Below the pieces are notes generated by a model that searched no databases, was not told where the DNA came from, and saw nothing but the letters and a program-made list of their open reading frames with translations. Source: Isurus oxyrinchus (lineage: Eukaryota). Taken from it: 64,000 nt of DNA. This document shows, piece by piece, positions 1 through 64,000 of the stretch; the stretch's first letter is position 1; every line of letters starts with the position of its first letter. The DNA is taken from the NCBI GenBank assembly GCA_026770705.1, contig JANJGN010000023.1:5766001-5830000 (forward strand), written 5' to 3'. The translations under genes were made by a program, and so were the position numbers.

Positions 1-476
1 AGATTATCATAAATCCCATACGCCAAACCCTGTTGCTCTTGGCCGTAGGAATGCTGATACTGACCCGACCCTGAGACACCACAATAACCGTCTGAAAGCG
101 GATTGACAGTGGATGCTATATTGCCAGTGTACCCCGAGGTTTGAAAGTATGCCCCGTCCGATTCTTGGTTGAAAAAGTAATGGTGATTGTAACCCGGGTT
201 GCAAGTTTGGGTCGTGTAGTTGTTGGGACCTGGACTGACGAATGGGTTCCCCAGACTGGAATAACTGGCTGGCTGGTGCTGATGCTGGAGTGCATTGTGC
301 GCGTTTCCTCCTACTAAGAATCGTCCATCACCATTGCAATTGTCAACGTTACCTGCACAAGGAGCGAAAGCTGTTATCCCTTGTTCTGAATGGTGGTAAC
401 CCTTGGATGAGTAGGCGCTCGTCCCACGATTACAAATTGCGTACTCTAAGAAGGAGTTCATCCTGGTATTGTCCAT
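1..476 (-). CDS. hoxb1: Homeobox protein Hox-B1, coding exon 1 (partial; runs off the window)
   Basis: Manual translation from ATG at 476: MDNTRMNSFLEYAICNRGTSAYSSK...NQESDGAYFQTSGY...LSDGYCG...YGQEQQ, open to base 1. It matches the HoxB1 N-terminus (MNSFLEY..CNRG.SAYS). It is missing from the ORF track because it has no stop in the window. Confidence 0.95.
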   Translation of the reverse strand, partial: MDNTRMNSFLEYAICNRGTSAYSSKGYHHSEQGITAFAPCAGNVDNCNGDGRFLVGGNAHNALQHQHQPASYSSLGNPFVSPGPNNYTTQTCNPGYNHHYFFNQESDGAYFQTSGYTGNIASTVNPLSDGYCGVSGSGQYQHSYGQEQQGLAYGIYDN

Positions 477-661
477 CTGCCAGTGATGGACGGTCAACCT
501 GTTCGGGATTCTCCCTGCCCCTGAAACCCCAAGCACTATGTCACCCAGTAAACTTCCTCCATGGCTCGCTGGCAATCAAACGATATCAGTCAAGAAGACA
601 TTCACGTGACCCCGAGTCACCAATGGCAAGGGACCTCCTGATGTTAGTGAACTGTATGAGG

Positions 662-726
662 TGATCCATCACCGCGGTGACATTTACATCACAAAAGCTT
701 TCAATCAAAGTTATCCGCATCAATCT
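662..726 (-). promoter_or_regulatory. Hoxb1 rhombomere-4 autoregulatory element (b1-ARE)
   Basis: In gene orientation: AGATTGATGC (717-726), TGATTGAAAG (698-707), Sox/Oct-like CTTTTGTGATGTAAAT (682-697), TGATGGATCA (662-671). This is the R1-R2-Sox/Oct-R3 Pbx/Hox arrangement just upstream of Hoxb1. Confidence 0.9.
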
Positions 727-3700
727 GATAGCAACACTTAAACGTCAAATCGGTCTTCAAAAAAAGGGTTGGGGGGGTGGGTGGGGGGAGAAAGTTGGAA
801 TTATTCAAGATTGTCTTTAAAGTGTTAAAAAGATTTGGCCAAAGCGAGAACTACAGCTGCCTACAAACTGGGCATATTATCTTACTGAAGCACAACAGAG
901 CTCAAGTAGGTAATTTAATATATATTTCAATGTTTTATTTGAATAATACAGATAGCAAGGGAAAAACACGTGCTTTATAGGCGATTTGAGCAGTTTTTAT
1001 TTTAAAAATAAACAGGATAAAAGGTGCATCGCATCTCGTTTGACCTCGATTTTAAAATTCTAACGTAGATGGAAATTAATCAAACGGTAAGGCACGAGTA
1101 CAGAAAAATGTGTGGAGGAGAGGTTATAAAATAAAGTACCCGTTTGAAATAAATTACAATGGTCTTTTGACGAATGCTGTGGTGGATTAAAAGCAATGAG
1201 ATGTCCATATGATTTTAGGATATGTAATGTTTCTCATGGGATATTTGATAAAAGGTCTCATAACAAATGTAATACAGATGAATATTACCCTGTTAGAGTT
1301 GCATGTTGCTTAATTACCGTTTTATGTCCCAATTTTGTAACTCGCTGGGATATGCCGTAGAGTCATAAAACCATGGGTTAAATTTAGAATTGTATTATAA
1401 TAAAACATATCCATACAGTCATTTCTGTTCCTTCAGTGAAACTGTACAGGGAATTAAATGAAATACAAAACATTAAAAATACGATGTCAATCCGATAGAA
1501 TACTTCCCATATTTTGAGAGTTCAGCCAAAGATAATGTATATTTAAGAGGCTTATTGCGACGGTGTGGAAGTGACTGCCTTCCGAAAGTAATGCATTCAC
1601 TCAATTCATCAATAATATGATACATTCAAGAAAGTAAGTTAAGTAAATTATATGCTTTTGAATTTTAAAAACAATTTTGTTACAAAAAAACTTTGAGGTA
1701 TTTGTCTTATATACCCTTAGCCTTATCATAAAGTTTCTGGATACCTGTAATAGATGCAGTGCTGACAGCATTACGGGAGAAATCAGTCATCTAATTTCTC
1801 AATTGGTGCCATACATTACTTTCCAGCACTAAGACTGAAGTTTTGACGATTCTACGCGACGGAGGAGAGGGGGAGGGGGCGTTATTCAGTGGATCATAAA
1901 TATTTCCTCATCTAAAGTTTGAAATGCATCTTACCTAAGTCAGCAAACTCAAGTCAACTAAAAGTGGCAGAATAGCCTGACAAAGTGAATGGTGATTATT
2001 CATATTTTGGCGGAATTGAAGGCATCTCAAACAATGTCCTTCACAGTCGAGTTTCGCTAGCTGTCAGGAAATGTACTATTATCTCAACATTTAAGCACGT
2101 TTAATATGTTTGACATAATAAGATGGTTTTCCCTTTACATTCTGGGTTATCACATATATACACACAGTTTAGTGGTGATTAGCTAGAAGCCCGGGGCCTA
2201 CAATTATACTAATTTACTCAGTTAACAGAAAAAGATTAATTGTACAGTATGTGATGTGTCACTGTTGCACCTAGACATTCGAGCTGTTCGTCGTCCGCCA
2301 TCTGTTCGGTTCATGGAGAGCTTATATTTTCTACATAATGATACCTTATCACTGTCACCAAATTCAAGAAACATTATTTTTGCCTTCACTCATTCAGTCG
2401 GTGGATCCATATGTCAAAGGCAGCTCTGGCAGCGAGCAATTTAAATGTTTGATGTCAGCTCCATTTTGCTGCTGCTTATTATTGCATTCTTCCCTTTAGG
2501 GATGGTGGGGTGGGAGGGTGGTGGAGGGAGAAAGAAAAAAATGAGAGTGAAATAAGAATATAGATGAAGAAGTTCAGATACAAAGGGAGGAATGCGAAGG
2601 AAAAGAAATAGGAAGAAAAAGGGACAGGAAGTGAGAAGGAAAGGACAGACGACTAAGTGCTGAGAGAAAGAAAGATGAAGGTGTACAGAAATAAGTGAAA
2701 CAGAGAGAACAATAAAAAAGAGAGAACGAAAGCACGATGGTGCACGAAATGAGCTAGGGAGAGAGACAGGGAAGTTGTTTAAAGGACATAACCATCATTG
2801 AGTTATTTTAAACTGGACGACACTCGCAGATGTTACTTTAACTGTCAGAATTCCGAAAGAGACCCTCAATACCTAATGATGATCTACAAAAAACGCATCT
2901 CTGGATTGCGGTATAACATATAAGTATAAGTAGCTCAGCAAAGTTTTATGGCAGCAATGCCCCAAGCATTGCCATTTGCTGGGGTTTCACTGAACTCATG
3001 ATTTAACACGTGCTGACACAGGATTGTGACTGAGCGCCATTTATGCTGTTCATCTACCGGCTGCTTCTGCAGGGTGCCAGATGTAGCCAGTATTGACCGA
3101 ATAGAGGACCTCTGGCGAGTTAAACTTTTGAGTTAGTAAAATTGTACAACCACTATGAAGCAGAATGCTTTGCTCGTCTTCACTTTATTTGTTGCACTTC
3201 AAGGAAATAGATCTGTGTCTGACTATGCACCCACCGTGTAGCCTTACACCTATCATGAAAGACATTTAATTAATCACTTGAAAATAACTGTACTGACACA
3301 GATTACTTAATAAACTAGTAATTTCCATTTAAACTGACTGTAAATGGAAAGAAGGTGGTTGACGGAAATGAATAGTACTTTCAAGCCATACTGGATTGTT
3401 TATTGATTAGGATAGTTGGGATGCGGGTTAATGCATTTGATACCATATTGTGCAATATTAGTTACAAGCATTTAGCTGAAGTGAACTAAAATGCGTTCAA
3501 TTTTCACTGGTTCGGATTCTAATCTTTGATAAAAGCCAAAAATGTAAAAGCTAAGGTGCATTGCTACGCGAATCTTATCCAACTGGTCATAACCGCAACT
3601 ATATGTTCAGAATTCGTTTTCGCTCACTAAATGCGGAAGTTCTCTCATTGGCAATAACTATTTTCAATTTAGCAGAGAGACAGAATTGGCCTGATTCAGA

Positions 3701-6700
3701 ATTGGAGGACCGCTTTTTTAACGAGATGTTGCGAGTTTGATTTGCTCGCAGCGAATTACAGACGTACAGCATTATTAGCAAGACTTTAAACCTCTCTGTC
3801 AAAATTTTTAAATTGCAGTTGCAAGTGATTCCTCAACAATTCTTGATGTCGATCTCTTTCTTATTTCAACCTCCTTTAGCAATATCTCTGTGATTCGTTT
3901 CATCTCAATGTCTATCAAAGCTGTAGTGTTGGATTCAGTTTACCGAGAAAGGCTAATATCTTTTTTTAAAGAATTAAGAAATGCCTTCTTTGAGAAATAA
4001 AGAAAATGTATATTGTTTGTACCAAAGGCTTCACGACATCTTTTGTAATTCCATCTCTTTGCTAGTGCATCGAATTAGCATTGATACCCTGACGCCGTCT
4101 TCAGGGGGCATTGATGTCTGAGATACCACATGAGGCCCACCTGCCCTACTGAATAAGGGGTAAGACTGCCATGGCTCTAATCACAGAGTAGAGTTCAGTA
4201 TTTTTCTATGCCCCCCTTAGAAATCTTCTTCAGTACCCTGTTATCCCAAGGCTCCAATATAAACCAGATGTGAAGTCCCTTTGGGTCATCCTGTTAAAAT
4301 AATTCGAACATAGAAATGCAAGGGATCAGAATAATTTAAGGGGAAAATCTAGACAAAGGATCAAAGTCTATATGTATGACAAACTTGAAAACAAAGATAG
4401 GTGATGAATGAAGGTGAGATAAATGAAGAAGAAGTTACAACGTGGTTGCTAAAGGCCAGTAGATTATAAGAGGAAGGGAAGATCGAGAAAGAGCTCTACA
4501 GTTTTGAGGCCCTGGTAATGAATGGGTTAAAGAGCCGATGAGATTGTTAGAAAAATAGTGAGAAAGGCGAAATGCTGCATTGCTAAAGTTGGTGTCTTGT
4601 CGAAAATCTGTTGCAAAGCATTATTTTCAGGCAAAAGCATCTCGCACTTCAGTTGCCATAGCGACAGTGGGCTAGCAGTGGTTATCCATGTTCTAAGGTC
4701 TGATGGGATAGCTTATGTGCAAAGGTATACTTACCATAGTTAGTACTTCCCACTATATACAATGGGAGATGAAGTGATTTCCAAAAAAAGAACATTTCAA
4801 AAACGAGAAACCATGTGGTGTGTTGCAGGCTATAATGTTTGAGCCACCATCAATAGACGGTTCAATATAGATAGTTTATAGTAGTCTTTCACTCTTGGGC
4901 ATGATTTGTAGATTTCTGTGTAAACAACAGGCAGCCTCTTTAAAGCGCTATTCACTATATCCCAAGGCTTTTAAAGGTCTAATTTAGCGGCTAGTAATAT
5001 ACAAATCCAGTACCTGACATTTGTCATTCTGACTTATGTAATCGTTTTATTATTGACATTTAGTGTTTAATTGTTAAATTTATTACAGTATTTTTTTCTT
5101 AAATAATATTTAAGTTTTATTTCAGCCATCTGTTTATTGACTTCTCAGTTTTTAAGCCAGAGTACATGAAGAAATATGTCTGAATGATTGATTTTAAATT
5201 TATGAAATTGATCAGAAATTGACAAGTAGGAGGAGAAAAAAGGGATACACTATGTCTTTAAGGAAGGTCGGATTGAATGGTTAGGTCCCATTTATTAAGG
5301 CTGTTCTGTGGGCGTAGAATTGATTTGTAATTGTCACTGGCATGTTCCCTGGACGTGAAGCAAGTTTTACTGGTCATTATGCTATGTAAAGAGGCGCTCG
5401 TTAGAGATTTATATTGATACACGTCAAGGTTTGCACACGTAAGTTGAAGGAGTTTCTACTCAATTAAACTGCCATGCATTTATATTGGAATAAAGCAGAG
5501 CACATAACTCTATGACAAGGTTAAATCTTAGAATTTCTTAGAATGCAGTCTCCGCCCTCAGACTGCATTAAACACATGAACAGAATTCCTTGATTCAAGG
5601 ACGCCAATTTTGCAATTTGTTCTTAGGAACACTTAATAGGAAATGGAGCTATCTCTCGTCCTCACTGTTAACATGCGTCTATCTGCCTTCACCATTGTGT
5701 CTGTCTCTGCCTTTTTCTGCTTATTTCCATCTCTGCATATTTCCTATCTCTGCAGTTGCCCCGCACGTCCTGGTCTCAAACTTTCTTTCTCACTTTTTGT
5801 GCCCTTTTTGGTGTTATTTTTAAACCATTTATTCATTCTTTGTGTTTTTCGTTTTCTCTGTCCATGTCCTCTGTGTTTACTGTTCCTCACGATTCTTCGA
5901 TTTAGATCATTAAAAATGCGAAGAATTTTAAAGATACAGCACTAGCGTTGCCAAACGGAACATTTTCTTGTGTGATTTGCTTTTTTTTTGCATTGAATAT
6001 TATATCGAAAACTCATCGATTAACAAGACTTATGTGCAGTCTGTGCTGCAAGTAGTTTTGAGCAGGAGGCCTAGTTATTCCAATAGCGACAGTACTTAAA
6101 AGATGAAGCAAGGAACAATAAATGAAAAGATGAACGAAAGAAACCAGAGACAAAGGGGGACGGGGCGATAAGTTAAGAAATGATTCGATTTTGTAAGTGT
6201 TTCAAGGCATCTTAAAATCATTACGAAACAAAACTTGAGATTTTAAAACACAAATGAGCAGAGAACAAAAAGGTACAGATAAAAATACTGAAGAATAATA
6301 ATTAGCAAACAGTGAGAGTGTTTTGTGTCTTGCGCCACGGCGCCATTTTGAGGCTGGTGAGGCGGACCTGGTGATCCTGATACTTGCAGCATTTTCTGTG
6401 GATCATTTCCGAAGGCCCTACCAAATTTCTGCCTTTCTTGGGAAACACCCGTGACTAGGCAAATGCGTAATATGATTTATTTTTTTATGTCACTGCGATT
6501 GATTTCTCAAGATGACCCCCCTCATTCATAAAGCAGCTTGATGTATGAGTTTCAGCAAAAAAAAATTACATCTTGTAAATAAACCTCCCTTGGCAGAGCT
6601 TTGGAGGGGGTGGGGCGGAAAGTGGAGCACAATTGCGAACAAAAAATGAACTGATGATCGATGTTACTTATTTTCTGGCGAGTTGCGCGAAGCTTTCTTG

Positions 6701-6939
6701 CTCGCACTCTCTTTCTCGGGCACGTTTCTCTTGCCTTAACCTACATTCTGGCCGCTACCTCTTTTACTGTCTCAGCCGTCCATATGACTTTTTATTTCCA
6801 GTTTTTAAAAATTTTAACTTCTGGTTCTCCAAAGTTTATGTTTAGACCTCCTCGCCATCTTAGTCTGTCGGTCTATCTCGCCATTCATTTTATCGCGTTA
6901 TTTAAAACATGAGAGAACGTGGCAATTGCACCTACTACA

Positions 6940-7160
6940 TACAATCTCAAACCCAGACATTGGTGCAGGCAAGCCGCGGAATTGGGAGGGTTAGCGGCAG
7001 GAAGGGCATCCGGTTGTAAAACCACCCGCCAAATCACTCCCCCCTCACTCCACCCCGACGAAACAAAAAAAAAACGATGGTTGGTATGAAGGGTGACCAA
7101 CCAGCATAGTGGCATTGTGACGACCTTCTGTAACATGGGAAAAAATGAAAGGGAAAGGGC
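6940..7160 (+). mobile_element. Degenerate SINE/retroposon fragment (MetaSINE/HE1-tail-like domain)
   Basis: GGAGGGTTAGCGGCAGGAAGGGCATCCGGTTGTAAAACCACCCGCCAAATC (6985-7035) resembles the GGAAGGGCATCCG..GTAAAA core of widespread fish and invertebrate SINEs. A TGTGACGACC...GGGA tail-like stretch follows. Family assignment is from memory and the boundaries are approximate. Confidence 0.55.
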
Positions 7161-8695
7161 AAGCAATGCCAGATATTTAAAACAACCCATTACGCCAACT
7201 AAACGGGATTAAATTCCAGGAGACCCGTACACAATCAGATAGTTGTTAAATTATTTCAGTGAGGAATGGTTAATGGAAAGAAGCGTTTGGATGCGTGGGA
7301 ACGGAATCAAATTGAACCCCTCCACATTGAACCCCTCCACCCAACCACTTCCACCATCTTCCCCGTGGAGCATCTGTGTCTATAATAAACTTAATGTTTT
7401 CCGCATTTCGATGATCAGTTTTATACTCTAAGATATTTAAAATCCGTTTAAGTTAAACGTAAGATGGAATTTCAAAAGAATGAAATCAATTTTAGTGTAT
7501 GTTGACCATTCTGCCCATCAAGCCTGCAGTAGTCCTTGCTCCATGTTGGAGATGTCTATTTTAATTCAATTTCACACATCTTTTCCTAGGTTTCTTCTTG
7601 AAGTAGTTTTCTATAGAATTACGCTACAATGTTCTTAGAGGGTTCAGGTTTTTTTCAGAAATTGGCGAAATCGGGAAGCTGGAAATCTCAATTCAGCGCC
7701 TGGGTGGGGAGTTGATTGAATAATAGTTGGTCACTTTGATTCTCGAACGGATGGGGGTGGGGAGAAGACGTCAAACACAGAGAGAAATGGCATTAACACT
7801 CCAAATTTGTTAAAATACACATTTGGTCTACCCGTTTCACTAAACCATATACAAGCATCAAGCGAACCATTTACAAAAACATATACAGTAGCTACAGTAG
7901 CTCCAAAGGATGTTAGAACACTTGGTTATCCACATTTTTTATTACTTAGGGCAATGGATTGGCACAACAACTAGGCTAAATAGCACCTGCCATTTTACTA
8001 TTGTAGATCCAGCACGACCAATCCAAGTATTCAGGATAGATAAAAAAAATTCTTAGATAAAAATACTGTGATTTACTTCTGTTAATCAAGTGTGATTTAC
8101 GTTTTTTGTCAATTTACAGCCAATACTTCCTGTGTGAGCTATTTCTGATCTAATTCTTAGTGCACATATTTCGAAAAGAATAACACATTAACAGCCACCT
8201 TGAAACACAGACAGGGAAGTTTCATTAAAGAATTAAGTCGTTTTATTTAAACTATGAAAATAATGTACAATAAATAATTTAAAATTCACTATTTCAGAAT
8301 TTATAATAAATAGGCTACCTCTAAAACATAAAATAACTCGTCACAGTTGTCCTTTTGGGAGCTATAAGATAAAACAGCTTTGCTATAAATACAATTCCGA
8401 TATATGTTTTCCTGAGTTAGTGAAAAGGGGGAATCTACATTTTTTCACGTCTTGACGAATTTAGGAAAATGCAACTGAACAAAACCGTATTTAATTAAAT
8501 ACCTGTGCAATAAAGACTGTAATTCTTGTAGACTCCAGGTCAAGGCTGAAGGATAAATTATTTACTGTGAGATCAATCCTATATCACACAGACCTTTCTT
8601 TAATATCCCACATTATTGTAATTTAAAATAGGAAATAATGAACATATTTTTAAACATGGCTGCATTTCTACACGGGCCTTATGTCTTGCGAATTG

Positions 8696-9411
8696 CTACT
8701 GATAATTAAGGTGCTGCAAGTCTATTGTGCAGAGAGCGCTGGTGAAAAAATCAAAACTGTCCTCGGGGATATCCACAGGGCTGTCGATGGAATCCTGCAA
8801 GCTGGGAGATAATCCATCGGAGAACGGCAGATAGGAATCCGAAGAAAACATGTTTAAATCTGGCAGGGAAACCAAATCCAGGGCCTCCGAACTGAGAGTG
8901 TCCAGACCAGAGCTACAATTTTGACCTGCTGTAAACCCGTTTTCAACACTGGCCGTCACATAGAAGGGACTCTTAGCTTTTCCATCGCTGCCGCACACAG
9001 TCAGATCCTGCAGGTTCTGGAGTTCTTTGCTAAGTGTGTTTTGGCTTTGCTTTTTTGCTTGCTCGGCGCAGTTTTTATTTTCTAAATAAGTTCCTGATGC
9101 TTCGACAGGTTGGCTGTAAGGCGATGACTCCTCGGCTTTGTCCTCTGGAAGCGAGCTGTTAGGGAAACTAGCTTCCCCGTCTTGGTTTTCTTTATACTGT
9201 GCTTGCCTCTTATGCTTCATGCGTCGGTTCTGGAACCAGACTTTAACTTGCCTCTCAGTCAGGTCGAGTAGGGCCGCGATTTCCACTCTGCGTGGCCTGC
9301 ACAGGTATTTGTTGAAGTGAAACTCTTTCTCTAGTTCCAAGAGCTGCGTGTTTGTGTAGGCTGTCCTTAATCTGCGGGAGCTGCTGCTGTTATCCTGTTC
9401 ACCCTGGCCTT
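8696..9411 (-). CDS. hoxb2: Hox-B2 exon 2 (homeodomain)
   Basis: Homeodomain [59 protein letters not shown] (PG2). Acceptor ttgttAG at 9412-9413, stop at 8696. Confidence 0.95.
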
Positions 9412-10029
9412 CTAACAAGAAAAGGGCAGAAAGAGAGAAAGAAAGAAAGACCGTGAGGAGGAGTGAAAGTAAATGTTTAACACGCACATTGAAAAGAAAA
9501 CTGCAATAGCTTCTGTTGGGCAGAAGCCACTCTTTCACAAATTAGGTTGAAATTAACTTTGTAAATGTTTCTTTCTTGTAACCGGTCAATAAGAATCTTT
9601 GCCCTTTAAATAAGTATATGAAAATTGACAAAGTCGTACAGCAAAACACATTCTTGCCCTTTCTCAAGTTGTTGCAGCTGATGAGTTTGACCAACATGGC
9701 CGCCAGAATGCAAATATTAGAATCTACAATGTATCGAAACATTTTGACAACATAAATCGCATATTAAAACAACATTAAATAAAATATTCCAATAAATCAG
9801 CATTTTAGAGCCAGGCACTGGATCCATCAGGCAATTATAAATGCATTTCGTAAATCAAACAGCAGTAAAATCCCAGATTACTCCCGTGCTTTATAAGACG
9901 TTGTCATCTACGATCTAATTGGTAGAGATACCGTACATTAAAGTTTGAGTTTTGTAAATTTACGGATTTTGATCTAAAACAAAAGGCTTGATATAAACGA
10001 TGCATAGAAAGTCTCGGCTTTGGGCAGAC

Positions 10030-10390
10030 CTGTCGGAGACTCCGCTGCTTGAGAGGACCCAGGGACCGGAGCTGATAATGACAAAGGTGTCTCGTTTTTT
10101 TTCGACGACTTTTTCTCTTTCATCCATGGGAACTCGGCCGCGGCAGCAGATGGGAACGAGCCATTTGGAGGCCGCTTTTCGCGACTTGGCCGCGGCTGGT
10201 TGCTGCTGGGATTCAGGCTCGGGATGGTCTGCTCAAAAGGAGGAGGAATTAGTGTCGAGTGTGAAAGCGTCGAGTTCTTGATTGATGAACTTTGAAATGT
10301 ATCAGCGACAGCAGGGAAGGACGTCAGGCACTCGGCGAGCGAAGGCTGGCTGTTAATAAAACCAATCTCTCGCTCCAATTCGAAATTCAT
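10030..10390 (-). CDS. hoxb2: Hox-B2 exon 1
   Basis: [28 protein letters not shown]...EFPWMKEKK. Donor ACAG|GTCTGC after 10030. 361+716 nt gives 358 aa. Confidence 0.94.
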
Positions 10391-11450
10391 GGCCTTCTTA
10401 ATCCCGAATGGAGAAAGTTATGAATATTGCCGGTCGAGAAAAATAATATTTTCAGGCTTTAATTCTGTATCTCTGATATTACAAGGCGTATGGGGACCGA
10501 CTCTATTAAACTGAGGACTAGATTGAAATTGGACCAAATTCGCTGTCACATGATTGGCGTTGCCCAATAGCAATTTGTTGTCTATGAAAAGAAATCATTA
10601 TCTCTGCAATTGATCCAAAAAAGTGAAGAAAAAATTCCACTTTATTTTTACTGTCAGAATTTTAAATTTACCTCCAGATTTGACCAACTCTTCTCGTGTT
10701 TTTTTCGTTATTTTTAAGAAGGCTGAATGTCGATTTTAAAAAAAATTCTGCTTATATCAAAGTATTTTGCAATTCAAGTGAAGACGATTTGCACCTAAAA
10801 TCTGGCGGCTTGAGTAATTAACAAGGTACCTCATTAATCTTCAAAGTTTTGACAAGAGGGCCAGTAACAAAATAGAACTTTCACAAGATCAGCCAGGCAG
10901 TTGCAATTTGCCTGTAGGAAAGTTCCAAACCCTTTAAATGCCCGTATCATTGGGCACAATTCACAAAATGTGCTTTTTCCAATTACCGAACGGATATAAA
11001 TGCTATTACAGTAGCTTTTCAAAGCAGAGAAGAGGTTTCTGAAACCAGGTAAGTATTGGATTTTAATTTGAGGAAGGCTTAAAATAGTGAGAAAACTATT
11101 GAGTAACCATTTTAGCCTATTTGATCTATTTATCCAGGAAAATAATGCTGCAACATGTTTCTATCTATCTGTTTATGTATCTATTCATTCATTCATCTAT
11201 CCCTCTATCTATCCAACCTTTATAGACAGAGTTTTCTTGTTGAGGGGTTGATTTAAAATTATTTTCATCCAAAAACTTGTTTAAAACTACGAAAGTTTAT
11301 CGAAAACTCATTTAAAATTTACTGCTTCATCAAAAACTTGTGACTGCGTGAAACGGAGCCATTAAAAAAAAGTTATTTAAAGACTAGCATGAGAGTTAGA
11401 ACAGAAATCTTTTTTAAACGCTGAACCCAAGGAGGGACTGAAGGCGGCCA

Positions 11451-11483
11451 CGATCAATCTTTCCCCACAGAAGGGTTTGACAG
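11451..11483 (-). promoter_or_regulatory. Hoxb2 r4 enhancer core (Pbx/Hox site plus Prep/Meis site)
   Basis: AGATTGATCG (11451-11460) and CTGTCA (11478-11483) in gene orientation, about 1 kb upstream of the ATG. These are the same two motifs as the mouse Hoxb2 r4 element. Confidence 0.8.
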
Positions 11484-11767
11484 CTAAGGCTCGGGAGCAA
11501 ACAACTGAAGAATTTGCCTCCCCATATCAAATGCCAGGAAGTGAGGCTGGCCTTCCTTTCTTGCCATTTTTAAAGCAGGGTGACGAAATGCATTTATTTT
11601 TAAATCAAAAGCCGCAAACACATAATAATAATGAATCCATGACTTAATGAGAACTAAGTGAGGCTACAAATGAATTGAGTCAGATTAGAGCATCTTTATG
11701 TTTTCAAGAGAAAAAAAATATGAAACATTGCCTTGGCTCAGCTTGCAATCCCTTCTGTTAAAACACT

Positions 11768-11836
11768 GTGTGGGACGTGCAAATGAATTCGTGCGATGGG
11801 GCCTAGAAACCTTTGTTTGTCAAACATGTGTGGGTG
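11768..11836. promoter_or_regulatory. Hoxb2 r3/r5 enhancer core (Krox20 sites plus Box1/BoxA-like motif)
   Basis: GTGTGGGTG (11828-11836) next to CTTTGTTTGTCA (11811-11822), and a second Krox20-like GTGTGGGAC (11768-11776). Lies just distal to the r4 element. Confidence 0.7.
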
Positions 11837-14800
11837 CAAGTATTTACGTACTGGTCCTTACAGGCCGCTGGGATACCGAAACAATTCAGAATAGAAGAAA
11901 TCTATTAAACCTGCAAGAAATGATCCGAACATTAGGATATTTAATTACTTTTAAAATGCGTCTGATCCGGCCACTAAAATTAGCAGCAATTTTAGTTGAA
12001 CGACACTGATTCACACTGATTCATTGAGTGAGCGTTGCAGCGGGAGCATTGACTGAGGAATAATTGGTTAAAATGTGACGTGAGAAAAAGCTGTATGTAA
12101 CATGGCGTATGGTTTTGTTTTGAATTGGTCGCTGCGGATTTTTCATTGAGCACATTTCTTAAAATCATGCCTATTCCTCGCTCTGAAAGCCTTTGATCTT
12201 TGAAAACGTAACAAACTCGAAAAGGTTTACGAGTTAAGAAGCGATAAAGTTAAAATGTTTTCAGTTTGCTTTGGTATTGTGTTGTACACAGTCTCTTTCT
12301 AACTATACACATATTTAAACGAATCCAATATAAACAGTGAAAGAAGATTCCTGGAGCTGAAAATAAGTCTTTAATGCGTTAAATAGAAGGGAATATAGAG
12401 ATTAATACAATGAATTAATGAACCCAATAGTGGCAAAAAAATAAAATTGGTTTCTGGATGGTAAAAGATTGTTTTTCAGTTGAGATCTGAAGAACGCTAA
12501 ATGATTGAAGCATTTTGCGGATCGCCATCAACAACAAAATGTGTTCAGGCTTTTTTTTGCTGGAAGCTGTTTTTTTCTGGGCGGCGAGAGGTCGAAAATC
12601 GAACAATATGGCGCCGAATCGTTTCAGCTCTGGTTGACATCAGCTGCGAAATTGTATTTGGAAAACCCTGGAGAATTGTTATGCGATCTCAGGAAAACTT
12701 TCACACAGATCTGTGGCTTTTAAATGATCCATATCACTGTGCATATGATTAGGAACTGATTGGAGGAGCTTGGCCTTTCATGTTGATATCACAAGATCAG
12801 AAAATAAGTTTTTCTTAATCTAAATTTTGCAAAAATCAAAGATGATGGTCAAGTTACCAGGACTGAGTTTTAAGATGGAGAACATTAGTTAAGGAAATAC
12901 TAAATATGATTATCAATACTATCACATTGGATATCAGGAATTATGACTGGTGCCCACTTTAACTCTTGTTTGTTTTTGTTACTGGAATTACAGCAGTAAG
13001 AACATATCAGTGAGCTCTTGCCCTGAGAAATAAGTAACTTATAAAACAACGCAATTTGATATGTTAAGATCTGCAATTAATTTTACTTGACCAAGAATGA
13101 AAAGTACTAAACATCATTCTTGGTGTTTAAACAATTAGTGTACAGAAAGCTTAAAGAATGACTCAATGTAATAGGCCTGCAGGAGGTAAAATTATCTTTT
13201 AACTGTTGTTAGAAATAAATGCTGTTTTATATGATTAGGTAAGTAGAATCACTCGGTGCTTTGGCTTCCCTAGGTCTCTGATAGGTTAAAACCATTGTTA
13301 CAATGTGTGGTTAGAGCTATAGTGTTTGAAGTGGTTACTATTAAAGGCCTGCTTCATACTGTTTTAGAGCACGCAAAATCTAATAAATTTAATTTTTAAA
13401 AGCACAGTAGAAGTTTTGTTAGAGCAGTAAACTTCTCAACTATTTACTTCCTGCAATTTCGTATCAAAAACTGAATAATTGGGGAATCAAATTACATTTT
13501 CATGGTGGTTAATACTATTTTCACAATTATTTCCCATGCTTTAGAATTTATAGAAACCTTGCGAGTAAAATTTATTATCATCCACATCCTGGTTTCATAA
13601 CATCACTTTATGAAATGAATTGATTAGCAGACCAAGGAAAGCATCTTTCATTTTGAATGGAATGGGCTGAAAATGTCTGTGTACTTTGGCAGGCTGCTCA
13701 TGCTTTGGTCTTTGTTTCTGTTGCAGATCCAATGACTGCTTTGCCCAGACAGCACGTGGTGTCTCCTTACACCGGATGGAAACTTTTTACCCCTTAATTC
13801 CTGAATGTTTGTGTAAGTCTCTGGACCTTGTTTGGTAATAAAGATATTTACAAGCTGGAGAAGTGCTTCATTCTTTAGTTTTGTAGGAGGCATGATCTGA
13901 GCACCAAGCTTCGTACTAATCCCCTCCCCCACTCTGATATTAGAATAGACGAGACGTATAAGAGCAGAGAAATGATTAGGCAACGAACTATAAACGGGGC
14001 ACAGTTTCCTACTGGTACCAATGTGTGTAAGCGTGTTTGCCTGTGTGGGAGTGATGCAGAGGGAGCTTAAAATATATGATTTGAATAGACTGGCCATCAC
14101 GATTGCTTTTTTCAGAGACGGGCGCTAATGTAAACAACCTATGAAATATGTTTCGATGGTTGCATATATAAAATATACATATATGTATTATATTTTCATG
14201 CTATGATCATTGATATATATAAATCATACAACAAGATATGTTAACAGGAGATTTATTCCAGAATTGTTTGACAGACAACTCTTAGCAAGGAAAATAACTA
14301 CGAAGAAGGCAAGGAGTGTCAGAAAAGGAGGATTTGCTATATTTTTCTAAATCATGACTATACAATTACTGTCCGATTCTGTTCCCATGCCTTCAATATA
14401 ACTACATTATTTGTAGGTACAATGGTAACAGAAAACTACATTTTTGTTCTAGTTTACATTAACTAAAATAAACGTGTTTACAGTGACATGAATACAACCG
14501 CTTCGACAGGTAAATACTAAAAAGTACAGATTTTTAATTTTTTTATATAAATACGTATTGTTGGGGATAAATAATACAAAAAAGAAGAAATATTTTCCTG
14601 GCATTAATCAATAAATATATCTGAATGTTCACCAGAATAGACACATATTGAAAGACGCACCAGCTACTCAGTTTTAAGATTCCTTCAAGGCCGAGTTGGA
14701 TTTGCTTGCCTCTTATGAGCGTTTTCACCCATTGAAATGTAAACAATAAGTGCAATACAGGTGTCCAAAGGAAATTCAGCATCAGCAAATACCCAAAATG

Positions 14801-14845
14801 TCTTCACTTTTGCTTTTTTTTCAAAGGACAGAAGATTTGTTCATT

Positions 14846-14853
14846 TACCCTGT
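14846..14853 (-). promoter_or_regulatory. miR-10 8mer target site in the HoxB3 3' UTR
   Basis: The mRNA strand reads ACAGGGUA, complementary to miR-10 nt 2-8 with an A opposite nt 1, about 330 nt after the stop codon. Confidence 0.7.
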
Positions 14854-15180
14854 TTCACGTTAAGTCCAAAAAAGAAATGTACCTGTACAACCTTTAGGAT
14901 TTTTCATTATCAAGTTTAATGAACCCTAAAGATTGTAATGGGGGTGAAGGGTCGTGGGGGTGGGGGTGGGGAGGGGGCTGGGCCGTGGGATGCAGCAAGT
15001 ATACTCTACAGAGGACGGATGGCTGTGTGAGTGGACAATGTAAGCAAAATATATTAATACAAGTCAGCATATATGAATAAGAAGACAAGAATAAGGGAAT
15101 GGGTCAAATAGGTATCATGAGAAAAGGAAAGGATAACTTGTTATTTACTTCTCTTCAGTAAATCTCCCTGCTTAGGCCTG

Positions 15181-15950
15181 CTACAGATGGGTCAGCTTGG
15201 GAGCTTCTTGAATTCTTCCCTGAGAAGGATGATGCGATGAAAGGTCTGTGTAGGTTGGATGTGGGTCACAAGGTCCATGGTGCTGACTGGGAGCCATCTG
15301 AGCAGCACCATTGAAGTCCATGTTTGTGCTTGGAGGGTGAGAAAGGTGATTGAGGCCGAAGAGAGAAGGCCCCGAAGCGGACATAGAATCCACATAGTTC
15401 CCGCCAACGTACACAGGACTACCCTGCAAGTTTGGTGTCCCATAGTTGCCATTCCCCTGTAGTACATGGGGGTCGTATTCTGGAGCTGTCCCAGGATATC
15501 TTTTCTGTTGCTGAGATGGGCAACCTTTCATCGGGTTTTGGTAACTCGTGGTCATAGCATAAGCGTTCTGATGAGGTTTATTGAAAGGCGGCGGTGATGG
15601 GGCGTCATAGGCAGAGTTGTTAGCAAGAGAATGCATGGCGTTTACAAATCCAGTGGGGGGTTGGACGGAAAGCGGGGGGCTTCCCGTGGGCGATTGTCCT
15701 CCGGAAGAACTCACCATGCCTTTCGTTTTTTGATCCTTTTTGTACTTCATCCGGCGGTTCTGAAACCAGATCTTGATCTGTCGTTCACTGAGGTTAAGCA
15801 GGTTCGCCATCTCCACTCGGCGAGGTCTGCAAAGGTAACGGTTAAAATGGAATTCTTTCTCCAGTTCCACCAACTGCGCGCTGGTATAGGCAGTGCGCGC
15901 TCGCTTTGAGGCAGAACCCGGCGGGCTTTTGTCCCCGCTGACATTTTCAG
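15181..15950 (-). CDS. hoxb3: Hox-B3 coding exon 2 (homeodomain)
   Basis: [61 protein letters not shown] and C-terminus [13 protein letters not shown]. Acceptor ctcacAG at 15951-15952. Confidence 0.96.
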
Positions 15951-16786
15951 CTGTGAGCAATAAAATAAAGATAATTACCTCTTAAAAGTGCACCGATCTG
16001 AACAAGAAAATTCTCCACATAAATTTAATAAGTCTTGAAAGAAAAGCAGAGGCGCCCCCTTTAACACATCAAGGTCTATCATTTCACAGTAAACGTTATT
16101 AAAAGTTCTATACCCCCAACACCAGAAATATGACGTGGGATCCCTAGAGCTCAGAAAATTGAATCATAATCATATTGACACAATGTTTAGAACAATATAT
16201 TCCACAGTTGAAGTGATACACTTAAAGAGGACAGGGCAAATGATGATTTGCAACGTAACCAACCGAATTAAGTAATTATGGCCCATCCAAGATCATGCTT
16301 AGAATCTAGAATGCTACATCCGATATGGTTAATATTGTTGTTATTAGTAATAATACTAGTGGAAGCAGCATTAGTATTTATAGGGTTGTAGCAATTTTTG
16401 TATTACCTGCGTTTTATTACTTCACTTTTTGATGTCCTATCAACTTTCTGGTTTCACAATCAACCAGTACGTGACCTTTGTGCATTCTGGGCTGTTTAGG
16501 AGCAGTGGTACAGTGTACATATTTATTGAATTACATGTTAGAGCATGCTTCATTTTCAAAGCAATATAATAACTATTTGAGAAATTGGAAGAAGTGCGGG
16601 TGGGGGGGAGAATAATATGTTTTGATGTTAACAATGGGCCAACAAAGTGTTAACGATGTATAGACAAAGGCTTTACGTGCTGCAGATATTTGAAAATCGT
16701 GTTCTTAATGTTTTGATTTAAATAATCGTGCAGCCTTTTCATTTGATGCTTGAATCCCTAAAACTGCAAAAAGAAAGTTGGTGTAC

Positions 16787-17201
16787 CTGTGCTGGGACAG
16801 TTGTTATTTTTTTGCTTGGAGTTTTGCCGTGACTCTTTCATCCATGGGAATATCTGCTTGGTGAGGCTGGGTGTGGAGGTGTGGGAAGACTTGGGCAGAG
16901 TCTTGCTGGTGCCTGGTTGTGTCGAGTTGTTGCTGGGATTTTGGGGAGGTGAGACAGGTGGAGGTTGGCGGTGCTCGGGGAGATTCGAACGCATGCAGCT
17001 TCCATTGATGTCTTTAGATTTGGGATGCGGAGCACTAGTGCCAGCTGGCTGAAGGGAGCAGGCCGACCTCTGGTAATCACTTTCAACGTGAGAAGATGGT
17101 GGATAGGGTTCCTGCGCCACTTCATAGCTGAAACCATTTGCTCCTTGGTATGTGTATCCACCGAATAGAGTACAGTTGTCGTAGTACGTCGTTTTTTGCA
17201 T
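16787..17201 (-). CDS. hoxb3: Hox-B3 coding exon 1
   Basis: MQKTTYYDN...YQRSACSLQ...[17 protein letters not shown] at 17201, donor ACAG|GTACAC. 415+770 nt gives 394 aa. A probable 5' UTR acceptor (ttttcttccAG) lies at 17499-17500. Confidence 0.95.
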
Positions 17202-20200
17202 CTCGCAGTTTCCCAATATTTATTTCACAAACTGTCAGGGTCCTTGCACCCTTATCGAATAACATTGGCACCCCGATTCACGTGACGTTTTCTTCCAATA
17301 GCCTCCTGGCAGTTGACCTAAGGTTAGAAGAACCACAGAATAATAGTGGAACGTGTGTGGATCCATCTTACATACTCAAAAGCAAATGACATGAATAGCG
17401 TTCACCAAACAAGCACAGCAGATGCCACGGCTGATCTTGATTCCGGCTATTTTGGACTGGAGAGGAGGGGACGAAAAAACACACTCTTGCACTGAGCCCT
17501 GGAAGAAAACTAAAAAATTCACATAGCCAACTGCAAAACTATTTTAATCGAGATCAGATTCAGCATTAGCTCACAGCTAAATTCTTTTGGTTTAGGCAAT
17601 GTTCCAAAAATGATAATTATTTATGAAAAAAAAACTTCAGACAAACTCAGATTGGGTATCTTAGCCGCGAGTTACATAAACTTTCACAACCAGTTCAGTT
17701 AAAATACACACAAAACATCGTTACATTTCATTTCATTGCTCCTTGCTTGATTAATTGTCATGCTGTCAATATTCTAGATTAAAAATCTGACCTACCGCTT
17801 AAAATTAGGTTTACATCTATTGTTATAAAACGGAGCTGCCAAAGTATCAACATTTATAAATGTGCAGCGTTCATGGCGGGATGAGATTTCCCCTGCAAAC
17901 ATCTGGTTTAAATAGAAGGAAACTTATGGATGTTTCAGTAGCTATGTATTCAAACTCTAATCCGAAACATACTTTTATAGCCACCATAATTTGTTGGTTA
18001 ACGCGGCAATCTAGAATTTATATCTCCTAACCTTTTTACTGTTAAGAGCCAGCACTGAAAACACAGGAGAAAATCACAGATAAAAAAATCATAAAATGAG
18101 ATAGCGCTGAGAAACAACACCCATTTTACATACACAGCAATTAGACTCTCTTAACCATTTGGCTCGATTGTTTTCTGAATATATACACATATGTATTTAA
18201 CGTGTCTGTTTAAAGTGTATACTTTGCCACGGTGAAGGTAAGGAAGTAAGTGCGCTTGTTTCTATCTTTCTCTGTCCATGTGTAAACTGGATATGTTTTT
18301 GGACGGCTCATGCTTGGCCTTGCGGCGATATTTTAGGACTCTTTTCCTCCTCTCCGCCACAGCTTTAACTATTCATGATGGATCGGCAAAGTATTTCAAA
18401 CCTGAAATACAGGGGATTGTGTTCTCCATGACCAGAATTTGAACCTCTCTCTTAACCAAGAGACAAAAAGGATAATAGGTACTGTCTTGGAAGGTGCTCT
18501 ATAATTTGATGTATGAGGGGTCAGCAGACCAACAAAGATTTTTTTTTCCTCTGGTGAAAAAATGCCCAAGGACTCCCGGAGCAGCTCAAACACGGAGAGT
18601 CAACCGCGAGACACCCCCGGCACAATCTCCATGCTGCTAAAATGCGCAGAGTTTTCATTTCTGCTCTGCACTCGCACATCGTTTTCCACTTCGTGCTTGA
18701 AGTACCATTCCACTTTGACACTGTTTTTAAATGATCCGAAGCGCTTGCCAGAATTGTGAAGAACGCGACCAAAAAAAAAAAATCGGCGAATATGTTCGAG
18801 AACCAGCCAGTTCTTTTGTAAACTTGCACGATTCCTCTCTCTCTCCCTCTCTGTCTTTCTCTCCAAAAACTAGTTATTTTGAAATATCAGTTTTGGTATC
18901 TGACATTGTTTAAAGATATGTGAAGCAAAATTATTAGAATAGATGCAAACAACACAGTCCAAATGCTTGCTTGTCTGTATCTCATACAATACTTCTCACC
19001 ACGTTAAATATGATTTAACATTTATAAAGACGTTAATGCTTTTTACTGTTTGTATCAGCGAAATGTTCACTATCAGACGATTCGGCATTGGAAATGTATG
19101 AAAGATCTGTCATTGTGAAAGAGGGAATTAAAATATGTTCGCAAAATCGATGTTTGCTTCATGGAATGTTTATTACGCTTTCACGCTTTGCGTAAAATTA
19201 TATTTAATTTATTCGGTATAAACTATCCAAGTAAAAGGTTGGAAAATGTATTTAAAAATCAAACAAAGCATCCAAATGAATGCACATTTCTGGAAAAGCA
19301 AACCGAATGGGTTTGCTACAAAATAAAACTCCGTCGTCACGGACTACCTGTTTCGAAATATATACTTTAAAATATAAAATCGAATTTTATAATTCCGTGG
19401 TTTACGCTTCTGCTTATTTGCACATCGCGAGGCTGCAGCCGGTTGTCGGATATTATCTTTGTTCTTTAAAGCATGGCCAGAGTTCCTAATTATTTACAAT
19501 CAGAAGATAAAATTAACAGTGAAATTTTCGGCTTTGCGTTCAAAGCCGGACAGAGAAATATCCTTTCCACCCTTTGCAACAGAGACAAAGCGTTGCAAAG
19601 TTTTATTTACCTATGTAAACATACGCAAAATAATAAATTCTAAAATAAATGACCAGCCTTCAGATGGGTGCTGCACTTAAGGAAGCTGTAGACTGTAACG
19701 GAGTTTAAGCGTACTAATAAAACTAGAATTTTACAGCAACATAGATGAATGTTTCTATTTCAAATGATGCTTCTATAAATAGAGAACAGAGCCAGGAAAA
19801 AGTCAGGCGTGCTCCAGTCGCCGGTTGCCACCATGTTTCGGAGAAACACAGAGGCTTGAAGAGTAATATCCTAAGATTTCACTCTCCATAATCCCGACAC
19901 GCTGTACCTGCATATCTCAAGTCCTTACAGAATTAAACAAGCGAAGGGGCATTTGATTGTCCAATATGTGTTAAATATACAGAAAACAAACATCCTAGCT
20001 AATGGGACAACAATAGGGGAAGTCGTCATACACCTTAAATTATAGAGCACCGCAAGACGTCCACGTAATTATGTCTTAAATCACAACTGAGAGCTTGGTT
20101 TTGAAAAATACTCCAAATTAGCCCCCCAAAAAGGCCCAAGAACCGGGCTCCGTGTTGAATTCAGATGCAATGTGAAACAGTCGCTGCGTGAAAGGAAGCT

Positions 20201-20208
20201 ATAGCTTG

Positions 20209-20225
20209 TGAACTCTTCTTGAACC
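20209..20225 (-). promoter_or_regulatory. DR5 retinoic acid response element of Hox3
   Basis: GGTTCA-agaag-AGTTCA, a perfect DR5, next to a Pbx/Hox site TGATTTATGACC (20242-20253). Confidence 0.9.
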
Positions 20226-20307
20226 GAGATTGAAGTCATATGGTCATAAATCACTGGGACATATACTCCGCCATTCACGAGTGATAGCCTATTTGAGTCC
20301 AGCTTAC

Positions 20308-20398
20308 CTTAGCCACTGACGATAGAAGCAGAGCAAGACATAATATTTCAGATTCACCACGCAATCGATAAGCAGGAGTTCCCAAATTCTTTTATATA
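20308..20398 (-). promoter_or_regulatory. Putative HoxB3 proximal promoter and short non-coding first exon
   Basis: TATATAAAAG at 20389-20398 and a strong donor AAG|GTAAGC at 20308, immediately before the DR5/Pbx-Hox block. Confidence 0.55.
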
Positions 20399-23300
20399 CA
20401 TATAAAAAAGGAAGGATAAAACAGCTGGTTATGGCGCTGAAATTCACTCGTTGAAGGCAACGGCAAAGAAAGGCGAGATGGTACAGCTTCAAAGAACTGT
20501 AGAAAGCTCAAGGCTTGAATGGACAGCCCTGATATTATTGAGCCCTAGACTGGTACGCCCTACTCACAGATAACAATGGTTTCTCAGCTTTACAGGGCAG
20601 AGTGAACTAGAAAGGAAACCCATATATTCGGTATGTTTGTTATGAATACATATATATATATATATATTAGAAGCACGGTTTTAAGAGGAAAAAACGATTT
20701 CTTTCTTGAGTGCTGGGCAGGCAACGAGTGTTAATCCCCTCGAAACACAGCGTCACAAGTGAAAAATTATGCTAATTAGCGACGTGGTGGACAAGGCCTA
20801 GACTAAGATGGCAAGCTCGCTGTTTGCTTCACGTGTTTGGCAATTAAGTGTCAGTTTATGCTAATATATTTTTCAGGCAATGTGCAACCTTTCACCATTC
20901 AAAATATTAATAAAAGGTATTATAACAATAAAGTGAACTCCTCATTGAACAACTCAGCGAAGAAATATATTTCTATTTATCGCCTTGTTTACCTAACTCG
21001 TGGACTGAATCATTAATTAATAATTTATTCACGACAAAAAAAAACTTTAGTGCCCGACTGGGTGCGGTAGAGAAAAAAGAAAATGGACGCAGCGTAGGGG
21101 AAGGAGGAGGAGGTAATTCAGTCGTGTTGAACATGCAGCAACGCACAAGATGCAACAGCCTCTCTATAAACTTTTAATGTGGGCTGTGGGCTGCACTTGC
21201 TTGGACACTTAAAGTGTTTTTAAATAAAAAAAAAATCACTCCTGACAATGGAGAGAAAGGGAGAGAGAGAGAATTGTCACTTGAGTGAAAGCCAATGAAA
21301 AAAGAATTTGGAACTTAAGCTCTTTTTTATGCATGCCACTGCTTCTGTCGTTTATGGCTACGTAAGATTTATGACTTCATGGCACCATAGCTGTAAACAG
21401 TGCAAAAGGGATAGATGTTGCACTAGTTAGGTACATGAAAGGGGAGCCAGAGCGGCGTAGGAGGAAGACCGGCGAAAGAATCTACAACTCTGCAACTTTT
21501 ATTACGCCTTCATACTATTCTCTCTTTTTTTGCCATCTATGTCTTTTTGGGGGTTTTAAAAAAGCAATTCAGAAGTCCGAAACCTCGTAAATGCTTCACT
21601 TCAGTTGGAATAAGTGAGGAGACGAACGGATTGATTTTTGTTAACGTGCAGTGATTTTCTACAACAATGCGCAGCTGCCAAAGGTATAACTTCACAAATT
21701 GAGACTCGCATTCTTGCCGTTAAAGAAACGAGTTCCTCCTGCTTAGAAGTAGGACAGGTTATACAGGACGATAGACAGTATCGTATGTTATTTTTCCATC
21801 GTAACATGGCTGAATAAATAACTTTGCAACTTCGTAACTTGTTTGACTGAACGACTTTCGGTAATCACATTTTCCTGCACCTATTATTTTGTTTGTAATC
21901 TACTTCCGCGACTTGGAGAAGAGTCAGTTTCACCTCAGAGATTTCAACAACTAACTTTTGTTAAGCATCTGCTTCTTGATGAAAACCACAACTTTCAGCA
22001 ATTTTGAAATACAGGGATTTTAATTTGAACTTTCATGTGGTGGTAAGATATTTTACTTGAACTTGCTTATGCAGTTTCAAATTTTGCCTGTATTCCTGTA
22101 AAACAAATGATTCCAGATCATGGTCAACAAACTATCTGATTTAAACCTAAACCAGACTTTAACCAAACAAATGACAATTGAACGCTTTGACCGTGATATT
22201 AAGGTATTATGTAGCTTGAACAATGTCAACACTAAATGCTCTATATAATGTATATCTGTTTATCTAACAATACCTCTATCAGCCTATCTAACTTACTATC
22301 TTTCTATCTATCTGATACATAAGCAGAACACTGAATTGTGGGAAATGGTTCAGGTAGTAAATGAATATAATGTGGCTTACCGCAGTAGTGCTGCTAGTCC
22401 TTGAGCCAAGGTGTAGCTGCTGACGGAGTCTTTATAAAGAGCCAAGACTGCAAAAAAAAGAAAGAAAAAGACAAACCTTCGATCAAGGAAATCGTTACAA
22501 AATCGAATTCGCTGCACACGACCTCTGAGGAAATCGACAGAGTATTTGAGCTAATGACAGCAAGAAACAGTTAAAAGTGAGGCGTCAGGAATTAGAAGTA
22601 TAATTTGTATTAGTAATATTGTATTAGAAGTGGCACTATAACGTACTCACACGAAAACATTAATTGTCAATGCTTTCATTTATATATTTATACATTATTT
22701 ATATATTGGTCTGCTCACCCAACCAGAATTCTGACATTTCTAATTGAAATAATATGCGGTGTATATCTTTTGAAATTGCTCATGTAAAGCTATTTGTGCT
22801 TAATAATTGTATTTCATGCATTTTTGTGGAATTCTTTCCTAACGCGTCAATAAATTAAATATATGTGTACCACATTACACTTCATTTAATTGCCTGGTTT
22901 TATTGTCTCCTAATAATGTTAGCCTGTCTTTAGTTAAAACACACAGCATTGAGTCAGTTTTATGCAATATTTGGATCAAGTAGGCTTGTGATTCAATGCT
23001 GGGCCTTCAGAACACAATGGATATTAAATGAATATTTGAAAGCGTTTGAATTTTCCAATGGACCTTTATTTGGCATTTTATTTGGAGCGGTTATTCAAAA
23101 TTAGAATGACGAAGCTGAATAATTTAAAAAGTGGGTTTATATTTTAAAATCAATTGTTTCAATATATCCCAGTCCTCCTACATAACAAAAATTATAGATC
23201 AGCTGATGTCTTTCACAATGAAAATAGGGATATTCTTTCTATGTGGTTCTGTTATTTGTCCCCAGTTAAATATTTGCTACATTTTGCCCCCAAAAGGCAT

Positions 23301-26300
23301 CAATTTCGGAAAGATAAAGCACACAAGGCTTTGTGAGCTTCCAGTATAAATGTTTTGTTACATCCAAAAGCGGCAACAGTTACGCATGTTGAATCTTTAC
23401 CTTCGTTTACTATCGAATGACTTACATGATAAATATTTAAAATGGTAAAATGCGAATGGGAGAAACGGAGAAGTAATGTTCTTGGACTAATCTTAATAAT
23501 AAAACGTAGGTACTTATATATGACTAAACGCCAGCACCGTAGCAGAACAAAGGAGAAAGACTAGGATACGAGTTAATGCAGGGGTTCACCTGCTAGTTCT
23601 AACAAACGAAAGTCCTTTGTGTTTTCATATAAGACGTTAAAATATATTGAATCATATATTTATGTTAACTTTAATGGGCTTTCCCGGTATTTATTCGTGA
23701 GCAGGGTTCGAGTGCTGAGAGAAATCCCATCGAAAAGGGTTAGCTCTTCGCTGCGGACTACTAAACTCATAAATTATTTACCTTGTCTGGAAAACAAATG
23801 TTCATGAATCATTGGATGCCATAAACGGCTATGTTTAAAATTCGTTTGCTTTTTTTTTGCTAAATTAATATGAGGACATCCGAAGGGGAAAAAGAGAAGG
23901 AAAAGAGCATTAATATCGACGCATGAAGATGGGTCTGAATGAGTACTCTTGAATTCAACACATATAGACCCACACGCGCGCATTCACAGTTGAGTAAAAG
24001 ACATTGAGAATTATTCTCCCGGTGAACTAATTTACAGTCTTTGAGTATCAGGAGCATGCTTAAACATTTGCTGTTGGCCTAAGTGGATAAAAAAAAGGAA
24101 AAGAAATAAAATATGTCTTGGCTCATTGTGACAGATATAAGCCTCTCTCTGAATGACCTTTCCTTGAATAGTAATAACTCACCACATTAATGATCAATCA
24201 ACGGGAGGGTTTGAAATGTCTCCAAAATAACAATCCGTCCCACTATCCCAGGCTTTCTCTGCGATCGCATATAATCCTTTTATAAGAGATATTGGACGGC
24301 ACACATATCTTCCCCCTGACCCGATTTGTTTTTTAAATGGCCTGCTGTAAATAATCAGAGTACTGACTGGGTGATCACAGCCCGGAGACACAGGCGAAGG
24401 CCTTCCATCCAAATGCCAGAGTAAATGCGCTTGGATTATGCATTCACGTGGTCAGTACGTCAACGTTTCCCCATTTTATACAGACTTTAGCAATTGTTAA
24501 TTGAACTCTTTTTTTTGTGTTGCATCGCTGAAACTTGCGCATTTCAAAAACTTCTCGCTTTCTAGTGGATTGACGAAAGATACTCTACATTCTTACTGTT
24601 TTCCGTAAAAGCTGTTTGCAAAGGTAGGTTGTTTTCCTTTTAAGAATCAAAATAAATTCACATAATTAGCTTCTTCCAAGGAACCTAGATTAGGAAAAGT
24701 AGAGATTGAGTAAATTTTGTTTGCATCCCCAACCGCACTCCCCCCGCCCCCCCAACCCGTCCCCCTCTCCAACTTTCGCTGTTAAAAAGCAGCACGTTGA
24801 TTTTTGAGGAGGCAAGCTTTACTGGGACGCCTGTTTTGGATCAGAACTGATAACCTGTGATCTTCCCACTCTGCTATGTGGAACGCTTGTGATAGTGGGT
24901 TTGGTTTACACCCACGCACAGTCTGTCAAAGAAATGCGGGACTCCAAAATTAAACGCCTTATTTATTCTTAACAAGCAAAGGATTAGTTCACAGCAGTAC
25001 ACGTTCTTTCGCAAAGTGGTCACATATCCGATAGTAAAATTAGCAGCATGTCTCTGCTCCCATTCGGCAGATTTAAAGTGAAGTTACATGTAAACTTGTT
25101 TTTTTAGAATAATTCATCGCATAATTTGTGGAACAGTCGTAAAACATGTAATATGTGCGTATATCTTTATATACAATATATATTACATCATGTGTATTAA
25201 TTTAACCAAACATTATTTATTTGATACTCTGTTTTGGGTAGGTGTTGCTTGAAATAGATGTTGTGATTTCAAATAAGAACTATTCATCAAAATGCAATGT
25301 GCCAGTACGTTATACACCCATCGGAATGTGCTCAAGCGTCTTAAGTTAGGCCGCAGTATTAAAATCTAAAAAAAATCGCCTTCGTTAAATAATGTACTCT
25401 TCAATATTTAAATAAGTTTTTGCTATAATAGTGAATGCTCGCCGTGCAAAAAAACGTGTTGCATAATGTACACTGGCACGTTTCCAAATGTACCTTTTCA
25501 TCTGACCTATTAATGCATAACTTGTGCTTAATGTGACATTTGACCTATAGCACAGTGACGTGCTATAGAGCAGTTTGCGCTCTGCAACTTGCCTCGTATC
25601 ACTGCCTTTACATTTTGAATTTCAAACGGCTGAGAAATTAATGCAAACCTAAAAAATCACAAACTAAGATAAATAAAGATATTGATTTAAATTAATGAGA
25701 ACGCTGTTTTGGTGGGTTGAGATTGCCTGGCATTAGTCAAAGGGAGATCAATAGGGTTACTGTACAACTAGAACAGAGGGTCTTTGATCTACGAAGCTAA
25801 GCACAATTGCAGTGACAAACTCTTTGCTTCACTTGCGAGATAATGCAGAAGAGGCTGTACAACAGGAAAGAGTTAATTTTTAATAAGGATGTCTTTAATG
25901 CCTTTGTTCTTTTACCAAATACTTTGCAGCTCAGTGCATAGAAAGAACATTTCGGAGTGTCCTTTAGAATCTGTAACTAGCTTAGGTTGTTTCGGCAGCC
26001 ACCAAGAAAAATGCATCAAAAAAGCCACGAGTTTTCCATTTGGATATTATTTCCATAAAAAGGGCCCTCTGTTATAAAACAGTCAGCTCTGCTTATATGC
26101 CAAAAACGATCAAATTCAATTTGATTATTTCTAGATCCATTCTGACGCCTGCAGTTCAAACTATCTTCCTCAGTATACCAAACACTTGGAACATTTTCAT
26201 TTTGCCGGAGGCTGGCCGCAGCATATAAAAATGATTTGTTAAAAAAAGGAGAGGAATTTAATGTAAACCCATTTTCTGCTAACATCAAACGCCGCCTTAT

Positions 26301-27807
26301 CGCTAGTCGTCTATCTGGCTAGGAATGCCTGAGGAAATGGAAACCTATTAAAACGTTTTCCGTTAACAGAATGTTGCACTCCCATGAATTAGAAAATGGT
26401 CCAGCACTTTTTGGTACTATTTCAGGGTGGCGCATTCTTTACCAACAAACCGTTCTGTTGCATTCTAAAATAACGGCTATATTCTCAACAGTGGTTAGTA
26501 AAGCAGAAGTTATTTTCGTATGGAATAAAAGTAGAGATGAAACAATTCTGGAAACTGGAAAGAGGTAAATTAATTCTCTCTCTCAAGGTTTCAATGAAAA
26601 AACCAAGAGATTGAGTTGAGGATCTTTAAGCGGCCAACACTGGATGGGTCTTTAATTTGGGAACTTTTAAAGTCGCGAGCACAATAGGTAAACACTGTTT
26701 ACCCAGGTCATAAATCATGTGCACATTCATCTTGAGGATAACACCCTAACTGAAAATGCTTTTGAAGCTTCTTCCACGAATTCGGAAGTGTTAACAGCCA
26801 TCAAAGGTAGGCCCAAACCAAACGTTTAACTGTTTGAAAGATCTTTCGGAAGTTTGAGGAGAAAAAGAATTTTTTTTAAGAAATCTTCACCCGCCTTCTC
26901 AAGAAAGAGCACTTTGGGGGAGACGGGATGGGGGGCGGCGGTAGTTGGTGTGGGAGAGGCCATGTCTGTCTTAATCCGTTACACACAAAAGTCAGCAATA
27001 GTTCACGGAAACCAACCGGGGACCTCTCTCTCTCAGGTCACACTGTGGGCCATTAATTATATCCACCCTGGAATTCAGAGCTGCTGAGGGGAAAAATGTT
27101 TAAACTGCAGTTTACTTGTTCGCTTACCTGTTGGATTATTGCAGTGGAGCTTTTGGAAAAAGATAACTGAATTTGGGCTTTCATCACAGGTAGTGGTGCT
27201 CAGCTATACCAACACCACCCCCCCTCCCCCACACCTCCCCCTCCACTGGAGGAAAAATATTTATTGGACTCTGGTGGATTTTGAAAAAAAAAATGCTTTC
27301 TGGAAATCACGGGATTGTCATCGAAAGATGTATGGGTTCGTCTGGCAGGAATGAATTCAAGAGCGGCCAAACTGCGACCAGACATTTGCCTGAACGGACT
27401 TCCAGGAAAAACCCGGGCAGTTTCATTACTGCAGAAGTTTAATTCTGTACGTGTTGTTCAAAAAATAAAACAAACTCAAACTACTATTATAAACTTAGCG
27501 TGATTTAAGGATAAGGCTATTGCCAACAGAGGCAATAAAAAACGACAGAATGTCAAATAGAACGCAAAATGAAGATGTGAGTTAACTTGTCCAATAGGAA
27601 CTGGCCTGGTCGATGGATGTCAGAAATTGCTGCCATATGAGCTGAGGATTCGCAGAGCAACATTAGCCGGATTCCTTTAAATACTGGACACGCCAGTTAA
27701 ATATGCTGTGATGTTCAACAGCGGGCGAGAGTGAATAAGAAATGCAGAAAGCGAGGGAGAGACATACAGAAAAGAGAGACAGAGAAGAAAGCAATAGCGA
27801 GAGAGAA

Positions 27808-27865
27808 GGGGGGGGGGGGGGGGGGCGTGGGGGGCGGTGGTGGTGGTGGTGGGTGGGGGGGGGGG
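27808..27865 (+). repeat. Poly-G/(GGT)n G-rich tract
   Basis: G18 run followed by further G runs and GGT repeats. Confidence 0.9.
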
Positions 27866-30800
27866 AATGGAGAGAGATATCTTAAATAGAAGCAACGTTA
27901 GTTCCTGAGTACAATGATACAGTCGTACTATGTCAATTTCCTAACAATGTCCAAGTGAGTTATAAAATGATTACAGTCATTACTTTCAAGCAAATAAACC
28001 CCAAATCTCTACGGAGTGCGAACAGGGCATCACCTTATCCTATTTTTGTTCCTCCAATTGCAACAATTTCGGACAATTGCTCCTTAGAGACCGACCACAT
28101 TTCAACACAAAGGAATGGAAAAGGCATGGAAAATTTGGCATCAAAAATACAAGCTTTTTGGTGATTTGAAGCCAGCATTGAACAAAAAAATCAAAAATCG
28201 TGATCTCTCGTAAAAGAGAACCATATACTACTGGAGCCATCAAGTGAATTGTATCTCAAAATTAGTTTCGTTTTTGTATTATCAGTAAAAGGTCAGAGGT
28301 TATAGTTATTGCATTTTCACTTTTATAATAGCCAGTCTGGGAGCGTGGAGCAGCATCACTATAATTTATTACCATGTCTTTACTGGAGCTAATTTTATCG
28401 GTTATTGAGAAGCGTTGAAACGCCATGAGTTGCAAAGTCAGGAACATTACATACCTACCTACAACGCTGATCGTTTAATTATATATTCTTTCTTCAAGGA
28501 AATATGTGAATTTATACTGAACACGTTTACGCACAGCGACCGCTTAGCTTGGCTATCTTTGTCGAAGTTGGCTGATGTTTACATATTTTATTTTACAGAA
28601 GATTAGCAGCGAAATTAGGATGTTTGTAGGGTTTTATTTATGACCCATGATCTTATCGCACGTCCTGCATTAATTCTTACCATTAATTTTCCATTAAGTT
28701 CTTCTTTCAATATTGTCATTCAATGTATGAACGAAGTATAAATTATTTAACCACCTGACTATTATTTAAGAAGCGATTTGTTTATAAATTGTAATGGTTG
28801 TATGTTTAGTTTTGTTTCCTATCACTATTCAAATATTGGGAAATGTAAGTGTATTGACATCCTCACCCACTCTTCTGCGTAGTGTGAGATAGGCTGTGGT
28901 ACAGTTCCCATTGAAAATAGTCGTAATTTTTCATCAATTTTAAATAGCCATATATAGCCAAGCAAAATATATTAACAGGGAGAAGGGACATGATTTATTA
29001 TGAGGAGTGTAATTACCTGTATATTAAATAGCCATCTTATAAGAGCAACGTCTATTCTGAGAGTATGTAGGGTTGTTTCCTTGCAACCCTTAATACATTA
29101 TCATCCCTTTAAAAGGATTTTATTTAAAGTATATCTGTTAAGTTTGAAGGATATCAACGCAAATGAACGATGTAGATAAGGGAGAGAGCAAAGCAATTAT
29201 GAAATGAGACACCATAAATAAATCTTAGACTCGTTCACAAAGTTAATTCTGTCAGCTGATGGATAGAGAGGGAAAAAAAGTTAAGGGGAAAGAGTCCAGA
29301 GATCACAGAACTTGAGCAATTTCCCTTCGTGATTGCATAATTTTGTTGTTTTTTTCATGCAGTGGAATGTGATCTGTAGGAGAAAAAAATTAGCAGACAT
29401 TTTGATAAAAATTCCAAGAACTGAAAATAATAAGATACAAAATATTGTTCAATATCTCGGCACGGTTTCGAATACTGTGTTTTCGGAGTTTTCCTATTTT
29501 TGAAACAGATTAGCTCTAGTCTTTATGTGTTGCTTTCTATAGAAGTCGCCACCGCTCGTTAAAGAGAGTCGAACGAACAAAGCCTTTAGGAGGGGCTTTT
29601 CGTTGTGTGGATCGGCGCGGCATTGTCAGGCTTGTTTTAGAGCATAGTTATCGTATGTAAGGAAGTGGTTGTAAATTCTACGGATAGAAGAAACAGCCAT
29701 TAAGCCTTAACATTTTCAGAATGTAAGAGCGTATTTTGCCTTTCCATGGTATAAATTATTTCTAAAATAAAATACACATTGCTATCAGCGCCTCTGAACG
29801 AATGCAGAGCGACTGAGCATGATTCATGTGTGTTGAGGGCACAGAGTCACATTATTTTTCCATTTTGGTGCTGGGAGTTACCAATTAATAAAGCCTCAAT
29901 TGAATCTAGGGTCAGACTTGCAAAGAAATTTACACATCTTTCCTATGGAAGCTAAGCAATATCCAATTGTGTTCTAATATCGATTTGGTAATGCCTTACC
30001 CCTTTCTCTTTTCTCAGGAGCCTTTTTTTGGCAAATGAAGAAAATCGACATCCCGAAGGCCTGCCAATCATAGAGCAACTCTGTGTTTTCATTGTTTTCC
30101 CCCTCATTTACAAGCACATAACTATTATTCAGAGATTGAGGAAAACAGATTATGTGCCACAATTTGTTATAAGACATATAGACTTTGTCAATCCATTCAA
30201 TGACTGCCTACCTTTACTTTATGTAACATATATATATATGACTATGTGAAACATATATATGAATGTCAAATACAAAAGAACAAAGAAGATACATCATATT
30301 TATGATAAAATGCATTACACCATTAGCAAGTTCCAAATTTGTTCCATGTTACTTGTAGTTTGTTCTCAAGTAATAGTGTCTGTCATTGACGTCTGTGCCT
30401 TGTACATTAAACAATTAAATGGTTAAGAAACATTTTGAGATTTTCATCTGTGTTGAGTTAACAGGACATACAATAGATAATTCCAACGAAGCCGTCTGTA
30501 ATTATCAAAACAAACACTTGAAAACACTTCAGATAATCATAATTAAAAACGACCATTAAGTATCCCTCAATAAGAAAAAGATTGCTATTCAGCTGACAGA
30601 TAATGGTATTTTGAAAGGCACGCGTGTTTCAATACTGATGTTCCTTGCCTGCTGCAACCATTAATATTTAATGCCAATCACTGAGTTATTCTAATTTTAC
30701 TACATAAAGGTTTGCACTAACGATCGGTGTTAAATGTTACGCTGCTATTAATGGCTTCAATTTGACTGGCTGGCGTCCAACCGCAGAATAAAAGGACCGA

Positions 30801-33734
30801 GGCGTTGTGGAAGTCTGTTAGTCTTCGCTCATTTTCAAAATTGGGTTTCGCAATTCATTTCTGGTCACCCAAAGCGCCTCCTTTACTAGGTTTTTATTCC
30901 AATGAGGCGTTGTGTTTTAAAGAATTCATACAAAACTATCCATAATTGGTAATCACGGATGCTGTAATTTAAGACCCCCAGCTATAGCTTTCATATTATC
31001 CTCTGATCTATTGCTACAAATGGCCCGCAATAATCAACTCTGGGGAGAGGATTACAACCTTCCTCATTCCTGAATATCATCACTTGCACATCATTCTCAA
31101 AGAGCATGATTTATCACACAGGCGAACATAAACAACACACAACTTACACACAATGGCATCCATAGTGTTGCTGACATATTTTGCAATAAATCAAGAAAGC
31201 AAGAAGAAAAACATTCACACAAAAAATCAAAGAAAATGGAGAAATAAACAAACATACCACCGTGGTAAATTGAAAAATAGGAGGAAAGACACTATTTGTC
31301 AAATGTTATGACAGTCCTGTAAAACATAAATAACACACATAATATTTACATACAGAGACACGAGGCACTGCAGCTGTACTTACAATAATCCAACCCACGG
31401 TGTGTCTCTCTTCCCAAATTGTTTTATTCCAGCCTCTCTCTCAAGTTAAAGGCTTGTTTTTAAAAGGACAGTAGATTTTCACGTCAGACATAGGGAGACC
31501 ATGTCGGCGATTTACCGACGAATACATATCTATTCTGCAACAGCTGCATTAATTATTTAATGAGTCACGTGATCGAGGGGGAAGGGGGGATTTCAAATTC
31601 ATACTCCAAGGAGAAGTGTCACCTTCCACTGGGAGAGCGGAAAATATTTCATATCTCTCCTTATTCCCCATGATTTTGTTCTCAAAAACGTATCAATACA
31701 TTGCTAGTGATTCTTGTTAAAAAGCGGGATTCAGAGGCTCTTGCAGAGATTCTGTAAGGCGAGAACTAAATGGAAGTGTGACTGTATCAATAGATTTAGA
31801 GGTTTCTAAGTCTCGTTTTTTGCACCCTGAGACGCTTCTTCAGACTCACAACCATGACCATCTTTTATCGCGCCGATGGTATTCTATTCATCATATATAT
31901 TAGACCGAGGAACTGCCTGTTTCATTCCACCACCAGTTAGCTTCTCTCATGCATTGTCTTTCCAAGTTTTACACTCTCCGTTTTACCCTTCATATCCTTC
32001 CTTTCTGTCGCACAGTTCTCTTTGTACTACTGTGGAACCAATATATCTTTTACAAGAAAGATCCCTTTTCACTTACACAAGGACACTTTTATTCCTTCTG
32101 TTACAACCTGGCAACCAGTCGCTACCAGCAACATAAATACCTCCCTAAAAAATTCGAATAGTTAGTAGAATAACACATTTTTAAAAAAAAAATCCATTCC
32201 GAGGTGTTTTGCGTTTGTGACATTATAACGATTCTAGCAAATCTGTGCTAGGGGACACTGAATCTCAGTTATTGGCAAGAAGGTGTGCATAGGGGTGGGA
32301 GATCCTCGTTATTTTTTCTGGCAGCAGCAATGCTTTGGAAAAAGCAATAATCTTAGTGAGAATCATTCTCCGAGAAACCAATTTGACACAGTGCTGTCTA
32401 ACTTGGTCTTGTTTCAATATTCTCTCTGCGGGTAATTCCTAATGTGCAGACCAGCAATATAAATTGCGGTAGGTGTATTTACAATAGCATTAGGGGTTGT
32501 TTCGTTACAAGTTTAAAAAATCCGCCTTAAGTGGCCCAAAATATTACCTGGGACTCGGCCTTTGTTCTCGTCAGAATCCCCACAGTTTTCAGAAAATTAT
32601 AATGACATAATTTAATGCAGTCCTTATAAATCCCATCCGTCATATTTATTGCATTCTAAAATGATGTTAGAAAATTCCAGAGGCTTAAAAAGAAAATAAA
32701 GCACATTTAGTTATAAAAGCCTTGTAAATAATTCGAAAAGGAAAGAGTTACGGGGCGGAGACTTCTTAACTAACAAAGCCATCATTTTCGTTTATTTGCT
32801 TTCAACATATATTTGAAACTTTTTTCTAAACTACATGCTAAATTATTGCATTTACGTGTTTATTGCCTAGAAAAAAACACAAACGTCACATTAATAAACT
32901 GGAGTTAAAAGAATTCAGTAAAGGTGCGGAAACTGGGCTTCAGTTTCACGCCCTGTTAATAGAATTTGTATTCCACGGTAGTTGCTTCTTAAATCGTGAA
33001 AAGGTGATATCTATTTTCTATTCTTAGTGAAGGGGCGCACTGAGTAACAATAAGGTTTGGATTAAGGCGTTCACTTCTGTAGCGGGGCTTTGATAAGAAT
33101 AAACTGGTTTGAAAAGCCCAACACGTTGTGCCCACGGAATGCTTCTCTCTATCCCTCTCTGCCTCTCCCTCTTGCCCGATGCTCATTGTCCGCAAGGAAA
33201 CCGAATATAAAGATAAAAAAGTCAGCCTAAAATCCTATTCTTGTCATGAATATACAAACATGTTGAAATGAAATTTCAGGGCATGTCAATATATTAAATC
33301 TTCTGCAGAGAAAAGACAGGCTGAGAGCAAAACAATGGTCCACTTCATCTCAATGGTTGGATGTTTTAGAGACCATCTTTAAATGTGATTGCAACACGCA
33401 CACACATACACACATATGCATCTAAAATTCATTCCACAACCTACTCTTAGCTGTCACTGAATATTAAAAATGAAAAGAGATTTCAAAACAAACATTCAAG
33501 ATCGTCCATCTTTTCTAATGGAAGTTGGAAATAATTGCACACAGGCAAGTCTAACAGAACGGACACTTTTCAGAGACGCAGCACCGAATTTAAGTCGAAT
33601 GAACGAAGGGTAACCCTAGATTTTTTTATCCTTTAGTATTGAGAATGTTCAGATAGAACAGAGTCATGTCTTAAAGGTCAAGGGTTTCAGAGGTCAGACT
33701 GCTAGAATAAAAACAGCTAATCGGATAGAAAAGT

Positions 33735-33751
33735 TGTCCTTTCCGTGAACC
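33735..33751 (-). promoter_or_regulatory. Hoxb4 3' DR5 RARE (early neural enhancer, ENE)
   Basis: GGTTCA-cggaa-AGGACA, 3' of HoxB4. It matches the PG4 3' RARE pattern and position. Confidence 0.8.
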
Positions 33752-33990
33752 CTTTCGGCCGTCCCGCTGACCAACCATCACGCTGCTTTTATTCCGTAAG
33801 ATTCATATATGTTTAAAAACACCATAAAAAGATAAGCCTCAAAACGCTAACTAGAAGCAGATTCTACAGCCAATGCAATGATTGTATGTTTCAAGTTGCG
33901 CACAGCGAAGTGTGCGTTCACATTTAATTGTCAAAAGAACAACAAAGCGATTTTAAAGTGAGGAAATTAATTGACTTTGTTTGCTATTAC

Positions 33991-34110
33991 CTTTCCTTTC
34001 AGCATTTTCCTTTTTCGAACCCTGAGCATTTTTACGATTTTTAATCATGGTTGAGAGGGAATCTTCCGATCTGACTGAGAAATTCCACGCTCTGCCCATA
34101 TTTTTAAAGA
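33991..34110 (-). promoter_or_regulatory. Putative HoxB3 distal (P2-like) promoter and non-coding exon
   Basis: TATA-like TTTAAAAATA near 34100 directly downstream of the CR3 element, and donor AAG|GTAATA at 33991. Confidence 0.45.
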
Positions 34111-34197
34111 ACCCTCCAGGTCGCGCACCACTTTTCCCGGGGAAGAGCCATCCAGATTTGCTGTTGAGTAACAATGGGAGAAGTATTTAAAGAAAGC

Positions 34198-34225
34198 AGT
34201 GATTAATGATTTCAAGTTAATTCTC
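34198..34225 (-). promoter_or_regulatory. Hoxb4/Hoxb3 shared late neural enhancer core (CR3, HS1+HS2)
   Basis: GAGAATTAACTTGAAATCATTAATCACT contains two TAAT cores, one of them a TGATTAAT Pbx/Hox4 site. It closely resembles the CR3 HS1+HS2 sequence as I recall it. Confidence 0.7.
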
Positions 34226-36565
34226 ACATTTTCAGAACCTCTCTGCGTACAAATAATGCCTGTGAACTTTAGTTGTATAGCATGCATTCAGAGCCTTTGG
34301 CAACAGTCTGGCAGAGGGTGTAGGGCTGGCTGGCCTGTTATCTGTGTCTATGAATAGAGAAAATTGAGCAGCGATTGCCGAGATTCAATGAATAATTCTT
34401 ATATTATTAACTAAAGTAATTACTCCTCAAAACACTTCAGAATTATATACCTTAACGAAAATGTTACATTTGGAAAGGCTGCATTTCACATCGTCTCAGT
34501 TTCGTGGGACCTCCGGGGGGCGGGGGTTGGGGGGGGGGAGGTGGGGGTTGGGGGGAGAACACAAAACACGTATACATTGGTTAGACAGGATTTTCTCATA
34601 TAAGCGACAGATTGTAAATCTTTCTGTTGTCTCCAAAGGCAAAACGTGATTTCAGAAAATCAAACTTTATTCCTGTTTCTTTTGTAGCAATTGAATATGT
34701 GAAATCTCATCATGCTGCAAAACACACTACAAACAACCATCAAAAAAGGGCACATTGTATCGTGTTCAGATCAATGATGTTTTGCAGGTTGCATTTGAAA
34801 TGAATAATTTTGAAGGGTGGGAATGGGGTAGGGTGGGATTACCATATCGTTCATTATAACTTCAAAATGCAGTTTGGTAACATTTTTGTTAAATTACAGG
34901 TCTAAGGCAAAATACGTGCATCAGTGAACTAAACTCTTGAACCAGTGAACATTTCTCCCAACATTGTGTAGAATATTGCGCTGTGTATTGATATGGACTC
35001 CGGTTAGCTTTTCTTTCGAAATTTGCTGCATTTTCAGATTCTAGATTGCATATGTAATGTGTTATATGAAAGAAAATTAAAATTAATACGGAGCTTCATC
35101 TGACAAAAGAGGCCATTTGTCTTCTTGATTATCTATTTGCTTGTCAAAGCTTGAACCATTACACCCTCCAATCCCTTTCCAATACCCAAACACACATGCA
35201 CAAAGAGAAAAAAATGCCAAGAGGTATGGTATAAATGATAGAAAAGGATTTAACTTCACAAGATTAAGGATTGTGCAAGAAAAAGGGATATAGTAACGAT
35301 CCTAAACAATCAAGGAATAACAGATAACTATAGTGAATTAACAAGTCTTCACAAAAGAGTGTTTTCCAAACTTATTACTCCAATGTATTATTGTGCAATA
35401 CATTTATATTCACAAACAGGTGTAAAAGCCTCTAACAATGTAGAATAAGTATTACATTTGTTTTGAGGTGTACCCCTTTTGGCAATTTTTCCACCAAGCC
35501 AATGTCCTTTGTTATCACTCTGGCCAACTCACACAGATGGATGGATGAGTTTAGAAAAATCTGCAGTCATGTTACCAGATCATATTGCTTCGAGAATTTG
35601 ATCGGCAGAGTAGGTATAAATAAACAAAGGAAAAGATACACCTTGAAAAAAATTTATTTCGGTTATTACTATGTACACGTATTTTGGTCTGGATGAGAGT
35701 CAATACATACAGAACAATGCAAGGACATAGACTGCTAACGAAAATACAAACTCCTGTGGGCCCGAACGAAGTAGCTGCTAAACTTCATAGTTTGGAATGT
35801 CATAAAGAGTGATAAGGAAATGAAAACAGTTCATCTACCTAACCTTCCACTTCTTTCGGCTATTATACAATCTCCTAATACTAAGGCCAGAAGCAAGTAT
35901 TGTATCGTGGCTGTACAAGTCACATGCAACATTTTCATAACCACTTTAAATAACTTTGTTGACATAATTTATTCCTACATATGATTTTTACACGTTTGTT
36001 TTTAAAGTCCAACTACATACATTTTTATTGGCACCGAAAGTAATATATTTGGGATCAAAACGTCTGAGGAAATGGAGTACATGTCAGTGTAATATTCCAA
36101 AGAAAATACCCAAAATGTTTCTTTTTGTAAACCCCATTGGAAAATGACTCCGAGCTTAAAACCACAAGGGCCATCTTGCCGAACTGATTCAACATTCTTG
36201 TTGTGGGTTTGTTTTTGTGTGAATAAAAGACAGTTTGTCATCCCAGGTTGACGAAACGGAGCCTCATTTATTAAAGTGTTCGTTTGCTGTCGAGGTAATC
36301 GTAGGCATAGAGTTCATCCTTTGTACCACCAAGTAAACATGACAAATGGGGAGACTTTGGCGTGATTAAAGATGAAACGAGGATTCATCTTTGCCAATCT
36401 CTTCTGAAAACTGCAATCTACAATATTACTTATGGGGGAGGGGTGAGAGGAGTGGGCAAAATCGGAGTATTTACAGTTTAGAGTTTGCCATTATAAATAA
36501 ACAGTCTTTCAGTTAAAATCCTATGCTTATGCGCGCGTCTACCAATTTCTCTCCCACAAGAGCAG

Positions 36566-36885
36566 CTATAATGTGGCTGATGGTCCACTTGGCTCCTGGT
36601 TCTGAGAGCTTCCTTGCGATTGATGACTTGCAGAGGATGAGGAGCCTGTAGTAGATCTGATTTTGGTATTTGGCAACTTGTGGTCCTTTTTCCATTTCAT
36701 TCGCCTGTTCTGGAACCATATTTTAATCTGTCGTTCTGACAGGCAAAGAGAATGGGCTATTTCCACTCTGCGTCTCCGGGTTAGGTACCGATTAAAATGG
36801 AACTCCTTCTCCAGCTCTAGAACTTGCTGCCTCGTGTAAGCAGTGCGGGAGCGTTTGGGTTCCCCTCCTTTGTAATTAGGGTTCA
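36566..36885 (-). CDS. hoxb4: Hox-B4 exon 2 (homeodomain)
   Basis: [78 protein letters not shown] (RRVEIAH and LPNTKIRS are B4-type). Acceptor ttcAG at 36886-36887. Confidence 0.96.
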
Positions 36886-37072
36886 CTGAACAAAAAGCAA
36901 CAACACAGAAATAACTGACTGAACACCACGAATCTCACAAGGAATAGAACTAGTGCACTTAAAGTAAGCATTAGCGTAAGAAAAATGTAAAAAGTTCACT
37001 TCTATCATTAACTGCTGCTCAAAGAGATCTGAGCGGCTAGGACACAACACATCAAAGGCACATGGCCAGAAG

Positions 37073-37140
37073 TGTAATTGTACTGCAATAAAAATTTATG
37101 GAGGATGTGATTACTGACCTCCAGATAGGCGATCGTAAAT
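37073..37140 (-). promoter_or_regulatory. HB-1 homeodomain-binding element in the Hox4 intron
   Basis: GTAATCACATCCTCCATAAATTTTTATTGCAGTACAATTACA has the opposed CCATAAA/TTTATTG sites and TAAT cores typical of PG4 introns. Confidence 0.75.
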
Positions 37141-37216
37141 CTAAAGAATGGCTATTTACAGTGGGTGCAATAGATCCCGGCTTTCAGGTGGTAAAAAGCC
37201 CAGGCAAACGACTCAC

Positions 37217-37622
37217 CGGCGTTTATATGTAATTTCTTCATCCACGGATAAACCACAGGCTCTTTGGAACATGGAGTGTTTTGGTTGCTGAAGTTCTGGC
37301 TGCAGGAGGGCGGTGGGCTTGGAGTCACCGAGACACACTGGTGGCCATGCTTGGCTAAGTGGTTCTGCAGGCCGGTCTGCGATTGTACGTGACCCCTAGG
37401 CGCCACGACTTGCTCGCCCGAGCCCTGGAGGTTGCTGCAAGAGGAGTAGGGCTGCTCGCTGTACGCTGACCGCGGGTACATCGCCTCATGCTGGAACCCG
37501 GGCTCCCGTGCCCGGGTAAAGTATTCCGGAGAATGGCTTGGTAGGTAATTGTTCTGTGAATACTCTTCACACGGTGGAAATTTAGGGTCCACATAGTTAG
37601 AATTAATCAAAAACGAACTCAT
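37217..37622 (-). CDS. hoxb4: Hox-B4 exon 1
   Basis: MSSFLINSNYVDPKFPPCEEYSQ...KEPVVYPWMKKLH. Donor CCG|GTGAGT. 406+320 nt gives 241 aa. Confidence 0.95.
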
Positions 37623-37693
37623 GACCTTTAATATCTGAAATGCAAAATAACTCAAAATTTTTTCTAACCCAGCCGTTTTTCCTGTTACCTAAA

Positions 37694-37755
37694 CCCTCCT
37701 ACTTTACTGTCAAGTGAACAAAGTTAGGCGTTCATGTGACACCGGCAGCCAATGG
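37694..37755 (-). promoter_or_regulatory. HoxB4 proximal promoter (NF-Y CCAAT box, USF E-box, conserved PG4 5' block)
   Basis: CCATTGGC (37748-37755), GTCACATGA (37732-37740) and TTTGTTCACTTGACAGTAAAGTAGGAGGG. Confidence 0.75.
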
Positions 37756-39004
37756 TAGGTCCCGTTCGATTCCCGGATAAGGAAATAGAATTGGACGCTG
37801 AATGCTCCCAAGCTTCTCCCCTAAACAATTTTTGATTACAGCATTTAATGTGCCTTTTTTTATTCCTAGAACTTGGCAACTTTGCAAATGGGACCTTTTT
37901 GTTTCAAGCCCGTTAAACAGAATTAACGTCGTCCAAAAGTTTTTGTTATATGCATCAATGGTTTCTTGCCAGTCGATATCACTCCAAAAAAATGAGTCAG
38001 CTTTTCAAAAAACATAAAATACGATCTGATATGTTAGAATCTATCCGCGGCTTGTAAATCTTTCTGTAATCGCAATGCTAACGCCTTTGCAGAGCTTGGG
38101 GAGGAGGAAGGCGTTTTAGCTGGCAAAGATAAATCGGGCTGCTTTGGATCAATAGAAAATTCATCAACTAATTCAGGACACCTAAGTCAACAAATTGCAT
38201 TTAGCAATGCATTACACTGGCGATTTTTACCCAGAATATCTCTTGGTGAAACGATTCCCCTCGAAACATGCCTAGAATACGCACAATTAAAAAAGAGAGA
38301 AATATTTCACAAGTAGCATTCACACGCAAGTCTAAACGAAGTTGCCCATGTTCGATTAAAAGCATGATCCCAAAGTGTGGAAGGAATGTTAATACAGGTT
38401 TGCCTCTTGCCACATTGAATAGCTTTCGTTGACTTTAATTATAAAGGGTGCACTATGCAATAGAGCTACAAAATCCATTTATTTTTGAAGTCGTCATGTT
38501 TGAATTCTCGACCAAATATGACACAAATAGCTGTAAAGTTTTATTTAAAATGATACATATAAAATTGTGAAAAAACCCACAATTAACTGGGTTAAATAAT
38601 TGAAGACGTTCATATACTTTTAATGCATGGTAGACTGTGATTCCATGGGCAGTAAACGACATGCGTGGGGGGTTCGAATTGATTAATTTCTAAGTCATAA
38701 CAAACCCTTTAAAGCTGGCCATTTTAACGGAGCTATGCGCGGGATTATCGAAAAAGGTAACAGTAACATTCCATATTTAAATGACGTAACAAATACAGCA
38801 CCAGAGAGTGCTGAGAGTTGTAGCAACAAGACTGAAAAGGGGGAAAAAGGGCAGCACGTCATTCCAGGCAGCAGTCTGACCCGCAGAATCAGGTAGATGA
38901 ATACTATGTTTCGGTTTTATTTATTTTATATTATCGATTTGTACGAAGAAGATTCTAGGCGTGAACATATTCTTCTGTCTTCCGGGTGAATGTTGTAGCG
39001 TTTG

Positions 39005-39092
39005 TGTCGACTACATACTCCCCTAGATACGAATTTGTGACCACAACTTTGTCAACACAAATTCGGATCTACAGGGTATATATAGAGGACAG
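39005..39092 (-). ncRNA. mir10a: pre-miR-10 (miR-10a type) hairpin
   Basis: Mature 5p UACCCUGUAGAUCCGAAUUUGUG at 39056-39078 and 3p CAAAUUCGUAUCUAGGGGAGUA at 39016-39037. The arms pair and the position between Hox4 and Hox5 is canonical. Confidence 0.97.
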
Positions 39093-41189
39093 ACATATTT
39101 TCAGCATTTTTGTAGCCCAGAGACGTTCAAGAGCATCCAATGTAAATGTGCACGCATTATTGAACCAAGAATACATACGTGTGTGCGTTTTATATGTATC
39201 TGCACAACTTGAGTGAGGATCCCTTTCTCCGGTTTCTTTCAGTGATTTGTAATGCAATTTATGAACCTTCTTTATACATTGAAATGTGAGGCGTACAGTT
39301 TTGCAAATGCAACGAAAGCAATGTCAGTAAATTCTGAACAAAGTATTCTGGAAGAATCCAAACAATCCACTTTCAGGGCCAACTTCGAATCATCGCACAA
39401 GCAAACATCCATGCGTTCATACAAAACAGCTAGATAGGAGGGAGGACAAGTCACACGTGATACTTTCCCAAAAGTTTGTTTCCAGCTGCAACAGAGACAA
39501 ATACATTTTCTTTATATTTAATTTATTCAAGAGCAGTGGAGGAGCCTCCACGCAATGGTTACATAAATCTTACAGCAGACATTGCGAAAATCATGGCATC
39601 CTCCACTCTGATAAATTCATACAAAATAAGGAGTGTTACTGTGATGTACCTGGGTGATTTATCTTTATGTAGCATGCGGCCCAAGTAGTGGGGTTAAAAA
39701 GACCAACTAAAACGACCTTAGTGATTTCCTTCAGGGTTACGCCTATTTTTCTTAAATATGATGGCTGGCATAAATTGCCCACAAAATTATAATTTAAAAA
39801 CTTTGTCAATCTAAATTCATTTACGACGGAGAAACAGAAATACCAAATTGTTTTAACATAAAACTCTTCTATGAATAGGGACCAATGTTGTTTGAAACAT
39901 GCAAACTGCTTCAAAGAACTTTATTTCCGGTAGTAATAAAACATAAAAATGATGCAGAGGCTTCTCTCAGTATACCCTTCGCATGTAAAAAGACTTTATG
40001 GCCTTTAAAAAAAAGCCCTGTTTATAGGTCTAACTTTACGATCATGTTGATCACTGCCATTCAAACCTTCCAAAAAACAGAAGCGGAATTTTATGTAATG
40101 TTACTCTTATTCAATATCCTTGGCCTTTACAGTTGTGCCTTTTAAACATCTTTTCACTATCACCGTAGTTAAAAAGGAAACACAGAGCCTCTTCAAAGGT
40201 GTCTTTTCATAAAAGATAATCCAAGTGCTTTGTTTAACTCGCCGTAATAAAAATGTCGACATTTCGGAAGTTTGGAAGATGAATATATTTACTGTCCCCT
40301 ATCTGTTCTGCATTTCAAAAGAACCTCGCTATAGATTGCTATCCTAACAGAGGATGCAAACATCAGCGGGATGGGGGAGGCCTTTTCCCCCTCCTGTTTG
40401 TAGCTTGCCATAGGGGAAGTGAAACGCAGGCCTCAACCTTACTGTAGCAAAGGACTCGCTACAGCCAATGATAATGATTTTAAAAAGTGAACATGCAAAT
40501 ACTACCATCTTACTAAGCATTGATAACCTAACTGATTTAACGTAACTATCAGCATTTTTTACATATTTAGAAACACGGTGGCATTTAATTATTGCGGTTA
40601 GTTTTGCATTACTGGTAGTTAAATCACATACTCTGATCGTTTTTGCAAAGTTATTTTGTGGTATTCTGTCTTAAGCATACTCATACACACACTTCTCTCG
40701 ACATCGTTCCCAGCCCCTCCATCTATTGGGGTTAGTTCAAGGCTAAACATGTCGCCAAGTTACTCCTACATCCCAGCATAGTTTTCCGATTGCGTTAAAT
40801 CACATTCATAACCTCTCACACACAGAAAAACCCTTTGGTGTTTCTTCCTCTACATTCTCAAATTATACATTACAGAACGCGTCGGTGTGGGCTTTGCAAA
40901 AAAAAATCAAACCGAGAGGCCGAAAATACCAACTTCAACATAAACATATTCGTTCTCCTTTGTCTGTTCTTGCACTGATAACATCTAGTTAGAGCAAAGC
41001 TTTCCAGCAGCCCTCTTTTTTCCCCCATTCGAAATGCCTAGCAGCTTTTTAAGAAGTGGCCGAGAACCGGCCTGGTGAACATTTTGTTTTCTCCCTCAGT
41101 TTTCGTATTAATCTCATACACTGACAGTCTTTGTTAAACACCAAGGCGTGCCGTGCGTCCGAGTACATTTTAATATTTGTTAGACGCTT

Positions 41190-41206
41190 TGACCTGAGTT
41201 TCACCC
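41190..41206 (-). promoter_or_regulatory. Hoxb4 upstream DR5 RARE (B4U)
   Basis: GGGTGA-aactc-AGGTCA upstream of miR-10, matching the PG4 5' RARE pattern RGGTGA-n5-AGGTCA. Confidence 0.85.
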
Positions 41207-44200
41207 CGCTCTTGGACTCTCCCCCTCTACAAGTTCTATAGTATGGATAGGTCTCTCAGTCATATTGAATTTTGCTCAGGTCATTACGTTTGAGAAAAAT
41301 AGCAAGGCAGGAGTTTACCCAAAACAGCATTAAGGCTCTGGAAATTCTCTCAAGCATTGCATGTTCTGTGATTCCATTAACATCAAATATTTATTATAGA
41401 AGTCACAGTTCTAGTCCTCTATTGGCAGATACGTACCCAGATTCCAATTTGAATAACAAAAGTAATTAATAGATCTGTTTTCTTGGGCATGCTTAGTTGC
41501 ATAAATATAAAATGTTATCCTTTTCACAGTTGAATATTTCATGTATTACTACATTGGATAAGCCAAAGAATAACAACAATTGATAAGGCATCAGGCAAAT
41601 AAAAAGTCCCAGCACATTTCACATTCTATATATGTGTGCATGTGTGTGTAACAGCGAATTAATTTAATTTGTTGAAAATGATTGTTTTAACACGTCAGAG
41701 GATTTTCTAATTAAAACTAAGGAGAATACGCCTACTTGACGCAACCCCCTCCAGGCAAATGTCAGCAAATTTCTCGATGAACTTATATTCAAACTTGCTC
41801 AAACTGTATTTCATTTGCTTCTCCATTTTCTTCTAATGCATTTTTCATCTATTGACAGATTAGTGAAACCGTGTCGGTACAATGTTAAATATGGAGACAT
41901 AGATTAAAGAAAAGGTTCAAATATTTTCCAATTCCAACATGTTATTTAACATACAAAGTGGGAATTTTAATTTCATGCGAAGGGTTGGTGAATGTTATTT
42001 TTGAGTGAATGTTTCAGTTAAGATTGAGCAAATTGCGTGTATATTGACACATTCATCGATTGAATCAATTTCTGTTAGCTCGATGTTCTCGGCGCCAATT
42101 ATTGTTTGAATCATATGTTTGTTGCCCATTGCACATAGTAACACAATCATAGTTTACATTAAATGATATAAGCATCTCTATGACTCTGTTACTGCTCCTG
42201 TTGACAATTAATTCCCCTCCCCCTCAAAAAGAACCCTGTAAGTTACAGAAACCACACTGGCTTAAAATAATGAATTTAAGATATTAAAATAAACAAGTAT
42301 CAGAACAGATATTTATATAAAATACATAAAACTTAGGAACAGTCAATTTCTTGAAAGAAAACGAAAAAACGCACGTGATTTCAGGTGCACATGATCTTTT
42401 CGCCATTTCAGAATATAGCTGGCTTGTTTTGCTACCGAATTTCAACCGTTGCAAAACATTTCATATGCAAAAGTAGTGTTTTCTATTCCCTTTATATCAG
42501 GGAGTGGAAAGTAAATATATAATCCCTACATTATAATAGTGACGATACTTCAAAAGTACTCCATTGGTTGTAAACCACTTTGGGGAATCCTGAAGCGTGA
42601 AAGGCCAAAGAAATGCAACATTTTTATATCTATAAAATGCAAGCAAGTTATATAAGACATTAACATAATCTAATCAAGACAAAAAAATCTCTTAAATCCA
42701 ATTCGTTTTCATTTTAGTTACGGCACTTGAAAAGGATAGCTGTACATCTCTGCTGTCTTTGTAAGAATAAGAAAACGTATGCTGTATAATCATTGATATC
42801 ATGCTTACATTATTATTCTATATAAAAGCACTTGCTTCGATGTGGATGCCAAGCAATGCAAAGTGACCTGAATGTAGGCAGCCCTTAATTCTTCCCTCAC
42901 TGTCTATAAATGCATGTTTGGAAATACTTCTGGTAGTTTGCTACACAAAATGTTCATTCAAACATTCAAAATTTAAGAGCTTGTATCTTTACTTTGAACA
43001 GATTTATTGCAAAGCAACTGTAGTGTAAACAGATTTAAAACGTCTTCGGTGCGCAGAACGACCCCAAAGACACTGCCTTGCAGACAGATTTAAATGGCTT
43101 ACTTTGTTTAAATGATCAGACTAGGGCCCATGGTTTACAACTTTGAAAAGTGTTTTGGCTGATATAGGAAGCAACAACTGCGCATTAATGATAACCAAAG
43201 AAGACTGGCATCTAGTTACTTTTGAGGCCAATGGCAAGAAGCTAGATCTATCTTATTGTTTTCTTTACTTTTGTAAAATTTAATCAAAGTTCCCGTAATC
43301 TTCCTGAATGGGCTTCGCGTGATAAATTTTATTCTAAGGGTCTATAAGCGGGTAACTGGGAGAAAAACCTAAAAGCAAATGCACGGAGAAATGAAAGAAG
43401 TTAATATTTCCCTGCTTAAGAATATGAAAAATAATTTTAGAGTCTCGTGTTCCTGTTTTCAGTGACTGACCTTGCTTTATGTGACACTTTAAAGCGTAGC
43501 AATTCGTCAATTAATTCCAAAAACTCTGTCTCTACTTTTTTGACTTCCTTGTCCTATCTTTCCCCATTTACACCTATACATATCAGGACTATATATGTTT
43601 GAAAATATGATAATTGTACATATGAAGTCCTATTTTACACGCTATTTTCACATTGACTTGTATAATGTATACTTGACTCGACCTATCTTATGTCTCTTCT
43701 CCTGATATAACAACAGGCATTTACTATTCATCCTTTCCGTCATGTCACCCATTATAAATAAACCGTTTCTATTTCCATACAACTTGACTCTTTAAATGAT
43801 TTTAAAAACTGATTACATCTGGCGGGAATTATTTCTCTCGTCCATTTGTGTTTTCAAAGTCTCTTATAACCTATACCGCAGCTACTTCCGTCGTGGATCT
43901 GGTGATTTCTATTTATTGTGCAGTGTGTCCTATAAAAGGGATCAATTAATCCTCCCTGTTTTTGCACAGATCGTGTTCAGGATAGTTAGCCTTCCCCCCA
44001 CCCCCACTCCCACCTCTCTCTCTCTCCCTGTCTGTCTCTGTCCGTCTCCCTCGTCTTATTTTACATACTTTTAGATTGTTGTTCATCGTTAAACTCTACT
44101 TCCACTTCCACATCATACCTTGGTATCATTTTCTCATCTGTGCAGATAGCCAAGATCATCCCTTTTACCATTGACATCGAACTGGGTCTATCTAAGCAGA

Positions 44201-47200
44201 CAACACCAAGTCACGCACGACGTAAACTTTTGACCCTCCACTTTTTGACCCCTTAGCTATAATGCTGTACTAACAAGCCCCCATGAACAGTTTCAACATC
44301 GCAATCCTCAGACAGTATTGCTGTACAGTTTTGTTTTTACCCCCACGAGGCTCGATTTTGTTTTAACTTTAGCGCTGCTTCACTTAAGACATATAATTTA
44401 GAAACCGAAAGATTTTATTGAGACACTGGAATTTCTTGAAAGTTGGGTTTGAACTCTTCAAAATTATATTTTTTTCTTACCGGCATTGTTTGAATGAATT
44501 TATATCATTATTCGTCAGGAAAAATGTACAAACTGAAAGGGTGAGTTTTGAAGAGACAAATGACTACAGCACTTAGAAACTGCTGATAGTGCATAAGTAG
44601 AACATTTTGGGGAGATATCAGACAGACTCCTCCGACTCTGTTCTGCCAGATTAACTGCAATGGAAAGGCTGGTAAGCGTTGTGGCAGAAAGGAGACGTAT
44701 AATGACTATGAACTTGGTCTGAAGCGGGCTCTGGTGGCGGATCCGACACGTTACATGTGTAAAATAACTCCCCAGATCCTGTTCGTATTTATTTCAAATT
44801 CTGCTTATAAGTCCGATTTTTATTGCGGCAAAATATCTCAAGTTGTTAGTTGCAAAAGTTTTTTTTTTCGAAACCATTGTCAGTTTTTCTGTTCTTTGCG
44901 TTCCGTGTGACGTTAAGCTGGCAGTAATCGTGTCTTGTTTAATAAAAGCGGAGTACATTTAATATAGAGAAGCAGGTCATCAGAACAATCCCTCAAGAGA
45001 TGAAGCATTAACAAGGGTTTTATATTATCTTTGTCATCAGATTGCTTAATAATTTTGGAATCTTAAATTCAATGCAAAATTAAATTAAACCAAATTCAAT
45101 TCAATTCAATTAAGTCATCGTCTTGTTCTTTAAACGGTGGAGAACGAATACTGGATAAAACAGTTTGAGATATTGGTAGTAGTGTTTTCAAACTAACCGA
45201 GTAAGATTTTCTGTTGCAAAATGTCTCGTTCAATTGCATAGCAAATGTCAGACATCAACCTTTTTTAAATTTAAATCAGGGGTTAAAAAATCTTCAGGGC
45301 CTGTCTGCCATAAAAAAACAAAGCCTTTTGTAGAGTATGAGAATTATTATGTTGCCTGATACCAATTATATTGTGGTTTATAGTTTTTTTCTTTTATTTA
45401 ACACTTTATTAAGTGAAGGAGATGCATCAAAAATAATAGTGCTCTGTAATTTAAGATCTCACCTTATGCCCGTGTTGCATTTAATTAGACTATGATATGT
45501 ATGCTGGCCTCGCTTAGGTCGCACGTTCTGAAACAGGGTGCCGGTTTATGGCCTAAAGTGATCCCAGTTACTAACGGTTGAAACAACGGAGTAGAGTTAA
45601 TGATAACGTGTGAGATATGAATGCTTTTATCTATGTGTCTGCAACTAGATGTTTAATACGACAATATAATCATCTGACACCTTTATGACTCCGTCGCGCG
45701 TTTGTGTGACTGCCTTTTGTTCCCGTTCCCCCTAAATTACAACCTTAACCCAGTCCTCCTATCCATTCAGTGCCCATAAGAGCACCAAATGCATGCCACT
45801 TAAAAACCTTAAAGAAAATACATCACCTTTAGACTGTGCAGTTAACCTGATAGGGATGATTATCGATCCTGTACGTTTCTGTGGAACAGATAATTCTCTT
45901 GTGATAGTATCAGGAGCAAATACATCTGTGTTAGAAGGGGAAAGAAACAACACCACTTTCCCTGAAACTAAATTAGTTGTGTTACAGTTGATTATTGATT
46001 CACACCATAAACGCTGGTGCCCGTGTTGATCTACAAAGAGGGGGAGAGGCCCGGTAACCTTAAATAGATTGGAAATGAGTGGGAATGGTTATCTGTGTTT
46101 TAGAATGAATTATGAAATATTTGCAATGATTTTTCGCCCTAGCAGAGTTAGCTCCAATTGGAAACCAATCAGCATTTTTCTACAATAGGGAACATTCCAG
46201 GCTACATACATATTTGGTGCTATTAAGCATTTTGTTTCTTACACTCAACTGCAACATTCTTGGTCAGGTTTGATTTAGTTTAATTATGTACCAGTATCTA
46301 CCAAGAGACCGTAGATTCTTGTCTATTTCTGTAATTATTTATGCTCTATCAGTTTCTTTCTTACACTAATCATAAACTATTATGCTAAAGTATTTCCTGA
46401 GCATCCTGTCTTTAAATCAGATTGAAGAATTTAAGTGAAGGGCTAAATGTAGGACCCCATCAAAGCTGAAATGAATAGAAGTTGGTTGGTGACGTAGGAA
46501 GTGGATCTGAAAGTGACAGGTTATTTTATTGCGGAGAAAAACATTACAATATTGCAAAGAACAGGTTTATCCCAAACTCAAAACCTTGACCCAGTTTTGT
46601 TGTAATCCTCTCACATGTGAAATACGTATTTAGAAATTGGAAAAAATAATTGCATTAATTGTTTCTATCTCCCATTTTACGACAGAACATTGAAGAATAA
46701 TCATTCAGTTTCACCGAACACTGAATAAAATGAGAAATGAAACGCAAGACCACAATGTACTTCCTCCATCAGGGATGTGTTTTCCTGTTTACCCATTGGA
46801 TTTCCTCAGCTATCAGCGCGGAAAGGCAATAAAAAAGATGACAGAAACACTTCGACATTCTGAGAGAAAAAAACTTTGACTCCTAACATTGATTTAAAAA
46901 GCTCCCTCCCCCGCCCCTCAACTGCACAGCGGAAGCGGCGAGAATTAAAAACTTGACGGATTCGAGGACTGTGTCACAACAATGATTATCAACGGGTGAG
47001 AAACTTGACATTTACTGATGAGAAATGTCAAACTATAATTTTCCTCTTATGTATCTACATTTCTCCTTAGACTAGTTAGTGACTACACAAGTAATCTTTA
47101 CAAAGAACCTCAAAATATGCAGACAATTGTCAGATTATCATGACAGGAAGTCCATTACAGTAAGGGTGATACTCTTGATAAGCACTGTAACATATAGTAA

Positions 47201-50200
47201 GTGCCGTGTATAAATAAAATCTAACTAAATTATAAAACGTTAGTCCATACTTGTTTCGGGTAATTCTTTACTGTAGGATCAAAGGATATCTGTTTGTATT
47301 AAGAATCTCTTTAGCCTAACAAATTGATATAGCACCCATTCCCCTGTCTCTCACTTCAACTTGAAACCCCAAAGGAAACATTTTCGTATAAAAGTCTGTG
47401 CAACGTTCAATTAGTCGTACTTAAGAGTCACATTTCAAAATGATGACATTTATAGAGGCTAAAAGTCTATAATTCAAAACTGACAGCATTGAAAAAGTTA
47501 AAGGCTATAATTTAAAAGTAGTGACTGGGTCTCGCGTATGAATCCCTATTGCGGGAAGTATGGCGCACTTAATAGTTTGAAAATATTTTACTAGTTCATC
47601 AAATTTTACAATTAGCGATGGGTGTAAAAGATGCCTCTATCCACTTTTAGACATTTGTCTTAGGCCGTCTAGTGCCTGTTCCTTTGCTCACCTTGAAGGC
47701 ATTATGAGTTCTAAAAGAGTTCAGTTAGGCCAAGGTTCGGAACCACAGCCTAACTAAAACCTACTGATCCAGAGTTGAAAACAAATTTGCGAGATACCGA
47801 AGGTGAGGCAGTGGGGAAGGTGGGGGCGGGGTGATAGTTTAATCACAAACTATCATTAAGGGTCATTTTGAGATTAGACTCCATGTTAACAAGGCTGCGT
47901 TTAAATAGAGTCCTTTCTTCATTTTAACTTTGCAAAGTCTTACAATACGATTACAAACATATATTTGAATATGCCTTCTTTTAAACAATAAAAACAATGG
48001 CGATCAATTTGACTCTTAATTCAAAAAGGCATGTGGTTATTATTCCTTCGGCATTCAATTAGTGGGGTGGTTAACATTCGGAACACTAATAAGCCAAGGA
48101 AGTGCTTTAAAAATAATATAAAGGTGTCCTTGACTGCACACGGCCTTCCTCAAAAGGCCGATTTCCTTTTTAAACAATATATGTAAATAAACTACAAAAG
48201 ATTATATTAATCCACACGGGACAGTGTTGAACTGCCCGTTTTCCAGCAGAATGATTTTTCCAGGAAATTGCAAAAACGTTGTTAATATTTTGAAAATAAG
48301 ATTAAACTAAGATAGAAACGAAGAAACTGCATTGAGGCTGAGCTACATTTTGTACCTCGACTATTAGCAAGAGTAAAGTTTACATTAACAACTAAAACTA
48401 CGAACATGTTTGAGCATTCCTGGCCCACCTTTGCTCACAGCTGAACCGTTCAAATTCATATTTATTTTAATCTTTGCTCCGAATCAAAGATTAACAAATC
48501 AAGCTCTAGAATCAAAGCAAATTATTGTAATTATATTAAATACATAGAGGAAACGAATTTTCAACCATGCGATATGTATAAAAGAAACTCAATGTCAACA
48601 CAATTAAACATCAAGAACATTTAAATCTACTTAAGTAAAATAATCAGGCGCTAGGAACGAGGCCCATTAATCCCATCCACCAGATCTTACTTTTTTTACA
48701 CTTTGGGCTCGATGCACTGTTTAAAGCATAGAAAAAATATATTCGTAAAAGCTAAAATCTTTGCACTACTGTCAATTTATCATTTTTAAAAGTTTTTATT
48801 TCATTTTGGAAGCTTCCCTGCGTCCTGCTGTCAGGAACCATACGCGCCCTGCTTTATAGTTCGTCGTAACTTACCTTGAGCTGTACAGTTCCATATGATT
48901 TTAACTGTAGTCAGTAAAGATTTTGGAAACTACAGGTCTGGTAAAAGAGTCCTGCTCGATTCCTCTGGAAGACTAGCCACATTATATGCTTACAGTCTCT
49001 TCAAGCCCAGTCAGATAAAGTTCAGCGTCACTAACATTATACAGAATGTGAAATATATTGTACCTTGTCAACTCCCCAGAACCATAAAACTAACTTTAAC
49101 GACCCCACGTGACTTTTGAGAGCCAGTAGGGGTATCTGCCTGCGGTATGGGCGATTTTTACGATCTAACTTTGAGATAAATACCCAATTCATTTGACATC
49201 CCAATGTCATACCGACTTCTTGTATATGTAGTTTGTTATATTCACAAGGGGAGCAGGCACTATGCAGGATAGACCTAACATTTGCTGTGTGACTTATCAA
49301 CTACCGATAAGCACTTGGACGTTCTTTTGGTAAGTTGAGTTTAAACTAAACTAAGGGTTACCTGTTGCACAAAAATGAAGCCAGATTTACAAAAGGAACG
49401 CGTATAGTTTGTCATGTAGACAAACTTGAAACAGTACACCTTGTTACTGTACAAGTCTCTTGGGGCATGCCGCAGAAATCAAGTCCGAGACACCTTTTTT
49501 TTTCAAAAATACAAGACAACAGTGAATAGAAAACAATCTTGTTGAAGTGCTTAACTAGAAGATGGCGGGTTCAGTTAGATCCAGTTGCCAGAAGTCAAAT
49601 CACATAAATACCGCCTTTAAATACAAACGAGCAACTCAGCCGCGTAAGCAAAACAGCAAGGGTTAGGTAAGGTTTAGGGATTAATCTGAACGATTAACTA
49701 ATAGAGCCAGGTAATGTTTCCTTCTAATAATACCTTATAGAAGTAATTACCAGTAATAAAACGAGAAGCAATCAATAGATATTCAGCAAAATTCACAATG
49801 TACGCCGTTAAAGTACATTTATAAAACGCACAGTACATGGAGTTAAGGTATCACAAGACACGTAGCAATATTCAAATATAACACATCTGATAATATTTAT
49901 TGTACTAGATACTAACAATAAGTATTCTCCAGATGCAGTAGAACGCATTGCGCTGGGTAATAAGATGCCAACCTATTTACAGTCAACATATTACACTTCA
50001 GAGATTAGGGGTGGTTATGAGAAACTTTTACTTTATTTCGAATTAAGCTACAAACAAATACAAAAAGCTTGTTGGCAACATACTGTAGGACCTAAACATA
50101 GTTGTCGTTCACTTCCACAGAAAATATGCCATTCATCACTCTGCCCATTACAGACTAGCTATAGGCAACATTATAAACTTTTTTTGTATTATTTACAACC

Positions 50201-50713
50201 ATTATAACTCACTAAATAATCGTGTACAATCATCGCTGATTTCAGAATCTATCCACATGTATTACCAAAGATTAGAATTCTACATGGAATTTCGACATAC
50301 AGACGTTGCTTAAAATCACGGACAGCATTAAGGACAGAAACTTACATGAACGTGGTTATATTTTTGAGGGGTGATAGTGCAAGAGCAAAGATTTTAGCTT
50401 TTTATCAGCGTGTGGGAGGGAAAGAAGATCAAATTGTACAACTTGTGTCAATTATAAATAAGTTATACCATTTACAATCCACAAAAACCATGCTACTTTT
50501 TCAAGAGAGCACCAACAGTTCACTGACACAGACACATGTAAGACAGCAACAAGCATTTAACAGCGAAAGGACAACACAGGTTAAAGGGGGAAAAATGTTA
50601 GCATTACCACAGAAAAGTTTAATTCATCTTTAATATTTAACAACACGCGGAAAAAAAGGTGCCTCGCTGTACAGTACTGGTGCACGGTGTCTGTTATTTT
50701 TACATTTGATTTG

Positions 50714-50964
50714 TTAGGGTTGAAAGGCGCTTGCTCCGGCCGTCATGCTCATGCTTTTCAGCTTGTTGTCCTTTTTCCATTTCATCCGCCGGTTCTGGAA
50801 CCAAATCTTGATCTGCCGTTCTGAGAGACACAGAGCATGGGCAATCTCTATCCTCCGCCGTCGGGTTAGATATCTGTTGAAGTGGAACTCTTTTTCCAAC
50901 TCCAACGTCTGAAAACGAGTATAAGCAGTCCTGGCTCTTTTCCCGTCGGGTCCACCCATACCAT
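50714..50964 (-). CDS. hoxb5: Hox-B5 exon 2 (homeodomain)
   Basis: [70 protein letters not shown]...SAFQP. Acceptor tagcAG at 50965-50966. Confidence 0.96.
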
Positions 50965-51212
50965 CTGCTAATAAATACAGGAAGGTTTTTTTTTTATCCA
51001 TGCTGAATTATCTAACCCCCTTTTAAAATCCATTAAAAAAAATAGAATTTTGCACCATGAGTGTTGGAATATTCCCTTCCCCGGGGCCTCTCTGGACATT
51101 ATGTCAAAATGAAGGTATATTGTCCCAATCTGAATTGCTATTAATTATCATTTTCCTTTTCATTGTCTGACTATGTAACTTGTGTCTTGACGGCTGTGCT
51201 TCTAATTATCTG

Positions 51213-51297
51213 CACACACACACACACACACACACACAGAGACACACACATACACGCACACTTACACCAGATATGAACAGACACACACGCACATACA
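51213..51297 (+). repeat. (CA)n microsatellite in the HoxB5 intron
   Basis: Pure CA repeat at 51213-51238, then degenerate CA repeats. Confidence 0.9.
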
Positions 51298-51732
51298 TGC
51301 CCATACCTTTAAACAAATGTCTGAAATTGCAAGCAGATCCATGGAAAATGGGTCACAGCAACACTGACTGTCTAGGGTTGCTGCACAGTTCCCTTTGTTA
51401 TTATGCTGATCGTGCAGTACAAGTCTTAGCTTTCTATACACTAGGATCATGGATATCATACAATATTTACAATTTATCCGCATTAAATATAATTATTTTA
51501 ATATTTACTGAATTTTGTTGGTCAACTTGCGCATTATCTTTGCATACACGTAATAAAATTGTTGTTTAATGGTTTAAATTAAATTTGCGGAAAAATGTTT
51601 AGTTTAGTTTCTGTAGAGCAAAGAAACATAAATTGTTCATATTTTGTGTCACCTAGGTTGCACAATAGGACGCCATGAATTACCTGACCACAGAGCAATA
51701 TTTAGAGTGATAAACAGAAAATGAAAGTGTAC

Positions 51733-52267
51733 CATGGCCAATGTGCAGTTTTCTCATCCAAGGAAATATTTGTGGCTGCTGTTCTGGTGTTGTTGCTTGT
51801 GTTGGTTCTTGCTGTGCCCTGGGATGGTTGTTGTTGTTGGCTGGAGTGCCCTCTTCGGCATCCGAGGATGCTCCGGCCTCGTCCATTTCTGTAAAATTAC
51901 TTGCTGAACTAGAGGAGGTAGTCGGGTCGGATGGGGAACCCTTGACTCCGTGACTGTCCTTGCCGGAACAAGGAAGGGGTTCTGGAGATGAGAGGGTGCA
52001 GCTCGCTGCTTGCCTGAACCTGGTTTCTGTAGCTGGAGGATAGCTTCTGGACTTTTCTGTATTAACCACTCCAAAGTGGTTAGATGAGGCTGAACGGGTG
52101 ATGCTAAGGTCCATACCATTGTAGTTGTAGCCGTAAGTGCCTGAATGCATGGTGCCTGAATCCCTGTATGGTCCGTTCTCGGAGCTGCTCGTCCCATAAT
52201 TAAGTAACTGATAATCCGGGCCATTTTGATAGCGACCGGAGAATGAGTTTACAAAGTAAGAGCTCAT
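51733..52267 (-). CDS. hoxb5: Hox-B5 exon 1
   Basis: MSSYFVNSFSGRYQNGPDYQLLNYG...YGYNYNGMDLS...QIFPWMRKLH (SFSGRY and YQLLNY are B5/C5-type, not A5). Donor ATG|GTACAC. 535+251 nt gives 261 aa. Confidence 0.95.
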
Positions 52268-52299
52268 TTGGGTTTTTTTGGGTTGATTTGTGGTTGTTA

Positions 52300-52500
52300 G
52301 TCGTTATAACCCAGTCCTGCACGATTTATGATATATTAATGAATTATAGAAATGACTGTACTTCGTTCGCTTCTATGTATGCGGCCAAATATGGGGGGTG
52401 CGAGTCGGAATCACGTGCTTTTGTTGACCAGTCGTAAATTCTCACTGATGACCTCAAGGGGTAATTCATGCTCTATGGTTACAAATAATGACGATCCGAG
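52300..52500 (-). promoter_or_regulatory. Conserved Hox5 promoter/5' UTR block
   Basis: Dense Hox/Pbx-type motifs (TCATAAATCG, TTTACGAC, TAAT cores) and an E-box CACGTG at 52412-52417 directly upstream of the ATG. Confidence 0.6.
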
Positions 52501-52551
52501 AATCGTTACGCCATGTGAATGCAAGGTTCCAAATGGTGGCCAGGTTTGCAG

Positions 52552-52571
52552 AGTGCGCCACCTACTGGGCT
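52552..52571 (-). promoter_or_regulatory. CTCF motif at the Hox5|6 position
   Basis: CCAGTAGGTGGCGC (52555-52568) fits the CTCF core CCASYAGRKGGCRS at every position. Confidence 0.75.
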
Positions 52572-54675
52572 CCGTCTAAATTACACGAATTAAGGTTATT
52601 GCTTATCTATTAACATTGGTGTTATTATGTGAATAATAAAACAACAAAAGTTACCTTTTAGATTTACCTACCTCAAATCAATACCTTCCGGTATTGTATT
52701 ACAGTTTGCTACATATCTTATTTAACTTTTGACAGTGCAGTTGTTTAAAAGCGCTAAAAATCAAAAATGCTGAACGTAAAACGGCTATTCAATTATCTTG
52801 CAATTGAATTGGAAATCACGTTTTATAGCTATACTTGGAGTCGAGCAATTTATTTCGTTTTTTGACCAGATACATTTAAAAACAATTAACTTGCCATCCT
52901 TGACTAGTCAGTTAAATGCACACGTTCATCGACTTACGGTTGGTCCTGTCGATGTGCGCATTAGTATTTGCAAAATGTTATCGTTCCTGTGTGTTTGCGG
53001 GACTGAAATTCGTTCTAAATTGTTTGCGAATAAAGTAGGCTAGATTTTTTTTAAACTTTTGTCTTCAAAATGCACAGGCTCTTTCAAGAGCAGGGAAGGA
53101 CTAAATCTTAGAAAGTTCTAATCTGTACCATGGTGCACTCTATGGGCTGCGCGGATAGCACATTTCTTTCCATTACTATGCTTTGAAAGAGCCTACTTAA
53201 GAAAATAAACGTTTGAACTATCTTGTTCCACTTCCCCCATTCGGTGTTAATATGCTCATTTAAAAATTATCATGCAGTTATCCTGACTTAAATGCTAAAT
53301 GAACAATATTAATTGACATTCCGTAGACATGGATTTTTGTATGCAATACGCATAGCCCCACTATCGTTATACGATTTTTTACCGGATCCGCATAAGTCCT
53401 TTAGTACAACTCACCTCATAGAGGGTTCGGTGAATAATTAGCAGAGCGGCTTCAACATTTTTGGGGGCACAATGTTGTTTTACATTATGTGAGGAAGGCT
53501 TAAAGTTCTAATATGCACTATACCGAATGTGGTGGATTTTTGCGGATGTGCATTGTTATGGCTACAAGCCATTTATGCTCAACATCCCTTTTTTTAAGTG
53601 CTTTAATAAGACGATGGCATGACTGCGGTGTACATTTAGATAGACGTGTGCCGAGAAGGACATTCACTTGATTGTGCAACAGAAAATAAAATAACTGAAA
53701 CCAGAAAAAAACAGTTGTTAAGAGCCGCAATATCCTGCGCTTCCTTTCTGTAATAAACTGTTTGCGAATTTCAAAGATTTGCCTAGCATCATTAGCCAAT
53801 AATGTTTCTATAATCCAGTCTGATTTTTAGATGCGGGCAGTAAGCTGATTACTGGAATGAAATTTAAATTCGAAGGGAAATCATAGAGATAAATCAATTA
53901 CCAGAAATTCAATGAGGACTGTCAACTTTTTGTTTTGTGATAGATTACAATCTAGACTTAGATAAGCTGTGGAATAGCGATATTGAAAATGTAGTTTTTA
54001 TACCATGTATGTCAGTCAGATCATCACTTGGTTTCCATGCATGTTATGATTCTTAAATTGAAAAATACACACCTTTTTTTAAGAAAAACTTTTTATTATT
54101 ATTCCAGATAAGGATGTCTCGGTTTTTAAAATTTATCACGCATGCTACAGTCACATTAATTTAACAAAACACAAATAAAAAAATAACCTCTTACTCAATT
54201 TTTAAGACATTTGCTTTTATTTTCCTCGCTCCGTTACGAAAACAATCAAAATACAATATTTAGACCTCATTGTGTGATTTCCACAAGCACGCACACACAT
54301 TTCCACACACGCACGCGTACATAGATAAAATAAATCAAAAATAGTTGTTCACATTTCACAAAACATACACCATCATTAACTAGAGAGCTGAGACGAACGT
54401 CAAAAAAAAATCACAATATTGCAACAGCTCAATTGAGATGCAGAATTCATGGAGTTCTCCTAGTCTTTTTAAACTATTGACACCAATGTGAAACATTGCC
54501 TGCTTGGCTAGACCAAAGGAATGCATAACTTTATAATAAATCTCACAACAAATACAGAAATGTACAACTCCACTGGTGCGCAACAGCAAACAAAATGTAA
54601 ACTTTAATATTCATTATTCATTTTTTAATTAAAGAACTGCATAGCGTTCCCTTTTCTTTCTGTTTCTTCTTGTTT

Positions 54676-55107
<432 letters not shown>

Positions 55108-55565
55108 TTAAATTACTCAGTTTCATAATAAACTGTTTGATGAGCACCTTCGATCCGAAAACACTAAATAATGATTTCCATTCATGGTATGGTTACATTC
55201 TGTTCGATTAAGGCTTTATAACCGGTGGGCCTGTTGGCTGTACAGTAAAATCTTTATGAGAAGAAAAGTAACAGATCGTGCCTCATATTTAAAGGTCAGC
55301 ATTGCATTTTATATACATATACATATTAATCTCCTGTATCAAACGTCGAGTTTCAATGAATTATTCAGTATCTCAAAATATGCAGCAACTCATAATTTAA
55401 TGTGAAAGGTATTAAAGAAATAACCGAACGTTGAATTTTCTTTTCTAAGAAAGGGGTTTAAGGGTTTAGCTGCTCATCTCTTTCTTGCTAAGTTCATTGT
55501 AAACTTGCATTAAAAAGTTTTTTCCAACAAATATGTAAAACAAAAAGTATAAAGTGTAAACTTAC

Positions 55566-55998
55566 CACCACTGGAGTTCATTCTCTGCATCCAGGGGTAC
55601 ACGGGGAGCGAACTCTTCTGATCATCCGCCTCGCCATATAAAATTCTGTTTTGTGCACTCTCGAATTTGCGTTGTTCGGGGTTATAATGCGTTGGATCTT
55701 CCAGTGAGTGGTACTTGGAACTGTTGGAGGAGGCGCTGCATGAAGGGTCTTTTTCCCGATAAAAACTAGGGGCACCGTAATCACAGGGTGTCCGGTTGCA
55801 CCCGTATGCTCCGTTGGCTTGCTGGTAGTAAGAGGGTGACGGGTAGCTTTTATCCTGCATGCTTGTAGCCCCATATGTGGCCGGGTAGTGTCTTAAAGGG
55901 TCGTAACCGGATGAATATAACGGAATCTGCCCAAGGAATGACTCTTGCCCACTGGCAAGAGTCGCGGGGAAAGTGGAGTTCACAAAATACGAACTCAT
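55566..55998 (-). CDS. hoxb6: Hox-B6 coding exon 1
   Basis: MSSYFVNSTFPATLASGQESFLGQIPLYSSGYDPLRHYP...PVYPWMQRMNS (B6-type). Donor GTG|GTAAGT. 433+260 nt gives 230 aa. Confidence 0.95.
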
Positions 55999-58900
55999 TT
56001 GTTGGCTGTGCTCTGTTATGATTTGTTGTGTATTAGTCCAAGTGCCTGTGCTATTAGCAGTTAGCGAGATGGGTTTGATTCGGGATGGCCAAGTGCCAGA
56101 AAGGACAGCAGGAAATATAACCATCTGATCATCGACTGACCAATGGCAATACTGTTTGATAGGAAAATAGCACCCATGAGGGACTTATCCATGAATCAGA
56201 GACGCTAGCAGAAACCGGCACATGTGATGGGAAAAAGTCCCAAACATAGAGAGAAAAAAAATCAACAGAAACACATAACCTTCAGATTCACTCTGTACTG
56301 AAATGAATCAGATGTATAAGAATGCTTGAAGTTCTGCATCTGTTTAAGCGCTTGTGCAAACAGCTAAACAATTTGCCCACTCAAACTAAACAAACAAGCA
56401 AAATAAAACGCCACGCAGTATCCGTGGATTCAGATAATAACGCACTAAACACTTATTAACTCAATTTTATTGCTTTCTCCTTTTTCAATCGGAGGTCGGT
56501 TTTATGTTTCTTGCTGGTCTGGCTTGTAATATGATTGTGAAATTCAAGATGCATTCGGTACGTTTTACATATAAGATGTTTCCAGCAATATTTCCAGCTC
56601 TGGATAATATTCACCATAATAGTTTCGTTCGCATATTGTGCTGAATGTATAGAAATATCTCAGTGGCTTGTATATCATGCACTCCAGAGTTCCTGATAGT
56701 CGTTTGTTGTGCTTGTGTTACAGTTTTCTCTCTGTGTAAGAATGTGGTTCAGCGATGCGGTTTAACTTTGAGGCACCAGAAAAGGGGATCAAAACACGAA
56801 CTTTTAATCTTTAATTGAAACCACAAAACGAACGGAAGAAACTTTCCAAAAAGAAAAGGCAACTAAACCAAACACCCGAAAGGGAATCATCAGCGGAGTA
56901 GGACGCAGAACACTCACTGCGAGGAACCTCCAATTTTATATTTTAACATTTCCGGAATAACACCTGTGAAGAGCATGTTTAAAGAATGCTATAAAAGGCA
57001 AATACAGAACAATGCAGAAAATAGCTTAAAATTCATTAAAAGCCCAACCCGTTAGACAATTGCCGCCTTTGCAAAGTAAAACGTTAGTTGCGTCCAAAAG
57101 CAGCAAGAAGGACTTTCGCTGACTGAAGTGTGGAGATATGTAACTGTTTATCTCAGTGAGTACACAATTGATAGACTAGTTCCGTGTTTTTAACATATAG
57201 GTATGAATATTATTTAAAGTCAGTTGTGTTAAGTACTTCATAGATAGCTGGGCGATATTCAGGACTGCACGAGGTGGAAGCTCCTACATATTCAGATGGG
57301 TGCGCAGTACTTCAGATATCATTGAAAGTTTGTTCTTCCGATTTCTGTATTTCATATTATGTTGTACTTTTAAACTATGCCTTATATAAATAAAATATTT
57401 TGCATTGTAATATTTGAATTTCGTAACGTGTATTTGTTCAAATTTCAGCCGTTTTACGTTTACCGCTTTAGATTTACTTGTGAAATTCACCATACGGTAT
57501 TTATTTTAAAAAATATACATATACGTTGTGTCCGCCTGCGTGATTAGCGATTTCTTTAAAAAAATAATTTTAGCCATTTTCATTTTATATAAAAATGCAT
57601 AAATATATTTTGAATAGATATAATTATTTTACCATTTATAACTATTAAATGCTACAAGTGTCAGAGAGTTTGTGTTGGACTTTAAGGATTTATTTTTAGC
57701 AGTTCCTCTGGAAGGCATCACTTCCTGGTTTCAAACATCTGTTTCAAAGAATCATAAACTGATTAGTGAGCACATGGCAGAAATTAAAGAAAGACTCCTG
57801 TCTTGGTACTGGCTCATTTTCAGAAGCGGGGTTGTTTTCTTGTTCGAGAAACATGGTGGTTTGAGCATGGTGAGAGAGTATAATTAAAGGAGAAGTGGAT
57901 AAACTTTTTCCACCTGAGAGAGTCCCAGTTTGGAATTGCCTGTGAATGCGGCCAGTCCCTAGATTCAAACCAAGTGTCTCCAACGTAAAGCAGCTGCTTT
58001 TTAAAAAAAGTCATTGTTCTAATTTCCAAGGAAACTTTGAGCAGTGATAAGAAGGATTTGGATTCACTTTGCAATCTTTCAAAGAACATTAATATACGGG
58101 GGCAACCGATTCAGATCAGTTGCTATCTGATGTTTAGTTTATTTTGCTAAACCTTCCTTCTCTTCTTGCTTAGGCACTTGACCCCTAAGTACACATTTTT
58201 ATTGTAACTTTAAATTGATTTTATTTCACTTTTGCTTTTATTTTTAAAATGATTGATATTGCATGATATTATTGCCTTGAGCCTTGTAAATTAAAAGGGT
58301 GAGTTCCAATCAATGTACGTTTATTTTATTTATTCATAATTATGCAAAAAAAATAAATTCAAGAAAATAGATGTAGAGTTCTAAAGCCAGACGTGACAAA
58401 TATTGTAACTTTGACTTATTGGGAGCACAATTATTCCAATGTTGGGTTTCCAAGAAACGTAATAGTTGTCATTTAAACATGCATATGTTTCCATCTGAGT
58501 TTTAATTACTGAATAAGATATATTTTATAAAATAGAAAATTTTATATTTGCTCATTTCACCAAACGTTTTAGGTCTAAGTCTTAGTTAGATAGTCCTAAC
58601 CACCCTGACTATGTTCCCTTTTACTGACCATCGAAATCGCCATTTACTTTTGGTGTCAATTTCAACATACCTTTGTCAGGAAGAGGGTATAAAATCTTCT
58701 TTGAAAGGGTGGGAAGGTAAAATTAAATGGGGTGGTGGAAGTTCTGTGAATCGTGTTTATTGTTTATACGTCGGGACATTAAAGGCAGAAATTCGTTTGT
58801 AACCGGTCTGGTTACGCTACAAATGAAGGGTCATACACATAACAGAACTGACTTGCAGCATTGCTATCTGTCCAGGGATGCATAGCAAATTCGGGCCTTG

Positions 58901-60367
58901 CTAGCAATTTCCTGCTAATCGGATGTGGCCAGGAATTTACTCCTATGAGATCGGTTTGCACAGGAATTTTACAAGTCTCAGCTGCAGATTAATCTTGACA
59001 CAAAATTCGATTTCACCAATACCCTTTCGTCAACAGCATTTCTATTTAATAAGAATTGGCTACTATTAGAGAGTTTGGGATAGAGTCCCTGACCATCACA
59101 ATGCATTTACATTCGGACACATCTCTGCGTCAAGGTTACAGTGTATTGTATCTCTTCTTTTACATATACTCGGAGTTAATATTTTTCATTGAACAGAATC
59201 GCCAATGAAATAAAATCACAAACGTTCAAAGCTCGATTGTACTTAGCGCAATTGTTGCATTGAGAGAGACAGAAATAAAGGGAAAGCAAATATGTAACTT
59301 GATAAAAGAGCAATAATGAAAATCGCTGCGAGCTTAGAGATTTATTGATATGCACATATATATAATCCGCATGCACCCACACACACATTGACAATATACA
59401 TCATCGTTGCTCGTTTATGCAGCAAATTCTGCAGACAAAAAGCAGTTTATCCCCTTTGCTCCTTATTTTCCGACTTCCTCGGCCGATTGAAACGCAAGGT
59501 GGCAGCAGAGAGCAACAAATCCCGCCTCCTCACCCAGCAACCACCGCTACCCCCCCCACCCCTCCCCCCACCCCTCCCCAGCCCTCACCCCCCCAACAGC
59601 TAAAACGCTGATAGATTTATATTTTATCAATGCAGAACTACTGGGCCTCTTGGTTGCTAAACATTCTAAACCACGGTCAACTAAACGCCATCTTATATTA
59701 TATCATCGGACTGTTATCCACTAACAGTGTAAGCTGAAACCCTAATGCTGTCCAACAGAAAAAAAACAACTGTCGCATATTGTAAACGTTTGAATTTGTA
59801 ACTCCAGCATCAAGTGCTCGGCTTAGATCAAATTATTAACAATCGTGAAGCACAATGGAAGGAAATATTACTATTACAACACAAATAAAATACGTCAGTG
59901 CGTCAGCCTCGGTAACATTGCCCGTTCTAATTGCTGTTCTGGATAAGATTATTCACGTAATGAGCGACCCTCGAGAAAAGATTAACAATCGCGAAGCTCA
60001 TTTAACCTTACAATGTAGAAAAATTCGTCCCCGAACACAATTATAGGTTTGTCAACACACCACAACTATTCTGGATAACTGGTTCCCTAATTATATAACA
60101 GACCCGTGAAACAGAATCGCTTGCGGAAAAATAGCAATCCCAAAACTTGCGGTCTCCCAGTTAAATTGAAGAAATAACTTTCCACAGCTCATTCAAATTG
60201 CAGTCTCTAAACACAGATTCATTAGAATAAAATGCAACAAATATATTTTCTAACTGACGTCAACAAGTCCCTATTTTCTGTGATATCTTTCGCTGAAATT
60301 CTGGACAAAATCATTTGATACAATTATTAAAAATCAATTGGAAAATATGTCCTAACATTCGTCTTAC

Positions 60368-60820
60368 CTTTGCAACAGCTTCTGTGATTTTGTTTCGATC
60401 ATCCTTCTCTTACTTTGGAACCAGCGCGATTTTTTTTCACGAACAATATTGTCCCAAACTGATAGCCGTCGGTTAACCTGCGGCCGCAGACTAACCGGGG
60501 TTCATGTATCAGTCATTTACACGGAAATCGGAATTCGAGCCTCTTTGAAAAATGATATCATCCACATCATTGAGATTTGCGCCACTCCATCCATTGCTGA
60601 AATTCCCAATCGACAGACAAGTGGTAGATTGCAAAAAAAAGTCTTGTTTACTTTGTGTGCGTGTTTGTGTGTGTGTGTGTGTGTGTGTCTCTGTCTCTGC
60701 CTATGTGTGTGTTTGCACCTCCAATAGTAACTATCAAAGTTTGAAAAAAAAAACCTATAGAAGCCCTGAGGAGGACACAGGACCGACCCAAGGTACGGTG
60801 GCCAAAAGAATACTGCAATA
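60368..60820 (-). other. Putative distal non-coding first exon of HoxB6
   Basis: Begins just downstream of the 6|7 conserved promoter block and ends at donor GCAAAG|GTAAGA (60368). Internal blocks (GCAGTATTCTTTTGGCCACC...GGTCGG...TCAGGGCT; TTGGGACAATATT) resemble the mammalian HOXB6 5' UTR as I recall it. Confidence 0.55.
60654..60712 (+). repeat. (TG)n microsatellite
   Basis: Pure TG repeat at 60666-60688 with degenerate flanks. Confidence 0.9.
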
Positions 60821-60829
60821 TACTCACAT

Positions 60830-60990
60830 GGGAAATCATAAAAAGTTCATGTTCACGGTTGCTATCCACATGACCGGCAGCGGCCAATCGAAGGACCGAT
60901 CCACTCATAAAGTTCTATCACAAAGTTGTAAATTTTCATAAAACAACAAGGAATTTATTGCATTTCTTCATGACTACCAACAACAGCCCC
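60830..60990 (-). promoter_or_regulatory. Highly conserved Hox6|7 intergenic element (distal promoter block)
   Basis: Clustered TTTATGA/TTTACAA/GCAATAAA Hox-Cdx sites, a CCAAT box and an E-box. TCACAAAGTTGTAAATTTTCATAAAACAACAAGGAATTTATTGCATTTCTTCATG is recognisable as a conserved vertebrate Hox CNE. Confidence 0.7.
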
Positions 60991-62721
60991 CCTCGCCGCC
61001 ATGTTTTGTGCTAATGCAAAATGGTAAAAAGAATATTTTTATGAAATGTTTTCTTACAAAATGGCATTGTTTGCCTGGGTTATCTATTTTTATTACAAAC
61101 CATATTAAATAAGCCCCCCATTCTCTGCCTGCTTCCCATATTCGCCTCTTCTTTTCAACAAAAAGCAGGGTAGCTATAGAAACTTTTAAAAAAAATCGCT
61201 TTTGCGAAAATCAAATAGTCCTTTGACTTCTTCCTTTTCCGCGCCTTTGTTATTCGTGCGATTTACGTGAAACCGACAGAAACAGACGATGGGAATTATT
61301 AATTCAATTTGTCGTAAGTGAGTAAAATGTTCCGTTTAACGAAATTTACCTGGCTCGTTTTGAAAGCCGGTTTTCATAGTTTGAAAAATTATTAGCCCCA
61401 AATTAATTTTAATTCATGTTATCCTGATTTTTCTTTTTGGAGGAACAAAAGTTCATCGTTACTACCATAACATACGGATTTCCAGATCAAATCAGACGGA
61501 TTCACTCGTCCTATACACTCTAAATTGAAAAGGACAAGAGCGAAGATAAACCGACCTGAATCTCGGTGACCCTGCTTAATTGACCGGACTTACCGCCGCT
61601 ATTTACATGGCGCAATGCGCCTAAGAATATATTAAGAGAACTTTTAAATATTTTAACATCAGAACTAGTTAATTAATATATAAAAAAATTCAATCGTGTG
61701 TCTGTATGTGTCAAAATGCCCCTAACAATTTAATGTATTTTCATTGTGCGTTAGAGGAATATTTTCCTCGCTTTGCCACTGAAATATTTCATTGGCGAGC
61801 GACACATGTTAGATGCATAAAGGGCAGTTACGTACAATGCACATGTTAAATCCATCGTTTAATAGCAATTCTGCAACTGTTAAATTACTGAAATGTTCTT
61901 CCTTCTTATCCGACACTTAACCTGTCTACATTCTTTTCACAGAGTGCTGTAGCTTTATTTAGATAGGTTTCCAACTCTCACGAAAACGTTCGGGGTGGTT
62001 CCAGTGCCTTTGTTGCGTGGAATGGTTTAATCAGGAAAGCTGCTTTTGAAGGCTTGAGTGACTGGAGCACAAAACTCGAAATGAGTCCAAGAGAAAATAT
62101 TCCTTTAACTGGGTTGTTCTGATCGAGGAATTGGTCCTCACTCTTAAACTCTGTCTCTCGGCGTTATAGCTTTTCGTTGAGGGATAGATTATGATTCTTA
62201 CTGTCTGTGTGTGTGTCGCAAAAAACATCAACTTTAATAGAAAAACACAATAACGAAAAAAAAATCCTAATTTTATTTCACAGAACAGTTTACATCCTTC
62301 ATAACTAAAGCGCGAAATTTCAACTGAGCAAACATAATGGTCCATATTTAAATAGCAAAAAATGTACAGAGAAGTTACACTCAATACTTCCACCAGAACA
62401 CCATTTTATATATTTAACTATAACAGGAGTTTATACGGGACACATGTCAATAATCTGTACACGGGTTGGGGTTACACACATCTCCTTTTGGAAACTATTC
62501 TTAATGACAAGAAATTACATCAATACAGTAACAAATATAAAGTCACTGACATTGTTTTCCTTTAAATACACCGGATAAAGCAAAGCTAATTACAGTAACA
62601 CAGTTCACCACATCAAAAGAGCTAACGCACAGACTATATATAACTGTACTTGTACAATATAGATTTGGGTTATTCCCTCTAATCTGTACAAAACAAACTA
62701 CAAGTAAAACTGTTACAGATT

Positions 62722-62737
62722 TAGGTAGTATTCTGTT
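62722..62737 (-). promoter_or_regulatory. miR-196 8mer target site in the HoxB7 3' UTR
   Basis: The mRNA strand reads ACUACCUA (62722-62729), with extra complementarity to miR-196 nt 13-16 (UGUU). Confidence 0.75.
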
Positions 62738-62839
62738 TCAGTGTTAAGAAATGAGGAACAACTTGTTCCATTTGTTCAAAAAAGTCTTCTAAGTTTATGC
62801 TTCTTTTTGAGTTTTTAGAAGTTTGTTTTTCTCCCCCCT

Positions 62840-63133
<294 letters not shown>

Positions 63134-64000
63134 TCACAAACAATGCAGCATTAGCCCTCTAAAAATTCAGCATTGTTCATTCTTACACTACTTTTGCCAC
63201 TAATTTCAACATAATACCCAGAATATCCCCCTGACAGATACACTAAATTAGTGTCAGAAACTGATTACAATCAATATTAAAGTTTATATCAATGCTTGAT
63301 AAAGAAAGACAGAGGATGACGCTGTACAGGGAAGTATCTAAATTGTTTACACAGCACTTACAGGCCTGAAACAACTGTCATGTAATGAAACTCAAAAGCA
63401 TATTGACTCTAATTTTCTATTTAACTGTTATTTTGAAACAAGAATGCTTGTATTAGTTTCACAACTAGAATCTATTGATAGATGATCATTGTCCTACATC
63501 CTCGCTGCAGTCTGCATTTGGTGAATTAATGTTATGTAACCTGAAACTGACAGGTAGTTAGAAAATTGATACTGCGATTTGTTTGAAAGCACAGCTTGGT
63601 TCACTTTGTCTGCACAGTTGTGCAGGAAAGCACCAATTTCCAAATTCAGTAAACAGTCCGCAACTTTGCGCTTCGCCAACATTCGGGAGAAAATAATGCA
63701 AATGTGGAGCAGGCACTGAAATAAGCCTCTCACTTGCCTGGTTGGAAAGAGCTACTAAGATGGGAGAATTGTCTAAGGTCTCCCCACCACCCCACTCCCC
63801 CCTCCCCCTCACCCCTCCGCCACCCCCCCGCCCCCGACTTCCCTCTTTACCTTACATGTTACACAAGTACAAACTGCCGCATTGGTTTGACTGGGGCCAA
63901 CACAACGGTAGGCTGCGCATTTAAGTAATTCCCACTGAACTGAAATATCTTTATAAATATTTAATGCTAGTTTTGCGCACTTTTTGGAGCCTCCATTTGT

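Follow-up and report, generated by a model that had tools for sequence, protein, structure and literature searches.

Do the genes of a Hox cluster share one type of promoter? Hox regulation has mostly been studied through enhancers and chromatin domains, and the question arises in the HoxB locus of Isurus oxyrinchus, where the window (the whole stretch of 64,000 nucleotides analysed here) is filled by the genes from HoxB1 to the HoxB7 homeobox exon. Ahead of all 20 group 1–7 genes examined, and in two conserved non-coding elements, a CCAAT-type box and an E-box stand 10–12 bp apart and in one orientation. We put at about 80% the probability that the two motifs form a shared proximal-promoter module to which NF-Y and a USF-type bHLH dimer bind together.

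The HoxB copies

Hox gene names were given from translations, which fit the labels HoxB1–HoxB6. All genes lie on the minus strand, and the module read along them is therefore ATTGG/ACTGG-n10-12-E-box. An initial annotation had listed eight E-box/CCAAT pairs, and every letter, coordinate and gap proved exact. These sites are as follows:

603..624, minus strand: HoxB1 module, ATTGG-n11-CACGTG in gene orientation; the E-box ends 126 bp before the ATG at 476
10528..10568, minus strand: HoxB2 module, gap 11, 156 bp before the ATG at 10390; a second CCAAT lies 14 bp away on the other side of the E-box
17264..17299, minus strand: HoxB3 double module, ATTGG-n10-CACGTG-n10-CCAAT, 77 bp before the ATG at 17201
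37733..37753, minus strand: HoxB4 module, gap 10, 110 bp before the ATG at 37622; corresponds by position to human HXRE-1/HXRE-2
49106..49127, unstranded: orphan module of the 5/4 element, CACGTG-n11-CCAGT, in an element common to HoxA and HoxD
52412..52432, minus strand: HoxB5 module, ACTGG-n10-CACGTG, 144 bp before the ATG at 52267
56122..56144, minus strand: HoxB6 module, ATTGG-n12-CAGATG, with a non-USF-type E-box, 123 bp before the ATG at 55998
60867..60888, minus strand: orphan module of the 7/6 element, ATTGG-n11-CATGTG, in an element common to HoxA and HoxD

The B1–B6 modules thus end 77–156 bp ahead of the start codon. The CCAAT pentamer is intact at six of the eight sites, with CCAGT at B5, at 49106 and in their paralogues, and a USF-type core (CACGTG or CACATG/CATGTG) is present at seven. 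The group 6 E-box is CAGATG, CAGCTG or CAGGTG, and B6, which reads CATCTG on the plus strand, needs a loose E-box definition. A splice-acceptor-like pyrimidine tract and AG precede the HoxB3 module by about 20 bp.

Enrichment and spacing

The loose motif was defined as CANNTG-n10-12-CCA[AG]T and strict E-boxes as CACGTG, CACATG or CATGTG; 200 block-wise dinucleotide shuffles served as background. The composite is commoner than chance: the plus strand of the window holds 11 loose matches, compared to 1.87 in shuffles (maximum 6), and the minus strand holds 2, compared to 1.9. Strict matches number 7 on the plus strand and 1 on the minus strand versus 0.27 in shuffles (maximum 2 for plus). The list of eight covered 8 of the 11 plus-strand matches and missed weak ones at 6781, 23151 and 63615, a number about equal to what chance gives. 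The rule that the E-box always comes first on the plus strand is true of the eight listed sites but fails for the two minus-strand matches, namely a second CCAAT on the other side of the B3 E-box and a weak match at 2832.

Across approximately 434 kb of HoxA, HoxB and HoxD loci, strict composites peak sharply at gap 10 (14 matches) and gap 11 (13), with none at gap 12 and 0–3 at each of the remaining gaps between 0 and 30. In an NF-Y/USF composite, the strand bearing CCAAT has the E-box 10–12 bp to its 5' side, and this is the arrangement found. The proposed spacing of one helical turn is wrong, as the motif centres are 15.5–17.5 bp (1.5–1.7 turns) apart, and the two factors would not lie on one DNA face as they would at one turn. 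Thirty strict E-boxes carry the composite: 20 before an ATG, six in orphans, one at a HoxD7 relic and three unexplained.

Other Hox genes and homeobox controls

The 4.98 Gb assembly holds HoxA (11 genes), HoxB (1–10, 13) and HoxD (1–5, 8–14), together with two further divergent Hox genes (HoxC6-like and C9-like) on small contigs, which is an elasmobranch-type complement. Genes unseen by the initial annotation, which had proposed a cluster-wide promoter grammar, were scored for a module in the same orientation, with a gap of 10–12, within 250 bp of the ATG. The result supports the proposal: all 13 held-out group 1–7 genes carry the module (A1–A7, 7/7; B7; D1–D5, 5/5), compared to 0 of 44 controls. 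Since the A, B and D paralogues stem from genome duplications and are not independent, the only new anterior-type group that this test contributes is group 7. Together with B1–B6, the oriented module is present in 19/19 group 1–7 genes, and the HoxC6-like gene, with a copy about 207 bp upstream, brings the total to 20/20. The module lies 60–210 bp before the start codon across these 20 genes.

All controls were non-Hox homeobox genes with an assignable start codon, chosen by eye (32 of 39 loci fetched first and 12 of 20 more), and include both Gsx, both Pdx, three Cdx, two Evx and one Meox. Within 250 bp, the composite is absent from all 32 and all 12; one of the 44 has it within 600 bp, and 3/32 within 1 kb. 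At one Vax-like locus, a loose match directly follows the chosen start and would count if the next ATG were the true one.

The posterior set consisted of 16 group 8–14 genes. An exact flipped module precedes A9, D9, C9-like, A13 and B13, with D9 carrying both orientations; B9, D11, D12 and D13 have a flipped module with one mismatch, and D10 has an anterior-type module with a gap of 9. Under a relaxed rule that admits such copies, 10/16 of these genes score versus 4/32 controls. No module was found within 300 bp of B8, D8, A10, B10, A11 or D14 with one mismatch allowed, and in group 8, as much as 4 kb of sequence ahead of B8 and D8 gave no strict composite (gaps 5–20). In A3, B3 and D9, CCAAT flanks a single E-box on both sides.

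Origin of the module

The initial annotation suggested that the module was inherited through the tandem duplications that built the cluster. Flanks of different groups lend this no support, as anchored flank identity is 0.571 within groups and 0.257 between groups, compared to 0.259 in a shifted null, but arthropod-type Scr and Dfd leaders do carry the module. Long divergence could erase flanks, so their failure to align is compatible with descent, and descent through tandem duplication is plausible.

The protostome leaders came from one metagenome scan with 80 Hox loci, 24 of which had a recognisable first exon and at least 150 bp upstream (56 were dropped); removal of two near-duplicates left 22. 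The strict module in anterior orientation occurs in four of these 22 versus 0.08 in shuffles (0/300 reach four, 1/300 reach two), although gap 13 was admitted after L122 had been seen, and at gaps 10–12 the count is 3/22, all Scr. By leader type, the module is present in 3/6 Scr, 1/3 Dfd and 0/13 others:

L138 and L143: Scr-type, gap 12, at -177 and -182
L140: Scr-type, gap 11, at -536
L122: Dfd-type, gap 13, at -148

The best match of L138 is fly Scr (E 1e-46). The Dfd label of L122 derives from shared group 4 motifs and an arthropod signature. Outside the module, the best alignments of L138 and L143 among 67 upstream regions of the shark genome are to A5 and B5, including a 19/20 match, with scores reached by 3/150 and 0/150 shuffles, respectively; the two are related and count as about one observation. 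The flanks of L122 (Dfd) and L140 (Scr), likewise without the module, are not significantly similar to those of their orthologues (31/150 and 119/150 shuffles). Many protostome Hox leaders may be long, in which case the promoter would be missed. The module-bearing protostome contigs resemble spliced transcripts.

We tentatively propose that the module was the promoter of the ancestral Hox gene and was copied with each tandem duplication before the protostome/deuterostome split. It may have started as a symmetric CCAAT–E-box–CCAAT, with anterior and posterior genes keeping opposite halves, and it would outlive lost genes, such as HoxD7. Repeated gain by convergence, with selection favouring one permissive promoter type throughout a clustered locus under Polycomb cover, is a serious contender for the origin, at somewhat less than even odds. 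It would suit the lack of flank homology between groups, the different orientations of anterior and several posterior genes, the absence of the module from the ParaHox, Evx and Meox genes tested and from 18/22 protostome leaders, and its presence in orphans without a coding gene. It fits less well with the presence of the module in the same orientation before the Scr and Dfd types, with two Scr leaders that align best to group 5 downstream of the module, and with group 3 and D9, where CCAAT stands on both sides of the E-box and either half could survive.

Proposed mechanism

Cooperation between NF-Y and USF was reportedly described by Zhu in 2003. The initial annotation regarded it as established for the HOXB4 promoter, and it is reported there in the HXRE-1/HXRE-2 work, in which mutation of the human HOXB4 sites lowered activity by 60–98% (PMC2193192).

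By analogy with mammalian systems, NF-Y would take the CCAAT box and a bHLH dimer the E-box 10–12 bp 5' of it; an E-box at -12/-11 relative to CCAAT has been verified for USF1 and MAX (PMC3730095, PMC4889920). Jointly, they may keep the start site accessible even when chromatin is repressed; USF1 and NF-Y have each been found to bind unmodified or H3K27me3 chromatin (PMC3730095, PMC4889920). They may also recruit an H3K4 methylase, as at HOXB4, where USF1 brings in SET1A (PMC3675019). Each Hox unit would present the same permissive socket, and position-specific enhancers would decide where it fires. USF2 is bound at HOXA1, HOXA-AS3, HOXA7 and HOXA9 (PMC7599066), and E-box mutation lowers Hoxa3, a5, a7, a9 and a11 promoter activity (10.1101/2022.02.10.479744). 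The tendency of the two motifs not to co-occur in human promoters (PMC6238301) also counts in favour of this reading.

The identity of the reader is less uniform. USF1/2 knockdown did not lower Hoxa3, a5, a7 and a11 reporters (10.1101/2022.02.10.479744), the core differs in group 6 and group 5 carries CCAGT, which makes it doubtful that USF reads every copy; the bHLH partner probably differs between copies, as in group 6 with CAG[AC]TG. NF-Y is described as needing every one of the five CCAAT bases (PMC3730095), yet group 5 and the 5/4 orphans have CCAGT.

It is unlikely that NF-Y and various bHLH factors read two unconnected promoter motifs, each common in itself, without joint binding, the apparent grammar being a product of old paralogue conservation and a flexible motif definition. 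The definition was indeed drawn from groups 1–6 and admits CCAGT and any CANNTG, the controls are rich in separate motifs (CCAAT in 20/32, strict E-boxes in 8/32), the spacing at human HOXB7 is 21 bp in one pipeline (PMC5223348), and the knockdown spared four Hoxa reporters. However, the gap peak is sharp over nine groups with non-alignable flanks, none of the 44 controls has the composite, and the copies in group 7, the flipped ones of A9, D9, C9-like, A13 and B13, and those of protostomes all lie outside the material that defined the motif. Even less probable is a role of the conserved letters in RNA (leader or IRES-like) or as enhancers: modules do lie within 200 bp of the ATG, and the group 3 copy after an acceptor-like site and the protostome copies inside transcript-like contigs suggest that some are transcribed, but mouse leaders are short by CAGE (Hoxa9, 83–85 nt; PMC8892498), the regions work as promoters that need the E-box (10.1101/2022.02.10.479744), the orphans have no nearby ATG, and the module works in either orientation.

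Relation to known systems

Closest to the shark module is the genome-wide human NF-Y/USF composite, which has the same order on the CCAAT strand, the same 10–12 bp gap and, as here, mostly GT/AT-CACGTG/CATGTG cores (PMC3730095, PMC4889920). Unlike the human composite, the shark module marks almost an entire gene family with a fixed orientation and includes CCAGT and CAG[AC]TG variants. The same genes and motifs recur in the HOXB4 HXRE-1/HXRE-2 sites, the Hoxa3/a5/a7/a9/a11 E-boxes, the Hoxa9 CAAT box and the HOXB7 USF2/NF-YA ChIP, with promoter function tested in mammalian cells (PMC2193192, 10.1101/2022.02.10.479744, PMC5223348). These papers deal with single genes or HoxA E-boxes, and their available text states no spaced, oriented group 1–7 module, posterior flip or absence from other homeobox genes. 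Bilaterian-conserved promoter segments (PMC10735318) are developmental, shared by vertebrates and protostomes, and rich in CCAAT and E-boxes; the word ‘Hox’ turns up once in the available text of that paper, in a reference, and none of the segments it names is a Hox leader.

The NF-Y/USF composite and its spacing are already published, as is its use at HOXB4, HOXB7 and Hoxa9; what is apparently undescribed is the family-wide scope of this known composite. A literature search, whose scope excluded most subscription journals, including older Hox footprinting papers, found no paper stating a cluster-wide, oriented, Hox-restricted module or its presence in Scr/Dfd.

One promoter module on nearly every Hox unit, and off the ParaHox and other homeobox genes tested, is a small editable target for asking whether the sharing of enhancers and collinearity hinge on the type of promoter. 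If the ancestral-promoter reading is true, every Hox unit has a promoter of the same compatible type, which would supply a missing piece in how enhancers are shared and the cluster opens collinearly. The module also locates relic genes and shared long-transcript promoters, speaks for promoter function in the disputed Hox ‘IRES’ regions, and may be regulatory DNA that predates the bilaterian split.

Orphan modules and a relic gene

Both orphans are found at the same intervals in HoxA and HoxD, within alignable elements. The idea that the module predicts start sites is supported by both, which match by position start sites described in mammals and zebrafish and are thus not new. Features around the 5/4 element are as follows:

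39010..39085, minus strand: miR-10 precursor (Rfam RF00104, E 1e-18), downstream (minus strand) of the 49106 module
46686..46995, plus strand: internal antisense exon joined to 37540 and 56724 with GT-AG ends; contigs of three of four runs (X11 only on the 3' side)
48869..48878, minus strand: splice-donor-like AAG/GTAAGT, about 230 bp downstream of the 49106 E-box, where a sense non-coding first exon (48875–49050) is predicted to end; none of the contigs spans this exon
49212..49329, plus strand: antisense exon with a GT-AG splice to 56724; one contig, one of four runs

The contigs came from four of 22 listed runs, presumed to be RNA, and cover 6.7 kb; transcript strand was inferred from GT-AG ends. 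The contig with the 49212 exon begins 85 bp from the orphan module, although contigs do not mark start sites. The donor-like site occurs downstream of the 5/4 element in all three clusters (HoxA, HoxB and HoxD). A HOXB-AS3-type transcript is a spliced antisense transcript running from just 3' of Hox5 to the Hox6–7 region, with HoxA/HoxB promoter similarity, and the plus-strand spliced transcript in these contigs (37540 to 46686–46995 to 56724, and in one run 49212–49329 to 56724) fits this type. HOXB-AS3 begins about 900 nt 3' of HOXB5, and its promoter shares sequence with that of HOXA-AS3 down to elephant shark (PMC8330917). Zebrafish hoxb3a splv2, which hosts miR-10c, has its start 3' of hoxb5a (PMC2148072). 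The 49106 element is likely the HOXB-AS3/long Hoxb3–miR-10 promoter and, given the antisense transcript and the HOXB-AS3 and hoxb3a splv2 starts, the 5/4 element likely acts as a two-way promoter.

In the mouse, the D2 start of Hoxa5 lies at -8905, and D2 drives reporters (PMC2868907). The HoxA paralogue of the 7/6 element is 8.5 kb from the A5 ATG, near the D2 distance, which by position suggests that the 7/6 element is a paralogue of this distal promoter. The HOXA-AS3/HOXB-AS3 promoter, the hoxb3a splv2 start and Hoxa5 D2 share with the orphans their intervals and paralogous conservation, a match of position and not of alignment to mammals. Earlier papers on these promoters point, in their available text, to CDX sites or a TATA box (PMC8330917, PMC2148072, PMC2868907), and the terms E-box and CCAAT have no occurrences in the main text of PMC8330917 and PMC2868907 as available.

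A module site between HoxA13 and HoxA11 was considered as a relic of lost A12 and rejected, as it has no D12 alignment in DNA or protein; it stays unexplained. Searches by blastn/tblastn gave no HoxD6 or HoxA8 relic. A further HoxD site lies 2 kb beyond the D8 ATG. The sequence after it matches the leaders of A7 (E 3e-5) and B7 (E 1e-4) in a local database and contains neither an ATG nor a coding match, by which we identify it as a relic HoxD7 leader.

Module-bearing sites in HoxD, HoxA and HoxC-like loci

On the HoxD contig, a relic HoxD7 promoter and leader (L027) was recognized from the module, an additional E-box, and a match to the HoxA7 leader that extends over 96 bp by sequence comparison. 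The start codon and the coding sequence of this relic have both been lost. In HoxA, a strict module in flipped orientation (L012) occupies the HoxA13-HoxA11 interval, the expected place of an A12 gene, and DNA and protein comparison with HoxD12 revealed no homology.

G000:C14:70954111-70954266, relic HoxD7 promoter and leader
G000:C3:151729480, strict module, flipped

Two strict composites without a promoter explanation occur, one 3' of the HoxD1 homeobox (G000:C14:70902009) and one inside the HoxA3 intron (G000:C3:151641024).

The module is also retained in a Hox6-like gene (L094, G000:C5061) and a Hox9-like gene (L037-L038, G000:C3247), which are divergent, GC-rich, and carried by small contigs rich in repeats; these genes probably represent HoxC. 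The first exon of the Hox6-like gene contains a frame change within this assembly.

Other promoter and leader motifs

A TAAT-rich leader motif is common to the protostome Scr-type loci L138 and L143 and the G000 group 5 genes, with 19 of 20 positions identical between L138 and HoxA5.

L138:455-477, L143:412-452, HoxA5 at -91, and window about 52320-52350: TAAT-rich leader motif

A word resembling this motif is present in the upstream part of locus L163.

All three Cdx genes (L081, L082, L083) share their own ordered motif set 100-260 bp upstream of the ATG. It consists of ATGCAAAT, which resembles an octamer, the word TGACGTC, and TGGTTAAT/CGTTAAT, and it differs from the Hox module.

Other putative transcribed features of the HoxB window

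A long antisense spliced isoform has an upstream exon overlapping HoxB4 exon 1. An Rfam HOTAIRM1_2 match sits in HoxB, between HoxB1 and HoxB2, rather than in HoxA.

37480-37540, 46686-46995, 56724 onward, plus strand, long antisense spliced isoform
6353-6576, plus strand, HOTAIRM1_2 match (Rfam, 45.1 bits, E 0.007)

Follow-up and report, generated by a model that had tools for sequence, protein, structure and literature searches.

A predicted CTCF site between HoxB5 and HoxB6 in a shark HoxB cluster

In mouse motor neurons the a5|6 and c5|6 positions are tested boundaries (PMC5238725), as a preliminary description of the present locus had stated. A strong CTCF motif in the corresponding gap of a shark HoxB cluster raises the question of whether it marks a barrier of the same kind and whether such a site would be peculiar to the shark or a feature that jawed vertebrates share.

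The HoxB locus and its genes

The window (the whole stretch of 64,000 nucleotides that was analysed) holds a shark HoxB cluster whose open reading frames represent Hox groups 1-7, all on the minus strand. HoxB2 and HoxB5 were named by protein search, and the other groups were named by gene order and sequence features. Exon 2 of the group 2 gene matched a protein of Cetorhinus maximus at 100% identity, with 85% of the query aligned, and its identities to HoxB2 of Scyliorhinus canicula and Callorhinchus milii were 91% and 73%, respectively. In NCBI records, several orthologues of the HoxB2 gene (8696-10417) from sharks and rays are labelled "Hox-A2-like", an automatic-naming artefact. Exon 1 of HoxB5 shares 98% identity with Hox-B5a of Mustelus asterias and 87% with HoxB5 of C. 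milii. The cluster is that of the basking shark or of a shark closely related to it. The gene next to it we take to be HoxB6 from this adjacency and its N-terminus. The stretch between the two genes measures 2,408 bp. The features that matter here are as follows.

39010-39085, minus strand: mir-10 precursor (Rfam match, 79.8 bits)
50714..52267, minus strand: HoxB5 coding region, two exons (open reading frames; the ATG starts at 52267)
52268..52554, minus strand: HoxB5 5' flank, taken to comprise the proximal promoter and 5' UTR (sequence)
52555..52568, minus strand: predicted CTCF core motif, positions 1-14, the ZF7-ZF3 module (0 mismatches to the consensus and top matrix score)
52580..52585, minus strand: TGTAAT, candidate for part of the ZF9-11 upstream module, at -17 to -12 counted from the first C of the core
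54676..55998, minus strand: HoxB6 coding region, two exons (open reading frames; stop codon 54676-54678)

Other elements were seen elsewhere in the cluster. HOTAIRM1 is a HoxA lncRNA, and a match to its conserved region 2 lies between HoxB1 and HoxB2 (6353-6576, plus strand; 45.1 bits, E 0.007, Rfam); this match may therefore be a paralogous conserved element. Two direct repeats resembling DR5 retinoic-acid elements occur on the minus strand, the first at 41190-41206, in the HoxB4-HoxB5 interval and upstream of mir-10, and the second at 20209-20225, upstream of HoxB3. Mouse HoxB has elements that resemble these repeats.

The CTCF motif and its surroundings

When the window was scanned with a CTCF consensus, CCASYAGRKGGCRS, a single match without mismatches was found, CCAGTAGGTGGCGC, on the minus strand, which is the Hox coding strand; none of 100 shuffled sequences contained such a match. 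It was still the only match in the window at one mismatch or fewer, a level that was reached in 21 of the 100 shuffles. The motif lies in the HoxB5-HoxB6 gap, 288 bp upstream of the HoxB5 ATG and ∼2.1 kb from the HoxB6 stop codon, in agreement with the full-consensus site that the preliminary description had placed about 290 bp upstream of that ATG. With a JASPAR-type count matrix the core ranked first in the window (19.2 bits, p ∼1.9e-7, E ∼0.025 per window), and an equal or better score was obtained in 7 of 200 windows shuffled in 1-kb blocks. On its own, the motif is thus modestly beyond chance for the whole window. Because work in the mouse predicts a site in this gap beforehand, the search can be narrowed to this 2,408-bp interval on the coding strand, for which E falls to ∼5e-4. 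The next-best match, at 34507-34525 (17.4 bits, reached in 17 of 200 shuffles), was rejected as a CTCF site because a run of G begins there and the core has two mismatches, and the remaining matrix matches in the window all had E values above 1. The description of this motif as the only strong CTCF match in the window is fair. Under the usual motif convention the core points toward Hox1, the 3', anterior end of the cluster, as do the tested mouse sites of the a5|6 type.

Using the numbering and the CTCF zinc-finger contacts of PMC10484683, we found that the core fits the described contacts, with CCA at positions 1-3, an accepted T at 9, a preferred G at 11, and CpG at 12-13; it has the 12-15 bp length and the ZF3-7 specificity of a CTCF core. 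Positions 2-3 are CpA, and the CpG at which methylation blocks binding is therefore absent, while a slight gain in affinity is reported for methylation at positions 12-13 (PMC10484683). Given these two features, constitutive CTCF binding would be expected at the predicted site. The upstream-like word TGTAATT noted earlier held up in its register, which is that of ZF9-11, and less well in its letters. The T at -12 and the G at -16 suit contacts by ZF9-11, the C at -10 is absent, and position -15 is a T. Of the six letters of TGTAAT, 4 agree with the upstream module (chance probability 0.036 at one offset and 0.07 at two). A match this good or better accompanied 2 of the 23 window sites of at least 6 bits. 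The word, in register but only partly matched, is at most suggestive of a ZF9-11 module. The downstream GAG triplet for ZF1 is absent, positions 19-21 being TGC.

Six direct and three inverted short repeats were found at 52200-54700, and since none overlaps the CTCF motif, an origin from any of these repeats was ruled out. No structured RNA was detected at the motif, the two Rfam matches in the window both lying elsewhere. When a non-coding frame spanning the site was translated and used in a protein search, 19 matches were returned among 20 candidates, all to unnamed records that may be of human origin, a result with no bearing on the element. Between the motif and the HoxB5 ATG are what we take to be an E-box (52412-52417) and a perfect CArG-type word (52385-52394, one of two perfect such words in the window), both named by motif and regarded as candidate elements only. 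Another group of words, at 49082-49138 and ∼1.6 kb 3' of the HoxB5 stop codon, comprises a CDX-type word, an E-box, and half of a CTCF-like word on the plus strand that scored at chance level (11.3 bits); its place corresponds approximately to that of the HOXB-AS3 promoter. For the HOXB-AS3 antisense RNA, an orthologue in the elephant shark is reported in PMC8330917, a paper that makes no mention of CTCF. An antisense RNA of this type would cross the CTCF motif.

Comparison with mouse HoxB and other Hox 5|6 intervals

The preliminary description had taken HoxB to be poor in internal CTCF sites and a surviving HoxB site to be novel, and the mouse literature supports neither view. The mouse HoxB sites CBS1-10 are numbered from Hoxb1 to Hoxb13 and only CBS5-10 belong to the spacer between b9 and b13 (PMC11573545); the remaining four are on the Hoxb1-b9 side. 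In a second numbering, sites CBS4/5, CBS5/6, and CBS8/9 were named from public CTCF ChIP-seq, and CBS5/6, which lies in the b5|6 interval, contacted a +73 kb CBS in 4C experiments (PMC8007823). Mouse CBS5/6 thus occupies the same cluster and the same intergenic interval as the shark motif, a likeness of interval rather than of alignment, and from position we infer that the two sites descended from the same element. An equally bound mammalian HoxB site had been named in advance as the finding that would remove the novelty; a bound site is present in the mouse, in this very interval, and the likeness to the shark motif may extend to its strength and exact homology. The supplements searched for PMC8007823, PMC10335938, PMC11573545, and PMC5238725 contained no b5|6 coordinates or sequences. 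Because a bound site exists in the same mouse gap, the shark motif is a conserved feature of a kind to be expected, not a relic found in sharks alone.

How strongly b5|6 acts in the mouse is a separate matter. Across the four mouse clusters the CTCF layout is said to be largely maintained (10.1101/2021.08.13.456193). Mouse HoxB has been described as a single TAD (PMC8788451), H3K27ac spans Hoxb1-b9 in gastruloids at 132 h while RAD21 collects at CBS7-8, and the available text that gives the clearest cases of the generic layout names HoxA, HoxC, and HoxD and not HoxB (PMC11573545). Taken together, the single TAD, the Hoxb1-b9 active domain, and the omission of HoxB suggest that the b5|6 barrier in mouse HoxB may be weak or transient.

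The other mouse clusters show what a site in this position can do. Hoxa5|6 and Hoxc5|6 resemble the shark locus in having a CTCF motif between groups 5 and 6 but differ in belonging to other clusters and in having a function established by deletion, whereas shark HoxB5|6 is known from its motif. The a5|6 site is convergent with distal sites, and deletion of a5|6 together with a7|9, or of c5|6, led to a boundary shift or to ectopic Hoxc6 and homeotic changes (PMC5238725). Central CTCF sites of the mouse Hox clusters face the 3' end, gather cohesin that was loaded in the active anterior region, and hold back activation of the genes that follow (PMC10335938, 10.1101/2021.08.13.456193). The CTCF sites in anterior HoxD have a forward orientation (10.1101/2021.08.13.456193). 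HoxD CBS1 and the 3'-facing array resemble the shark motif in facing anteriorly from the border of an anterior domain with few CTCF sites; across shark HoxB1-B4 the matrix scan found no convincing CTCF motif in the window. CBS1 differs in lying between d4 and d8, and its timing role comes from mouse stembryos only (PMC10335938, 10.1101/2021.08.13.456193).

A CTCF map of gnathostome Hox clusters places outward-facing motifs near Hox5 and a Hox5|6 position common to clusters, which its available text does not name, and suggests an origin of that position before the clusters split (PMC5504073). The shark motif matches this map in its outward orientation near Hox5 and in its Hox5|6 position, and the map's dataset, as far as the available text describes it, contains no chondrichthyan ChIP. 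In the same source, the core and upstream CTCF motifs are nearly identical in lamprey, chicken, and human, the elephant shark Hox clusters showed few sites by a motif scan that its authors judged unreliable, and human Hox CTCF sites were not accurately predicted by motif scans alone. Loop-extrusion signatures are reported for the skate (10.64898/2026.10.19.759930). The available parts of PMC3750649, PMC9680502, PMC11957699, and PMC7471279 contain nothing on a B5|6 site. No shark B5|6 CTCF site was reported in the titles and abstract openings that were found; most subscription papers were out of reach, and this result therefore does not amount to absence from print. Hara et al. are said to have mapped CTCF in shark Hox clusters by ChIP-seq in 2018.

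Role and origin of the shark site

The motif has the appearance of a genuine CTCF site, with the position and orientation of a 5|6 site. It is probably a directional cohesin barrier and loop anchor that would separate HoxB1-5 from HoxB6 and beyond, and as such the shark copy of the conserved jawed-vertebrate Hox5|6 CTCF site. The motif, its position, its strand, and the identity of the genes are observed here, and the binding, loop anchoring, and timing are projected from the mouse. CTCF would contact the core through ZF3-7, and ZF9-11 may add weak upstream contacts. Because the motif points toward Hox1, bound CTCF would stall cohesin extruding from the anterior side; the site would serve as an anchor for loops whose other ends are convergent sites of the 3' landscape, and HoxB6 and the genes beyond it would be reached later by the activation that spreads from HoxB1-5. 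With a counterpart in mouse HoxB, no loss in mammals is required.

Other readings of the same motif were weighed against this one. Bound CTCF might mainly bring 3' enhancers to the HoxB5 promoter without insulating HoxB6. The short distance to the HoxB5 ATG and the promoter-type words beside the motif would suit such a tether, as would the single TAD of mouse HoxB (PMC8788451) and the observation that Hox CTCF sites act as insulators, anchors, or both (10.1101/2021.08.13.456193). Deletion of the positional counterparts a5|6 and c5|6, however, de-repressed posterior genes (PMC5238725), and we regard a role confined to tethering as unlikely, although tethering and insulation are not mutually exclusive. 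Less probable still is that the motif is a chance GC-rich word in the promoter flank to which CTCF does not bind. The seven shuffled windows that equalled or exceeded its matrix score favor that view, and scanning many windows would turn up such matches; against it are the low E value for this interval and strand, the correct orientation, the part of an upstream module in register, and the bound site in the same mouse gap (PMC8007823).

A further alternative, about as unlikely as tethering alone or slightly more so, is that the first HoxB barrier has moved, sharks keeping a strong ancestral b5|6 site without b4|5 and mammals having weakened b5|6 and gained or strengthened b4|5 as the first checkpoint. 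Between HoxB4 and HoxB5 of the shark (37623-50713) the matrix scan detected no CTCF motif above chance, the best matches scoring 11.5 and 11.3 bits (E ∼1.8-2.0), whereas CBS4/5 is a named site in the mouse (PMC8007823) and in each of the four mouse clusters the first CBS is said to adjoin the promoter of group 4 (10.1101/2021.08.13.456193). Motif scans, however, are poor predictors of human Hox CTCF sites (PMC5504073), so the missing b4|5 motif is weak evidence. If the barrier did move, one cluster would have changed the place of its first Hox-timer checkpoint in the course of gnathostome evolution, which could account for the behavior of mouse Hoxb1-b9 as one block.

Returning to the conserved 5|6 site as the preferred reading, a pre-duplication origin, which the preliminary description had proposed, is plausible, and the proposal itself was already in print (PMC5504073). 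The motif would gain in importance only if the first HoxB barrier were a different one in shark and mammal. We conclude that the shark HoxB5|6 motif is a real, ordinary, and expected conserved element, one shark data point that is consistent with the presence of a HoxB 5|6 CTCF site at the base of the jawed vertebrates and that fits the published view.
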